DNA of 47,956 nt from contig JAWBQF010000021.1 in NCBI GenBank assembly GCA_038845975.1, positions 1 through 47,956 on the forward strand. The letters run 5' to 3'. Positions within the stretch are counted from its first letter, which is position 1. Each line of letters begins with the position of its first letter. Of this stretch, positions 1 to 47,956 are shown one piece after another. The notes below the pieces were generated by a model. It was not told the origin of the DNA, did not search any database, and saw only the letters and a program-made list of their open reading frames with translations. The position numbers were made by a program, and so were the translations under genes. Source of the DNA: Candidatus Methanomethylicia archaeon (GTDB lineage: Archaea > Thermoproteota > Methanomethylicia > CALHIW01).

Positions 1-144
1 ATAAGTGTAATAGTAAACATGTACCCCATCCTATAAGTTAATAGTATAGCTAAATAAGCATGATTAATAAGAGGATAAAGCTAAGAATTCATAGAAACAC
101 AAAACCAAAATAAAGATAATAAAACATGCTAAGTTAACAAAGCC
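1..144. mobile_element. Right arm of a family-A MITE (truncated by window start)
   Basis: Ends in AAGTTAACAAAGCC (terminal repeat of the family); 69-127 is identical over 59 bp to 24895-24953 and similar to about 37211-37266 and (reverse) 33958-34027. Confidence 0.75.
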
Positions 145-190
145 TCTCTGCAAGACGAAAAACTTATAAGTTCATTTGAAATTTTACCTT

Positions 191-472
191 ATGAAAGAAA
201 GACTGGTTATGGTTCAGTTAAAAATATTTCCTGAAAATAATGAGGTTAATCTTGAAAAATTGAAGAGAGACATAACTTCCGTATTACCACAAACAATGAA
301 TATTAAGAAAATCGTAGAAGAAGATTTAGCTTACGGATATAAAGTTCTTAAGGCATTTATAACAATGCCTGAGGAAACAGAAGGAGGAACAACAAAGCTT
401 GAAGAAATCATATCATCAGTAAGTGGAGTTACTCAAGTCGATGTTGAGCTTGTTTGGAGATATGAATTCTAA
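191..472 (+). CDS. ef1b: Translation elongation factor aEF1-beta
   Basis: About 93 aa, motifs KIFPE..EVNLEKL, EEDLAYGYKVL, GGTTKLEE..SVSGV; ATG at 191 preferred to TTG at 176, TATA-like CTTATAAG about 25 bp upstream. Confidence 0.92.
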   Translation: MKERLVMVQLKIFPENNEVNLEKLKRDITSVLPQTMNIKKIVEEDLAYGYKVLKAFITMPEETEGGTTKLEEIISSVSGVTQVDVELVWRYEF

Positions 473-627
473 TTGGCAGATAGAATTGAAATAGACATCA
501 TTGCCCTATAAGAGTTAAACAAAGTGATCATACAGACAATTTTATCAAACTAAAGTAATACTCTTGTAGGTCTCTATTTATAGATTATTAAAAAATAAAA
601 CATTGTTTTAGAAGGTGAGTAAGCATT

Positions 628-2433
628 ATGCGTATAGCAGTACTAGATCGTTATCTCTGCAAACCTAAGGACTGCGGGACTCCATGTATAAAGTTTTGCC
701 CTAAAAATAGGGCTGGGGTTAAAACAATATTTATAGATGAAAGCATTAATAAGCCTAGAATAATTGAATCCCTATGCGTTGGATGCGGAATATGTATTAA
801 AAAATGCCCTTTCAAAGCTTTAGAAGTAGTAAACCTTCCAGAAGAACTAGAAGAAAATTGCATACATAGATATGGACCTAATTCCTTTAAGCTATATAAA
901 CTTCCTATTCCTAGACCTGGGCTAGTTTTAGGTCTTATAGGGCCAAACGGTACTGGGAAGACAACAGTTCTTCAAATACTATCTGGAGAAATAATTCCGA
1001 ACTTAGGAATGTATGATGTTAGTAATGTTGAAAAATATAAGGTGATAGAACATTTTAAAGGAACAGAGTTACAAACATACTTTAGAAGACTTTTTAATGG
1101 TGAATTTAAAACATCATATAAGCCTCAAAACATCATAAATCTACATCTAAGTTCTAGCATTAAAGTAAGTGACCTTATCGAAACTAGCGCGGAATGCAAT
1201 GTTGTAAATAGAGTAAAGGACGCACTTAATCTTGGTAACATATGGAATCATGAATTAAATAAGTTAAGTGGTGGTGAACTGCAACGTGTAGCTATAGCGT
1301 CAGCATGTGTAAAAGACGCAGATGTATACTTAATCGACGAACCAACAAGCTACTTAGACGTATATGAGAGGATTAAAGTAGCGAAGTTTATAAGATCTCT
1401 GATTTCTAAAGAAACATATATAATAATTGTCGAACATGATTTAGCTGTTCTTGACTATCTGTCAGATATTGTATGCATTCTATATGGAAAGCCTGGTGTT
1501 TATGGCATTGTTTCAAATACTTACGGTGTACGTACAGGAATAAATGCTTATCTTGAGGGATACCTACCCATGGAAAACATTCGAATTCGGAAAGAATCCA
1601 TTCAATTCACTACATCTCCTCCTCTTTCTGAAAAACCTAATGAAAGGAAAACCTTCCAGTGGGGATCTATGAAAAAGATTTTGGGCACATTTAGGATTGA
1701 AATAGAACCCGGTCAGATAAATAGGGGAGAAATTATAGGTATTCTTGGACCTAATGGCATCGGAAAAACAACATTTATTAAACTCATAGCGGGACTAATT
1801 CAGCCAGATGAAGGCTATTCACCAACATCGTATCTAAAACTAAGAGTAAGCTATAAGCCTCAGTACTTAAGTCCACCCAGAAATATGACTGTAAAGGAAT
1901 TTTTTGATCTGATTTTTAAGGAACAAACTTCATTACATTCAATCAGAAATGAACTTATCGATTCCTTAAATATAGAAACATTATATAATAGAAAGCTTAA
2001 AGAATTGAGTGGAGGGGAGTTGCAAAAGGTTGCTATAACCGGCTGTTTACTAAGAGATGCTCATATTTACCTAATAGATGAGCCAAGCGCATTTCTTGAT
2101 ATTGAACAAAGATTGCTACTGGCCAAGATGATAAGAAAAATCATATTAATGAGGGAAGCTTCAGCTTTCGTGGTGGAACATGATATAATATTAGTGGATT
2201 TTATTGCGGATTCTTTAATTACATTTACGGGGTCTCCAGGTGTCTTTGGTTTGGCATCTTCACCGATGAAATTAAGAAATGGCATGAACCAGTTTCTAAA
2301 AACTATCGGCATAACGTTTAGAAGGGATAAAAAAACAAAAAGGCCGAGAGTAAATAAAGAAGGAGCATATCTTGACAGACTACAAAAAGAAATTGGCGAA
2401 TACTACTATTTCTTCAGTGATGAAGAAAAGTAA
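628..2433 (+). CDS. rli1: ABCE1/RLI1 ribosome recycling ATPase
   Basis: N-terminal Fe-S cysteines (CKPKDC..C...CP, CVGCGICIKKCP), two ABC domains (GPNGTGKT, GPNGIGKT, LSGGELQ twice), C-terminal RPRVNK..S/AYLD..QKEIGEYYY. Confidence 0.97.
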   Translation: MRIAVLDRYLCKPKDCGTPCIKFCPKNRAGVKTIFIDESINKPRIIESLCVGCGICIKKCPFKALEVVNLPEELEENCIHRYGPNSFKLYKLPIPRPGLVLGLIGPNGTGKTTVLQILSGEIIPNLGMYDVSNVEKYKVIEHFKGTELQTYFRRLFNGEFKTSYKPQNIINLHLSSSIKVSDLIETSAECNVVNRVKDALNLGNIWNHELNKLSGGELQRVAIASACVKDADVYLIDEPTSYLDVYERIKVAKFIRSLISKETYIIIVEHDLAVLDYLSDIVCILYGKPGVYGIVSNTYGVRTGINAYLEGYLPMENIRIRKESIQFTTSPPLSEKPNERKTFQWGSMKKILGTFRIEIEPGQINRGEIIGILGPNGIGKTTFIKLIAGLIQPDEGYSPTSYLKLRVSYKPQYLSPPRNMTVKEFFDLIFKEQTSLHSIRNELIDSLNIETLYNRKLKELSGGELQKVAITGCLLRDAHIYLIDEPSAFLDIEQRLLLAKMIRKIILMREASAFVVEHDIILVDFIADSLITFTGSPGVFGLASSPMKLRNGMNQFLKTIGITFRRDKKTKRPRVNKEGAYLDRLQKEIGEYYYFFSDEEK

Positions 2434-2611
2434 ATAATCATACTTACTGTAAAAATCAAATAATAGTGCGGTATTCACCCCTTAGTAAGATGCTATTGCT
2501 AATTTATTGATATATTGAATGCTGTTCGCTTTATACTTGAGGTTCTCGCTAACTTCTAATTAAGAATTTAAAAATAATTAACCCCTAAGACAAATACACT
2601 AACAACCTTAT

Positions 2612-2698
2612 ATAACCTAAGTCAAAGGTGATTGATTTGAGTGTTAGAGGTAAACTTGCATCTGAGTTGGCTTCACTTATAGACAAGCAAGTTACAGT
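2612..2698 (+). repeat. Exact 87-bp direct repeat, copy 1 (copy 2 = 3646-3732, 5' end of lsm)
   Basis: ATAACCTAAGTCAAAGGTGATT...GCAAGTTACAGT identical at both positions. Confidence 0.95.
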
Positions 2699-2800
2699 AT
2701 ACAAAGAGTGAAGTTGCTTATACCTAAATTGCTTTAGGGAAATTAACATTAAATTTAGTAATATAAGTTTAAATAAGGATTTCTTAATTACTCTAGTATT

Positions 2801-2904
2801 GGGCCCGTAGCGCAGTATGGAAGCGCGTCGGCCTGAGGGTTTTGACCTGGCTAACGGATGAGGAAGAAAGCCGGTGGTCCGGGGTTCAAATCCCCGCGGG
2901 CCCG
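2801..2904 (+). tRNA. tRNA-Arg(GCG) with two introns: 34/35 (2836-2854) and 37/38 (2858-2868)
   Basis: Acceptor GGGCCCG/CGGGCCC-G, T-arm CGGGG-TTCAAAT-CCCCG; BHB GGCC/GGCT with bulges TG|A and AA|C; removing both introns gives TCGGC-CT-GCG-GA-GCCGG. Confidence 0.85.
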
Positions 2905-3661
2905 TACGATGTTAAGCTCACTTCTAGGTTGTTCAATCTCCAATTATTTGTACTTATATTAAGCTTATTATAAGGTAATATTGTCTATAGTATTAGGATT
3001 AATGAATTTAGATGATCAATAGCATATTAAGATAAAGCAAAATTGAAAAAGAAAGACTACTCTATTTCTCACTCTTTGTTGAGAGATGAAATTAGACATC
3101 ATTCTTTATAGTAACTTTTAGGGTAACTATTGGTCTACATCAACTGTAAAGATGTAGTATAAGTATTTTAAGTTATTTTGTTAAGTTCCAGTCTTAATTT
3201 GATGTACTTTTACCAATTAATAACTTGCCAAATTTTATTTGAAATATTATAATATTTTTGAATAAGCTCTTTATTGGTTTACGTATTTGCCATGAAACGG
3301 GTCTTTGTTCTTCTTTTAACAACTTCTGGTTACTGATTATTTGTTTATTCTTCTTTCTTTAAGAGTTTCTCTATTTTCTCTTTTGTTCGTTTATTTTCCA
3401 AATAGCTCGTTTCCTAAATTTATATCGATTCTCCAAGTCCTTTATAAGACTTGGATCTGATAAGTATTTTTGGTAGGTAACTACTCTAATACTCATTATA
3501 AATCAGTAATTGGATTATAACAACATATAAGTAATTACCTCAACTTATAATCATAAATAACTTAAAACATGTAAACATATACTTAGTATTAAGTTAGCAA
3601 AGTTACCATTAATTAAAACAGAAATATTTAAAAGTATTTCCTAACATAACCTAAGTCAAAG

Positions 3662-4096
3662 GTGATTGATTTGAGTGTTAGAGGTAAACTTGCATCTGAG
3701 TTGGCTTCACTTATAGACAAGCAAGTTACAGTTAAAACTACTTTAGGGGATATATTTACTGGAAAAGTTGTTGCAATAGAATTCCCTGAGTTTCATGTTT
3801 GTTTAGCAGATGTTATTGATGGAAATGGAGAGAAGCATCCTAGAGTAATAATTAGAGGTGAAGTGATTGCTGAAATATTTAGAAAGGAAAAACCATTTGA
3901 TTTAAAGGGATTAGCTGAAAGGCTTGAAAAGTTATTCCCAAACATGGTAAAGTACTATGAGGAGGCTAGAGTAATAACTATCATGGATAGAGTTAGAGTT
4001 ACTGAGCAAGGTGTTGTTGAGGGAACAGGATTAGTAGCTGATAAAGTTAAGAAAGTTTATGATGCCTATGTAGAGGAGTTAAAAGAAAAAGCATAG
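3662..4096 (+). CDS. Sm-like (Lsm) RNA-binding protein with C-terminal domain, SmAP3 type
   Basis: Sm1/Sm2 motifs (LIDKQVTVKT..G..FTGKV; RVIIRGEVIAEI) plus C-terminal alpha/beta extension; true start may be TTG at 3671 after GGTGA. Confidence 0.85.
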   Translation: MIDLSVRGKLASELASLIDKQVTVKTTLGDIFTGKVVAIEFPEFHVCLADVIDGNGEKHPRVIIRGEVIAEIFRKEKPFDLKGLAERLEKLFPNMVKYYEEARVITIMDRVRVTEQGVVEGTGLVADKVKKVYDAYVEELKEKA

Positions 4097-4102
4097 AAAT
4101 AT

Positions 4103-5728
4103 ATGAAATACGATATTGACAATATTTTTGAGCTAAGACACAAAGACCTACTTGGTAGAATAGGAAGACTTAAGACAAGACATGGTATAATTGAAACTCC
4201 TACTTTGCTTCCTGTTATCAATCCATTAAATCAAATAATAACTACTAATGATTTATATTTTAAGTTTAAAGTTAAAGGTATTATAACTAATGCTTACTTA
4301 TTAAGAAAATATTTCAAAGAACAAGCTATAATTCAGGGAATTCATAATTTATTAAATTTCAAAGGAGTCATCATGACTGATTCAGGTGCATATCAAATAT
4401 TAAGATACGGTAGTATAGATGCAGATCCTGACGATATTGTTTTATTTCAAAAAAATATAGGAAGCGATATTGGAGTTATTCTTGATATACCCACTGGATG
4501 GAAAACTGATAGAAAATACGCTGAATACACTGTTTTAGAAACATTTAAAAGAGCTAATAATGCAACTCAACTAATAGATGGAAGTGATATGCTTTGGGTT
4601 GGGCCACTACAAGGCGGTAAGTATATAGATTTAATTGAATATTCGGCAGTAAGGATGAGAGAGTTACCATTCCATATTTATGCTCTAGGAAGTCCAACAG
4701 TAGTTATGGAGCAGTATCGTTATGATCTTCTTATCGATATGATATTTGCAGCTAGAAAAAACATACCCCCAAATAGACCACTTCACCTATTTGGTGCTGG
4801 GCATCCATTTATGTTTGCTATAGCAATAGCGCTAGGATGTGATATATTTGATTCTGCATCTTATGCATTATATGCGAGAGATGATAGATATATTACAGAA
4901 TACGGGACAATAAAGTTTGACAGATTAAATTACCTGCCTTGCACATGTCCAGCATGTAATAAAGCATCTATTGATGAATTACGGCAAATGGATAAAGAAA
5001 GCAGAGAGAAAATTTTAGCAGAACATAATCTATACATATGTATTAGTGAAATCAATAGAATTAAACAAGCAATCATTGATGGCAGATTATGGGAATTTAT
5101 AGAAATACGTTGTAGAAGCCACCCATCACTCATGAAAGCATTAATAAAATTCAAAAAGTATTTAACATATCTAGAAAGAAACACTCCGGTTAGTAAAAAG
5201 AGAGGAATATTCATACTCGATATGATAAGTCTAAATAGACCAGAAATTTTCAGGTATAAAAGATGGTTAATTAAACGCTACAGTCCTCCTGCGGAAAAGG
5301 ACGTATTAATTTTAGTACCTAGTATCAATATGGAAAAGCCATATCATAAATCTCCAATAATAAAGAAAATCATAAGATATATAGATAAAGTCCTAAACAT
5401 AGATCGTATAAGAGTTCACATATGTGTATACGATTTACCATTTGGTGTGATTCCATTGGAAATCGATGATATTTATCCAGTTTCGCAACATGAAACAGCT
5501 ATAGAAGCTACTTATAACGGTAACCTTAGAAAAAATATGGTCTACCAGATAGTTAAATTTATAAATAAATTTAAAAAAAATTATAAGTACTACCTAATAG
5601 TAACTAGTAATATATTAAATGAAAAACATATAGATTTCATAGAAAAAACATGTAAAATTAAAGTAAAAGTTGTAAAAAGTTATAATGATTTACTTAGATT
5701 GAATTTGCCTCATCTTCTTGGTAAATGA
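4103..5728 (+). CDS. tgtA: Archaeosine (tRNA-G15) tRNA-guanine transglycosylase
   Basis: IETPTLLPVINP, IMTDSGAYQ, HLFGAGHP, GCDIFDSASY, Zn site CTCPAC...H; no C-terminal PUA domain evident. Confidence 0.93.
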   Translation: MKYDIDNIFELRHKDLLGRIGRLKTRHGIIETPTLLPVINPLNQIITTNDLYFKFKVKGIITNAYLLRKYFKEQAIIQGIHNLLNFKGVIMTDSGAYQILRYGSIDADPDDIVLFQKNIGSDIGVILDIPTGWKTDRKYAEYTVLETFKRANNATQLIDGSDMLWVGPLQGGKYIDLIEYSAVRMRELPFHIYALGSPTVVMEQYRYDLLIDMIFAARKNIPPNRPLHLFGAGHPFMFAIAIALGCDIFDSASYALYARDDRYITEYGTIKFDRLNYLPCTCPACNKASIDELRQMDKESREKILAEHNLYICISEINRIKQAIIDGRLWEFIEIRCRSHPSLMKALIKFKKYLTYLERNTPVSKKRGIFILDMISLNRPEIFRYKRWLIKRYSPPAEKDVLILVPSINMEKPYHKSPIIKKIIRYIDKVLNIDRIRVHICVYDLPFGVIPLEIDDIYPVSQHETAIEATYNGNLRKNMVYQIVKFINKFKKNYKYYLIVTSNILNEKHIDFIEKTCKIKVKVVKSYNDLLRLNLPHLLGK

Positions 5729-6181
5729 TAAGTTTCTGTTTATGTTATGATTTTAAATGCTCTATTATTAAAGCTAACTTATTAGTTCCTTCATATATCA
5801 TATAGACCAGAATAATAAGTTACTATCCACCAGAAATGTAAGGATGCTAAACTATGACAGGTTTTATAGTAACCATATAACATAAGTAACATATTTTTCT
5901 TCTTACAAACTATAATGTTCTATTTTCCATAAAAGCAAAGTTTTATGTCTGCTTCTACGTTAGATCTGCAAGTCAGCGGCCCATAGAATTGTTAGTAAGG
6001 AATAAAAGAATAGTTCCTGATTTGAGAATAATTAAGTCTAGTAGTCAATTAAATAATATACATAATTTAAAATCAACAATAAGCAAAGAATTTATAATTA
6101 AAGTCTGAATTTACATAAACCTAAAGTTTAGAGAAAAATTTAAATTTGTAACCTCAATAATTCTAAGAATTTGGTGGAAGT

Positions 6182-6415
6182 ATGCCTGAACTTTCTCTAG
6201 CTCCGATTGATAGACTTATGAGAACGGTTGGTGCAGAAAGAATAAGTGATGAAGCCATCTCAATTCTGAGAGAAATATTAGAGGAAATGGCTAAAGACAT
6301 ATCAAGACAGGCTATGGAACTAGCTAAGCATGCAGGCCGAAAAACAATTCTCGCTGATGATGTAAAACTTGCAGCAAAATATGTTTTGAGAAGATCTTGG
6401 GAAGTCCCGCCATAA
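6182..6415 (+). CDS. Archaeal histone (HMfA/HMfB family)
   Basis: ELSLAPIDRLMR..GAERIS..A, LAKHAGRKTILADDVKLA histone fold; GGTGGA RBS. Confidence 0.95.
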   Translation: MPELSLAPIDRLMRTVGAERISDEAISILREILEEMAKDISRQAMELAKHAGRKTILADDVKLAAKYVLRRSWEVPP

Positions 6416-6636
6416 TTCAATTCTTTAGTGCACTCATATTATGAATGATTCAATAGTATTTAGTTGCACAACCAAAATCTTAATGATTTTCTGTAAGCTT
6501 TAGATATGAAAGTACCCATAGTTAATGGTTTAAGTTCACAAGAGATCTTACAAATAGAAAACTTAATAAGCCAGTTCTATTTTCTCTTTTTAGTCAAATT
6601 ATAAATGAAATGTAAAAACATCTATTGGTGATTATT

Positions 6637-8310
6637 ATGGCAGCTCCAGCTCAAGCCCAACTTGCTCAAATTGGAGGTGTACCTGTACTAATACTTAAAG
6701 AAGGCTCACAAAGAACTGTTGGAAGAGAAGCACAAAGATCAAATATTTTAGCTGCTAAAGTTATCGCTGAAACTATAAAGACAACTCTTGGGCCTCGAGG
6801 TATGGATAAAATGCTTGTTGACAGTCTTGGAGATGTTACAATAACTAACGATGGAGCTACTATACTTAAAGAAATAGATATTCAACATCCAGCAGCTAAA
6901 ATGCTTGTTGAAGTTGCTAAAACACAAGATGAAGAGGTAGGAGATGGAACGACCACAGTTACTGTTTTAGCCGGTGAATTACTGAAACGAGCAGAAGCTT
7001 TACTTGATAAGGAAGTTCATCCTACAATAATAATAAGTGGTTATAGAAAAGCTATTGATAAAGCTCTTGAAGTTCTTGAAAAAACAAGTATAAAGGTAAG
7101 TCCGGATGATGTCGATACACTTATTAAAGTTGCTAAGACAGCTATGGGTAGTAAGGCCATAGGTGGATATAAAGATTATTTTGCAAAACTAGCTGTAGAA
7201 GCTGTTAAGAAAATAGTTGTTGAACGTGACGGTAAACTTGTAGCAGATGTTGATGATAATATACAATTAATAAAGAAACAAGGTGGAGGAGCTTTAGATA
7301 CAAAGTTAATTGATGGAATTATAATTGACAAGGAAGTTGTGCATGCAGGAATGCCTAAGCGCATTGAAAATGCAAAAATAGCATTACTCGATTGTCCATT
7401 AGAGATTGAAAAGCCAGAAATAGATGCTGAAATTAGAATAACTGATCCTGAAGAAATGAAAGCATTTCTTGACGAGGAGGAAAAGATGCTTAAACAAATG
7501 GTGCAAAAAATAAAATCTGTAGGAGCTAATGTTGTTTTTTGCCAGAAAGGAGTTGATGATATTGCTCAACATTATTTAGCTAAGGAAGGAATACTAACTG
7601 TTAGAAGAGTAAAGAAGTCTGATATGGAAAAATTAGCAAGAGCTACTGGAGCAAGAATAGTTACAAATATTGAGGATCTTACTCCATCCGACCTTGGCGA
7701 ATCTGGTTTAGTTGAAGAACATAGAATAGGTGAAGATAGAATGGTCTTTGTTGAAAAATGTAAGAATCCACGTGCAGTCAGCATATTAATTAGAGCTGGG
7801 CTTGAAAGAGCGGTTGATGAAGCTGAACGAACATTAACTGATGCATTAAGTGTTGTTTCAGATGTTATTGAAGATGGGAAAGTAGTTCCAGGAGGTGGTG
7901 CTATAGAATTTGAAATTGCAAAGGAATTGAGAGCCTTTGCTCCTACAGTTGGGGGAAAAGAACAATTATCAATAGAAGCTTTTGCAGATGCATTAGAGGA
8001 AATTCCAAAAACACTAGCTTATAATGCTGGGCTAGATCCTATTGACATTTTGGTTGAAGCAAGAGCAAAACATGAAGAAGTCGGTGGCTTTAAATATGGT
8101 GTTGATGTATATAGTGGAAAAGTTGCTGATATGCTCCAATTAGGAATAATAGAGCCCACATGTGTAAAACGTCAAGCAATAAAATCTGCAGCAGAAGTAG
8201 CATCCATGATATTAAGAATTGATGATGTAATAGCTGCAGGTAAAATAGAAAGTAAGACACCAACTTCTAAAAAGGAAGAAGAGGAAAAGAGTGAGCCATC
8301 AGTAGATTAA
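6637..8310 (+). CDS. ths: Thermosome (group II chaperonin) subunit
   Basis: [33 protein letters not shown]; ATG 6637 follows GGTGA. Confidence 0.97.
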
Positions 8311-8312
8311 TT

Positions 8313-8552
8313 ATGAGTAACACTTTAAACAATCTTTTTATAGCTATTGTTAAAAAGCCTCTATTACGTGGTAAACAAAAGCCTAAAAGCTCCTTCAAAA
8401 AAGGTAGAGGATTTAGTTTACTGGAAATAAAATCTGCAGGATTAACTATTGCAGAAGCAAGAAGACTTGGTTTACCGGTGGATAGTAGAAGAAGAAGCAT
8501 CCATAATGTGAATATTGAAAAGCTTAAACAAATTAAGGTAAATGTTAACTAA
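8313..8552 (+). CDS. rpl13e: 50S ribosomal protein L13e
   Basis: KGRGFSLLEIKSAGL...ARRLGLPVDSRRRS.H..N. Confidence 0.9.
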   Translation: MSNTLNNLFIAIVKKPLLRGKQKPKSSFKKGRGFSLLEIKSAGLTIAEARRLGLPVDSRRRSIHNVNIEKLKQIKVNVN

Positions 8553-8556
8553 TACT

Positions 8557-10002
8557 TTAATGGTTTTTCTCAGCTAGGATTGTTAGAAATTTATCTATAA
8601 CTTTTTCTGGAGCTTTGATTTCTTCAAGTTTTGCTATAGACTCAATAGTCAATGGTAGATAAAGAATAATATTAGGTCCTGAAATCCTTACAGTATTCGA
8701 ATCAATATAATCTATTAGCCATTCACCATTTGTTCTGCAAATATTTTTGAAGATCATATTACTATCCTTATTTAATGAGTAAATTTCGTTATTATTAGTT
8801 GCAATAGTGTAATTACTTTCCTTATCTACACATGTTTGTCTGACCCTATTTTTTATCAGTTTTAATTTATTGTTGATTATTGTAATGATGTAGCATCTTT
8901 CTTTAATCTCTATTTTCCTTTTCTCCATTTTAAAAAATAATGGTTTAATTTTCGTTATTTTTCCCCATTCTTTAATAATGGCTTCCCCTCCTTTTAATTT
9001 TAAATTAACCACTGACGTATCATTGGGTGCTGTTGCAAATGAAATCCAAAGAGGAGCTCTTACTTTAATGGCTTTACTTATTAGCGAAGCTGAGGGAGTT
9101 ATCATAATAATCATTGCTCCACATTTTTGTACTTCAAGAATCCATTTCGTAAATATTGTGTCTTCTGTGGAAATTAAATTATGTGCCTCTTCAATTACAA
9201 TTATTCCACAAATCTCTTCTAAAGATTTTTCTCTTGAGAATTTTTGAAGAAGTTGCTTCAAAATTAATGCGTATCCTATTTTTTTCTCTGTTTCTCCTCC
9301 AGTTACAACAAACACTCCAGGATCTGTGAAACGGATTGAACGTCTTTCTCCTATAATTAAACTCTCAAGTTTTCTAAGTATTATTTGCTGCATTGTAGTT
9401 TCAGATATATTTTCATAATCAATAGCTAGTCGTTCTATCATTCTTTTTATGTCAAGAATACTTACTTCTGCTACTCCTCTATTACTTAAAGCTTTTAATA
9501 CACGTAGTAATAAATTCATTTGCTGATCCGTTAAGTTTAATGCTGTGCCTAAAAGATCTCTTGTTTCGATGATTTCCCCTTCCTTTTCAATAGGGAAAAC
9601 TACTGTGGATAAATTCATTTCATGACGTGGAAGACCTAGTACATTATATTCATCATACCAATCAAAGACATAAATATTACTTTTATTACTAAGCTTTTTA
9701 ATAATTCTTTGTATGAATCTTGTTTTTCCTGAGCTGGAAGCTCCTGTTACTAAAAGAAGTATTGGTCTGATTTCCAAAAAAACAGGTCTTATGCCTGAGA
9801 AACCGACTAGTAAACTGTTTTTAATTCTTAGTACTTTCAATAAAGCTAAAGTAACTACACCTACTAGTGTAAATATACATAGAAAAACGTAAGTATAGTC
9901 TAATGTAGTTTCATGTTTAAATATAAGTATGTATGTGATCAAGAGTGCAAAAACAATATACATTATGTAATCTAAACAATCATAATTCCTTCCCATTGTC
10001 AT
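8557..10002 (-). CDS. Membrane-anchored FtsK/HerA-superfamily (VirB4/HerA-like) ATPase
   Basis: Two N-terminal hydrophobic helices, Walker A GASSSGKT, VFDWYDEY motif, Walker B IIVIEEAHNL. Confidence 0.75.
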   Translation of the reverse strand: MTMGRNYDCLDYIMYIVFALLITYILIFKHETTLDYTYVFLCIFTLVGVVTLALLKVLRIKNSLLVGFSGIRPVFLEIRPILLLVTGASSSGKTRFIQRIIKKLSNKSNIYVFDWYDEYNVLGLPRHEMNLSTVVFPIEKEGEIIETRDLLGTALNLTDQQMNLLLRVLKALSNRGVAEVSILDIKRMIERLAIDYENISETTMQQIILRKLESLIIGERRSIRFTDPGVFVVTGGETEKKIGYALILKQLLQKFSREKSLEEICGIIVIEEAHNLISTEDTIFTKWILEVQKCGAMIIMITPSASLISKAIKVRAPLWISFATAPNDTSVVNLKLKGGEAIIKEWGKITKIKPLFFKMEKRKIEIKERCYIITIINNKLKLIKNRVRQTCVDKESNYTIATNNNEIYSLNKDSNMIFKNICRTNGEWLIDYIDSNTVRISGPNIILYLPLTIESIAKLEEIKAPEKVIDKFLTILAEKNH

Positions 10003-10432
10003 TTAAATATCTGATGCTACTAAAGGAAAAAATAGCTACTAGTTTTTTATTGATAAATAGTTTTGCTGTCATTTCCCCTTCATTCATATAAACTACAAAC
10101 TTTTATATTCTCATCTATCTGGCAAGCATATAAAATAATGCTTTACAATTATTTAATCTTGTTAATTTGCCATAAGGAAGATAACTTGCAAACTTTAGAT
10201 GCAAAACATTATAGTTGATAGTTTAATTCATGAGGATAATTAACAGTCAGAGAAGATTTAATATACTATGTCTAATTATCAATTCTAACCCTAAATTGAG
10301 ACTTGATTGGAAATATAGTTAGAGATCATATGCATGATTGAGTTCATAAATCTCTCACAAACTAAGCAAAGCTTTATACTTCGTTTAACAACATTAGTTG
10401 TTGATCATTTATCATAAAATAATTTTTCTTAT

Positions 10433-10562
10433 GCTTTGTGGCTTAATTCCGAAATTTTGCAAATTCAAGTTTATATAAAGTACGAAAAAGCTTAATAAAC
10501 ATTCCTATAACCATAGTATTTAATGATATAGATTACGAGAAATGAATATTAAGCCACAAAGC
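10433..10562. mobile_element. 130-bp MITE
   Basis: Perfect 15-bp TIR GCTTTGTGGCTTAAT/ATTAAGCCACAAAGC; flanking direct repeat TTTCTTA (10425-10431, 10564-10570). Confidence 0.85.
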
Positions 10563-11123
10563 TTTTCTTAATTTAAGAATTCTATGCTCATATATTGTTG
10601 GTTAATATAAAATGCTTGGCAATATATACTGGAATAAGATGTCCTTTGCTTGAACGTACCACCATTTTTAGATTTCTACATCATTTTATTATGATTCCCG
10701 TTAGGGTCTTTATATTATTTATGATTTAATTTTCTATGAATATCTACTTATTAGTAATGTATGGCATCATCCGAATGTCATGTAATATCATTCTTAATAT
10801 GCTCTAATGTTTTTATATTTACTGTCATGTATTTATCATGCTCTTAATGAAACCTCTAAATCTTTACTGTTTCTCATATCCTAATTTATCAACTATATGT
10901 GAGAATGATGCATAAATACAAACCGTTTCTTTTCTCTCAAGTTACATCTAGAAAAATAAGCTAATAAACTTAAGAACTCATCTGGAAGCTCTTTAAGTGT
11001 TGTTAAGACTTGATTAGGTTAGTAAGTTAACTACCAATAATTATGGAATTTTCAGACAAGCTATTAAAATTAAACAATTAAAATCCATGATTACCATCAT
11101 ACAAAGTGGAATAAATACAGAAA

Positions 11124-12103
11124 TAGGCTGTGGCAAAATTCTTAAGCTTTTTCTTCGTATGCTTCTCCATAGCTCATTTATCTAAGGGGATGCTTGAAGT
11201 CGTCTTTAAGGATGTTCTCGAGGAAGTTGTTCTACCAGCTGGGAGGCGTGTAGGGGAAGGCCAGGCTATCCGGTAAGCTCCATGGTGAAGACCTTCATCC
11301 TCATGTTCATCAGGGACTTATTGAGCGAGAGGTCTCTTGAAAGGTACCTCATGGACCATCCAGAGGAAGCCTCCTTATGTGGCTTCAAGGATGTGCCTTA
11401 GCACTCAACGTTCAGCCGATTCAGGCGCAGGATGGGTGAACACTTCTTTCAGGGGCTGTTTAGAAGGGTAAGAGCCGTACTGGATGTGGATCTACCATAC
11501 AAGGTTGTTATAGTGGATTCGACGCCCGTACCTAAGCCTAACGACCCTGAAGCTGAAGTAGGCTTTTACACTAGAGCTTTAAAGGGTTTAAGGTACACGT
11601 GGCTTCCTGTGAGCATGGTTTACCGAGGTCCGCCATGGTCACTACTGGGAACCGCCACGACAGCCCCTTCATGCCCAAACTCCTCGAGGACATGGGATCC
11701 ATCAACGCCGTTGTAGCAGACACTGGTTACGATAGTGAGGAGAACTATAGATGCATCGTCGAGGAGCATAACGCCATTCCCATAGTAGCCAGGAACAAGC
11801 GTAATAAGAAGGATGGAAGATTTAAAAAAGAAACTCCATCCGTAACAACCCTCCCATAAGCCCAGGCTCCAATACTTGGAGGAGGCTCTACAGGAGGAAG
11901 AGTGCCATCGAGCAGCCCTTCTCAATCCTTAAGGATACCGAAAAAGCTTTACGTGAAAGGTCTAGCTAACATAGCCGTATACGTCCTCCTAGCCCCTATA
12001 GCTTTACTAACCATAGCCATAACAACCATCAGGACGAGGAGACCAGGGCTTCTAAGGCGCATAGGAATATTCAAATACTAAGGCGGAATTATACCACAGC
12101 CTA
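11124..12103 (+). mobile_element. IS5/IS1182-like DDE insertion sequence, transposase pseudogene
   Basis: TIRs TAGGCTGTGGCAAAATTC/GAATTATACCACAGCCTA, 7-bp TSD ACAGAAA; motifs P*HSTFSRFRRR, IVDST, GNRHDS, VADTGYDS; in-frame TAG at 11399-11401 and frame break near 11580; GC-richer than host. Confidence 0.9.
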
Positions 12104-12155
12104 ACAGAAATAAAACTTCTAAGGTTAACAGAACACGAAAATATATATTATGCTA

Positions 12156-12557
12156 TGAACTCATCTTAAAATTAGATTTAAATAGACTAAAATCTTATCT
12201 GGCTTTATGGATTGGGCTTATGAGGTGCTGGTGGAGGTTCTTCATAGAGGTTCTAAGATGGGTCTTAACATCCTCGTTTATAGGAGTTGTCTAGCCCGTA
12301 GACGGCCCACAACCACTTAAGACATTTAGTTAATCAGGCCTTACGCTTAAAGAAGCTGTAAGGCATGGTCGTGGCAGACCAACCATACCGTACTTTATAC
12401 CTAGACAGGTTGCGTTAGCATCAAAGGACATTATGATCGTAAGCCTAACCCTCCAAAGGTTAAGGAGCATATGTCGCTTTAAGAAGGAGGATGCTACAAA
12501 ACATCATCAAAGAAAAAGGAATTAAATCTATTTTAGTCTAGTTTTAAGATGAGTTCA
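12156..12557. mobile_element. About 400-bp non-autonomous element (internally deleted IS/MITE)
   Basis: 21-bp near-perfect TIR TGAACTCATCTTAAAATTAGA/TCTAGTTTTAAGATGAGTTCA; GC-richer interior; no clear TSD. Confidence 0.75.
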
Positions 12558-13360
12558 AATATTAAGTCTTTTGCGGATCATACCTTATGTGTATTGTTAC
12601 ATATGTGAGCATTGTTTTTTGTCTTTCATATCTTGTTATTGCTTTTTATAATGTCTTAAGCATAATTTCCTTAACACTATACTTCTTAACCTACTCCTAC
12701 TTCATCCATACTATATGCGAGTCTTCACGCTCCAGGCTTATCGTAGAGCTTATAGGTCCAGGTATTGCTGAGGCTTATGATTAGGATATTGTGTAAACTC
12801 TCATCAAATATTATATGTATCTTATTCCTCGTATCTTGTTACATCTTCCCTAGTTTCTACAGCTATTTATAACAGCCTCATTCAGTATTAGGTATTAGGA
12901 GTTTAATACTCTATTCCATACACCAGCCTATCGAGAACTCTCTAGCAGTATTCTGTATATAGTTACTGTTAGCTGTAAGTAAAAATATGCTTTTAAGTGT
13001 CTACATGATTGCTGGAAGATGCTAGCCTTGAATTCTCCTACTTTTAAATTCTCCTACTTTTAAATATTTCGAGACTAAATTTAATATTAGTCTTTTAAAC
13101 TTAAACTAATGGCTCTGTAGAAAACCTACAATTAAGCCTTATTATCTTTAATATTATAGCTTTGCTCTATAAGAAAACTTCCCAGAATTGCCATATTCAT
13201 GTCAAAATGAAAGAATTGAGGATAGCAGCATACAGATGTTGTTCCATAGAAGCGAGAGTTTCCTATGGAACTCTAATCTGCCACTTTTTATATATAATTC
13301 TAGCTTTTCTGGTAAACTTATAACTACACAACCTTTAAAGTTCGCAGAGCTATTTAAGTT

Positions 13361-13597
13361 CTATAATGAGGAGACAAACTCTATATTTCTTGTTGTTTTT
13401 TTCATTCGTGAAACTCTAATTAACCCATTTAATTCCAAAGACATAAGCGCTTTATTGATTTCTCTCGAAGATACATCTTTGTACATCATCTTTATGGCTT
13501 TAAGAAGCTCAGAATCCTTCATTGTTTTCTTTCGTCTTAGTAATTCAATTATTATATCTTTCATATTACTAGTTTTCCACATACTTCGTATACTCAT
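13361..13597 (-). CDS. Small winged-helix protein
   Basis: IIIELLRRK...DSELL...SREINKALMSLELNGLIRV wHTH pattern; directly downstream of cdc48. Confidence 0.75.
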   Translation of the reverse strand: MSIRSMWKTSNMKDIIIELLRRKKTMKDSELLKAIKMMYKDVSSREINKALMSLELNGLIRVSRMKKTTRNIEFVSSL

Positions 13598-13658
13598 AAT
13601 ATCTTCCTCTAATTTTTTTATCGTAATTATTATTAGACTTAGGTTATATAATGTAGTG

Positions 13659-15833
13659 TTATATATAAGTTGTACGGCTCTGTATAAACGTGCTTTTTCG
13701 TAATCTTTCCTCCCACATTTTATAGAATCTTAAAATATCTTCAGTTAAAGTTGGTTTAATTTTCTTTAGCGCTATTTCAAAATGTTTCATATTTACTTTA
13801 GGTGTATTCATATTTTCTCTTAAAGCCATAAATGCAGCTTCTCTACATACAGCCTCTATGTCTGCACCGCTATATCCCTCAGTTATTTTTGCAATATGTT
13901 CCAAGTTGACATCATTACTAATTGGCATCTTTGCTGTATGAATACGAAATATCTGTAATCTTTCATTAACATTTGGTGGAGGGACAAATATTAACCTATC
14001 AAATCTTCCAGGTCTAAGAAGTGCTGGATCCAAAATGTCAGGCCTATTAGTTGCACCAAGAACAACAACTCCTTCCAATTTGCTAATTCCATCAATTTCT
14101 ACTAAAAGTTGTGCAGTAACTCTCTCATATATATTACTTCCTCCTTCTAATCCTCTTACCGGTGTTATGGACTCAATTTCATCAAAGAATACAACACAGG
14201 GTGCAGCAATTCTTGCCTTTCTAAATATTTCCCTTATTGCTTTCTCACTTTCTCCAACCCACTTGCTAAATATTTCTGGACCCTTAATGCTGATGAAGTT
14301 AGCTCCACTTTCATTTGCTACTGCTTTAGCTAGCAGCGTTTTTCCACATCCTGGCGGTCCATAAAGCAATACTCCCTTAGGCGGACTTATACCCATTTTT
14401 TCAAAAATATCAGGGCGTCTTATTGGCCATTCAATAGCCTCCTTAAGTTCTTGTTTAATTTCATTAAGCCCCCCAACATCATCCCACTTTACAGAAGGTA
14501 CTTCAACATATACTTCTCTCATAGCTGTTGGTGTTATCTCTCTGTAAGCTTCGAGAAAATCTCTCATTGTAACCTCAAGTTTTTCCAAGACTTCTGGTTC
14601 TATTTTCTCTTGTTGTAAATTTATTTCAGGCAATAATCGCCGTAGGGATTTCATTGCTGCTTCCCTGCATAATGCTGCCAAATCTGCACCAACATAACCA
14701 TGTGTTATTTCAGCTAAAGTTTTTAAATCAACATCAATTGCTAATGGCATATTTCTTGTATGTATTTGCAATATTTCAAATCTGCTTTGTTTATCCGGCA
14801 CTCCTATCTCAACTTCTCTATCAAATCTTCCTGGTCTTCTAAGTGCTGGATCTAAAACATTTGGTATATTCGTTGCGCCGATAACTATTATTTGTCCTCT
14901 TGTTTCAAGGCCATCCATTAGTGCTAAAAGCTGTGCTACAACCCTCTTTTCAACTTCACCTGTTACTTCTTCACGCTTTGGTGCTATAGCATCTATTTCA
15001 TCAATAAATATAATTGCTGGTGCATGCTGTTTGGCATCTTCAAATACTGTTCTAAGTCTTTGTTCAGATTCTCCATAGTACTTGCCCATTATTTCAGGGC
15101 CATTAATTGCTATGAAATAGGCGTCTGTTTCATTTGCTACTGCTTTAGCTAGCAGCGTTTTTCCACATCCTGGTGGTCCATAAAGCAATACTCCCTTAGG
15201 CGGATCGATGCCTAATCTTTTAAACAATTCAGGATGTTTTAAAGGCAGCTCTACCATTTCTCTAATTTTTTCAACAGCATCATGTAACCCACCAATATCT
15301 TCATATGTTACTCTAGGAAACTTAGATACTTCTGTTGGCTTTTCTAAAATCTGTAAATTGGTTTCCTCTACTACTACAACTATACCGTTTGGCTTTGTTG
15401 AAACAACTACAAAGGTTATTGCTTGTCCTAATACAGGAATATTTACAAAATCTCCATCGCACACTGGATATCCCAGAAGTTTTTTTTTCTTTACAAACTC
15501 TATAAATGTTTGATCAACATTTATTGTAAATGACGATGGAGCAAGCTTAACTTGTATAGCAGGTTTAACATTTGCTTTTCTAACAACTACCTTTTCACCA
15601 ATACTAACTCCAACATTCATTCTAATAGTACCATCTAGTCTAATAATATCTTCCTCTTCATCCTCCGGGTATGCGGGCCAGGCTTTTGCTGCACTTTTTC
15701 TTTTTCCCTCTATTTCAATTATCTCTCCAACCTTTATACCTAAGGTTTTCATCATTTTTTCACTAATTCTAGCTATTCCTTTATCTATATCTCTTTGTTT
15801 GGCTCCAGCAACAGTTAATAATACCTCTTTCAT
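13659..15833 (-). CDS. cdc48: Cdc48/VAT family AAA+ ATPase
   Basis: N-domain plus two AAA modules, each with [22 protein letters not shown] and RPGRFDR. Confidence 0.97.
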
Positions 15834-16348
15834 ATTCTAGTCTCCACTTGGTCATTAATTACTGATGTTTTAGCCAAAAATAAATTTTTTTAAACCTTAT
15901 AATTTTTGGAAAATGAAAAAGATTCACTTCTTTGGCCTACTGGCTTCGTCTTTTTAATGAATGTACATTTTCTTAAAGAGAGTTTAAGTTTTTAACGAAT
16001 AAAGAAAAATGAATAAGTAAAAATTTTAAGCTTTTTTAAAAAAGTTTATTATGTAGAAAGTAAACTAAGTTCATAAATCTATACTAAACTTCTGTATTTA
16101 GTGCTTAAGTTACAATGGTAAGTGCTGATCTTTTATAATTAAATTATTATTAGAATTTATGTATTTAACCATTAATTTTGAATATATTTAGGCAGAATAA
16201 AAAATAGGCAAACTATTTAAAACAGTGAATTCATTGCTAAACTGATTAGTTTAAAGTTGAACTAATTATAATATATTTGTCAACCATGTTCATATATAGT
16301 ATTATGCTAAGAGTTTTTGTAATCTGTAAGTAATATTTAAAGTAAATC

Positions 16349-16648
16349 CTAACCTCCTCCATGTACGGTGGGCAGAAATACTACTTCATCACCACGTTTT
16401 AATACAGTATTTAACCCACTAAGTACATTTATTTCTACCCCATTAACAAATACTAATACGTCTGAACTTAGTAAACCATTAATTATAAGTCTCCTATTAA
16501 ATTCCTGGTTGTTTATTAAAATGATGATTTTTATCAAGTCCTTCAGTTTAATTTCATCTATATCAAACATTATAACAGGCTTTAATGCAATCCTCTTAAG
16601 AATAGCCATGAACTTAACAACTATAAGATGTTTACAACTAGTTCCCAT
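16349..16648 (-). CDS. Ubiquitin-like MoaD/Urm1/SAMP family protein
   Basis: VLVFVNGVEI..L.GLNT.LK.GDEVVFLPTVHGGG* beta-grasp C-terminus; start uncertain. Confidence 0.85.
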   Translation of the reverse strand: MGTSCKHLIVVKFMAILKRIALKPVIMFDIDEIKLKDLIKIIILINNQEFNRRLIINGLLSSDVLVFVNGVEINVLSGLNTVLKRGDEVVFLPTVHGGG

Positions 16649-17289
16649 AAGTTAGTTTTTAGAGCTTATAGCTTAATATTTATTTCTTAAAATACTTTAT
16701 ATAGCCTTGAATTCATGGATTTCAGAATTAAACTGCAAAACAATTTTTAAAATACTTTATTCCGAATTACTACTTTGTGACTTGAATTATGTTGTCTCTC
16801 TTTGATCTTTCAATTATAGACTATAGAGTTGACAAGAGGCTTATTGGACCTGTAGTGTTTTGAATAATTTTTCAGAATTAATCGACTAATATAGTATTTT
16901 AAACAATTTTCGATAAGTATACAATTGTTAGAGTTATGTTGAAACTAGTACTATGATTTGGCAAAATCCATAAAATACTATAGTAATTCGTGAATTTTGC
17001 ACGTTGGACTTCATATAGTTAATTTCGTATTTATAGTTTTTGAGGAATTTCTAGAAACGGATTGAGAGTCAGTAGGAAGATTTGATTGTCAATCTAAACG
17101 ATATGGTTTTAGATAAGTTATAAAAGCAGAGCTTTTATGGTAACGAACAAAAAGTTAAACGATAACATACAATACGTAGAGGACAATAAATATAATTAAG
17201 GTTTTCTATAAAGTCTTATTCTAAAAAACTTTATATAAATGAGGTATTCCAAAATACTTGCACTGGTTTAGTTTAAGGTGCTGAGTGAT

Positions 17290-17383
17290 GGGCCGGTAGC
17301 TCAGTTTGGAATGAGCGCCCGCTTTGCAAGCGGGAGTTCAGTATTGTGACCCGAAGCCGCGGGTTCAAATCCCGCCCGGTCCA
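17290..17383 (+). tRNA. tRNA-Ala(TGC) with variable-loop intron 45/46 (17337-17355)
   Basis: GGGCCGG/CCGGTCC-A (G3:U70), CCCGC-TT-TGC-AA-GCGGG; BHB central helix CGGG/CCCG, bulges AG|T and AA|G, inner helix TCA/TGA. Confidence 0.93.
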
Positions 17384-17603
17384 TAACAAATAGTAGACAA
17401 CCAAGAGTTGTTAGATGAGCCATAAAGGAAGATTTTCTTTCCTATTAGATGTCTAGCTGTCTTGTTTATAGGTTTCTAATTTTACTGAACGATAAACTAT
17501 CTATTTTTTTCTACATTATTTAATAAATATGCTTCAAGTACACATGGTAAATTATGCATGTTAAAGAAATATTCCTTACCATATCAGCTTAGAAGATGAT
17601 GAT

Positions 17604-17950
17604 ATGTCAATCTTTCTATGGCGTAGACGTGCATAAATGTGTATTAGTAGCTACTATTTTAAGTAAAAGACTTTAGGGAAATCCAAATCCTCATTAGCAG
17701 CTTTAAGGGTTTTAAGTGATTGAAGAATTGGCTTAAATACCTAAGCTGTAGAGATATAGCTAGAGTTTGTTGATGCATATTAGACTACACTATACTCAGC
17801 ATTAGAAGATGAGTTTAAAATAGTATTAGACAATTCTAGAAGTGCTAAAGCTATTCCTAATAAACACATCAATCTGGTAGCTGAATTCCAGCTCAATTAT
17901 TAAAGTGGATCGATTTGAACTGTAAGAGAGATTAAGAAATAGTAATAGCA
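17604..17950 (+). pseudogene. Decayed IS110-family transposase N-terminal fragment
   Basis: Fragments translate GVDVHK..LVATIL, LKNWLK, TLYSALEDEFKIVLDN.RSAKAIP, matching the DEDD domain pattern; several stops and frameshifts; ends approximate. Confidence 0.6.
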
Positions 17951-17954
17951 GCAT

Positions 17955-18349
17955 CTAGAACGCGTAACTTAAGTTTACTTTTCTAGGTAGTTATAGTATG
18001 AATAGGTTTATCCAGTTGCTCTTCCATCATTTAGGATGTTGTTTATTGTGGCATTACTTGTTGAGAACACTATAGTTCTTGTTAAATGGGAAGTATCTTA
18101 TTCTACTATCTTCTCTCATCAAAAGGCTTTTAAAGCTATAACTCTCTGAAATTCTAATGAACCCACATTGATCTCTTCTAAGCCTACATATTCACCTACC
18201 AGCAGCTATCCAGAAACCCTATGAATCTCAGATAATACTCTAAAAATCCTTCTCAAACATCTGAATATAGAAATTTAACAAAAATCTCAACCTAATGGAA
18301 TCTTATTCCTCTCAAAACTCTAAGATCCCTAACTAAGCCCCTAACATTC
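17955..18349. mobile_element. Decayed IS fragment homologous (inverted) to the element at 22530-23707
   Basis: Reverse complement of 18181-18330 aligns by eye to about 22595-22735; 17955-18030 aligns to about 23060-23140. Confidence 0.6.
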
Positions 18350-18357
18350 ATGAAAAT

Positions 18358-19020
18358 GTGTTTGTTACACTATCATTACTCCTTGTTTATGCTTGTTATT
18401 AGGTTGTGTATGTATATGAAGCTATGTAGCTAGCTTATTGTTCTTGTTATTTCCTTTGAAATTATTGAATCTTTTAATTCTATGTTTAATGATTTGAATA
18501 CTTGTTCAACTACATTCTTAAAGGTCATGTTTATTTTGCTTAATCCGATCAAAACCTTTATACAAGGCCCTCCATCATGTATGTATTTAACTTCAATTCC
18601 TAGCTTTAACTATTCTTAAACATCTAGGTACGATTACGTAGGCTAACGTAAACCTCAACAATAAACTTAATTCAACATCAACTATAATATGAATATTCTA
18701 CTATCCATAGGCTCTAGTTTCATCTACAGCTACAATCCTAACCTTAAATCTATTCTAATTCTGAAAGCATACGCCAATATCTCTATAGGCTTTTATGTGA
18801 ATATCCATGAGCAGTTAGAGAAGCTCTAAAGATAAGTGAGATAATAATCTATTAAGCCACTAGCTAACTTCAACTTAAACATGCAAAGACTTAATAACCC
18901 TTAAACATGAATTAATAAGAGGCCCAACCCTAAACCCTACAAGTAACTCTACACATAAACTATAAAGATTGAAACCCATATAAACCAACACAAACATACC
19001 AATAATGTTGCGACAAACAC
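18358..19020 (-). mobile_element. Decayed IS6-family element
   Basis: TIR GTGTTTGTTACAC/GTTGCGACAAACAC, perfect 8-bp TSD ATGAAAAT (18350-18357, 19021-19028); minus-strand fragments IVAVDETR, IHDGGP, NVVEQVFKSLKHRIKRFNNNF. Confidence 0.8.
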
Positions 19021-19408
19021 ATGAAAATAATAGTAAGCTTTATATAGCTTACTAAGTTACCACGTACAACATCTAAAGCTATAGACTCAAAACTTAAGAT
19101 TACCTTTTTTAGGAGTTAGACTGAGAGATAAGAGTAGCTATAATAGTATTAGCGAATGAAATATTAGCTATAATAATATAGCATATATCGTTAAAGGGGA
19201 AAATATGTAAAGAAACGATACTAAAAGCTTTAAGTATAACTTAACAACAAACATCGACGAAATAATTAAAATTTTAGAACAAGTAAAATATGTTGTGATG
19301 ATGTGGGCCTAAAGAAAAACTTTATTTACAGCAAATGGTTAGCAACTAAAGGCAATAGAAGAATAGTTAAAGCTCTGTTTCTTATGGCAAAAATACCAAA
19401 AGGAATAG

Positions 19409-19535
19409 TGGGGCCGGAGGGATTTGAACCCTCGCCCAACGGGTTTCCCTACATTATATGGTTTAATTTATTAATATGTCTATCTGGAGCCCGTCATCAT
19501 ACCTAGCTAGACCACGGCTTAGTGCTACTAATCCC
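19409..19535 (-). tRNA. tRNA-Trp(CCA) with introns at 3/4 (19519-19532) and 37/38 (19445-19483)
   Basis: 3' acceptor CGGCCCC-A requires GGGGCCG = GGG + 14-nt intron + GCCG; ACGGG-CT-CCA-G|..|A-CCCGT; T-arm GAGGG-TTCAAAT-CCCTC. Confidence 0.88.
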
Positions 19536-19792
19536 ACCCCATCTGGCCCTTAGGATATATTATATCATAAACTTATAAGTTTGTCGATTGTTGAAATAAA
19601 TCCTGCTAATTCATCTAACTAGATCCATTATTAAAGAAATGACAATTTACCTAATGCTAATACAGAACTTATAAGACTGAGTTAAGGATTTATAATAGTT
19701 TAAAAGCTAGTTGTTAATATTCAAATAGTAGACCCACGCGATTAGATTATTTTTATCAAAGAAACGCCTTCACTATATTAAATTTTTAAATC

Positions 19793-20911
19793 TTATTGTC
19801 CAATCCCCATAGTGTTCCCAATACCGGCTATAATTAATGTTGCACCTTTTGGATAACTTGTAACTATAGCTCTTATTTTCTCAATAATTTTATCGGCAGC
19901 ATCGAATATCTCCTTTTTCATAGTAGTTATGGCATCTTCTAGGGATTCCTTTACTACTAATGCATATATAGGAATCTTATGTTTTGTAGCTTCTTCTTCG
20001 ATTTTGTACTTTTCAGGTCCTGGATCTCCAATAGCTGCCCCAACTCCTTCGGCAATACTGCCTACCTCCTCTCCCTCTAATTTCATTGCAGCATCAACCA
20101 TCACTATCCCATCAATATTTCCACTTCTCATTTCAATAATCTTTGAAATAGCTTCTCCAGGTTTTCCAACAACTCCGCTTGGTCCCTCAGCTTTAACAAC
20201 AATTAGCCTTCTTCCTTCAAAGAATATTTCAGCTGTTACCGTATCTTCTGCTATTTTTTCATATTTTTGACCGTACATCAATTTAGCAGCAACAAGCGCT
20301 CCAATTCCATCTCCTATTGGCTGTAAATTAATAAATGAAGTAAGCGCATTGTAGTATGCTCTAGCATATCTCATAATTAGTGGTATAATCATTTCAAGCT
20401 GCATTAATATATATGGGCTTTTAGTTTTTTCACCTAGAATAAAATTATGTCTAACATACTTATATATTATATTTAAGACTTGGGCTATAGCCAAAAGATT
20501 TTCAAAGTTATCTATATCCTGTTTACTAGCTGTTGGCACTAATGATAATATGAATTCTCTAATTCTTTTTCTTTCAGTATTAAGTAAGTGCTCAAGTTTA
20601 CGTACGATTCCGTTTGGATCTAAATCTACTGGGTATATTGCGAAAAAATCGAGAAACATGTTCACTTTATTTGAAACTTCAAAATTATTACCGGCAACTT
20701 TACTTATTCTCTCTACAACTTGACTTGTTGCTTTAGTTGACATTTCAGTTAAAGCTCTTAATGCTTTTTTAATGCTCCATATCCAAATGATCATCTGGAG
20801 TTTATTACCAACTAAAATCCAGATAAGAAGAAAAGCAATAATGCTTAAGATATATTGTAATATTGAACTAAACCCAGTATCTTGACCTATGATTTGCTGA
20901 ATCACAGCCAT
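19793..20911 (-). CDS. DUF1512 family membrane-anchored protein
   Basis: PVDLDPNGIV.KLEHL, PIGDGIG, KAEGP...VGKPG, VDAAMKLEGE..G.IAEGVGAAIGDPGPEK, GIGNTMGIGQ. Confidence 0.8.
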   Translation of the reverse strand: MAVIQQIIGQDTGFSSILQYILSIIAFLLIWILVGNKLQMIIWIWSIKKALRALTEMSTKATSQVVERISKVAGNNFEVSNKVNMFLDFFAIYPVDLDPNGIVRKLEHLLNTERKRIREFILSLVPTASKQDIDNFENLLAIAQVLNIIYKYVRHNFILGEKTKSPYILMQLEMIIPLIMRYARAYYNALTSFINLQPIGDGIGALVAAKLMYGQKYEKIAEDTVTAEIFFEGRRLIVVKAEGPSGVVGKPGEAISKIIEMRSGNIDGIVMVDAAMKLEGEEVGSIAEGVGAAIGDPGPEKYKIEEEATKHKIPIYALVVKESLEDAITTMKKEIFDAADKIIEKIRAIVTSYPKGATLIIAGIGNTMGIGQ

Positions 20912-21128
20912 ACACCTTCAATATTATCATAGTTAATTTATTTACTGTCTTTATAAACTTTAAAGCTTAGGATATATATCAAACCCTGGTATACTACATT
21001 TATTTTTAACTTGTTGTAAAAACAATTTACTATATGCGATTTTTAAATAAACAGTATTTTTAATGCATTATGAGTTTTTGTAAACATTTTTATAAAAACT
21101 GTGACACCTAAATAGTATTGGTGTTACT

Positions 21129-21602
21129 ATGGGCAAGATCATAATAGCGCTTCATAATGTACATAGTGTATATAAGATTGTTGAAATTGCTAAGCTATGT
21201 GATGTATTTAATGTTGACTTACTTGTAATAAGCAGAGCAGTTGGTTCAGCAGCTCAGCAAGGAATATCTGAAGCTTCTAAGTTAATATTTAAAAGCAATA
21301 AGATATTGTTAGTAGTTAATGATTTAAAAGAAGCTATAGATCTTATTAAACCCTTTAAGGTATATCTATTATCGGCTAAACCATATGCCCAAGCCCCCCT
21401 TGATATAAATAATTTACTTAAAGAATTAAATCAAGAAGATATCATGATCGTACTTCCAGGAACAGATTTAGGATTTAGTAGAAATGAGTTAGCTCTAGGT
21501 GAGCCTGTTTTCTTAAAATTCTTGATTAATAAAGATCCAGGCCCTATTGCAACTGCAGCCATAATTTTATATGAAATTAAAAAAGAAAGCTTCATGGCTT
21601 AA
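21129..21602 (+). CDS. SPOUT-class putative RNA methyltransferase (COG4080/DUF2122, often annotated RecB-family nuclease)
   Basis: LHNVHS...EIAK, SRAVGSAAQQGI.EASKL.FK, DLKEAIDL, G...GFSRNEL.LGE. Confidence 0.7.
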   Translation: MGKIIIALHNVHSVYKIVEIAKLCDVFNVDLLVISRAVGSAAQQGISEASKLIFKSNKILLVVNDLKEAIDLIKPFKVYLLSAKPYAQAPLDINNLLKELNQEDIMIVLPGTDLGFSRNELALGEPVFLKFLINKDPGPIATAAIILYEIKKESFMA

Positions 21603-21864
21603 TTTCAAAATCCGTAGATTCAAATTTATGATAAGGAAAAGAAATCTTGATAAATGCCCCTAATAATAATATAATAATGTATGATAGCAGAAAAACATAC
21701 TAACATTAAGCCCAATTCATGAAAGATGTTGCTTGGATCTAGTGGGCTATGTAGGCTTAAGACTAGCGGTAACTCTAATATCAGCATAATGTACATAGTT
21801 TCCTAAATCATCACGTACTAAAAGTAAACCTCAAGGTTTATATATTTTTGTTGGTGTTTTTCTT

Positions 21865-21948
21865 GGGCCCGTCGTCTAGTGGTAGGACTTTAATCCTGAA
21901 ACCTGCCTTACACGCAGGAGGTCAGGGGTTCAAATCCCCTCGGGCCCA
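21865..21948 (+). tRNA. tRNA-Val(TAC) with intron at 25/26 (21889-21900)
   Basis: GGGCCCG/CGGGCCC-A, CCTGC-CT-TAC-AC-GCAGG; BHB central helix TAGG/CCTG, bulges AC|T and AA|A, outer GG/CC. Confidence 0.92.
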
Positions 21949-22476
21949 TTAACAATCCCTACTAACTCTCTCAATAATAGCTTCAAGAACACGCTTAATA
22001 GCCTCATTTTCTTCATATTCCAAAACAGCTCCACATATCTGGCATTTAAAATTATTTTCATAAGCTTCATCAAAAGTCATTCGCATATGTTCTCTGTTAA
22101 TACATCTGTAGAAGCTATTTATCTTTTCATATTCAAGCCTCTCTTGAAGTTTTTTTAGCACATGTCTTTTCATTTCATCCATAAATTTCTTTAAATTATC
22201 TGGTTGAAGATACCATTGATATATGAACCATCCAGTTTCTTTATCTCTTACTCTCTTATAATATGCTAACTGGTTAGTATGTAGAAAGTAAAGTATTTTT
22301 CTAATAATATTTACCTTTAAATCGCTTTTTTGGGAAATTTCCATATCTGTTATGCCTGGACTACTATATACCATTTTTGCTATTACCACAGCAGGTTCGC
22401 CAATGATGACTTTTATTATTTCTTCGAAATCCTTAGGCAATGTTTTTAAATCCTTTTTAGTAGGCACTTCGATCAC
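21949..22476 (-). CDS. tfe: Transcription factor E, alpha subunit
   Basis: wHTH with IRKILY.L, RVRDKETGWFIYQW, LQERLEYE, Zn ribbon (YRC...FKCQICG). Confidence 0.93.
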   Translation of the reverse strand: MIEVPTKKDLKTLPKDFEEIIKVIIGEPAVVIAKMVYSSPGITDMEISQKSDLKVNIIRKILYFLHTNQLAYYKRVRDKETGWFIYQWYLQPDNLKKFMDEMKRHVLKKLQERLEYEKINSFYRCINREHMRMTFDEAYENNFKCQICGAVLEYEENEAIKRVLEAIIERVSRDC

Positions 22477-22529
22477 TTTATTTTTATAATCTCCACTTTA
22501 ACATTTTTAAATATTATGCTTCATCTATT

Positions 22530-23707
22530 GGACGTGGCAACTTAAGGGGTTGTATAAGTTTTGTTGTTACTTTTTATGTTGGTATTGGTGTTTGTAGTAT
22601 CTTGTGGTTTTGAGGGGTAGGGTTTTGTTGGGTGTTGAGGTTCTAGTATAGTTTTTATATTAGATGTTTGAGGAGTTGGAGTATTATTTGGTTATGGGTT
22701 TCTGGATGTTTTGGTAGGTGGGTGAATAGGTTTAGGGGTGAGTGTGGATCATTCCTAGGGGTATAGATGGGACTGGGGTTAATGCTAGTGTAGATTATTG
22801 AGTTATTAGGTATTTAGGGGTGAAGTAATAGTTGTGAAGGTATTTAAGGGAATATTATGATGTTTAATTATTAATGAGGTATTGTGATGAGTATAGGTTT
22901 TCATTGATATTAGATTATGGCTTCAAAACCTCTCAAGAAATAAACCATCATCGTTAAAATTCATAGGAGAATTATAGTAGATAAGATACTCATCATTCAG
23001 TAAAGAACAAAATACCCAACATCACATCAAACCAATAAATAAAATCATAGATAAGAGAAAAATGAATACTAGAACTCATAAACTATTCATACAATCTACA
23101 ACCACCTAGAAAATGAGCTTAAGCTGCCAGGTCCCATCTATTTGTCTTATCAACTTTAAATTTTTTATATCACTCTCCTAACATGTTTCAATAACTTCTT
23201 ACATCTATTGTGTGTATTAATCACGCTTCTAATAAAACTTTTAAATACTCTGTTGTCTCTCCAATATTTTATACTTAATAATTTGATAGTGTTTAGTCTA
23301 TTAGCTTTAGCAATACATACTAGCATTAGATGATCAATGGTAGCTATTTCAGCATCAAATTCATCCTTCGATACTTTAATAGTATGTGTACATCAATTAT
23401 ATGTGAGAATAACACGTGAATCTATGTCATCCTCCCTTAAAATGCAATCCATACAGTAAGTGAATCAATTCTAACATTATATTTACCAACATAACCTTTC
23501 TAACCAATAATAATTAATAATTCATCAAATCTATAAATTTACTTATAACTGGCGATCAATAGCTAATGTTCTATTCATCCTTAAGCTACAATCAGAGAAC
23601 ATAAACCTACAAATAGAATGATATTTTTAGTCTATTATAATCCATAATCACTAACCATGCAAATACAGAGCAAACATCCCAAATAAACCTCTAAAGTTGG
23701 CAAGACA
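22530..23707. mobile_element. Old, heavily decayed 1.18-kb IS relic
   Basis: Degenerate TIR (14/20) GGACGTGGCAACTTAAGGGG vs TGTCTTGCCAACTTTAGAGG; 8-bp TSD CATCTATT/CATCTGTT; homologous segments at 17955-18349 and about 36220-36530. Confidence 0.75.
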
Positions 23708-23822
23708 CATCTGTTTTCCTTAAAGATTTTTAAGAGGCGTTGTTGGTAATTAACTAGTTACTAGAGCATTCTAGACTTTAGGCTTCTTTTATGGTTGTAT
23801 CCTCAGTTTATTGATTTCCATT

Positions 23823-24344
23823 TTATGGCATGTAGTTGTCATTCCTACTTCCCTTTTTCAATTCAACAATATCCCCCAAAGTTATACTTTGATTAACATG
23901 TAATTCCTCATACTTTGCATCAATAGCTACTTGCTCTTGGGGTATTAAGAGCGTTATCCTTAAAGCTCTTTCGAGTTTTTTTGCTAAATGTATGTCTGGT
24001 TTTAATTTTCCACTTTCTAATCTCTTTATAACAGATTCTTTTTCATTAATTTGTCTTGCTAAAATTTCAGTAGTTAATCCTAGTTCCTCTCTTTTGCTTT
24101 TTATCCTTATAGCATAATCTTCTGCAATATCATACCTATTTTCGTACAGCCTTGTCTTTGTCATGATGGATTTAGTGTTCTTGCTCAATATTTTTTCAGA
24201 AAATTCTTTTCTCTCTTGCTTATGTGTACTATAAGGCACACCAGTTTTAGCACATCTTTGGCAAGCAATTAAGGTAGCCCCATCAATCATTATTTTTTGC
24301 GAATTACCATGTATTCTACATCCACATATTTCACAACACAGCAT
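23823..24344 (-). CDS. mbf1: Archaeal multiprotein bridging factor 1
   Basis: CEICG...C..C Zn ribbon, HTH (LARQINEKESVIKRLESGKLKP), TLGDIV tail. Confidence 0.92.
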   Translation of the reverse strand: MLCCEICGCRIHGNSQKIMIDGATLIACQRCAKTGVPYSTHKQERKEFSEKILSKNTKSIMTKTRLYENRYDIAEDYAIRIKSKREELGLTTEILARQINEKESVIKRLESGKLKPDIHLAKKLERALRITLLIPQEQVAIDAKYEELHVNQSITLGDIVELKKGSRNDNYMP

Positions 24345-24415
24345 AAAATCAACTAGGTTAATTTTTACAATACTATACTATTTTTAGAGTTATAAATTTA
24401 ACTTTAGTACAGTAA

Positions 24416-24970
24416 GCTTTGTTAGCTTTATTTCTTCCTTATTTATGGTGTTGGTAGGTCTAATGTTATCTTATTGGGGTGGGTGCTTTGTTTGTTTTGT
24501 TTATGTTGTTGTATGTTTGTTATCTGGTATGTCTTTAGAATTTTGTTTATTTTGTAGGGTTGTATTTGTTTTATGGTTTATCTTAAGCTTCTATTGAGTT
24601 TAATAAGGGAATTCTCTACATATGTTGTAAGCATACTTACATTCCTAACATTAAGATAATAAGGGCTATCTATGATTCTAATATAATTGTAATTGTAGTA
24701 CATAACAATTATTTACGGAGATAAAATATTAAATCTAATGAAGTATGTGATTTAGAGGTTAGAATTAATTGAAAAGAATACAATATAGGATAAATAAACT
24801 ATTCAATAATTACATAAGGCATGAAAGATAAATGTGGGGTGAACACGTACTCATGATTATGAAATCAATAGTATATCTAACGAACATGGATTACAAGAGG
24901 ATAAAGCTAAGAATTCATAGAAACACAAAACCAAAATAAAGATAATAAAACATAGTTAAATCCACAAAGT
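24416..24970. mobile_element. Family-A MITE, full length (about 555 bp)
   Basis: Ends GCTTTGTTAGCTTTA...TTAAATCCACAAAGT; body collinear with 36786-37283; right arm shares 59 identical bp with 69-127. Confidence 0.75.
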
Positions 24971-25143
24971 CTATATAAGGCTTGTTAACTTAATAAAATT
25001 GCTAACAAGTTTCTAATTTTGGACCTGACAATTTGAGAAGGAGGCTATGATATACTAAGTTGTCATATCCTTAATTTTGCCGGAATGCTTATAAGAAACA
25101 ATTAAAAACTATGTTAAAATATTTAAGATTAAAGGTGAGATAT

Positions 25144-26325
25144 ATGGGTGGCGCACCTGTAACAATAAAATATTTAATTAGAGCAGGAATAGAAATAAGT
25201 GGTATTGTTGATAAACCAGACGTTATAGGAGCAATATTCGGCCAAACTGAAGGATTACTTGGAGAGGATCTAGATTTAAGAGAACTTCAAAAAAGCGGTA
25301 GAATAGGCAGAATACATGTTGAATTAATTGAGAAAGGAGATAAATCACATGGAGAAATAGTAATCCCATCAGGTCTTGATAGAGCAGAGACAGCTTTAAT
25401 AGCTGCTTCCCTTGAAGTTATTGAAAAAGTAGGGCCTTGTGATGCACGGGTACATATAAAAGCAATAGAGGATATAAGAGAGGAAAAAAGAAGGAAGATT
25501 CTAGAAAGAGCGAAAGAACTCTTAAAAAAAATGAGTAGAGAAGCCATTCCAAATAGTAGGAAGCTTGCAGATGAAGTACTAAATGCTGTACGGGAGCAAG
25601 AAGTTATAAAGTACGGATCAGAAGAACTGCCTGCAGGTCCTGAAATAGATACATCTGATACAGTAATAGTGGTAGAAGGGCGAGCTGATGTTATTAACCT
25701 CATTAAGAATGGATTTAAGAATGTTATAGGAATGGGAGGAACAAGTATTCCGAAAACAATAATCGATCTAAGTAGGAGAAAGCACATCATAGCTTTTGTT
25801 GATGGAGATAGAGGAGGAGAACTTATTTTAAGAGAATTGTTAAAGGTAGCAGAAATAGATGAAGTTGCAATAGCACCTCCAGGTAAGGAAGTTGAAGAAT
25901 TAACAAATAAGGAAATAGTGAAATGTCTTCAGAATAGAGTACCTGTAGCAGAATACTTGCATAAGGATTCAATACAACTAGCTAAGCAACAAAAAGCACT
26001 TATAGAGGGAGAAATAAGCATTCCACAATCTATTATGACTCAGATAAAGGAGTTGGAAAACACACTTGAAGCTATACTTTATGACAATAATTGGAATATA
26101 ATACAAAAAGTAGCAGTAAGCGAGTTGCCAGAAATTATGCAAAAAATTCCAGAAGCCTATGCTTTAGCATTTGATGGCATAATCACTCAAAGAATTCTCG
26201 ACTTATCTGAGGATAAATCAGTAAAGTTAATTATAGGAGCCAAGCTTGGAAATATAGTGAAGAAGCCTTTAAATATTCAAATACTTACTTTTACTGATTT
26301 GAAAAAAGAAGAAAATAATAAATAG
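25144..26325 (+). CDS. dnaG: Archaeal DnaG (exosome-associated TOPRIM protein)
   Basis: VDKPDVIGAIFGQTEGLLG, VVEGRADV, AFVDGDRGG, FDGIITQR; ATG 25144 follows AGGTGA. Confidence 0.96.
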   Translation: MGGAPVTIKYLIRAGIEISGIVDKPDVIGAIFGQTEGLLGEDLDLRELQKSGRIGRIHVELIEKGDKSHGEIVIPSGLDRAETALIAASLEVIEKVGPCDARVHIKAIEDIREEKRRKILERAKELLKKMSREAIPNSRKLADEVLNAVREQEVIKYGSEELPAGPEIDTSDTVIVVEGRADVINLIKNGFKNVIGMGGTSIPKTIIDLSRRKHIIAFVDGDRGGELILRELLKVAEIDEVAIAPPGKEVEELTNKEIVKCLQNRVPVAEYLHKDSIQLAKQQKALIEGEISIPQSIMTQIKELENTLEAILYDNNWNIIQKVAVSELPEIMQKIPEAYALAFDGIITQRILDLSEDKSVKLIIGAKLGNIVKKPLNIQILTFTDLKKEENNK

Positions 26326-26344
26326 CTTAAAATTAAGACAACTA

Positions 26345-26782
26345 TTATAACCTAAGAATCATTATTATTGCATCTGAGTACTTATAATATCTCTTTATAA
26401 TACCAACAGGAATAAAACCAAAACGTTCGTAAAATTTTTTTGCAATATTGTTTCTACTGTCAACTTCTAACTTAATGATTTTAACTTTACTAGATTTAAA
26501 GCGTTTAATTAATTCTAACATTAACTTTGATCCATATCCCTTACACCTATAACTTGGATCAACAGCTATCGAAACAATATGTCCTTCTGATCTCTTTCTA
26601 ACAACTCCAATAATATAACCAATAATGAAGTTGTTTTCTTCAATGACGAGAAAGGTATCTGGAGATATAAAATGATAAAAGTAAAATAAGTACTTTGGAT
26701 ATGGTTCGTTAAAAGATAATGTCTCAATCTCATAAACACGAGCTAAATCTGTTAATTCAAATCTTCTAATAGTAGAAGCCAT
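26345..26782 (-). CDS. rimI: RimI/Ard1-family N-acetyltransferase
   Basis: GHIVSIAVDP.YR.KGYGSKLM, LEV...N..A..FYERFGF, RYY. Confidence 0.88.
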   Translation of the reverse strand: MASTIRRFELTDLARVYEIETLSFNEPYPKYLFYFYHFISPDTFLVIEENNFIIGYIIGVVRKRSEGHIVSIAVDPSYRCKGYGSKLMLELIKRFKSSKVKIIKLEVDSRNNIAKKFYERFGFIPVGIIKRYYKYSDAIIMILRL

Positions 26783-26788
26783 TATAAC

Positions 26789-27121
26789 CTAGTGAATTTG
26801 GTATTCATTTTTAATAACTTTACAAATGTGATGCATAACACTAGTAAGATTAGTGAAATCTATTTTACTCTCAACTATGTCTTGTGTAATTTTATTAACA
26901 GCATCTTTTACAAAGAATATAGATTCAAGAGCTGTAAGTCTTTTGCATCCTCGCTTTGATGAAAGATGATAGCTAATTGCTGGTTGGGTTGTTTCAAGCT
27001 TTTTAGCATCCTCTACTTGAGTAAAATTATATTTTTCAATTAGCTTTCGGGCTATTAATGCCCTGAATGCAGGTAGTATGTCTTTCACAATAGTTTCACA
27101 TAGTGGACGCATTTTTATCAC
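26789..27121 (-). CDS. HTH transcriptional regulator (COG2522-like)
   Basis: MRPLCE..VK.ILPAFRALIA..L, TQ....KL.TTQPAISY.LSSKRG. Confidence 0.8.
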   Translation of the reverse strand: MIKMRPLCETIVKDILPAFRALIARKLIEKYNFTQVEDAKKLETTQPAISYHLSSKRGCKRLTALESIFFVKDAVNKITQDIVESKIDFTNLTSVMHHICKVIKNEYQIH

Positions 27122-27192
27122 TAGTGTATTAGCATCATATTCAAATATAAATTTTAATAATGTAAATTTTTCAGTCTAACTTTATAAATTAA

Positions 27193-27290
27193 TGCGGGGG
27201 GTGGGATTTGAACCCACGAAGGCCTATGCCAAGGGATATCCCAAAATGTTCTTGAGTCCCTCCCCTTTAACCTATCTCGGGAACCCCCGC
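27193..27290 (-). tRNA. tRNA-Leu(CAA) with canonical 37/38 intron (27238-27250)
   Basis: GCGGGGG acceptor, AGGGA-CT-CAA-G|..|A-TCCCT, long variable arm, BHB helix CTCA/TGGG. Confidence 0.93.
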
Positions 27291-27366
27291 AAAATATTAA
27301 TCTTTTAAATAAAGATAAATTTTTCACTGAACTAAATTTATATTACTCTAAGAAAATAAGTAATAA

Positions 27367-27477
27367 GCCGGGGTCGCCTAGGCTGGTCTATGGCGCTGGA
27401 CTATCACAGACCAGACTCATAATCCTAGTCATAGGGTTGGATTCCAGTTATCGTGGGTTCAAATCCCACCCCCGGCA
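27367..27477 (+). tRNA. Elongator tRNA-Met(CAT) with introns at 32/33 (27402-27416) and 38/39 (27423-27442; 37/38 possible)
   Basis: GCCGGGG/CCCCGGC-A; BHB CTGG/CCAG with bulges AC|T on both sides; spliced arm CTGGA-CT-CAT-AA-TCCAG. Confidence 0.85.
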
Positions 27478-27522
27478 TCTATGAAACAACAAGAATATAA
27501 GAGTCTGTTTCCTATAGTTTCA

Positions 27523-27644
27523 GCCCCGGTGGCTTAGTCTGGTTAGAGCGACAGTATTAAAACCGTGAGCGCTTGGTATTTGGCACAAAAAGCGGTAGGT
27601 CCCGAGATAAATTAAGTACGGGAATTCAAATCTCGGCCGGGGCT
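27523..27644 (+). tRNA. tRNA-Thr(GGT) with three introns: 28/29 (27553-27569), 37/38 (27579-27590), 53/54 (27607-27624)
   Basis: GCCCCGG/CCGGGGC-T; after removal ACCGC-TT-GGT-AA-GCGGT, AGGTC, CCGAG-TTCAAAT-CTCGG; each intron has a BHB-like fold. Confidence 0.88.
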
Positions 27645-27990
27645 TTAAGCTTTAATAGGATTTTGTAGGTATGAGGCTTGGTCGATATACGCCGAAGTTA
27701 TATTTTTACACATCATATAACTACTAGACTAGAAATAATAATAATAAGCAGTAGTTAATATATTCCTAATGCTCAGGATGCCTATATGTTGTATCAGAAT
27801 ACCGTTTGTCTTCCATCATTATAATCCTTAAGAAGTGATAAAACCCTAATGAGATGGAACTATACAAGTATTGATAAGATTAGAATGTTAATATCTAATG
27901 TTCTAGTATTTTAAAAATTATATTATAAAATTAATTAAGAAGTTTTACGGTTAAGAATGTCTCTGATAACAATTTTAGAAGTATCGGTAA

Positions 27991-28064
27991 AGCCTCCGGC
28001 GGGATTTGAACCCGCGACATGCCGCTTACAAGGCGGCCGCTCTACCGTGCTGAGCTACGGAGGC
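27991..28064 (-). tRNA. tRNA-Thr(TGT), intronless
   Basis: GCCTCCG/CGGAGGC-T, GCCGC-CT-TGT-AA-GCGGC, GCGGG-TTCAAAT-CCCGC. Confidence 0.97.
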
Positions 28065-28441
28065 TAAGAAATAAAATAAGATGGGAAATATAAATCTTAA
28101 GCTAGTTATATGAGCTCTATAAACCTAAGTCTTATCCTACATTTTACCTCTTATTATAATGATAACAGTATTGTTTACAAACTTAAGCAAACAACTACCT
28201 GTACTTTTATGTCTAAAGTTCACAGAGCTTTGAAACTATGATTAAGTTTATTTAGGAGAACCTGTTTGTTTTAATCGTTTTCATGGTTTATATATTTATG
28301 CCTCATGTAATTTTAGGATTTCTGCTGTTATGTCGCATTTGTAGTTTTTCTAAGAACTCTGGAAATAATCTGAAAAATCATTAAAGAGATTTAACTACTA
28401 GTTTAAATAATAAAGTTCCAGACAAATCCATAAAAACAAGA

Positions 28442-28554
28442 TGGGACCGCGGGGATTTGAACCCCGGTCCCGGGCGTTTTCGGTTTCGCACCCGAAGCCC
28501 GGAGTCTTACCAGATTAGCCTCTAATCATAGTATTAGATCTAGCCTACGGTCCC
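28442..28554 (-). tRNA. tRNA-Pro(CGG) with introns at 15/16 (28515-28539) and 37/38 (28477-28490)
   Basis: GGGACCG/CGGTCCC-A, CGGGC-TT-CGG-G|..|C-GCCCG with perfect central helix TTCG/CGAA; D-loop intron helix GGCT/GGCT plus inner stem TCTAAT/ATTAGA. Confidence 0.88.
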
Positions 28555-28627
28555 GTTATCCATGTAGATTACTTCCATTATTTATTAATTTTTAGGTAAA
28601 GTTTATGTGTAATTTTTATATTCATTA

Positions 28628-29356
28628 ATGATGGTGTTAAGATTGCTTAATTCCCCTACTGAAGAAAATCTTAAGAAAATGATAGCAGGAGAAATTGTAC
28701 TTTCTAATAATCCTGGAAAGATCATTAGAAAATGGCGTAAGCTACTTGATATTAAACAAAAAGAGCTTGCAGAAGTTCTTAACTTATCTCCTTCTGTAAT
28801 AAGTGATTACGAAACTGGACGCAGACAATCCCCAGGACAAAATTTTATTAAGAAACTTGTTGAAACTATGATAGATATTGATAAGAGACGGGGTGGAAGG
28901 GCTATTAATTCGTTTACTCAAATTTTAGGTATAGCTACTGATGGTATATTAGATATTCAAGAGTTTACCGATCCTATAGAACTTAGCAGATTAATTGATG
29001 TTGTAAAGGGAGATGTTTTCGTGGACCATGATCTTATTTTGAAAAGATATATTTACGGATATACTGTTATTGATAGTCTAAGAGCTATTCAGACAATGTC
29101 CGGTGCTGATTTTTATAGATTGCTTGGAGCAAATGTAATGCGAGCTTTGTTTTTTACAAATGTATCAACTGGTAGAAGTCCTATGGTGGCAATAAGAGTT
29201 CAATTAATCAAACCAGTTGCTGTTTTTCTTCATGGACCAGAAAAAGTTGATGAATTAGCCGTTAAGCTTGCTAAACTTGAGAGAATACCATTAATAGTTT
29301 CAAAAATAAACTCTATTGAAAACCTTTTAAAAACTTTAAGAAACATCTCTAAGTAA
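28628..29356 (+). CDS. XRE-HTH transcriptional regulator (COG1709-like)
   Basis: IAGEIVLS.NPG..IRKWR, SPSVISDYETGRR.SPG, GYTVIDSL.AI, FT.VSTGRSPMVAIRV. Confidence 0.88.
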   Translation: MMVLRLLNSPTEENLKKMIAGEIVLSNNPGKIIRKWRKLLDIKQKELAEVLNLSPSVISDYETGRRQSPGQNFIKKLVETMIDIDKRRGGRAINSFTQILGIATDGILDIQEFTDPIELSRLIDVVKGDVFVDHDLILKRYIYGYTVIDSLRAIQTMSGADFYRLLGANVMRALFFTNVSTGRSPMVAIRVQLIKPVAVFLHGPEKVDELAVKLAKLERIPLIVSKINSIENLLKTLRNISK

Positions 29357-29863
29357 TTTACAGTATTTACTTACTGTTCTTTTAATATTCTTTGAACCGC
29401 ACTTAGGACATAAATTGGCAATTACCCTTGCAGAATACCCACAATCCTGACAGTAGTGAAGCCATATAATTTTCCTTGATATTTTTCGTTTACCCACAGA
29501 TTTACATTTTATTCCAAGTTCTAGTGCTACATTTTGAATTGAATAGTCATTGGTTAAAATTATCACATTTTCACCTTGCAAAAATAAATCGATACCTAAT
29601 GCTAAAATAGATATATCAGCCTTAGATAGAGCGGAAGCCTCTCCTAAACTAACTGCTGTATTAATTACTCTATGTATCGAGTTAGTTGATGGATAGCCTA
29701 TGTTAAGCATTCCAGCTTCAATATATGCATCTACTAACATGTTAAGTTCAAATTGTTTTACCTCAGATAGTATTTCCTCAGTTATCCAAACACTCCCCTC
29801 AAATGGCTTTGTTAGTGCTCCACTTAGTATTGCTGATGTATCAAGAATGAATGATGTCTTCAT
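29336..29863 (-). CDS. nob1: Nob1 rRNA-maturation endonuclease (PIN + Zn ribbon)
   Basis: ILDTSAIL, LS.ADISILAL, TNDYSIQNVA, C..CG...CP.CGS. Confidence 0.9.
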   Translation of the reverse strand: MKTSFILDTSAILSGALTKPFEGSVWITEEILSEVKQFELNMLVDAYIEAGMLNIGYPSTNSIHRVINTAVSLGEASALSKADISILALGIDLFLQGENVIILTNDYSIQNVALELGIKCKSVGKRKISRKIIWLHYCQDCGYSARVIANLCPKCGSKNIKRTVSKYCKLLRDVS

Positions 29864-29922
29864 ATTATAACTTAACTGTGAATTAACGTATAAACTTAAA
29901 TTTATATGAAATATTGATTTTT

Positions 29923-30615
29923 ATGCTTAAAGTAGCTATAGTATCATTGCTAGGTTACGAGAAAATTAGAAAAGCCGTAGAAAAGTTAGAAATAGAAGTC
30001 ATAAATTCTAATCCTGACTTTGTAATAACCTATGGTGGTGATGGGACAATTCTCTATTCTGAGAGAATTTATCCATCCATTCCTAAGATTACATTTAAAG
30101 GCTCGGGGCTATGTGTAAGATGTCATTATGATGTCAATGATGTAGAGAGAGTAATTGAAAATGTTATTAAGGGTAATTACTATATAGCAACTGAAATTAA
30201 ACTTGAAGCTATTGCAAGGGGGCAAAAGCTAAAAGCTCTTAATGAAATACAAATTCATAATAAAGTACCTACAAGAGCTATTAGATTCTCAGTGTTTATT
30301 AATAGCAAAGAGTTCAAAGATTTAGTTGGCGATGGAGTTATTATTTCAACACCCTTTGGATCTACTGGATACTATATGTCCGTTGGTGGAAAACCATTCA
30401 GAAAGGGAATCGGAATAGCATTTAATAATCTACATATGAAAAAAATTAGAAGCTTCACAGTACCATTAAAGACTAAAATTAAGGTAACTGTAAACAGAGG
30501 GAATGGTCTTCTTATTGCTGACAATACTGATGAACTCATAGAGTTAACTACTGGTGATGAAGTCCTTATTATGAAGTCAAATGAAAAAGCTAAATTTGTT
30601 AGAATATTTGAGTAA
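29923..30615 (+). CDS. nadK: NAD kinase
   Basis: GGDGTIL, ALNE, GDGVIISTPFGSTGY..S.GG. Confidence 0.88.
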   Translation: MLKVAIVSLLGYEKIRKAVEKLEIEVINSNPDFVITYGGDGTILYSERIYPSIPKITFKGSGLCVRCHYDVNDVERVIENVIKGNYYIATEIKLEAIARGQKLKALNEIQIHNKVPTRAIRFSVFINSKEFKDLVGDGVIISTPFGSTGYYMSVGGKPFRKGIGIAFNNLHMKKIRSFTVPLKTKIKVTVNRGNGLLIADNTDELIELTTGDEVLIMKSNEKAKFVRIFE

Positions 30616-30625
30616 GTGGTCTCTA

Positions 30626-31024
30626 CTACTTTATACGCATTATTCTCATTTTACCGGCAAAGTTCCAAACTTCAACTTCTGCACTTGGAGTTAACCTATT
30701 AATTACTTCTTGCTCAATGTAAGCCTTAGGTATCTCAAACATTTTAAATGTTGATAAATCCATTAATTGAACAGTATCATGTAATATCGAAATGACTTGT
30801 GCTACTGACTTTTCAATAACTGGAACATCTATTTTTTGATCTACTGGAGCAACAAATGTATGTTTTGCCCCATCAAAAACACTAATACCAACCACCCTTA
30901 CCTTTGCGCTGCCGTGTTTCCCTGTTTTAGATTTCTCCACTTCAACTACTTTACATGGTTCACCATCAATTATTATGTATGAACCCTCCTTTATTGAACC
31001 TACATCAATGGGTTTTACAGACAT
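30626..31024 (-). CDS. eif5a: Translation factor aIF5A
   Basis: Hypusine loop KSKTGKHGSAK; start taken at MSVKP. Confidence 0.96.
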   Translation of the reverse strand: MSVKPIDVGSIKEGSYIIIDGEPCKVVEVEKSKTGKHGSAKVRVVGISVFDGAKHTFVAPVDQKIDVPVIEKSVAQVISILHDTVQLMDLSTFKMFEIPKAYIEQEVINRLTPSAEVEVWNFAGKMRIMRIK

Positions 31025-31163
31025 ATAGATTCCAATTAGTAATTTTGGGAGTATCACTTATAAGCTTTCGTATTATCTGCATGATAAACTATACTCATGA
31101 TACTAATTCAATATTTCAATTCTATGGTAGTGTTTATATATTGTTGAAAGCTAATATTTTAAT

Positions 31164-32486
31164 GTGGGGTTGCTAGGATCTCTTGGAGAATCATTATATA
31201 ATGCTATTAAAAGATTCCTTGGTAGTCCAATAGCTGATGAAAAGGCTCTAAAAGAACTTCTAAGAGAAATTCAGCGAGCACTTCTTCAAGCTGATGTTAA
31301 TGTAAACCTTGTTTTAAATTTATCAAAAAACATTGAGGAAAAGGTCTTCAAGGAAAAGATTCCATTAGGCATTTCTAGAAAAGACTATGTTTTAAAAATA
31401 GTCTATGATGAGCTTGTCAAACTAGTGGGAGGTGAGAACCCTGTAAAAATTGAGGTAAAACCTGCTAAGCCCTGGGTTATGATGCTAGTAGGTATTCAGG
31501 GAAGTGGAAAGACAACATCAGCAGTAAAAATCGCAAAGTTTCTTAATAAACGTGGAAGCAGGGTAGCTTTAGTATGTGCTGATACATATAGACCAGCTGC
31601 CTATCATCAACTTAAACAACTCGCAGATATGGCAGGAATACCAGTATACGGTGATTTAAATTCAAAGGATTCTATAAAGGTAGCAATTGATGGTGTTTAT
31701 AAATTTAAGAATGAAAAATATGACTATATAATTATTGATACTGCTGGAAGACATAAAGGGGAAAAAGAACTAATGGAAGAAATGAAAAGCATGGCTAAAG
31801 CAATAAATCCTGATGAAATAATTCTTGTAATCGATGGAACTATTGGGCAGCAAGCTATGACCCAAGCATTAGCTTTTAATCAGGCTACAAATATAGGATC
31901 TATATTTATCACTAAACTTAATGGGGCTGCGCGTGGTGGCGGTGCTCTTTCAGCAGCTGCAGCTACAAATGCAAAAATAAAATTTATCGGATTAGGAGAA
32001 AAAATTGATGAAATCGAATTATTTGATCCCAAAAAGTTTGTTGGAAGATTACTTGGAATGGGAGATTTACAAACATTAATTGAAAAAGTTAAAGAAGAGC
32101 TTAAGGAAACAGCTGAAAAACCAGTATCGATTGAACGGTTGTCATTAAATGATATGCTAAAGCAACTACAGACTTTAAAGAAAATGGGACCCTTAGATAA
32201 GATAATATCACTAATACCTGGAATTAGTTATCAAATACCTAAGGAAATAAAGGATATGACTGATGATAAAATAAATAAGTGGATAGTTATAATGCAATCA
32301 ATGACTAAAAATGAACTAGAAAATCCTAACATAATTAGTGGATCAAGAATACGTAGAATAGCTCTTGGATCTGGGACATCTATTAAGGACGTTAAAGATC
32401 TTTTAGATCAGTACTTCAAAATGAAGAAATTAATGAGACAATTCATGAGACAGAAAAAATTCTTTAAAATGATTAAAGTTAAATAA
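31164..32486 (+). CDS. srp54: Signal recognition particle protein SRP54
   Basis: ALLQADVN, GIQGSGKTT, DTYRPAA, DTAGR, RLLGMGD, M-domain SMT..E..NP...SRI.RIA.GSG; G4 motif reads TKLN. Confidence 0.97.
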   Translation: MGLLGSLGESLYNAIKRFLGSPIADEKALKELLREIQRALLQADVNVNLVLNLSKNIEEKVFKEKIPLGISRKDYVLKIVYDELVKLVGGENPVKIEVKPAKPWVMMLVGIQGSGKTTSAVKIAKFLNKRGSRVALVCADTYRPAAYHQLKQLADMAGIPVYGDLNSKDSIKVAIDGVYKFKNEKYDYIIIDTAGRHKGEKELMEEMKSMAKAINPDEIILVIDGTIGQQAMTQALAFNQATNIGSIFITKLNGAARGGGALSAAAATNAKIKFIGLGEKIDEIELFDPKKFVGRLLGMGDLQTLIEKVKEELKETAEKPVSIERLSLNDMLKQLQTLKKMGPLDKIISLIPGISYQIPKEIKDMTDDKINKWIVIMQSMTKNELENPNIISGSRIRRIALGSGTSIKDVKDLLDQYFKMKKLMRQFMRQKKFFKMIKVK

Positions 32487-32530
32487 TTATATAATGGCTT
32501 AAATTACATTATAAACATGGTGATAGAGAA

Positions 32531-33856
32531 GTGCGCATAGCTGAAGTAGCATTAAAAATTATGTCTGAGCATAAAATATGTGATCCATGTTTAGGAAGAT
32601 TATTCAGTATGTTAGGAAGAAATGTGGACAACTATAATAAGGGAAAGGCTATAAAAACATCCATATACCTCTCAGCTTGTAAGAATTTATTAAAAGGTAA
32701 TGGCGAAAACGGGACAAAAATACTTAAGATAATAGCTAAAAATGGAAACTTCAAGCCTGCATATAGCATACTTAGAGAGCTTAATATCTCTATTAATGGA
32801 GAAAAATTTGTATGTGAACTATGTGGTGGGCTTATAGATAAAATAGATGAATACATTCATACCGCTGTGGAGAAGCTTAAAAATATAGAATATAGCACAT
32901 TTATTGTTGGTGTAACGATACCGCCAGAACTTGTAAGCAGGGAAGATGCTATAAGATCAAAATTTAAGTTGTCATATGTCGAAGCCCTAAAGAGAGAGCT
33001 TAACAGAAGAATAGGATTAAAAATGACTCTATTGACTGGTAAACATGTTGAATTTAAAAATCCTGACGTATTAGTTCATATAGATTTTATGAGAGGAATT
33101 GTAAATGTAAAGGCTAGATCAATATTTATATTTGGGCGCTATCTTAAGCTTAAAAGAGAGATACCTCAAAATATATGGATATGTAATAACTGTAATGGTT
33201 TAGGATGTACTCAATGTAATTGGACTGGAAGAAAGTATCAAATAAGTATAGAAGAACTTATTGGAGACCCTATATTAAAGATATTTAATGCGAAAAAGTG
33301 GAAATTCCATGGAGCAGGAAGAGAAGATGTAGATGCTAGAGTCTTAGGACGAGGAAGACCATTTGTAATAGAAATTATTGAGCCCAAAAAAAGAAATATT
33401 AAACTAGAAGATATAGCCAAAGTAGTGAATGATTCAAGTAGGGAATTAGTAAAAATACAAGATTTAACATATGTAAGTAAATCATTAATTAAAGACTTAA
33501 AAATTAAAGCAAAAATTGCTAAAAAAACATATAATGTAAAGATTAAAGTTGAAGGAGGAGTAAGTGAAGAGGAATTAAAGAATCTTGTTGAAACTTTCAG
33601 AAACATTATTGTTGAGCAAAGAACACCAATACGTGTTCTTAGAAGAAGACCTGACAAAATAAGGAGAAAGAGAATATATAGTGTTAACGTAAAAATTATT
33701 AGCAATGATGTTTTCGAAGCTACAATAACATGTCAAGGTGGATTATACATTAAGGAAGTTGTTTCAGGAGATAATGGAAGAACTAAACCGAGCTTTACTG
33801 AAGTTCTTAATAAGAAAGCTATGTGTCTAGAGTTAGATGTTATTGATGTTGAATAA
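32531..33856 (+). CDS. pus10: tRNA pseudouridine(54/55) synthase Pus10
   Basis: CD.CLGR.F, GRYLKL.R.IPQ..W, FHGAGREDVDARVLG.GRPF, GGLYIKE..SGD.GRT.PS. Confidence 0.95.
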   Translation: MRIAEVALKIMSEHKICDPCLGRLFSMLGRNVDNYNKGKAIKTSIYLSACKNLLKGNGENGTKILKIIAKNGNFKPAYSILRELNISINGEKFVCELCGGLIDKIDEYIHTAVEKLKNIEYSTFIVGVTIPPELVSREDAIRSKFKLSYVEALKRELNRRIGLKMTLLTGKHVEFKNPDVLVHIDFMRGIVNVKARSIFIFGRYLKLKREIPQNIWICNNCNGLGCTQCNWTGRKYQISIEELIGDPILKIFNAKKWKFHGAGREDVDARVLGRGRPFVIEIIEPKKRNIKLEDIAKVVNDSSRELVKIQDLTYVSKSLIKDLKIKAKIAKKTYNVKIKVEGGVSEEELKNLVETFRNIIVEQRTPIRVLRRRPDKIRRKRIYSVNVKIISNDVFEATITCQGGLYIKEVVSGDNGRTKPSFTEVLNKKAMCLELDVIDVE

Positions 33857-33940
33857 TGTTATTGAAAGCAAAAACTTTGCATTAATATTATAGAGTTAGA
33901 CATTATAAAGTGGAAGTATTAAATACATTGAAAGTCAGCG

Positions 33941-34138
33941 CAGCTTTGTTAACTTAAGTATGTGTTATCACATCTATTTTTGGTATTGTATCTTCTATGA
34001 ATTCTTAGCTTTTATCTTCTTATTAATCTATGTCTCGTTTAGCATGTATACTATTGACTTCACAACAAATCTAACAATTTTAATCATACTGACACATAAA
34101 TAAGGGTCTCCAAAATAAAGCTAAAGTTAACAAAGCTG
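33941..34138. mobile_element. Family-A MITE, short (about 198 bp), inverted copy
   Basis: Perfect 15-bp TIR CAGCTTTGTTAACTT/AAGTTAACAAAGCTG; flanks TCAGCG/TCAGTG; carries reverse complement of the shared AAGCTAAGAATTCATAGAA core. Confidence 0.85.
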
Positions 34139-34500
34139 TCAGTGTAGAGTAAAAGCTTAAAATCTGTTGTTAAAATATTACTGGCTTTCTAAGTTAACAG
34201 TATAATTCCTACTCGAGAGAAAATAAGAAATCGCATAAGCAAGGAAAATAAAAATGTCCAGTAATTTCGTCACTATCCCAATTTGCCAGATAGATTTTCT
34301 CACATTGTGTTTCTCAAAATTAGCATAATCCAACATAACTCTGCAAAAAGGCCCTATACCAGACTTAGTGAAACTTCTCAAACTAAGAGGTAAAGGCATC
34401 AATTATAAGCTAACGAGCACATATGAACACTAGATATAAAACAAACATTCAGCAACTAGAGTTGTTAGGAGAATGGTAGAAGCTCTGCTTTTACAATAAT

Positions 34501-35070
34501 TTAAACTTTCTTTACAAATAAGCAGTATTTTTCATCTCCAGAAATTTCTTTTAGAATTCTTTCAACAATAATTTTTTTTGCATCTATTCCTACTCTCTCT
34601 TTAATGTCCTGAAAATTTCTAAATGGTTCACGTTTCCTTTCTTCAATTATCGACCACATGAGTTTTTTACCAATTTTAGGTAAAAGTTCAAGGGCATGTA
34701 ATCTGGTAGTTATGGCTTCCGCCTCATTAAAGAAATTTATGAACCTTTTTTCATTTACTTCAACAATTTTTTCTACTGTAACTGGTAAATTATCTCTTGC
34801 AATGCTTGTTAAATCATTGTAGCCTATTCTTCTTTTAACACGTGAAATTTTATCTCTCCCTTCTCTACCAATATATACTCTTTCTCCTGCTAAAAATGTA
34901 ACTTCTGGCTTAGCTATGAGCTCTAAGAGAATAAAGTAATTTTCACCAATAACTTGCACGATTGATTCCCCTCGCCTAAGGACCTTAAAATCTAAAGTAT
35001 ATCCTTGAGGTAAATGATCTAGTACATAAGCATAATCCTCATATATCCTTTGCTTCTTCATAAGTTCCAC
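34501..35070 (-). CDS. DUF655 family predicted RNA-binding protein
   Basis: EDYAYVLD.LP.G, Q.IGE.YF.LLE, FFNEA.AITTRLHALELLP.IGKK. Confidence 0.9.
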   Translation of the reverse strand: MELMKKQRIYEDYAYVLDHLPQGYTLDFKVLRRGESIVQVIGENYFILLELIAKPEVTFLAGERVYIGREGRDKISRVKRRIGYNDLTSIARDNLPVTVEKIVEVNEKRFINFFNEAEAITTRLHALELLPKIGKKLMWSIIEERKREPFRNFQDIKERVGIDAKKIIVERILKEISGDEKYCLFVKKV

Positions 35071-35078
35071 TTATTATT

Positions 35079-35411
35079 TTAAGTTGATATTGTCTCAAGA
35101 ATTCTTTGTAAAATCTTGTTTAAGTCATCATCCTTAACTTTCTTACTTTGTTGAGTAATAGTTCTTAATTCTTCAATGGTCTTAGGAAGAATATTAACAA
35201 TTTGAACAGCAATATGCCGTTCAAGATTAAATTCCTTAATTAACTTATTTAAAAGATCTTCAGCACTTTTAAAATCAATTTTAACAAATTTAGATATGTA
35301 GTCTAAGGTTATTTGCTGCATATAATCTAGCTCTGAGTTTTCTAATAGCTCCTCAATAACTTTTTTAACATGAGCTAACGTTACTTCTTCGCTTTTCAAT
35401 ATTTTTCTCAA
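35079..35411 (-). CDS. rpo4: RNA polymerase subunit Rpo4 (F)
   Basis: VTLA.VK, ELDYMQQITLDY..KF.K, AVQIVNILPKT.EELR. Confidence 0.9.
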   Translation of the reverse strand: MRKILKSEEVTLAHVKKVIEELLENSELDYMQQITLDYISKFVKIDFKSAEDLLNKLIKEFNLERHIAVQIVNILPKTIEELRTITQQSKKVKDDDLNKILQRILETIST

Positions 35412-35479
35412 AAAACCACCGATTATTTTAATGTAAATTCCCGTATTTAAATTTACTCATATATAAGCATTGTTCTATT

Positions 35480-36780
35480 AACTTTAGAAGTATTATCCTA
35501 TACTTGTATGATTTGGTTTTGTTACTTGTAAATGTTAGGTTTATTATCCTTAGGAGTCTAAATACTATCAAGACTACTAAATAGCTAACAAGCATTAGAA
35601 GAGAATCTAATATACTAGATACTCACCACATTAGCATGCGAGGAAGTATTCAGACAACTAAACCACCTATTAAAACTATACATAAATAACAAGAAGATAT
35701 AGAACATCTTTAAAGGCCACAATTCAGAATAATGACAGGAACACTATACTACGTGAGATATAAAATGTATAGCCTCATAGATTACTATAGTTAGAAAACT
35801 TGTTCAATACCATATAATAGTTTACATATGGCATGTTATGAATAGATCTTTATATTGTCCTTAAAGTTTATACTAAGTGATTGTTTATATCTATTATCTG
35901 TGATATGTTTGATTGATAACTTGTTTTTAGGTTATATTATGAAAAATAGGTATAATCTTTTCATTATTCTAGGTCTTGATGAACAGCTATTTACATCCAT
36001 AAATCATTCAAAAACTTATCAACATTTTAACAGCTGTCATGTCAACTTTAGATGCTTACATTATTTTTATCATCTCTTTGCCAGGTTTTCATTTTATTTA
36101 TTTTTTCTATTTTCCACATGATGTTTCCTCATTTATTGATGTATGTGATCTTATCTAATTATAATATGCATGTGTACATTAGCCTTCTAGCATGTCCTAA
36201 TAGTTTTCCACATTTGCATGGTATGCATTAATCACGTCTCCTAATAAAGCCTCTAAATGCCTCATTAGATTTCTCAAATTTTGCATTTATCAACTTGGTA
36301 CGTCCTAACTTATTAGAGCTTTAACCGCGTAACATAGCATTGTGAATGATCAGTAGTAGCTATTTTAACATCATACCTTTACCTTCACCTCAAATCTATA
36401 TGAACATGTAGGCATCAGGATTGCTATGTGAAGAATGATAAGTAAGTATATGCTATTCTTCTTAAATATAACCATATACCTACTACGAAAATGAATCTTA
36501 ATAGTATACCCATCAACATATACTCTCCCAACATGACCAATGCAAATAAATAATGATGTTAAGTAATCAAATCTATGAATCCAATTATGTATTTATAGCT
36601 TACATAGGTAGAATCTACCAGATTCATTTCAAATTGTATCCAGAAAAGTAAATTAATAAGGCTTGAAGTACAAATATAGATGATATTCCTGTCATAACAA
36701 AGAAAATCATAACCGTCAAACATACTTCGATGTAGAATAAGAATACTCTTAATTGAACATCCAAGTTGACAGAACATTTA
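35480..36780. mobile_element. Mosaic of decayed IS relics
   Basis: About 36220-36375 aligns by eye with 23211-23365 (ATTAATCACG..CTAATAAA...TGATCA.T.GTAGCTATTT...CATCA); no intact ORF; limits approximate. Confidence 0.55.
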
Positions 36781-36785
36781 GCAAT

Positions 36786-37283
36786 GGCTTTGTGAACTTT
36801 AGCTTTATTTATGGTGATATGGTTAGGTTGTGGGTTTTGTTTTGCTCTGTTTATTCTAGTTTTATATTGCTATATATTTTGTTCATCTAGTATAGTTTAT
36901 ATGTTTTAAGCTTATTATGTAGAGTTATATCTATGTTACGGTTTATCTTAAGCTATTTAAATTTAATAAGAGAATGTTAAGATTGATAGTTAAGGATACT
37001 AGTATGGTTAAGTTCTAGAAATAGTATTTACCTGGTATTATTAAAAGAATTCTTAATACATATGTTTACGATATTGTAAATACATTTACATCCTAACATT
37101 ATCACCAAAAGAGAATACAGTATAGGATAGATTACATATCATGTATAGAGTAGTGATAGCGAACATGTACTCATGATTATAGATTAACAGCTAAACAAAC
37201 ATAGGATAATAGGATAAAGCTAAGAATTCATAGAAACACAAACCGAAATAGAAGTGGTAAAACATATTTAAATCCGTAAAGCC
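36786..37283. mobile_element. Family-A MITE, full length (about 500 bp)
   Basis: Ends GGCTTTGTGAACTTTAG...TTAAATCCGTAAAGCC; collinear with 24416-24970 (GGTTTATCTTAAGCT, TACA.TCCTAACATT, GAACA.GTACTCATGATTAT). Confidence 0.8.
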
Positions 37284-37379
37284 AGGAAGAAATAAAAATG
37301 CTATTTATTGGCAGGATTATAGATTGCCATGTAAGAATAATATTTAAATAATTCACGGTATTTTAGCTAATGATCTAAT

Positions 37380-37697
37380 ATGGTTAAGCGCTCTCTTGGA
37401 TATCGTTCCCGCTCCCGCTCTTTACTATCAAAACATCCACGTCAACATGGGTTAAGAGGACTTAGTACATATTTGATTAACTATAATATTGGTGATAAAG
37501 TAATAATTAAGATAGATCCCTCTACTCATAAGGGTGCACCTCATAGGCGATATCATGGTAAAACAGGCACAATTATAGGAAAGAGAGGACGTGCTTATAT
37601 AGTAGGCATTCAAGTCGGCTCTAAATTTAAAAAAATAATTGCAAGATGTGAACATTTAAGTCCCCATCACCAAACTAATGTATTAATCGTAAAATGA
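37380..37697 (+). CDS. rpl21e: 50S ribosomal protein L21e
   Basis: S.GYRSRSR.LL.K.PR, GDKV.IKIDPS.HKG.PHRRYHGKTG...GKRGRAY. Confidence 0.96.
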   Translation: MVKRSLGYRSRSRSLLSKHPRQHGLRGLSTYLINYNIGDKVIIKIDPSTHKGAPHRRYHGKTGTIIGKRGRAYIVGIQVGSKFKKIIARCEHLSPHHQTNVLIVK

Positions 37698-37728
37698 GTT
37701 TACTTATGAGGTATTTTCAAGATATTTA

Positions 37729-38220
37729 AGTCTTGTGTTTTATGTCTATGGTGGCTTGTAGTTTGGTAGCAAATTGATTAGGTTTCTGCTTTCCTATTTG
37801 TTATGATTAAGATATGTTACTTCTATGTTGTTAGTATGTCGTAAACGGAAGGTTCTAGTACGGTATTAGTTATAGCTTGAAGGATTTGGAAGTTAATGTA
37901 TGGAATGAAGCACTAAAATTATAGCCTCTAAAATAAATAGATGGATAGCTATAAATAGTCATATAGCTTAAGTAGATAATAAGATATGATAACGATTAGA
38001 AGTAATGTAAGAGCTTAGTAGTTGCTAGTAAGAAACTTGTTAATGACTTAAAGCTTTAATTTTTTCAATAAGCTTTACACTAAGTTGAAGAATATTAAGA
38101 TTTAGAGTTCAACATACAATACGTTAAAAATAGAATATGACTATACAAAATAATAGAATAAACAATAAAAGACAAAAAATACCTAACAACAAACCACATA
38201 AAATATAAAACCTAAAAGCC
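37729..38220. mobile_element. Decayed IS/MITE relic
   Basis: Degenerate inverted ends of about 35 bp, G/T-rich left arm and A/C-rich right arm as in the other relics; limits approximate. Confidence 0.5.
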
Positions 38221-38401
38221 TAGCAGCTTAAAGAGACTGAGGATATTAAATACATTAATTATTTGTGCTTCGTTTTACCTATGTATTGAACTTATTGCAA
38301 AACTTTACTGTCAAGCTTAACGGCTAATCTTCAGTATATTAAAGTAGTTTATAAAATTGTTATTAGATGTTTACGCCTACATCTGAAGTTTTATAATAAG
38401 T

Positions 38402-38929
38402 TTACTGTGTTTGACTTACTGTTTTAGGTTCTAAAGGTTCCATTACTATTTGTGATGGGATCGGTATCTTACTCTTGCCACGTTTCAGAGCCTCTTTAGC
38501 AGCTTCTATGTAAGGTTTCTTAACCTTCACTACTACTATGTTCTGTCCTGCTTTAACTCGGGCTGCCAGTCCAATTGGCTTTCCAAAAGCCTGGCGCATG
38601 CCATCCTGAATTCTATCAGCACCTGCAAATGCCATCATTTTGTTCTCTCTAATTACTTGATGAGGATATACAAGTAATTTAAAGTAAAAGCTTCCTGAAA
38701 TTCTATTTGAAAGAGATTTTGTTATCATCACTCTTGCAGATTCAAGAGCATTATGTCTTATTTGCCCATTTTCAAGTGTTCTTATATATAATGCATAGTC
38801 ATATTCCCCATTTGGGTCTCCATCTTCAAACTTTGCAATTTTACATGCAGGCACTCCAGGTATATATTCCTTTCGAGTATAGGGTGGAGTGTCTATTCGT
38901 CTATAACATCTTCCAGGCCTTAATGGCAT
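38402..38929 (-). CDS. rpl10e: 50S ribosomal protein uL16 (L10e)
   Basis: MPLRPGRCYR, QIRHNALESAR, YPHQVIRENKM...AGADRIQDGMRQAFGKP. Confidence 0.97.
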   Translation of the reverse strand: MPLRPGRCYRRIDTPPYTRKEYIPGVPACKIAKFEDGDPNGEYDYALYIRTLENGQIRHNALESARVMITKSLSNRISGSFYFKLLVYPHQVIRENKMMAFAGADRIQDGMRQAFGKPIGLAARVKAGQNIVVVKVKKPYIEAAKEALKRGKSKIPIPSQIVMEPLEPKTVSQTQ

Positions 38930-38987
38930 ATATTAGCACCTTAATTCTGTTCTTATAATGCTATATTTAAAGCTTTAGCATAAAGAC

Positions 38988-39383
38988 TTATGATTCTTTA
39001 CCTAATTTCTCTTTAATTTTTTCTTCTAAAGATTTTATTTTATTTTTCTCCTTAATAAAAATTCTAGTAGGCATTTTAACATAAATGCCTAATCTATGAA
39101 ATAAAGTTAAAAGCTCTTCACCAGTAATAATACTAGTAGATAATTTACCATTAATAACGTACTTCACAAGTAATGATAATAAATTTTTAGTTTCTAAAGG
39201 GTACTGTATTAGTGCCTGATCAAGAACGGTTTTGGCTTTCTCTGTAAGAAATGGAGCTATGATTTTAATAGGATCTTGTAGCTTAGAATCAGACTTTAAG
39301 CTACTAGCTTCATCTTTAATCTTCTTTGCTAACATTTTAACAAGCTTCTTACCTCTTAGTAATTCGATATCTTCATTTGCCAT
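38988..39383 (-). CDS. PDCD5-like (dsDNA-binding domain) protein
   Basis: LTEKA..VL..A..QYP...I.GEELL.LF..LG..V...TRI pattern resembles PDCD5/TFAR19; start taken at MANED. Confidence 0.55.
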   Translation of the reverse strand: MANEDIELLRGKKLVKMLAKKIKDEASSLKSDSKLQDPIKIIAPFLTEKAKTVLDQALIQYPLETKNLLSLLVKYVINGKLSTSIITGEELLTLFHRLGIYVKMPTRIFIKEKNKIKSLEEKIKEKLGKES

Positions 39384-39854
39384 TTTGACACCATAAAAAC
39401 TAATTGCAGTCACTTTTAAATATTTTAGATATAAGCAATATATACCATGTATTTACAGAAGATCCCTCAATACAGAATTCTACAAAGATTATTAGTAGTT
39501 TTTTATTCCTACTACAGATAGAATTATAACCTTATTCTTATCTTCTCATCTCAGCATTTATGTATTATGCTTTTTCTAGGTCTACCAGGTCTAGACTTAT
39601 CAATTAACTCATTAGTACCATAGGTGCATTCTCAGTCCTATTATGAACTGTATGTCGCCTAACATTAAGGCTTTTGACAACACTCGAGACTTACTATATC
39701 TACTAATTAAGTGTGATTAAAGTCTTTAACAGCCATCTGAGTTACAAAGTTTAATTAACTAGAAATAACTAAATTTAAGGGTAAGTACCATACTAAAATA
39801 ATAGTTATGTTAGCTAGCATAATAAGACATTGGTCATGATATAAATGGAGAGAA

Positions 39855-40484
39855 ATGATGAAGAAGGTTCAGCTTAAAATCATACTTCAAAAAATTCCCG
39901 AACATCCTAATCCTAAGATATGGTATGAGCAGTATACGATAGATTCTACTTCAGCATCTGAAATCTTATGGATAGCCCATACAGTTTATAATGAAATTTC
40001 TGATAAAAAAGTTATGGATTTAGGTTGCGGAACAGGAAGATTAACTATTGGAGCCGCTATACTGGGTGCTAGTTATGTCATTGGTATAGATCTAGACAAA
40101 GAATCATTAGATATTGCGAAAAAATACTCAAATATTATCGGAGTACGTGGCCTGACTGACTTTATACTTACAGATATAAAGTACTTGCCTGTTAGATTCG
40201 TAGATACTGTGATTCAAAATCCACCCTTTGGGGTGCAAGTTAGAGGAATGGATACAGTATTTCTAAGTATAGCACTAAGCAAGGCAAAGGCTATTTTCTC
40301 TATCCATAAATCTAATATTAAAAGTAGAAATTACTTAACAAAAATAATTAATAAAAAGAGAGGATATATTAAGGGAATCTATACACTAGAAATATTAATA
40401 CCTGCTACATATAAATTTCATAGAAAAAGAAACTATAGAGTAAAGGCTGATCTATACATAATACGAATGGAGGACAACAAATGA
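39855..40484 (+). CDS. METTL5-family RNA adenine methyltransferase (COG2263)
   Basis: PK...EQY, DLGCGTG.L.IGA, QNPPFG, FH.K. Confidence 0.9.
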   Translation: MMKKVQLKIILQKIPEHPNPKIWYEQYTIDSTSASEILWIAHTVYNEISDKKVMDLGCGTGRLTIGAAILGASYVIGIDLDKESLDIAKKYSNIIGVRGLTDFILTDIKYLPVRFVDTVIQNPPFGVQVRGMDTVFLSIALSKAKAIFSIHKSNIKSRNYLTKIINKKRGYIKGIYTLEILIPATYKFHRKRNYRVKADLYIIRMEDNK

Positions 40485-41044
40485 AGATTAAACATGGTGA
40501 TATTGTAATCCCTGGAGATATTCTCGGAACCATTGAAGAGTGGGTACTAGGTGAAAATGTGTATGAGTTTAATGGTGAAATAATTTCCCTTACAACTGGG
40601 TATATATATATTGATAAGAGTGAAAGAAAAATAAGTGTTAAAAAAGTTAAGAATAAACCACTAATTCCAAAGAAGGGAGATGTTATAAGAGCTATTGTTA
40701 ATAGTGTAAGAAGCGATTTTGCACAATTAGGAATTTTCGAAGTAAATGGTGAAGAAATTTATGGCAAAAGATTCTCATCAATTCTACATATAATTAATGC
40801 TAGACATAACCGATCTGAAACTCTACATGACCTCATAAAAGCTGGAGACATCATAGAGGCAAGAGTGCTAAACTCTACAGTACCATACCAATTAACTATA
40901 AAAGAGCCAGAGCTCGGAGTTATATTAGCATTATGTGTTAACTGTCGTAGCCCATTAAAAAGAATAGGCAAAAATCAGCTTTTCTGTATAAAGTGCGGCT
41001 TAATCGGAAAAAGAAGAATTTCTATAAACTATATATTTAGATAA
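40481..41044 (+). CDS. csl4: Exosome RNA-binding cap protein Csl4
   Basis: V.PGD.LG.IEE...GENVYE, S1 domain, GDII.ARV, ELGVI.A.C..C...C..CG....R.IS. Confidence 0.93.
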   Translation: MKIKHGDIVIPGDILGTIEEWVLGENVYEFNGEIISLTTGYIYIDKSERKISVKKVKNKPLIPKKGDVIRAIVNSVRSDFAQLGIFEVNGEEIYGKRFSSILHIINARHNRSETLHDLIKAGDIIEARVLNSTVPYQLTIKEPELGVILALCVNCRSPLKRIGKNQLFCIKCGLIGKRRISINYIFR

Positions 41045-41573
41045 TTATCTTTGATTACATATTTTCTTCCCTAATAAGCTTACAGGATTGTAGTTCCCAT
41101 CAGACATGGGTGATCAGCTATAGTAATTAGTGAAATTTAAGTACATTAATATATTGAATATGTGATTTTGAAGAATGTTTATGCTCTTTAGTTCTTCTAT
41201 GTTGCATATTCATTGCTAAACAGTTTTAACTATCTAGACTTCTTACATATGTTAATTAAGGTACTGGTATTCATAGTTACTGAACTAGCTTAGAGGCTTA
41301 AATACTCTTCAATAAACTTAGGGTAATGATATATAGTTAATAGGAAGTAAAGCCAAGATCAAATATTTACAATGATGAATACTCATCATAAGCACGATTG
41401 GAAGAATTGACTCAACCATTAATTTGTAAACTCAAAGGGTGAATATATAAAGGGTAAAGTACATGTTAATAACTGTGAGAATAAATGTAGCCTAATAAGA
41501 CCATAGCTATCAATACATAGAAAATATAAAAACTAAACATACCAACTTACTCAAATTCTAAAGATATAAAACT

Positions 41574-42297
41574 GATACTGTCAAGTTATTTTTAGGGAGC
41601 TTTGAGAAGCCGCTTTTGGAGGTGATCACCATTAGGTGGCTCCTCAAAGCCCTTAAGAATAGTGGTTTGTTTAGGATTAATAGGTTTTCGCTCCAGATGA
41701 AGGTTAGGGCAGTTCTGCTTATATGGCTGGCCTAAGCTATAGGGAAATAATCTACGTTCTGGGGTTTGTGCCGTGCAGCTACGAGGCCGTAAGGCTTTGG
41801 TTAGAAGCTGGAACGCGTGACCGTTAACGTTGGAGCTAAGCCTAGGCGTATGGTAGCCGTTGATGAGACTAAGATTAAGGCTAATGGGAATGATGATACG
41901 TATGGGCTGCTATAGATGTCGATACGCGTGAGCTTCTAGCCGTATGGGTTTCATGGCGGAGGAACATCCTCCATCAGAAGCCTTTCTGAGGAAAGTTCTG
42001 GAAGCATGCGCGAACAAGCCCATTATCCTCGTTGATAAGGGTCCTTGGTATCCTGAGGCGCTTCAAGCCCTTGGGCTTGAATTGGTCCATAGAACCTTCG
42101 GTGAGAGGAACCGTATTGAACGATGGTTCAGAACCATGAAAGCCAGGACTAAGCGCTTCTTCAACAACTTCCCAATAAGGAAAAGCCTATCTTCAAGATA
42201 AAACTCTTCATAAGGCTCTTCGTCCTATGGTACAACTTCATAAGGCCGCATCAAACCCTAGGAAGACCGCCAGCAATACCGATAACTTGACAGTATC
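41574..42297 (+). mobile_element. IS6-family element, transposase pseudogene
   Basis: Perfect 16-bp TIR GATACTGTCAAGTTAT/ATAACTTGACAGTATC; fragments VAVDETKIK, YVWAAIDVDT, VDKGPWY, ERNRIERWF; stops and frameshifts; no matching TSD. Confidence 0.92.
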
Positions 42298-42379
42298 TTA
42301 TAAATTTATATAAAAATTTATAAGAATGTAATGTTAAGCTAAAGCCGGTATTTGATGAATAGTTATAATATGGAAAATA

Positions 42380-43843
42380 GTGGGCGTTATTATGTTTATC
42401 CGTAGAGGAAGACGTTTAGAAATACTATCTAAAGATCAGATTTATCGTATTCACTTAGCATCTATTGAAATACTGGAGAATACTGGGGTTAAAATTAATC
42501 ATGAAGAAGCCTTAAGAATGCTTGATAGACTTGGTGTTTATGTTAACTACAAAAGTAAAAACGTGAAAATATCCGAATCCATAGTAAGAGAAGCTCTAAA
42601 AAAGATTCCTTCAGAATTTACATACTATGGAAGAAAAACAAAATTGGATGTAAAAGACGACTACGTATACTATCTAAGTGGCGGCTCCCCCTTAAAAGTC
42701 ATGGATCTAAATGGAAATATTAGAAATGCAACGTTAAAGGACTTATCAGAATTTGTAAGGCTTTACGATGCTTTAAATTATGTAGACTTTATTTCTGGAA
42801 CGTTAACTCCTACAGATATTCCTAATGAATTACGTCACCTATATAGTTTCCTTATAAAGCTGGAAAACACAGTAAAGCCAATTACAGTAGGATCGTTACT
42901 TAATGAGGATGTATGTATGGATGTAATTAATCTTGCATCTATAGCTGCTGGAGGAATTGAGGAACTTCGTAAGAAACCAATAATTATGGCATGGGAGAAT
43001 CCTTTAAGCCCGCTAAGCCATATTAAAAGCCAAGTTGCTCAAATACTTATTTTTGCTAAATATCATCTACCTATTCTAATAGCTTCAGCACCACAATCTG
43101 GATCTACCTCACCAATAACTCTAGCTGGAACCTTAGCTCAGCAGAACGCTGAGATTCTAAGTGGCTTCATTATTGCCTATGCGTCATTAGAAGGTAGAAG
43201 TATGCCCCCATTAATATATGGAACAGCTCCTGCCGTATTAGACTTAAGATATGGAACAATGGTTTATGGCTGTCCTGAAAGCATGCTTATTAATGTTGCA
43301 TCAATTCAGATAGCGAGATATTATGGTATTCCATGTAGATGTACTGCAGGATCTACAGAATCGAAATCAATTGATGTCCAAGCTGGTTATGAAACTGCTA
43401 TGACTCTACTTAGTGTAGCCTTAGCTGGCGGCAACTTAGTAATGAATGCAACTGGTGGGGCGATGGGTCCAGGAGTTGATATTATGAGTTTTGAAAAGGC
43501 AGTTATAGATAATGAAATAGCTGGATATATTGATAGATTTCTGAAAGGCATAGATGTAGATGATGAAACTCTAGCCCTAGATGTTATAAGAGAGGTAGGT
43601 TCTGAAGGACACTATATGAGTAGAAAACATACATTAAAACATTACAGAGAACATTACATACCTATATTAAGTAATAGAAAGCCTACAGAAAGATGGCTTC
43701 TTGATGGAGATGATGTAAGAAGAAAAGCTAGGGAAACAGCTTTAAAAATACTTAAAGAGCACCAGCCGGAAGAGCTAGATAAGAATATAAAAATGGAAAT
43801 AGAGAAGTACATAAATGAGGTTAAAAGTAGAAGGTTAAAGTAA
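42380..43843 (+). CDS. MttB-superfamily corrinoid methyltransferase, non-pyrrolysine
   Basis: IHLAS.EILE.TGV, SPL, G.TSPITLAGTLAQQNAE.LSG, YGCPE, Q.ARYYG.P, SK..D.QAGYE, SFEK..IDNE; no in-frame TAG. Confidence 0.9.
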   Translation: MGVIMFIRRGRRLEILSKDQIYRIHLASIEILENTGVKINHEEALRMLDRLGVYVNYKSKNVKISESIVREALKKIPSEFTYYGRKTKLDVKDDYVYYLSGGSPLKVMDLNGNIRNATLKDLSEFVRLYDALNYVDFISGTLTPTDIPNELRHLYSFLIKLENTVKPITVGSLLNEDVCMDVINLASIAAGGIEELRKKPIIMAWENPLSPLSHIKSQVAQILIFAKYHLPILIASAPQSGSTSPITLAGTLAQQNAEILSGFIIAYASLEGRSMPPLIYGTAPAVLDLRYGTMVYGCPESMLINVASIQIARYYGIPCRCTAGSTESKSIDVQAGYETAMTLLSVALAGGNLVMNATGGAMGPGVDIMSFEKAVIDNEIAGYIDRFLKGIDVDDETLALDVIREVGSEGHYMSRKHTLKHYREHYIPILSNRKPTERWLLDGDDVRRKARETALKILKEHQPEELDKNIKMEIEKYINEVKSRRLK

Positions 43844-43886
43844 TAGGTGGAGTAAATATAAATGATTTAAGAGGCTAAGTAAGGAA

Positions 43887-44828
43887 ATGCTTGAGGTAAA
43901 TAGCCTAACTGTACATTACTACACTAGAAGAGGTATAGTTAGAGCTGTAAGTAATGTAAGCTTTACGCTAGATAGAAGTGAGATTCTTAGTATCTGTGGA
44001 GAGAGTGGATGCGGAAAAACAACTTTAGGTCTTGCACTAATGAAACTTCTACCTCAGAACGCTAAAATTATTGGGGGAAGCATTTTACTTAATGGTAGAA
44101 ATATTTTATCCCTAAATGAAGATGAGCTTTCCAATATACGATGGAGTCAGATCTCAATGATTTTTCAAGGAGCTATGAATGCATTAAATCCTGTTAAGAG
44201 AATTGGTGATCAATTAATTGAACCTCTAATCATACATGGTAAATTTAGTAAGGAGGAGGCTCTTGAAAAAGCTAAAGAACTTTTAAAACTAGTAGGTATA
44301 GATCCAATAAGGATAAACAGCTATCCTCATACACTTAGTGGAGGTATGAAGCAAAGAGCTCTTATTGCTATGGCTCTAATATGTAGTCCTAAAGTAGTGA
44401 TAGCAGATGAGCCTTTTACAGCTCTTGACGTAATGACCCAAGCTCAAATTATTGAGCTTCTAAAGGAATTACGTGAAAAACTAAAATTATCAATTATACT
44501 TATAACTCATGATCTAGCAATAGCATCTGAGCTTGCAACCAAGATCATGATCATGTATGCAGGTAGAGTGGTAGAGTATGGTTGGCGGGAGGATATATGT
44601 GAAAATCCTCTACATCCATATACACAGAGACTTATTAAAGCTATACCCTCCCTCTCAAGTAAAACTACAGTTTTGGAATCAATACCCGGCACACCCCCAA
44701 GCCTTATTAATATGCCGGAGGGGTGCTCATTCAATCCTAGATGTCCATTAGTGCTTAATGAGTGTAGATGGAAGGAACCTATATTAAGAGAGATAGATGG
44801 GAGATATGTTGCATGCCATAGAGTCTAA
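43887..44828 (+). CDS. oppD: Oligopeptide/dipeptide ABC transporter ATPase (OppD/DppD)
   Basis: GESGCGKT, YPHTLSGGMKQR, IADEP, HPYT..L, C.F.PRC...C...VACH. Confidence 0.92.
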   Translation: MLEVNSLTVHYYTRRGIVRAVSNVSFTLDRSEILSICGESGCGKTTLGLALMKLLPQNAKIIGGSILLNGRNILSLNEDELSNIRWSQISMIFQGAMNALNPVKRIGDQLIEPLIIHGKFSKEEALEKAKELLKLVGIDPIRINSYPHTLSGGMKQRALIAMALICSPKVVIADEPFTALDVMTQAQIIELLKELREKLKLSIILITHDLAIASELATKIMIMYAGRVVEYGWREDICENPLHPYTQRLIKAIPSLSSKTTVLESIPGTPPSLINMPEGCSFNPRCPLVLNECRWKEPILREIDGRYVACHRV

Positions 44829-45810
44829 TAATGTAATTATGGAAGTAAAGAATTTAAAAGTATGGTTTCCAGTTCGTACAGGTTTATTAAGCTCTATCTT
44901 GAAGGGGGAAAAGACTTTCATTAAGGCTGTTGATGATGTTTCATTCAGAATAAATATGGGTGATATTTTCTCACTTATAGGTGAAAGTGGTTGTGGAAAA
45001 TCAACACTGGGAAAGGCTTTAGTTGGCTTAGTAGATGTAACAAGTGGAAGAATAATATATAGAGGAATAGAATTAACATCTATTAGTGGAAGAAGCTTAT
45101 TAGAGTTAAGAAGGGAACTTCAAATAATTATGCAGGATCCATATGAGTCCTTACCACCACATATGACTGTATTTGATATTGTTGCTGAACCATTATTAGT
45201 GAATAAGCTTGTAAGTAGTTATGATGAGTTGGAGAATAATGTGGTTAAGGCTTTAGAGGATGTAGGGCTTATTCCTTATCAGGATTTCATGGATAAGTTT
45301 CCACATCAATTAAGTGGGGGGCAGAGACAAAGAGTTGCCATAGCCTCAGTACTAACGCTTAAACCAAGATTTATAGTGGCAGATGAACCCGTTTCAATGC
45401 TTGATGTTTCAGTAAGAGCAGAAATATTAAAGCTTATGCTTAGACTAAAGGAGGAATTTAATCTTACATATTTATTCATTACTCATGACATATCAATTGC
45501 AAAATACATTTCTAATCGCTCAGCAATCATGTATCTCGGCAATATATTAGAAATGGGAGATACTGAAAAGGTAATTGAAGAGCCAATTCATCCCTATACT
45601 AAAGCATTAATATCAGTAGTTCCTGAGTTTAATCCTAAAACATTAAAGAAGAAAATTATTCTAAGAGGGGAAGTTCCAAGCCCAATTAATAAGCCTCAGG
45701 GATGTCCTCTTCATCCAAGATGTCCTCTTACTCAGGAAATATGTAAAGTCAGAATGCCTGAACTAAAAGAACTGGAGACTAGACACTATGTAGCTTGCCA
45801 TCTTGCCTAA
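44797..45810 (+). CDS. oppF: Oligopeptide/dipeptide ABC transporter ATPase (OppF/DppF)
   Basis: KAVDDVSF, GESGCGKST, FPHQLSGGQRQR, DEPVSMLDVS, HPYT, VACHL; true start may be slightly downstream (e.g. 44839). Confidence 0.92.
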   Translation: MGDMLHAIESNNVIMEVKNLKVWFPVRTGLLSSILKGEKTFIKAVDDVSFRINMGDIFSLIGESGCGKSTLGKALVGLVDVTSGRIIYRGIELTSISGRSLLELRRELQIIMQDPYESLPPHMTVFDIVAEPLLVNKLVSSYDELENNVVKALEDVGLIPYQDFMDKFPHQLSGGQRQRVAIASVLTLKPRFIVADEPVSMLDVSVRAEILKLMLRLKEEFNLTYLFITHDISIAKYISNRSAIMYLGNILEMGDTEKVIEEPIHPYTKALISVVPEFNPKTLKKKIILRGEVPSPINKPQGCPLHPRCPLTQEICKVRMPELKELETRHYVACHLA

Positions 45811-45929
45811 TATTATATAATGCGATTTCTAATGACTTAAAATGACAAGTCCTATAGCAAACATAAATACTAGGAAGTAGCTTTCTGTAAACTATTGAAA
45901 TGGTATAGTTTCCCATTATAGCTTTAAAG

Positions 45930-46811
45930 CTAAACTTTTCGAAGCTTTGGATTTATAATCTCATCAAATCCTTGCCCCACCAATATGAACATTAAAACTG
46001 TAGCTGTTATACATATACCTGGCGGCAGAAAGTACCACCATGCTCCTCGTGTAAAAGCTCCAGATTGAAATGCAAAATATAGTATTGTACCCCAGCTTAC
46101 AACTCTTATATCGCCTAAGCCAATAAAGCTTAAAATAGCTTCGGAAGCTATAGCATTAGCAGCAATAACTACGCCGCATGCAAGAACTATTGGAATTATC
46201 TGTGGAACTATATATTTATATATTATCCTCACGTCACTACATCCGATAGCTTTTGCTCTAAGTATATATGCCCTCTCCCTTAAGGACAATACTAGAGATC
46301 TTGTAATCCTAGCTGTATGAGTCCAGCTAGTTACTCCAATCGCAATAATAACATTCCAAATATTTGGTTGTAGTATTGCAGCTAGAACTATCATGAACGG
46401 TAAAGCTGGAAGAACAAGAAACATATCAGTCACTCTCATTAATATCTCACCCTTAATACCGCCAAAATATCCTGACAACATACCTACTGCTGTTCCTATC
46501 AGTACAGCGATAGTTGTTGCTGCTAATCCAATAAGCAGTGAAGCTCTAGAGCCGTGAATGATTAGGCTAAGTATATCCTTACCAACATCATCAGTACCGA
46601 GAATATGGTTATAGCTTGGAGGTCTTAATATTTCTTCACTTCTCTGACTAATATCATATGGACTAATATATTGAGCGAAAAGAGCAGTAAACACCAATAC
46701 TGTAATACCTATTAAGCCAACCATTGCGAATCTATTCGACTTATATATGTCTACAAGCTCTGCAACTACTATTCTATAAAGTGAAAGTCTTCTTTTAATT
46801 CCCTTCCTCAC
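45930..46811 (-). CDS. oppC: Peptide ABC transporter permease (OppC/DppC)
   Basis: HILGTD..GKDI, LMRVTD.FL.LP, EA.LSF.GLG...SWG. Confidence 0.92.
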   Translation of the reverse strand: MRKGIKRRLSLYRIVVAELVDIYKSNRFAMVGLIGITVLVFTALFAQYISPYDISQRSEEILRPPSYNHILGTDDVGKDILSLIIHGSRASLLIGLAATTIAVLIGTAVGMLSGYFGGIKGEILMRVTDMFLVLPALPFMIVLAAILQPNIWNVIIAIGVTSWTHTARITRSLVLSLRERAYILRAKAIGCSDVRIIYKYIVPQIIPIVLACGVVIAANAIASEAILSFIGLGDIRVVSWGTILYFAFQSGAFTRGAWWYFLPPGICITATVLMFILVGQGFDEIINPKLRKV

Positions 46812-47779
46812 TGATATCTCACCCTAGGATCAATTACAATATATAATAGGTCAGCAATGTAGTTGGCAAGTATAACTACTATTGTAAAAACTGTAAATGC
46901 ACCCTGTAGAAGCGGATAATCTCTCCAGAGTACCGATTCGTATATTAATCTTCCAATTCCAGGCCAAGCAAAAACTGTCTCAACAGAAACAGAACCTATA
47001 ATTACATTGCTTAAGTTAATTGAAATCTGAGTTACAGTAGGTAATGCTGCGTTTTTAAATGCATGCTTCCTCAATACTTCACTTCCTCTTAACCCCTTAG
47101 CCTTAGCTGTTAATATATAGTCTTCAGTAATTACATTTATAAGAGAATTCCTCATAAGTAACACATACTGACCCATAAAGTTTATAGAGTATGCTATTAA
47201 TGGAAGAGCAAGATGTTTAATTTCTACAGCAATCCTCGTCCATAAATCTACTTCAAACATTACTCTACCAATACCCCCTGTTGGAAAAATAGGAATTAAT
47301 ACAGCAAATAAATAGATCATTATCATTCCAAACCAGAATGAAGGCATTGAATATGAAAGAACTGAAAGAGCACAGATAACTCTATCATATCTTGACCCCC
47401 ACCTCCATCCAGCTATAGCTCCAAGCGATATTCCAATAATTATCGAGAAAACAGCTCCTAACCCTATTAAACGAATAGTATTAGCTAATCTTTCCAAAAG
47501 TATATTCCAAACACTCAATCTATAAAAGAATGATACTCCAAATTCTCCTCGAAAAACACTTGTTATAAAGATAATGTATTGTTCATGAGGTGGCTTATCT
47601 AAACCAAGAAGCCTCTTAATACTTTCAACTGTTTCTAAATCAAGTCTAGGATCCTTAGCTAAAATACTTGCAGGATCACCTGGAATAAGACGGAAAATAA
47701 TAAATATCATAGTTAAAGCAGTGAAAACTGTAATTATAGCTGTAATGGTTCTCTTAATTATATAATCTCTTAAAGCCAT
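46808..47779 (-). CDS. oppB: Peptide ABC transporter permease (OppB/DppB)
   Basis: PGDPA, GLDKP..QY, DYI.TAKAKGL, ETVF.WPGIG, RDYPLLQG, DPRVR. Confidence 0.92.
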   Translation of the reverse strand: MALRDYIIKRTITAIITVFTALTMIFIIFRLIPGDPASILAKDPRLDLETVESIKRLLGLDKPPHEQYIIFITSVFRGEFGVSFFYRLSVWNILLERLANTIRLIGLGAVFSIIIGISLGAIAGWRWGSRYDRVICALSVLSYSMPSFWFGMIMIYLFAVLIPIFPTGGIGRVMFEVDLWTRIAVEIKHLALPLIAYSINFMGQYVLLMRNSLINVITEDYILTAKAKGLRGSEVLRKHAFKNAALPTVTQISINLSNVIIGSVSVETVFAWPGIGRLIYESVLWRDYPLLQGAFTVFTIVVILANYIADLLYIVIDPRVRYQ

Positions 47780-47830
47780 AATAATCTAAATGAAATTCAT
47801 CATCAAATATTTAAATTTTACCTAATACAA

Positions 47831-47956
47831 GCTTTGTGGCTTAATTATTGTTGTGTGTTTGCTCTTTGTTTTGGTGTTAGGTTTGTGTTTATAGGTTTAT
47901 GATTGTGTTGTATATGTATGCTTTTATTGTAGCTCTTTAGCTATGTTTGTTAGCTC
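47831..47956. mobile_element. Left arm of a MITE/IS relic (truncated by window end)
   Basis: Starts with GCTTTGTGGCTTAAT, identical to the TIR at 10433, followed by strongly G/T-rich sequence. Confidence 0.7.

Follow-up and report, generated by a model that had tools for sequence, protein, structure and literature searches.

The window studied here (the whole stretch of 47,956 nucleotides) holds nine tRNA genes that together carry fourteen short archaeal introns, a known phenomenon that is well supported here and occurs in a new lineage, for which a literature search found no published report of a heavy tRNA intron load. The genes lie between positions 2801 and 28554, and their introns measure 11-39 nt (median 16 nt, with five of 11-13 nt), or 1.56 per gene. 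The preliminary description of this DNA had counted fourteen introns, eight interrupted genes, five genes with more than one intron and at least eight non-canonical intron positions; our re-parse returned identical counts and the same sites, nine of them non-canonical (Table 1), and that observation is confirmed in every testable detail.

We propose, with a probability of about 0.9, that these are functional tRNA genes of the host, that their transcripts would carry one to three introns removed by proteins, in tRNA-Arg in a fixed order, and that the load would be shared at the level of the genus. Each exon-intron junction would fold into a bulge-helix-bulge, strict in some cases and in many others relaxed to a 4-bp helix with a 3' bulge and the 5' cut inside a loop; an (alpha-beta)2 endonuclease would then cleave both bulges and RtcB would ligate the exons, the splicing itself being deduced from the genes.

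Gene finding and intron placement

On the unspliced window ARAGORN finds only two of the nine tRNA genes, and the Rfam tRNA model scores seven of nine above its gathering score, which bears out the earlier expectation that standard annotation would miss or weaken such genes. Removal of the fourteen segments by script restores intron-free tRNAs of 72-85 nt in all nine cases, as judged by ARAGORN, with nine clean cloverleaves and nine different anticodons. Split or permuted tRNA genes were rejected, every gene of the window being collinear and contiguous.

Table 1. Positions and properties of the nine tRNA genes and fourteen introns (helix entries give paired positions)
Feature	Position	Strand	Length (nt)	3' end	Remarks
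tRNA-Arg(GCG) gene	2801..2904	+	104		two introns; Rfam 55.1 bits; spliced, 74-nt Arg(gcg) by ARAGORN
Arg(GCG) intron 34/35	2836..2854	+	19	AA	full hBHBh' motif; central helix 4/4, outer helix 2, intron helix 4
Arg(GCG) intron 37/38	2858..2868	+	11	AA	relaxed motif
tRNA-Ala(TGC) gene	17290..17383	+	94		one intron; Rfam 59 bits; spliced, 75-nt Ala(tgc) with G3:U70
Ala(TGC) intron 45/46 (variable region)	17337..17355	+	19	AA	central helix 4/4, intron helix 3
tRNA-Trp(CCA) gene	19409..19535	-			two introns; Rfam 34.7 bits, model positions 4-67 only; spliced, 74-nt Trp(cca)
Trp(CCA) intron 3/4 (acceptor stem)	19519..19532	-	14	AA	helices use 5' leader
Trp(CCA) intron 37/38	19445..19483	-	39	AA	central helix 3/4, outer helix 7
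tRNA-Val(TAC) gene	21865..21948	+	84		one intron; Rfam 53.6 bits; spliced, 72-nt Val(tac)
Val(TAC) intron 25/26	21889..21900	+	12	AA	helix and 3' bulge only (bulge-helix-loop); central helix 4/4, no intron helix
tRNA-Leu(CAA) gene	27193..27290	-	98		class II, one intron; Rfam 40.3 bits; spliced, 85-nt Leu(caa)
Leu(CAA) intron 37/38	27238..27250	-	13	AT	central helix 4/4, outer helix 6
CAT-anticodon tRNA gene (elongator Met or Ile2)	27367..27477	+	111		two introns round a 6-nt micro-exon; Rfam 48.6 bits; spliced, 76 nt, anticodon cat
CAT tRNA intron 32/33	27402..27416	+	15	AC	central helix 4/4
CAT tRNA intron 38/39	27423..27442	+	20	AT	central helix 3/4, intron helix 3
tRNA-Thr(GGT) gene	27523..27644	+	122		three introns; Rfam 27.0 bits, under cut-off; spliced, Thr(ggt)
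Thr(GGT) intron 28/29 (anticodon stem)	27553..27569	+	17	AG	central helix 3/4
Thr(GGT) intron 37/38	27579..27590	+	12	AA	central helix 3/4
Thr(GGT) intron 53/54 (T arm)	27607..27624	+	18	AA	central helix 4/4
tRNA-Thr(TGT) gene	27991..28064	-	74		uninterrupted in present assembly; Rfam 71.3 bits; also found by ARAGORN
tRNA-Pro(CGG) gene	28442..28554	-	113		two introns; spliced, 74-nt Pro(cgg)
Pro(CGG) intron 15/16 (D loop)	28515..28539	-	25	AA	central helix 4/4 (two G-U), intron helix 6
Pro(CGG) intron 37/38	28477..28490	-	14	AA	central helix 4/4, outer helix 7

The window was parsed by hand and then with a script parser, which gave positions identical to those listed earlier; the parser's top parse agreed for six genes, and two were parsed by hand: Trp, whose acceptor stem is split, and Pro, because of its unusual architecture. 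In the six genes given both rankings, similarity to reference tRNAs, which makes no use of the splice motif, selected the same parse as the motif score. The references were compact orthologues from two other families (G002 and G004), and they match at the junctions for Arg, Ala, Val, Leu, CAT and Thr(GGT), with gapless alignment across them for Arg, Ala, Val, Leu and Thr. Against G002, spliced Arg(GCG) is identical at 67/74 positions with no gap at either junction, and the gap-free alignments of Leu(CAA) and Thr(GGT) are identical at 76/85 and 61/75. Ten of the fourteen introns are missing from a compact orthologue of another family, the Ala 45/46 and Val 25/26 introns from those of both G002 and G004; the Trp gene has no compact reference orthologue. 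The Pro(CGG) gene, missed by the Rfam tRNA model and matched only weakly in the tmRNA clan (28439-28554), combines a mismatch at 11:24 of the D stem with a 6-bp anticodon helix and a 3-nt variable region, a layout that it shares with compact Pro(CGG) of G004 in a hand alignment (the aligner itself placed three gaps). Its 3' boundary was corrected from 28439 to 28442, and its reading as an Arg gene was excluded, as Arg(TCG) has a gene of its own on contig C3.

There is a minor chance that the genes are truly split and that several of the fourteen boundaries or counts are nonetheless wrong, so that the two-intron anticodon loops would each hold a single intron and another anticodon, the 38/39 intron would sit at 37/38, or the 3/4 intron would be 28 nt long. 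Cloverleaf structure alone is indeed unable to place introns in the loop and favors one long intron, the first and second parses of the CAT gene score closely (21.1 vs. 20.75), and the second Arg intron has alternative placements that yield the same mature sequence. Against this, the motif-free reference ranking returns the same two- or three-intron parses for Arg, CAT and Thr, with the Arg 34/35 and Thr 28/29 introns in the top parse by either score, and the alternatives lead to anticodons that other genes already supply or to mature loops unlike those of relatives. For the CAT gene the two-intron parse has a reference score of 57, and the best of those with a different anticodon reaches 38; the next placement of its 38/39 intron scores 55. 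For the Trp acceptor stem the best reading is a 14-nt intron with the tRNA 5' end at 19535, its central, outer and intron helices having 4, 4 and 2 pairs vs. 1, 0 and 1 for the rejected 28-nt reading; in the same-genus genome G001 a T>C change in the leader replaces G-U by G-C in the outer helix.

Junction geometry and sequence conservation

The archaeal splice motif consists, in its strict form, of two 3-nt bulges a 4-bp helix apart, and in its relaxed form of the helix and one bulge. All fourteen junctions of the proposed parse are compatible with bulge-helix-bulge geometry: the central helix is fully paired in nine introns and 3/4 paired in five, vs. 1.8% and 13.4%, respectively, of 1146 length-matched control placements within these genes. 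All fourteen introns have a penultimate A (24.7% of controls) and ten end in AA, as the preliminary description had noted alongside the imperfect helices. These statistics depend in part on the parse, since among placements with identical mature sequence the boundary was set using the motif. The 3/4-paired class is by itself frequent by chance, as the controls indicate. The flanking intron helix has 0-1 bp in six introns, which are therefore relaxed forms, and minimum-energy folds of short junction segments contain the expected central helix in only five of twelve junctions. Exons and introns also differ in composition, with a G+C content of 65% and 34%, respectively, across the tRNA genes of the window.

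In the tRNA-Arg primary transcript only 2/4 positions of the 37/38 central helix pair; after excision of the 34/35 intron the pairing rises to 3/4 and the outer helix measures 7 bp. Since the improvement follows only upon that removal, splicing would here be ordered. Likewise, the outer helix of the Thr 37/38 intron extends from three to five pairs when the 28/29 intron is removed. Several introns recur among isoacceptors: identical copies of the Arg 37/38, Ala 45/46 and Val 25/26 introns are found in Arg(CCG) (contig C10), in Ala(GGC) (C34:313-406) and in both Val(CAC) and Val(GAC), respectively, and a related 30-nt intron occupies the position of the Pro 15/16 intron in Pro(TGG) on contig C43. 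Such sharing or copying of identical introns may account for part of the load.

All nine genes and all fourteen introns are kept in G001, where 51/251 intron columns (~20%) differ from the host vs. 13/696 exon columns (1.9%), an approximately tenfold higher divergence of the introns; two of the thirteen exon differences are Trp leader masked as exon and one is Pro trailer. In G001 the Trp 37/38 intron is shorter by 9 nt and has changed in many columns, and the exons match. This pattern of 98% conserved exons and diverged introns speaks against the very improbable alternative that the interrupted loci are decaying pseudogenes or assembly chimeras with working tRNAs elsewhere, a view to which the two genes under the Rfam cut-off and the draft state of the genome (76 contigs, 93% complete, 4% contamination) lend some weight. 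A complete cloverleaf is nevertheless restored in each of the nine genes, and anticodons are unrepeated among located genes with an assigned anticodon, save for the expected CAT set (initiator Met, elongator Met and Ile2). Furthermore, contigs from four independent DNA runs show no difference over 27202-28017, a stretch that spans two whole interrupted genes (27367-27644) and most of a third, and the interrupted genes are thus not an assembly artifact. At the Thr(TGT) locus, all four of these other runs yield a contig with a 13-nt insertion at 37/38 that reads CGT instead.

That the segments would be retained in mature RNA as structural expansions deserves scarcely any credence, even with two insertions in D loops outside the window, on contigs C5 and C50, that form a small hairpin without splice motif and with motif-less D-arm insertions described in the available part of a preprint, because the window's insertions interrupt anticodon loop or stem, acceptor stem and T arm, sites at which a functional tRNA has no room for 11-39 extra bases, diverge roughly tenfold faster than the exons and fit splice geometry in fourteen of fourteen cases.

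Host, splicing enzymes and genome-wide load

The host is an uncultured hot-spring archaeon of the Thermoproteota, placed by one marker, SRP54, and the labels of its nearest relatives: a Methanomethylicia MAG (92-93%), a Nitrososphaerota MAG (60%), Culexarchaeum (56%) and Desulfurococcaceae (54%). Membership of the order Thermoproteales, where the intron set might already have been catalogued, was rejected on the label of this closest relative by the single marker. The histone named in the preliminary description is present at 6188-6373 and an MttB homologue at 42380-43843, and a Pfam scan of 32 ORFs from the window gave no hit to families named as homing endonucleases.

The earlier suggestion of a "very relaxed" endonuclease was not borne out, as EndA subunit typing indicates that the host enzyme is probably of the ordinary crenarchaeal two-subunit alpha/beta type. 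In such enzymes the catalytic subunit has a Tyr/His/Lys triad and a crenarchaea-specific loop, and the structural subunit lacks the catalytic His. Two EndA ORFs of 183 and 180 aa are each matched by PF01974 and PF02778, and both thus have the N- and C-terminal domains of the family. The longer paralogue hits the Aeropyrum pernix catalytic chain (3P1Z_B, E 4.9e-51) and aligns to 3P1Z_B/3AJV_B without gaps over its N-terminal two-thirds, with a single 2-residue gap near the C-terminus and a His at the column holding Ala in the 3AJV chain; we take the gap-free stretch to cover the crenarchaea-specific loop and the catalytic His column. The 180-aa paralogue is closer to the M. jannaschii and M. 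kandleri enzymes (E 6e-20 and 5e-21) than to the A. pernix structural chain (E 8.5e-4) and, aligned to 1A79, carries Pro in what is presumably the catalytic His column. RtcB is encoded at C28:13960-15267 (E 6.1e-175). Both EndA paralogues are common to all twelve genomes of the class that are at least 90% complete, host included, and the enzyme type therefore does not account for the intron excess.

A genome census, partly hand-curated beyond the window and provisional for the anticodons of two genes and the D-loop insert(s) of a third, located 37 tRNA genes, of which 31 (84%) are interrupted, with ~48 introns or ~1.3 per gene. Anticodon types were assigned to 34 of the 37 and are all different, the initiator and two other CAT genes being counted apart. 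Over-long Rfam matches number 20-22 of 29 in the host and 15 of 21 in the congener, exceeding the ~9-21 of 37-45 counted for five further families of the class; together with the ten introns lacking in compact orthologues, this upholds the proposal of a load elevated in this lineage, two to three times that of sister families. Most of it would have been acquired after divergence from the sister families of the class, and the high load would be a property of the genus.

Comparison with known multi-intron systems

The host's load is similar to that of Thermoproteales, in which 70% of tRNA genes are interrupted (PMC11291895). The description of it as "extreme" does not hold: the 1.56 introns per gene of the window and ~1.3 of the genome compare with 1.54 in Pyrobaculum calidifontis and 2.2 in some Asgard families, the latter figures from the available part of a preprint. 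An "independent" invasion stands in part, in that the labels of relatives place the host in another class, and falls short in that it shares the phylum Thermoproteota with Thermoproteales. As far as the accessible portion of one review goes (Sugahara 2007/2008 and Fujishima 2010, per Yoshihisa 2014, PMC4090602), Thermoproteales likewise have up to three introns per gene, positions 3/4, 25/26, 45/46 and 53/54, relaxed motifs, near-identical introns common to different tRNA genes and a two-subunit endonuclease; host positions 15/16, 28/29, 32/33, 34/35 and 38/39 are absent from the position list in that portion, the sole list compared. The host differs in its labeling by SRP54 relatives, first Methanomethylicia and then Culexarchaeum, in its A+T-rich genome (~32% G+C) and in the shortness of its introns.

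The Aeropyrum pernix enzyme (3P1Z, 3AJV; PMC3241643, in its available part) resembles that of the host in having two paralogues of ~180 aa, whereas the host's second paralogue is nearer to the EndA of M. jannaschii and M. kandleri. In Asgard archaea, according to the same portion of the preprint, most tRNA genes are also interrupted, often more than once and at many non-canonical sites, annotation tools under-call them and the load is limited to particular lineages; these belong to another phylum and carry introns in 92-95% of genes at 2.2 per gene, compared with the lower values of the host census.

Locating and parsing the tRNA genes

The tRNA genes of the window largely elude standard finders: ARAGORN saw two of the nine in the unspliced sequence and the Rfam tRNA model placed seven loci above its gathering score, with the remaining two listed in the Table, as the preliminary description had expected of standard annotation. 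With one exception the loci measure 84-127 nt, and in the Rfam alignments the anticodon loop, D arm and variable region contain large insertions. The loci were parsed by hand and then by a script that enumerates cloverleaf-restoring deletions and ranks them by splice-site geometry, with the hand parse used for the Trp and Pro genes. This yields 14 insertions with lengths of 11-39 nt and a median of 16 nt, five of them at 37/38 and the others at 3/4, 15/16, 25/26, 28/29, 32/33, 34/35, 38/39, 45/46 and 53/54; eight of the nine genes are interrupted and five carry more than one insertion, which matches the previously proposed set of introns exactly. Once the script has deleted the 14 segments, ARAGORN recognises all nine sequences, now 72-85 nt long, as tRNAs without introns: Arg-GCG, Ala-TGC, Trp-CCA, Val-TAC, Leu-CAA, a CAT tRNA, Thr-GGT, Thr-TGT and Pro-CGG. 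Two simpler procedures were abandoned: searching by splice motif only, which produced too much noise, with 40-135 fully paired (4/4) helix candidates in each gene region, and parsing guided by the cloverleaf alone, which merged double introns and was unable to place loop introns.

An Arg(TCG) reading of the gene parsed here as Pro-CGG was rejected, as Arg(TCG) is present on contig C3 of the same draft genome and the gene shares its layout with the compact Pro-CGG gene of G004, a genome from another family of the class: an 11:24 D-stem mismatch, a six-pair anticodon helix and a three-base variable region, as seen in a hand alignment where the aligner itself put gaps. All nine window genes lack an encoded 3' CCA; ARAGORN calls for many tRNA genes of G004 and of G002, from a further family, finish in CCA.

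Coordinates of the features discussed in the text; contig labels other than "window" denote further contigs of the same draft genome.
Feature	Contig	Positions	Remarks
Eighth tRNA locus	window	27523-27644	27.0 bits, Rfam tRNA model
Ninth tRNA locus	window	28439-28554	Rfam: weak tmRNA-clan match only
Pro gene	window	28442-28554	3' end at 28442
tRNA-Trp start	window	19535	best reading
Leader copy of 5' acceptor strand	window	19536-19549
Leader copy of 5' acceptor strand	C24	18463-18476
Leader copy of 5' acceptor strand	C10		upstream of 266-350 match
Val gene	window	21865-21948
Val gene	C55	318-401
Val gene	C50	12043-12142
Segment compared across DNA runs	window	27202-28017
Thr-TGT gene	window	27991-28064	minus strand
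Thr region compared across DNA runs	window	27988-28600
Insertion in other runs	window	behind 28026	13 nt
Substitution in other runs	window	28030	A>G
Leu-CAG, D-loop insertion	C5	88251-88346	11-12 nt, ~20/21
CAT tRNA, D-loop insertion	C50	8071-8182	11-12 nt, ~20/21
tRNA with variable-region insertion	C57	547-656	35-nt insertion
MttB ORF	window	42380-43843	487 aa
PYLIS_3 match	window	43352-43454	43.2 bits, inside MttB ORF
DUF2122 ORF	window	21129-21602	plus strand, 157 aa

Splice-site geometry and motif-free support

In the bulge-helix-bulge (BHB) motif, four exon bases ending two before the 5' cut pair with four intron bases ending two before the 3' cut, and the candidates were scored by this rule. 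The central helix is fully paired in nine of the 14 introns and 3/4 paired in the other five, as compared to 1.8% and 13.4%, respectively, of 1146 length-matched control placements within these genes. The penultimate intron base is A in all 14 vs. 24.7% of control placements, with an overall A content in the introns of 39%, and ten introns end in AA; these terminal biases and the incompletely paired central helices had all been noted before and are reproduced here. Genome-wide, a manual count finds the penultimate A in 44 of 48 introns. The feature is not special to the lineage, because 12 of 14 automatically parsed G002 introns also have A there. Exons and introns of the window genes differ in base composition (65% vs. 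34% G+C), and minimum-energy folding of 12 junction segments returned the expected helix in five.

Relatives and other DNA runs provide support that does not draw on the motif. All nine genes and all 14 insertions are present in G001, the only other genome of the genus. There, 51 of the 251 intron columns are changed, as are 13 of the 696 exon columns, the latter including two in the Trp leader masked as exon and one in the Pro trailer. Against a reference set of 77 mature sequences from the tRNA loci of G002 and G004, the predicted mature Arg, Ala, Val, Leu and Thr-GGT tRNAs align gap-free across their junctions with compact orthologues, and for all six genes compared, ranking by same-anticodon reference similarity alone gives the same top parse as ranking by motif. 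Furthermore, in four independent DNA runs, each from a different study, the contigs are letter-identical over a segment that contains the whole CAT and Thr-GGT genes plus most of the Leu gene. Beyond the possible source study, at least half of the sampled tRNA-cluster words occur in runs of four studies, three of them labelled hot-springs metagenome, and one run from each shares long identical pieces with the window.

In the splicing route that we propose, the primary transcripts would fold such that each junction presents a BHB motif. Six of the 14 introns leave no room for an intron helix, and in these the central helix would close a loop containing the 5' cut, which corresponds to the relaxed bulge-helix-loop form. 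The second, 11-nt intron of tRNA-Arg forms two of four central pairs in the primary transcript and three of four, with a seven-pair outer helix, after removal of the 34/35 intron, so that the order of cutting would matter; the paralogous Arg-CCG gene has the same order-dependent pairing. For tRNA-Trp, a length of 14 nt fits the 3/4 intron best, with helices that use the 5' leader and central, outer and intron helices of 4, 4 and 2 pairs, one of which is improved by a leader change in G001; the competing 28-nt reading was discarded for its 1, 0, 1 geometry. More generally, genes with acceptor-stem introns (3/4 or 7/8) repeat the 5' acceptor strand, in part or in full, in their 5' leader. Two alternative 5' ends would therefore yield an identical mature RNA, and the motif favours the inner copy.

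Intron load, sharing and turnover

Across the draft genome Rfam returns 29 tRNA matches, only seven of them of normal length, and T-arm and acceptor-pairing seeds added eight further genes. By parser plus some hand curation, 37 tRNA genes were located, of which 31 are interrupted and 15 carry two or three introns, for a total of about 48 introns, or 46 if two motif-less D-loop insertions are left out. Thirty-four genes account for 34 different anticodon types, where the initiator and two other CAT genes are counted separately, with the anticodons of two genes and the D-loop insertion(s) of a third left unassigned. Standard finders thus recover too few tRNAs in such genomes, which can be mistaken for an incomplete genome or for absent decoding capacity.

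The two D-loop insertions, in a Leu-CAG and a CAT gene, each consist of a small hairpin (GGTCA, five bases, TGAC), have central helices of 1/4 and 3/4 without flanking helices, and may be removed another way, or kept. A further gene, on contig C57, combines its variable-region insertion with a 7-nt anticodon loop, CTAGGGA, and thus an apparent AGG anticodon with A34, which would be unusual in an archaeon; its nearest references are Pro tRNAs, yet Pro-CGG, Pro-TGG and Pro-GGG are all found elsewhere in the genome.

Because the uncurated parser over-splits some G002 and G004 genes (its rough counts of 17 and 29 introns, respectively, were not used), the class was compared by Rfam match length, with the low end of each range excluding matches of 84-88 nt, possibly class II tRNAs. 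Over-long matches number 20-22 of 29 in the genome studied here and 15 of 21 in its congener G001, and, in genomes from other families of the class, 13-16 of 45 (G002), 16-21 of 42 (G004), 14-19 of 38 (G003), 8-17 of 38 (G009) and 9-12 of 37 (G011). For ten of the 14 window introns, G002 or G004 has a compact orthologue that lacks the intron. Most simply, the excess would stem from gains along the branch to the genus; losses in other lineages may also lie behind it.

Part of the intron count is due to shared introns: three Val genes carry an identical 12-nt intron at 25/26, two Ala genes an identical 19-nt intron at 45/46, and Arg-GCG and Arg-CCG an identical 11-nt intron. Isoacceptor genes are near-identical outside the anticodon and their introns letter-identical, a likeness suggesting that the genes were recently duplicated or underwent gene conversion.

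Of the loose ends, the difference between strains at the Thr locus is the most interesting. Thr-TGT, the sole uninterrupted gene of the window, differs in all four other DNA runs compared, where the insertion and the substitution are the only differences over the surrounding region. The insertion lies exactly at 37/38, ends in AA and forms a 4/4 central helix (by hand), and the anticodon is CGT, not TGT; in the window's own genome there is no second copy of either the Thr-TGT gene or the 13-nt insertion. It is conceivable, if on balance rather unlikely, that the genus continues to gain, lose or copy tRNA introns and that sibling populations carry, in place of Thr-TGT, a Thr-CGT allele with a 13-nt intron at 37/38. 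If this reading holds, these hot-spring populations would make a natural system for catching, between strains, the route by which archaeal tRNA introns arrive. The very short introns (10-13 nt) and the Thr difference are also useful for studying intron turnover and the minimal substrate of the tRNA splicing endonuclease EndA.

Host, splicing machinery and known intron-rich archaea

The window encodes archaeal housekeeping proteins (thermosome, Cdc48, ABCE1, archaeosine TGT, SRP54, Pus10 and aIF5A) together with the histone and the MttB homologue reported earlier. As a single marker, with taxon names taken from record titles, SRP54 shares 92-93% identity with a Candidatus Methanomethylicia MAG, 60% with a Nitrososphaerota MAG, 56% with Culexarchaeum and 54% with a Desulfurococcaceae MAG; McrA has no match in the genome, which is 93% complete. 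The Rfam family PYLIS_3 (mttB pyrrolysine insertion sequence) matches within the MttB ORF, and as the alignment has UCU at its start in place of the model's UAG and the ORF is open, the protein looks like a non-pyrrolysine homologue. About 260 nt upstream of tRNA-Val lies an ORF that matches the RecB-family nuclease family DUF2122 (E 5e-27).

The genome encodes RtcB and a pair of EndA paralogues that both contain the two EndA domains. The 183-aa paralogue aligns at E 4.9e-51 with the catalytic chain (3P1Z_B) of the Aeropyrum pernix heterotetramer, with no gaps over its N-terminal two-thirds, a stretch that includes what we take to be the crenarchaea-specific loop, and retains a His at a position occupied by Ala in the 3AJV chain; the 180-aa paralogue is more distant and, as read from its alignment to the M. 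jannaschii enzyme, does not have that His. Judged by these alignments, the EndA set would be the ordinary crenarchaeal (alpha-beta)2 arrangement. The same two paralogues occur in all 12 class genomes at least 90% complete, the present one included, and the enzyme type therefore does not set the genus apart, which runs counter to the very relaxed endonuclease suggested by the preliminary description. Its overall interpretation thus holds in part: multi-intron genes are indeed under-called by standard finders, and neither the relaxed enzyme nor the extreme load is borne out.

Most tRNA genes are known to be split in Thermoproteales and in two Asgard classes, and these few are joined by a further, hot-spring lineage within Thermoproteota with Methanomethylicia as its nearest named relatives. 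We found no paper on tRNA introns in Methanomethylicia or Verstraetearchaeota; GtRNAdb, SPLITSdb or preprint supplements may list such genomes. Thermoproteales are described as having introns in 70% of their tRNA genes (PMC11291895), with up to three introns each, at positions including 3/4, 25/26, 45/46 and 53/54, and with similar introns in different tRNA genes, and the (alpha-beta)2 enzyme is linked to noncanonical and multiple introns (PMC4090602). At 1.56 introns per tRNA gene in the window and about 1.3 in the genome, the load falls within the range of known intron-rich archaea. The rise in introns looks lineage-specific, with the splicing enzyme unchanged, and in this it resembles the Asgard archaea, for which a recent conclusion is likewise that the presence of the enzyme does not explain intron accumulation.

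What the first reader, a model, noticed from the sequence alone, without database searches (positions are those of the whole stretch)
22530..23707. Symmetric end-directed strand bias in old mobile elements (G/T left arm, A/C right arm)
Seen: the bias starts abruptly at the TIRs and flips inside the element, whatever the family or ORF orientation. Hand counts: 22561-22680 has 39 G and 3 C; 24481-24540 has only 7 A and 3 C in 60 nt; 18931-19000 has 19 C and 3 G; 38161-38220 has 2 G and 7 T in 60 nt. The same polarity appears in 18358-19020, 24416-24970, 36786-37283, 37729-38220 and 47831-end. The younger, GC-richer copies (11124-12103, 41574-42297) lack it. Known: C->T and A->G are the deamination products of single-stranded DNA. 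Inference: the 5' portion of each strand is repeatedly exposed or edited. This fits strand-displacement forks entering from both ends during replicative transposition, inward transcription, or an undescribed host system that hypermutates mobile DNA (RIP/APOBEC-like). It would also let transcripts fold into long G-U-tolerant hairpins.
Basis: partly seen in the sequence, partly recalled or inferred. Interest (0 to 1): 0.75.

Follow-up and report, generated by a model that had tools for sequence, protein, structure and literature searches.

The report
Mirror-image strand bias in archaeal transposons
In this hot-spring archaeon almost every transposon copy is rich in G and T at its left end and in A and C at its right end, a mirror-image pattern that looks like a mutational scar left by the way these elements are copied or repaired.

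Summary
All four hand counts reproduce exactly. Across the 2.77-Mb genome, G+T excess rises from about -0.02 outside to +0.21/+0.23 just inside the left edge of 264 repeat intervals, and mirrors at the right edge. 16 of 66 repeat clusters show the polarity strongly and 0 show the opposite. Gene-paralogue clusters are flat.

It occurs in IS5-family, IS4/5, IS6-family and several MITE families. It runs almost linearly through zero at the element centre. Polarised comparisons show C>T and A>G on the 5' part of each strand in some lineages. In E1a these are 10 of 19 C and 31 of 93 A, against 2 of 64 G and 1 of 124 T.

- The skew is not a sign of age. E1a is missing from a contig of a near-identical strain and from the same-genus genome.
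- Skew does not track GC decay.
- Most of the skew sits in subfamily consensus, and at third codon positions of intact transposase genes.

An A>T component also exists. No CDA-fold deaminase was found. My best reading, at 0.45, is mutation coupled to end-initiated DNA synthesis during transposition or gap repair.

The parts
22530..23134 (.). E1a: 605-bp non-coding TIR element (MITE-like). Its ends read GGACGTGGCAACTTAAG... and ...CTTAAGCTGCCAGGTCC, with the 8-bp target duplication CATCTATT on both sides. It is a hypermutated member of a family of about 610 bp.
   Evidence: full-length copy on C10 at 92%, partial copies on C28, C58, C38. (polarised changes). (a contig of run X12 joins 22543 to 23159, skipping it). 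(absent in G001).
22530..22910 (+). G+T-rich arm of E1a (A83 C13 G124 T161).
   Evidence: at sites conserved in at least 3 of 4 unskewed relatives, positions 1-400 show C>T 10/19, A>G 31/93, G>A 2/64, T>C 1/124.
22911..23134 (+). A+C-rich arm of E1a (last third -0.34).
   Evidence: positions 401-600 show G>A 4/13, T>C 3/29, C>T 2/13, A>G 2/61.
23143..23710 (.). E1b: second TIR element of about 570 bp. Its terminal repeats are 23140-23158 and 23692-23710. The gradient is weaker (+0.06/-0.13/-0.23).
   Evidence: It is present in the X12 strain contig with 16 differences and 5 gaps over 23159-23706.
24416..24978 (.). E2: MITE of the largest family (cluster 0). Its ends read GGCTTTGTTAGC... and ...CACAAAGTC. 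The left 190 nt are strongly G+T-rich.
   Evidence: the left arm is 99.5% identical to copies on C32 and C34 whose remainder is 71-78% identical. (arm test p 6.7e-6)..
18358..19020 (.). E3: non-coding element with one 84% relative (C4:76081-76761). First 100 nt +0.38, last 100 nt -0.50.
36786..37283 (.). E4: MITE related to E2 (+0.43/0.00/-0.17).
   Evidence: The interval that holds it is 1,300 nt here and 357 nt in G001.
37729..38220 (.). E5: small TIR element (+0.37/-0.01/-0.34). A copy on C28 has an internal deletion.
   Evidence: The interval is 689 nt here and 67 nt in G001.
47831..47956 (.). Left end of an IS5-family element of about 980 bp, cut by the window end. The TIR is AGCTTTGTGGCTTAATTA.
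   Evidence: (DDE_Tnp_1 and DDE_Tnp_1_5).
41574..42297 (.). Y2: IS6-family pseudogene, 47% GC, with ends GATACTGTCAAGTTAT... and ...ATAACTTGACAGTATC. It carries the same polarity weakly.
   Evidence: NCBIfam transpos_IS6, E 2e-13, 50.5 bits, below the whole-protein cut-off of 125 because the query is an 85-aa fragment.
11124..12103 (.). Y1: IS4/5-type (DDE_Tnp_1) pseudogene, 49% GC, with the same polarity weakly.

Best explanation
The skew is a mutational footprint written while the elements propagate, not while they sit. All these elements are DDE/TIR transposons or their non-autonomous derivatives. In such elements, host DNA synthesis enters from both ends after strand transfer or after excision. 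This can happen by target-primed gap filling or strand displacement, by forks of a replicative intermediate, or by synthesis-dependent strand annealing (SDSA) that re-copies the element into the gap left at the donor site. In each of these geometries, the strand whose 5' end lies at a given end is the one displaced, or newly made and left single-stranded longest, near that end. Its damage or copying errors (C>T, A>G, and purine>T) become fixed. The result is a G+T excess that is highest near each 5' end and falls to zero at the centre. Lineages that move inherit and add to it; resident copies only decay. Shown here: end anchoring, the gradient, the polarity of the substitutions, inheritance among copies, presence in active and intact copies at synonymous sites, and mosaic and deletion derivatives. 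Inferred: the link to transposition-associated synthesis, and which of the sub-variants applies.
For: (1) End anchoring and universality. The step occurs at the edges of 264 repeat intervals. 35 of 66 clusters have left>0 and right<0 against 3 opposite; strong cases are 16 against 0. The first-minus-last-third difference is positive in 18/18 IS6-family, 17/17 IS4/5, 7/7 IS5-family and 90/92 MITE copies. (2) A near-linear gradient through zero in non-coding MITEs (n=92 and n=26) and in dead IS copies. Gene paralogues (n=22) are flat. The decay scales with element length. (3) Polarity: E1a and the IS6-family copy C2:56667-57324. Of 266 arms, 8 show forward excess at p<1e-3 and 0 show reverse excess (three of the 8 share one left arm). 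(4) It is not an ageing effect. E1a is insertion-polymorphic and absent in G001, and skew is uncorrelated with GC decay. (5) Active lineages carry it at synonymous sites. In intact IS5-family ORFs the first fifth has third-position skew +0.62 (own genome) and +0.76 (genome G231), against +0.03 and +0.10 at first positions. The last fifth has -0.21 and -0.28. (6) Hallmarks of template-switching gap repair. E1 against the C10 copy is 98.7% identical over 445 nt but 75% over the left 170 nt. E2-type copies share a 99.5%-identical arm on divergent bodies and deletion variants. (7) No candidate editing enzyme was found and context is weak. (8) The same pattern is seen in 5 of 5 copies fetched from the same-genus genome. 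(9) The closest analogue is the strand-displacement gradient of mitochondrial DNA, in the same pair of complementary transitions and mirrored in base composition (abstract of 10.1101/2021.06.18.448725).
Against: There is no direct evidence for single-stranded intermediates, gap repair or replicative transposition in this organism. From recalled rate constants, heat-driven hydrolytic deamination is too slow to give 30-50% conversion, and should favour C over A by far more than the roughly 2:1 seen in E1a. The extreme copies therefore need either very many cycles or an unknown accelerant. The E1/C10 difference is one-sided: the left 170 nt differ and the right arm hardly does. That fits recombination better than symmetric per-cycle damage. 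Terminal-branch parsimony shows only 1.3-2.8-fold asymmetry on the left arms of cluster 0 and little on the right. Full-length IS5-family homologues at 55% identity or less in 6 other Thermoproteota genomes lack the pattern, so it is not a general property of DDE transposition or of this phylum. UDG, EndoV and NucS genes are present. The rejection of strand symmetry may largely reflect inherited composition, because the model assumes stationarity.
Confidence: 0.45

Rival explanations
1. Selected architecture: G+T-rich inward-reading arms serve a DNA- or RNA-level function, such as arrays of subterminal transposase-binding sites or signals for strand discrimination. On this view they are conserved rather than produced by mutation pressure.
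For: Most of the skew lies in the family consensus. IS5-family relatives at 57% identity or more in other metagenome-assembled genomes keep the TIR GCTTTGTGGCTTAATT and skewed ends, while more distant homologues lack them. Skew is independent of copy age. Hypermutated copies still transpose.
Against: The same polarity appears in at least four unrelated TIR types. It extends as a smooth gradient across whole non-coding and dead elements. Individual lineages differ from their relatives almost only by two transitions. T runs of 5 or more, the archaeal terminator signal (recalled), are under-represented in arms: 146 observed against 550 +/- 19 in shuffles, a ratio of 0.27, compared with 0.69 in unique DNA.
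Confidence: 0.2
2. Convergent inward transcription from promoters at both ends exposes the non-template strand and causes transcription-associated mutation. This yields a G+T-rich sense strand, as reported for mammalian genes (recalled: Green et al. 2003; not fetched).
For: The polarity and the abrupt onset fit. Terminal branches show a modest in-situ asymmetry. T runs are avoided on the inward-reading strand.
Against: It predicts accumulation in resident copies with age, which is not seen. It needs inward promoters at both ends in every family. Host genes do not show it: 69 of the 253 extreme segments lie in unique ORFs, which cover 67% of the genome.
Confidence: 0.15
3. A host or element-borne enzyme, an undescribed deaminase or error-prone polymerase acting as a defence, hypermutates mobile DNA on exposed strands.
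For: Some copies are extreme and patchy: E1a has 41 forward against 3 reverse transitions in 400 nt. Per-site rates for C and A are similar. There is a mild preference for C after T (37/71 against 26/86 after A, C or G) and for A after a purine (47/156 against 41/237).
Against: No PF00383 or PF14437 deaminase was found (genome 93% complete). No Y-family polymerase was found. Context preferences are weak. Hypermutated copies remain mobile. The patchiness is partly recombination.
Confidence: 0.1
4. Assembly or sequencing artefact of a metagenome-assembled genome.
For: The genome is in 76 contigs with 4.3% estimated contamination.
Against: The 3.4-kb stretch that includes E1 and E2 is held by 19 of 20 listed public runs from 11 studies, 11 of them with at least half of its words. 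Contigs of two runs (X5, X10) match E1a pieces with 0-1 other letters.
Confidence: 0.02

Closest known systems
Strand-displacement mutational gradient of vertebrate mitochondrial DNA (10.1101/2021.06.18.448725; abstract read)
   Same: The same complementary pair of transitions occurs on one strand only. The gradient is graded with distance and mirrored in base composition, making a G+T-rich 'heavy' strand.
   Different: Here there are two opposed gradients per element of 0.5-1 kb, anchored on transposon ends, in a chromosome. An A>T component is also present. Replication origin and mode are unknown.
Compositional asymmetry of linear replicons that replicate from both termini, such as adenovirus (recalled: Grigoriev 1999; not fetched)
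   Same: The polarity switches near the middle of a DNA with terminal inverted repeats.
   Different: Those are autonomous genomes of tens of kb with protein-primed replication. No such polymerase is linked to these elements here.
Mutagenic repair synthesis: break-induced replication and gap repair after transposon excision (PMC3039667 and PMC3330096; search listings and abstract starts only)
   Same: Repair synthesis is error-prone and leaves long single-stranded nascent DNA. Gap repair at excision sites yields internally deleted and chimeric elements like those seen here.
   Different: These processes are known in yeast and Drosophila. No end-anchored compositional gradient has been reported for them, and none of them has been shown in archaea.
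RIP in fungi and APOBEC editing of retroelements (PMC4866542; search listing only)
   Same: Mobile DNA carries clustered transitions.
   Different: Those processes change C only, depend strongly on context, and act on both strands (RIP) or on one strand throughout (APOBEC). Here A>G and A>T also occur, context is weak, the polarity flips inside the element, and no deaminase gene was found.

Membership tests
mtDNA-type single-strand-exposure gradient | Only C>T and A>G, not their complements, are raised on the exposed strand | tested here: met
   Met in hypermutated lineages (8 against 0 arms). In typical copies the effect is only 1.1-2.2-fold, with A>T also raised.
mtDNA-type single-strand-exposure gradient | The effect is graded with distance from the point where exposure starts | tested here: met
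   Near-linear profile from +0.30 to -0.26 across MITEs, n=92. It scales with element length.
mtDNA-type single-strand-exposure gradient | It depends on strand-displacement synthesis | not testable with these tools
   This needs replication-intermediate or de novo transposition data.
RIP-like repeat-induced mutation | C>T on both strands over the whole duplicated length, in any repeated DNA | tested here: not met
   The effect is strand-specific and flips. Paralogous gene clusters are flat.
APOBEC/AID/TadA-type enzymatic editing | A CDA-fold deaminase gene is present | tested here: not met
   PF00383 and PF14437 gave 0 matches, while 12 of 14 control genomes rang. The genome is 93% complete. 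PF02137 also gave 0, but no control genome rang for it.
APOBEC/AID/TadA-type enzymatic editing | A strong local sequence motif | tested here: not met
   C>T after T is 0.52 against 0.27-0.36 after other bases. A>G after A or G is 0.34 and 0.27, against 0.15 and 0.18 after C or T.
IS5 / IS4 family (DDE_Tnp_1) | DDE transposase domain with terminal inverted repeats | tested here: met
   PF01609 E 3e-24 and PF13737 E 3e-14 for the 290-aa ORF. An 18-bp perfect TIR.
IS6 family | IS6 transposase with short TIRs | tested here: inconclusive
   NF033587 E 2e-13 on an 85-aa fragment, below the whole-protein cut-off. Pfam gave no hit. All 18 copies are broken, with longest ORF 110 aa or less. TIRs are seen.
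Foldback / long-hairpin MITE | The arms are long inverted repeats of each other | tested here: not met
   E1a, E2, E3 and E4 have no inverted repeat longer than 31 nt. E1a + strand fold z is -0.94. Only the IS5-family element has an 83-nt imperfect TIR.
Transcription-associated strand asymmetry | The skewed strand is the non-template strand of a mapped transcript | not testable with these tools

The most novel reading that the evidence does not exclude
Every DDE/TIR element in this thermophilic archaeal lineage carries a heritable, bidirectional, mitochondria-like mutational gradient. It is written by the DNA synthesis that accompanies each transposition or donor-gap repair. The base composition of a transposon then records how it is copied, and a transposition-coupled mutator, possibly including an unknown activity that converts both C and A on single strands, continually recodes mobile DNA without stopping its mobility.
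Probability: 0.3. Interest if true: 0.85.

Novelty: new variant of a known kind. Interest (0 to 1): 0.7.

Why it matters
Strand-asymmetric mutation gradients are known for chromosomes, mitochondria and some viruses. They are used to infer how those molecules replicate. A gradient anchored on both ends of ordinary insertion sequences and MITEs did not turn up in six full-text searches. If it is mutational, three things follow:
- It gives a sequence-only read-out of the DNA transactions of transposition in uncultured archaea, such as where synthesis starts and how far it runs.
- It shows that transposition itself can be strongly mutagenic for the element.
- It explains odd codon usage at the ends of transposase genes.

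It also matters for practice. Such arms defeat similarity searches and repeat annotation, and they can mimic editing.

Tried and rejected
- **Unnormalised parsimony counts.** These looked symmetric. The reason is that at a skewed composition equal counts imply unequal per-base rates. I replaced them with per-base rates, consensus polarisation and a non-reversible ML fit.
- **ML fit caveats.** That WS6.6 is the strand-symmetric model is recalled from the program's documentation. The test is confounded by inherited composition.
- **Hairpin idea.** E1a + strand gives z -0.94, with 17 of 100 shuffles folding as well. The - strand gives z -3.56 from a local central hairpin. There is no support for arm-to-arm pairing.
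- **Oligo-T terminator or insulator function.** Rejected, because T runs are depleted.
- **Age dependence.** Rejected.
- **In-situ test with orthologous copies.** None could be found. E1a, E1b and E5 are absent at the matching sites of G001, and the E4 interval is 943 nt shorter there. The one orthologous pair is E1b in G000 against the run X12 contig. It has 16 differences in 548 nt, against 6 in 572 nt and 19 in 629 nt in the flanks. Only 13 of the 16 are listed (G/A 6, C/T 3, T/C 3, A/C 1) and they cannot be polarised, so this is too few to decide.
- **RNA.** Contigs of the one metatranscriptome laid (X17) covered only the tRNA, part of the TFE gene and 25207-25253. That says nothing about E1 or E2.
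- **Single-strand-transposon control.** Only 2 TnpB matches exist in the genome. The one intact element shows no skew, but n=1.
- **PF13610 search of 401 genomes.** It returned mostly ORFs of 370-450 aa of another kind and gave no usable comparison. G000 itself had no match at the threshold.
- **Search of the 62 class genomes for intact IS4/5 relatives.** Every match outside G000 is a short fragment (open frames of 110 aa or less), most with stop codons, so no codon-position test of a second family was possible.
- **Codon-position test.** 9 ORFs were examined. I dropped 2 (L017 with 22 stops, L022 with 30 stops) because the frame was unreliable. Of the other 7, 2 are strong, 1 (L037) is mild and 4 distant homologues show nothing.
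- **Metagenome scan with a 17-nt internal motif.** It hit at least 115 unrelated contigs. None of the 80 fetched loci matches the E1a family at E<=1e-8.
- **Limits.** I did not ask for supplementary files of papers.
Full report
**What was checked**

I used keto skew, (G+T-A-C)/length, as the measure. In 100-nt windows it reaches +0.68 in 22541-22660 and +0.70 in 24481-24580. The genome-wide sd is 0.139 and the 99.9th percentile is 0.50. The first-minus-last differences are 0.54-0.93, against a null sd of 0.151. The two 'young' GC-rich copies show the same sign weakly.

**What the elements are**

The interval 22530-23707 holds two elements.
- E1a (22530-23134) has its own terminal repeats and an 8-bp target duplication, CATCTATT. 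A full-length 92% copy lies on C10 and partial 96-100% copies lie on C28, C58 and C38.
- E1b (23143 to about 23710) has its own terminal repeats.

The same-genus genome G001 has 98 nt where this genome has 1,262 nt (22528-23789), so both elements are absent there. E5 is absent from the syntenic G001 contig (689 against 67 nt), and the E4 interval is 1,300 against 357 nt.

A contig from another study's hot-spring run (X12) joins 22543 to 23159. It then continues through E1b with 16 differences. The neighbouring TFE gene differs at 6 of 572 positions. This strain therefore lacks nearly all of E1a. Whether that is a missing insertion or a deletion between the two similar left ends cannot be told. 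Either way E1a is polymorphic among near-identical strains, and so it is young at this site.

The other families are as follows:
- IS5 family: DDE_Tnp_1 plus DDE_Tnp_1_5, with one intact 290-aa ORF on C61.
- IS4/5 type: DUF4096 plus DDE_Tnp_1.
- IS6 family: NCBIfam fragment match only.
- Several non-coding MITE families.

These assignments rest. Nearly all IS copies are broken; for example all 18 of 18 IS6-family copies have a longest ORF of 110 aa or less.

**Genome-wide test**

A self-comparison finds 459,867 bases with at least one other copy. At the edges of 264 repeat intervals of 300-3,000 nt the results were:

| Position relative to the interval | Mean skew |
|---|---|
| last 25 nt outside the left edge | -0.01 |
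| 0-25 nt inside the left edge | +0.11 |
| 25-75 nt inside the left edge | +0.21 to +0.23 |
| 50-75 nt inside the right edge | -0.22 |
| outside the right edge | +0.00 to +0.04 |

The intervals fall into 66 clusters. 35 have left>0 and right<0, 3 have the opposite, and 26 have one sign on both sides. At a threshold of 0.15 the count is 16 against 0. Clusters that are gene paralogues (a thiolase and others) are flat, between -0.09 and +0.07 over 20 bins, n=22. Of 253 segments with |skew|>=0.44, 145 lie in repeated DNA, which is 16.6% of the genome.

The pattern is invariant under reverse complementation. It therefore cannot depend on ORF orientation, and the intact IS5-family ORF is seen on either strand with the same polarity.

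**Shape**

In relative coordinates the largest MITE cluster (n=92) runs +0.14, +0.27, +0.30, +0.25 ... +0.08 | -0.07 ... -0.26, -0.25, -0.11. Smaller MITE clusters (n=26) and the dead IS6-family (n=18) and IS4/5 (n=17) copies behave alike. The fall-off scales with element length, although two opposed exponentials would fit as well.

In the MITEs the skew is mostly T against A: T goes from 0.49 to 0.23 and A from 0.22 to 0.48, while G and C stay nearly flat. A+G is only 0.38 in the left arm. Transitions cannot change A+G, so transversions towards T must contribute.

**Is it derived?**

Yes, in particular lineages.

| Copy and region | C>T | A>G | G>A | T>C |
|---|---|---|---|---|
| E1a, positions 1-400 | 10/19 | 31/93 | 2/64 | 1/124 |
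| IS6-family copy C2:56667-57324, left 400 nt | 9/32 | 10/64 | 1/75 | 0/78 |
| Same copy, right part | 0/38 | 7/63 | 5/28 | 5/44 |

For E1a the comparison uses sites conserved in at least 3 of 4 unskewed relatives. Raw pairwise counts agree; for example from the C52 copy to E1 they are A>G 39, C>T 16, G>A 6, T>C 4.

Over 266 arms, 8 have a forward excess at p<1e-3 and none has a reverse excess. 177 of 266 have forward greater than reverse. Three of the 8 share one nearly identical arm, so they are not independent.

For the bulk of copies the asymmetry relative to the family consensus is mild:
- Pooled per-base rates in the first 150 nt are C>T 0.10-0.15 against G>A 0.07-0.09, and A>G 0.05-0.08 against T>C 0.04. 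The difference vanishes beyond 150 nt.
- Unique-event ratios in arms are 1.20 (C>T/G>A), 1.16 (A>G/T>C), 1.33 (A>T/T>A) and 1.56 (T>G/A>C), against about 1 in cores.
- Terminal-branch parsimony gives 1.3-2.8-fold on left arms of the big MITE cluster and little on right arms.

A non-reversible ML fit on arms folded onto the 5'-anchored strand gave these rate ratios for MITE / IS6 family / IS4/5:

| Ratio | MITE | IS6 family | IS4/5 |
|---|---|---|---|
| C>T / G>A | 1.36 | 2.19 | 1.49 |
| A>G / T>C | 1.56 | 1.14 | 0.89 |
| A>T / T>A | 2.65 | 1.44 | 2.53 |

It rejects a strand-symmetric model, with 2dlnL of 160.6, 68.0 and 43.9 on 6 df. Rejection is weaker in cores (94.3, 28.9, 15.4). This test assumes stationarity, so the inherited composition alone may drive it.

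So most of the skew is inherited within subfamilies. The consensus of arms is itself T1289, G554, A697, C349.

**It is not an ageing effect**

GC content falls from 46-49% in the best-preserved IS copies towards the genome's 34% in decayed ones. Skew magnitude is uncorrelated with it: r is -0.08, 0.20, -0.25 and -0.05. The most skewed copy is a recent, polymorphic one.

Intact IS5-family transposase genes carry the skew mainly at third codon positions.

| ORF | First fifth, pos3 / pos2 / pos1 | Last fifth, pos3 |
|---|---|---|
| Own genome | +0.62 / +0.31 / +0.03 | -0.21 |
| Genome G231 | +0.76 / +0.41 / +0.10 | -0.28 |

They mean that lineages still able to move are under this pressure (or under DNA-level selection), and that amino-acid composition is not the cause.

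**Other genomes**

5 of 5 dead IS6-family or IS5-family copies fetched from G001 show the same polarity. I profiled IS5-family relatives in other hot-spring metagenome-assembled genomes. The tool printed record titles naming Caldarchaeales, Bathyarchaeia, Nitrososphaeria and Thermoproteota.
- The five loci at 57% identity or more, the own copy included, have +0.40 to +0.68 at the left ORF edge.
- Three of these have -0.32 to -0.52 at the right edge. One runs off its contig and one is partial.
- The conserved TIR GCTTTGTGGCTTAATT is shared.
- Six full-length homologues at 29-55% identity in other genomes of the phylum show no such pattern.
- Two partial matches (L041, L048) are ambiguous.

The trait is therefore not universal for the family, the phylum or DDE transposition.

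**Mosaics**

E1 and the C10 copy are 98.7% identical over 445 nt but 75% over the left 170 nt. There the differences include transversions and indels as well as the forward transitions. The left 190 nt of E2 are 99.5% identical to copies on C32 and C34 whose bodies are 71-78% identical or carry deletions. E5 has a deletion derivative on C28. Such chimeras and internal deletions are what template-switching gap repair produces at transposon excision sites in eukaryotes (recalled; related papers were seen only as listings).

**Enzymes and context**

| Family searched | Result |
|---|---|
| PF00383 (CDA-fold deaminase) | no match; 12 of 14 control genomes rang |
| PF14437 (CDA-fold deaminase) | no match; 12 of 14 control genomes rang |
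| PF02137 | no match, but no control rang |
| UDG | present |
| Endonuclease V | present |
| NucS | present |
| Y-family polymerase | not found |

The genome is 93% complete, so absences are provisional. Context in six hypermutated arms is weak. C>T after T is 37/71, against 7/26, 8/22 and 11/38 after A, C and G. A>G after A or G is 24/71 and 23/85, against 5/34 and 36/203 after C or T.

**Interpretation**

The geometry 'the 5' part of each strand is special, starting exactly at the element end' is the geometry of DNA synthesis primed from flanking 3' ends into a DDE element. Three processes share it:
- gap filling or strand displacement after integration;
- the forks of a replicative intermediate;
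- the two nascent strands of synthesis-dependent strand annealing (SDSA) after excision.

In each, that strand is either displaced, or newly made and left single-stranded longest near the end. Deamination (C>T, A>G), depurination followed by insertion of A (purine>T), or G-T mispairs on the nascent strand would all raise G+T there. This reading explains the end anchoring, the central zero, the inheritance, the independence from age, the synonymous-site signal and the mosaics.

It leaves four things open. Which sub-variant applies is unknown. Why C and A change at similar rates is unexplained. How single lineages reach 30-50% conversion is unexplained, because recalled rates of thermal deamination are far too low for one or a few events. 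And why distant relatives elsewhere lack the trait is unknown. I give this reading 0.45. The rivals are a selected architecture (0.2), convergent transcription (0.15), an unknown editing or mutator enzyme (0.1) and artefact (0.02).

**Comparison and novelty**

The closest known phenomenon is the mitochondrial strand-displacement gradient (abstract read). Six full-text searches found no report of an end-anchored, mirror-image gradient in insertion sequences or MITEs. Subscription journals are largely outside that library. I rate the finding a new variant of a known kind, namely strand-asymmetric mutation gradients, with interest 0.7.

Noticed in passing
G000:C37:6200-7400 (locus L015:700-1900); also C37:8200-8800, 10000-10400, 12400-13000: A unique, ORF-poor stretch of 1.2 kb with only 7-8 C per 200 nt (G 26-30%, T about 45%) and no A+C-rich partner. 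Several further G+T-rich patches lie on the same strand, among small coiled-coil and membrane ORFs. This is one-strand C depletion outside TIR elements and may mark an integrated element.
   Followed up: partly
window 11124-12103, 41574-42297; G000 IS5-family copies (e.g. C61:2661-3650): The best-preserved IS cores have 44-49% G+C in a 33.7% genome. Their closest relatives sit in metagenome-assembled genomes whose contigs have 47-53% G+C. This suggests recent import followed by decay towards the host composition.
   Followed up: partly
whole genome G000: 16.6% of the genome is repeated. At 2.77 Mb it is the largest of the 62 genomes of its class that were searched (the others are 0.5-2.3 Mb). 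Almost all IS copies are pseudogenes.
   Followed up: partly
arms (first 200 nt) of 165 element copies genome-wide: Homopolymer runs are strongly avoided on the inward-reading strand. T runs of 5 or more: 146 observed against 550 expected from shuffles. A runs of 5 or more: 21 against 64. In unique DNA the ratio is 0.69.
   Followed up: yes
window 43352-43454 within ORF 42380-43843: An Rfam match to PYLIS_3, the pyrrolysine insertion element of mttB (43.2 bits, gathering score 38), lies inside an uninterrupted 487-aa ORF.
   Followed up: no
window 2606-2698 and 3640-3732: A 93-nt direct repeat at 98% identity, 1,034 nt apart, overlaps a possible gene start.
   Followed up: no
window 22530-22543 vs 23143-23158; run X12 contig: In the X12 strain the E1b body appears joined to a left end like that of E1a (join 22543>23159 with one extra T). 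The two elements therefore share interchangeable left termini. The polymorphism may be a deletion between them rather than an empty site.
   Followed up: partly
window 22470-23153 and 24408-24977: Summed contig depth in runs X5, X10 and X12 is up to about 40-fold (X5, X10) and about 30-fold (X12) above that of the single-copy flanks over E1a and E2. These families are therefore multi-copy in natural populations too.
   Followed up: no

Follow-up and report, generated by a model that had tools for sequence, protein, structure and literature searches.

Transfer RNA genes with three introns, introns at position 53/54, and a T-arm intron that blocks the formation of pseudouridine 55 are all already in print. 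According to the excerpted text of PMC4090602, 53/54 is among the known non-canonical tRNA intron sites, the Pyrobaculum islandicum tRNA-Pro(UGG) gene has its three introns at 25/26, 37/38, and 56/57 (cited there from Sugahara et al. 2007), and the triple-intron genes of Thermoproteales are tied to two-subunit endonucleases and relaxed splice motifs. In three Asgard genomes 92 to 95% of the tRNA genes contain introns (PMC11291895, in excerpt), and up to five inserts were described in one Asgard tRNA gene (excerpt of preprint 10.64898/2026.10.13.758758), so that the view of a sequence-only reading of the DNA studied here, that three introns are about the archaeal maximum, is outdated. For the red alga Cyanidioschyzon merolae, the excerpted PMC9602550 describes precursors with a T-arm intron that are not modified by the pseudouridine-55 synthase Pus4 of this alga (cmPus4).

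The gene described here encodes tRNA-Thr(GGT) in an uncultured hot-spring archaeon of Candidatus Methanomethylicia and lies in a stretch of 47,956 nucleotides that was analyzed as a whole (the window). Like P. islandicum tRNA-Pro(UGG), it combines the canonical intron with one near the junction of the D-arm and the anticodon arm and one in the T-arm, and it shares with the triple-intron genes of Thermoproteales the short introns, the BHB/hBH/HBh' motifs, an intron-rich tRNA set, and probably a two-subunit EndA. It differs from tRNA-Pro(UGG) in being another isoacceptor, in its sites 28/29 and 53/54, and in belonging to class Methanomethylicia rather than Thermoproteales; 28/29 is missing from the site examples in the excerpted PMC4090602, which form a non-exhaustive "such as" list. 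The C. merolae case of PMC9602550, as far as its excerpt goes, is similar in having three introns in one gene with one of them in the T-arm, but concerns a eukaryote and Pus4 (TruB family) instead of Pus10, and the ordering was experimental there whereas it is deduced here. A literature search (including Verstraetearchaeota and Culexarchaeia; site strings such as 53/54 were unsearchable) found no published work on tRNA introns in Methanomethylicia; the one paper on tRNA introns among the matches listed deals with Asgard archaea.

Anatomy and surroundings of the tRNA-Thr(GGT) gene

SRP54 relatives placed the source genome (G000) in class Methanomethylicia, with 92 to 93% identity to a metagenome-assembled genome (MAG) so named, 60% to another MAG, and 56% to Culexarchaeum. 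The features of the gene and its nearest neighbors are as follows, the introns having been delimited by manual parsing.

27523..27644, forward strand: tRNA-Thr(GGT) gene, 122 nt, four exons and three introns (Rfam match; ARAGORN after in silico splicing)
27523..27552, forward strand: exon 1; acceptor 5' strand, D-arm, position 26, positions 27-28
27553..27569, forward strand: intron 1, 17 nt, at 28/29 (anticodon stem, 5' strand)
27570..27578, forward strand: exon 2; positions 29-37, anticodon GGT at 27575-27577
27579..27590, forward strand: intron 2, 12 nt, at the canonical position 37/38
27591..27606, forward strand: exon 3; positions 38-53 (anticodon stem 3' strand, variable loop, T-stem 5' strand)
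27607..27624, forward strand: intron 3, 18 nt, at 53/54 (T-stem/T-loop junction)
27625..27644, forward strand: exon 4; T-loop, T-stem 3' strand, acceptor 3' strand, discriminator T; CCA not encoded
27494..27502, forward strand: TATA-like A+T-rich box, 21-29 nt upstream of the gene, read from the sequence
27367..27477, forward strand: tRNA-Met(CAT), the upstream neighbor, 111 nt (Rfam 48.6 bits; alignment to a compact reference)
27991..28064, reverse strand: tRNA-Thr(TGT), the isoacceptor, no intron (ARAGORN; Rfam 71.3 bits)

Removal of the three introns in silico left a 75-nt cloverleaf that ARAGORN called tRNA-Thr(ggt), with 21 of 21 stem pairs standard. The sequence-only reading had arrived at the same three intron lengths and sites, and its count of 47 intronic nucleotides among the 122 agrees with the coordinates. 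While the boundaries of introns 1 and 3 could not be slid, intron 2 could be moved by one base in the window; three other variants of the gene (see below) pin it to 37/38, because the intron ends in G or T in these relatives. Contigs from three independent studies span the gene with zero differences, indicating that the structure is no assembly artefact, and an intron-less joint for any of the three introns was not found in the contigs of four runs (X13 reaches only position 27582). Thus, the observation of a three-intron Thr(GGT) gene is confirmed.

In its unspliced form the gene was missed by ARAGORN, which found two tRNA genes in the window, and was absent from the seven tRNA matches that Rfam returned there at gathering scores. 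When the filters were relaxed, positions 1-71 of the Rfam tRNA model (RF00005) aligned to exactly 27523-27644 (+), with long insertions opened at the anticodon arm and the T-loop. The alignment scored 27.0 bits (E = 0.0036) where the cut-off asks for 29, a shortfall due to the three inserts. Since this is the only tRNA found for ACU/ACC and is invisible both to ARAGORN and at the Rfam cut-off, routine annotation would report a missing essential tRNA. ACT and ACC together make up 146 of the 7317 codons in 21 ORFs of the window.

The intron-free Thr(TGT) gene that had been placed about 350 bp away does exist, starting 347 bases downstream of Thr(GGT), and the upstream tRNA-Met(CAT) contains two insertions, both in its anticodon arm. 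Around the TATA-like box, a 14-nt stretch is identical upstream of Thr(GGT) in all the variants described below, and from its sequence the box is a candidate promoter element of the gene. Elsewhere in the window, a 541-aa protein (4103-5728, +) with a TGT domain and DUF5591, which probably belongs to the archaeosine pathway, shares the stretch with Pus10 and seven tRNA genes. A separate uninterrupted ORF of the MttB family (42380-43843, +; 487 aa; Pfam E 1e-101) contains an Rfam PYLIS_3 match at 43352-43454 (43.2 bits against a cut-off of 38) and no in-frame stop codon to recode despite that match.

Conservation, splice-site motifs, and processing

The only other genome of the family examined (G001; same genus, 62% complete) has a Thr(GGT) gene of 93% identity with three inserts at the same places and of the same lengths as in the window; six of its eight substitutions fall in introns and two in the D-loop. 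Metagenome contigs were scanned with a pattern anchored on exon stretches only, which returned four loci (L179 to L182). L182 is identical to the window over the gene, the L179 gene measures 116 nt with introns of 16, 12, and 13 nt, and L180, which equals L181, measures 115 nt with introns of 15, 12, and 13 nt. All three intron positions are kept in every variant, and all share the upstream tRNA-Met neighbor.

In an alignment of the four distinct sequences (window, G001, L179, and L180), 21 of the 47 intron columns were variable versus 3 of the 75 exon columns (Fisher, 5e-8). The three variable exon columns all belong to exon 1 (position 9 and two D-loop bases), and exons 2, 3, and 4 are invariant in all four variants. 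Whereas intron 2 is always 12 nt long, intron 1 ranges from 15 to 17 nt and intron 3 from 13 to 18 nt; the 3' part of intron 1 is conserved and the last 8 nt of intron 3 are invariant, the invariant intron bases being the 3' parts that build the central helices and the 3' bulges of the motifs described next.

Each intron was checked for a central helix of 4 bp flanked on opposite strands by unpaired stretches of 3 nt, each of them cut after its second base. Intron 3 forms all four pairs, between C48-G51 (27601-27604, CCCG) and intron bases 13-16 (27619-27622, CGGG), as the sequence-only reading had noticed, and each of its cut sites lies two bases inside the adjoining 3-nt stretch; this geometry was reached by 4 of 20000 intron shuffles. 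It has two inner pairs (h' of 2 bp) and h = 0, and in the 13-nt variants the inner helix cannot form. Three of four central pairs were found for intron 1 (G26-C, C25-G, and G24-U, with A23/G unpaired; 142 of 20000 shuffles matched the geometry), again with two inner pairs (h' of 2 bp) and h = 0. Intron 2 also has three of four (U32-A, U33-A, and G34-C) and is closed by three anticodon-stem pairs (h of 3 bp) with h' = 0; 6320 of 20000 shuffles (32%) reached its geometry, which by this measure alone is no better than chance. The central-helix mismatch of introns 1 and 2 lies at one end, and the cut-site geometry holds at all six sites. None of the three introns takes the strict hBHBh' form, in which outer helices h and h' close both bulges; with outer helices otherwise missing, the motifs are thus relaxed ones (HBh', hBH, or bulge-helix-loop) rather than strict BHB.

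The three central helices are paired in all four variants, the G-U pair of intron 1 being G-C in the three others. Compensatory changes were not seen in the splice helices, as 0 of 24 pairs change on both sides among these four related sequences, a number so small that the shuffle control is uninformative. These data indicated that the pattern is one of conservation and not of covariation.

The source genome contains two PF01974 (EndA) genes (99.6 and 60.5 bits) and one PF01139 (RtcB) gene (581.9 bits). The EndA paralogue ORFs are 183 and 180 aa long; the first matched 3p1z_B, 3ajv_B, and 2zyz_B (E 5e-51 to 8e-40), which presumably belong to crenarchaeal heterotetrameric (two-subunit) EndA structures, and the second is divergent, with a weak match to 3p1z_A. 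Beside the gene anatomy, its conservation, the orthologue pattern, and the EndA and RtcB genes, all of which are observed, we infer the steps of transcription, cleavage, and ligation and the order of modification as follows. In the precursor, the 3' part of each intron would pair with the exon just upstream to give a central helix of 3 to 4 bp and with it a relaxed bulge-helix-bulge or bulge-helix-loop, in which either cut would lie two bases inside the unpaired stretch next to the helix. The two-paralogue EndA would cut the six sites, and RtcB would join the four exons into the 75-nt tRNA. The central helices use bases 23-26, 32-35, and 48-51 without overlap and thus can coexist, so that no splicing order is forced.

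Compared with eight intron-less orthologues from other families, the spliced Thr(GGT) has an equal length and 57 to 62 of 75 identical positions. Four to six stem pairs are changed on both sides, and all are still paired; they include 29-41 and 30-40, which lie just past intron 1 and have intron 2 between the partners, as well as 49-65 and 52-62, whose partners are separated by intron 3. A second Thr(GGT) gene was not found in the source assembly, which is 93% complete, and an intron-free copy could thus lie on the missing DNA. A look through 21 listed sequencing runs found none made from RNA. The sequence leaves hardly any doubt that the gene works and that the usual archaeal machinery splices it. 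Taking the evidence as a whole, the best explanation, which we hold to be highly probable, is a functional tRNA-Thr(GGU) gene with three protein-spliced introns that is processed by EndA and RtcB.

One could also imagine a real gene with other processing, in which at least one insert leaves by another route (nested or sequential folding, or a non-EndA enzyme) or the order is obligatory as motifs need an earlier splice. This would fit the incomplete central helices and weak outer helices of introns 1 and 2, the chance-level shuffling result for intron 2, the much greater stability of the unconstrained precursor fold (-38.4 versus -25.9 kcal/mol with all three motifs enforced), and the growth of the closing helix of intron 2 from three to five pairs upon removal of intron 1. 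We nevertheless regard it as improbable, since the central helices occupy separate bases and each is conserved in all four variants, and to our knowledge no other system for removing tRNA introns exists in archaea. Moreover, two-subunit EndA enzymes are described as acting on relaxed motifs at non-canonical sites (PMC4090602, in excerpt). A decaying tRNA pseudogene whose inserts are never removed, with ACY codons decoded by another, unassembled or heavily disguised gene, would be in line with the sub-threshold Rfam score, the failure of ARAGORN, and the incomplete genome, but is very improbable given that all 21 stem pairs are intact once spliced and compensatory changes span the introns, that the exons stay near-invariant across four variants while the introns drift and the splice-site helices are conserved, that the assembly yielded no other Thr(GGT), and that the same architecture recurs in the congener and in two diverged metagenome variants.

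Intron gain and the intron-rich tRNA set of the genome

The Thr(GGT) gene was then set against its orthologues. Thr(GGT) was readable in 25 of 62 genomes of the class, that is, in G000, G001, and 23 others. It is intron-free in 16 of these 23 (families f2, f3, f4, f7, f8, and one f6 genus), and in the other 7 (f9 and one f6 genome) there is a single intron of 10 to 14 nt, at 37/38 only; the f9 introns share with intron 2 a "CAA" core and the 12-nt length. Three introns were found only in G000 and G001 among the 25 class genomes, plus the metagenome loci L179 to L182. As introns 1 and 3 are absent from the 23 other genomes, they are gains of this lineage or family, and the comparison of orthologues thus supports the intron gain that the sequence-only reading had proposed. 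Its qualification of that gain as gene-specific was too narrow, however, because about 30 of the 37 tRNA regions in the genome are interrupted and a second three-intron gene exists (see below): the difference between Thr(GGT) and Thr(TGT) does exist, as one instance of a burst that runs through the whole genome. Introns 1 and 3 would have been gained in this family during such a genome-wide proliferation; the site of intron 2 is occupied by an intron in relatives as well.

The T-stem pairs 49-65 and 52-62 differ from those of all orthologues, and this makes C48-G51 complementary to intron 3. Exon and intron are thus apparently fitted to each other; from the sequences, the Thr(GGT) exon appears to have changed together with the intron, the T-stem having been remodeled to match it. 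A donor was searched for by blastn-short against the source genome with each intron, both by itself and with 8-nt flanks, and this yielded only A+T-rich matches of 11 to 17 nt, none in a tRNA locus. The best of them (15 nt, C13:43590-43604) was rejected as non-tRNA sequence in which ARAGORN finds nothing. The genome provides no evidence for copying of the introns from another of its tRNA genes.

To count insertions of at least 9 nt, 37 tRNA regions of the source genome were compared by alignment with 35 compact tRNAs from G005, a genome of a sister family; the distribution was as follows.

No insertion: 8 regions
One insertion: 17 regions
Two insertions: 10 regions
Three insertions: 2 regions

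One of the eight "zero" regions visibly has a 12-nt insert that was split by the aligner; the interrupted regions thus number about 30 of 37, and the insertions at least 43. By comparison, only 4 of 36 tRNA genes are interrupted in the sister-family genome, none of them twice (36 of its 45 matches covered). Only 29 tRNA genes of the 93%-complete source genome pass the Rfam cut-off. A first search by gene halves missed even Thr(GGT), which indicates that the tRNA census is incomplete. Similarity searches of the assembly with the G005 Thr(CGT) and with the Thr(TGT) described above brought up no tRNA-Thr(CGT) gene, which may be missing, disguised, or absent.

The second gene with three inserts is a CAT-anticodon tRNA (C50:8071-8200, -); its insert at 9/10 measures 14 nt, and those in the D-loop and at 37/38 measure about 12 nt each. 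Burst sites in the genome include ~3/4, 9/10, 10/11, the D-loop, 28/29, 34/35, 45/46, 53/54, and the T-loop. Thr(GGT) is the most interrupted parsed case in the proliferation of its family but is not exceptional in the genome.

Several further arrangements were noted among these tRNA genes, and within the window the interrupted ones include 2801-2904, 17290-17383, 19413-19560 (-), 21865-21948, 27193-27290 (-), and 27367-27477. Two tRNA-Pro genes (window 19413-19560, -, and C10:266-400, -) have an apparent acceptor-stem insert at ~3/4, which reads GGG, 14 to 20 nt, and GCCG, together with a long anticodon-loop intron each, and Rfam matches them only from model position 4. By manual parsing, inserts apparently lie inside the anticodon (34/35) of Arg(GCG), Arg(CCG), and Leu(GAG) (window 2801-2904; C10:25224-25319, -; C50:7843-7953, -); the two Arg genes share a second, near-identical 11-nt insert at 37/38, and Leu(GAG) has a further 13-nt insert in the T-loop. 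Inserts were recognized by eye at 10/11 in both tRNA-Gln genes and at 28/29 in Pro(GGG), and Ala(TGC) and Ala(GGC) (window 17290-17383; C34:313-406) carry an identical 19-nt insert in the variable region at ~45/46. Genes with an insert at 7-11 have a copy or near copy of their own first seven bases just upstream in the leader, which may help to build the splice motif or may make the gene start ambiguous:

C30:15040-15139, gene with leader copy
C1:83685-83808, gene with leader copy
C24:18455-18586, gene with leader copy
C30:33226-33335, reverse strand, gene with leader copy
C50:8071-8200, reverse strand, gene with leader copy (the CAT-anticodon tRNA above)

The endonuclease was considered as a cause of the burst and was ruled out. 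Of the 62 class genomes, 49 gave two EndA matches, 12 a single match, and 1 no match, and the intron-poor sister-family genome has the same two-paralogue endonuclease; the enzyme is thus permissive everywhere and does not explain the burst. We lean toward an independent, family-restricted burst of tRNA introns inside Methanomethylicia, of which Thr(GGT) would be one sign. As far as the excerpted reports go, this resembles the Asgard burst in being lineage-restricted, in occupying many non-canonical positions with several introns per gene, in including introns missed by standard tools, and in a widespread enzyme not explaining the burden. It differs in that the Asgard archaea are another phylum and carry about 2.2 insertions per gene and up to five in one, versus roughly 1.2 to 1.3 per gene here.

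T-loop modification and significance

The window also encodes the enzyme for T-loop pseudouridylation, as the sequence-only reading had claimed, and the Pfam domains bear this out.

32531..33856, forward strand: Pus10, pseudouridine 54/55 synthase, 441 aa (Pfam Pus10_C, E 4e-70; Pus10_THUMP_arc, E 4e-23)

Any meaning in its proximity to Thr(GGT) was rejected, the two genes being 4.9 kb apart with five unrelated genes between them; the proximity looks incidental. According to the excerpted PMC9957541, archaeal Pus10 makes pseudouridine 54 and 55, and the M. jannaschii enzyme acts on a T-arm microhelix. With intron 3 present, the T-loop of the Thr(GGT) precursor would be 25 nt instead of 7, and the splice-site helix of this intron uses three of the five bases of the T-stem 5' strand. 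Because the seven-base T-loop does not exist while intron 3 remains, it is a reasonable inference that T-loop modification, including the formation of pseudouridine 54/55 by Pus10, most likely follows the removal of this intron.

The four natural variants, with the same intron positions, differing lengths, invariant central helices, and a remodeled T-stem, constitute a series on the minimal structure for a two-subunit EndA, and they are equally usable to test whether modification of the T-loop by Pus10 waits for splicing. What merits closer study is the proliferation of tRNA introns in this one family. A family rich in introns whose relatives have few of them and yet the same enzyme is a test case for how tRNA introns arrive. 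If the burst reading is true, this family would join Thermoproteales and certain Asgard archaea as a third lineage rich in tRNA introns, and one with close intron-poor relatives for dating the gains.
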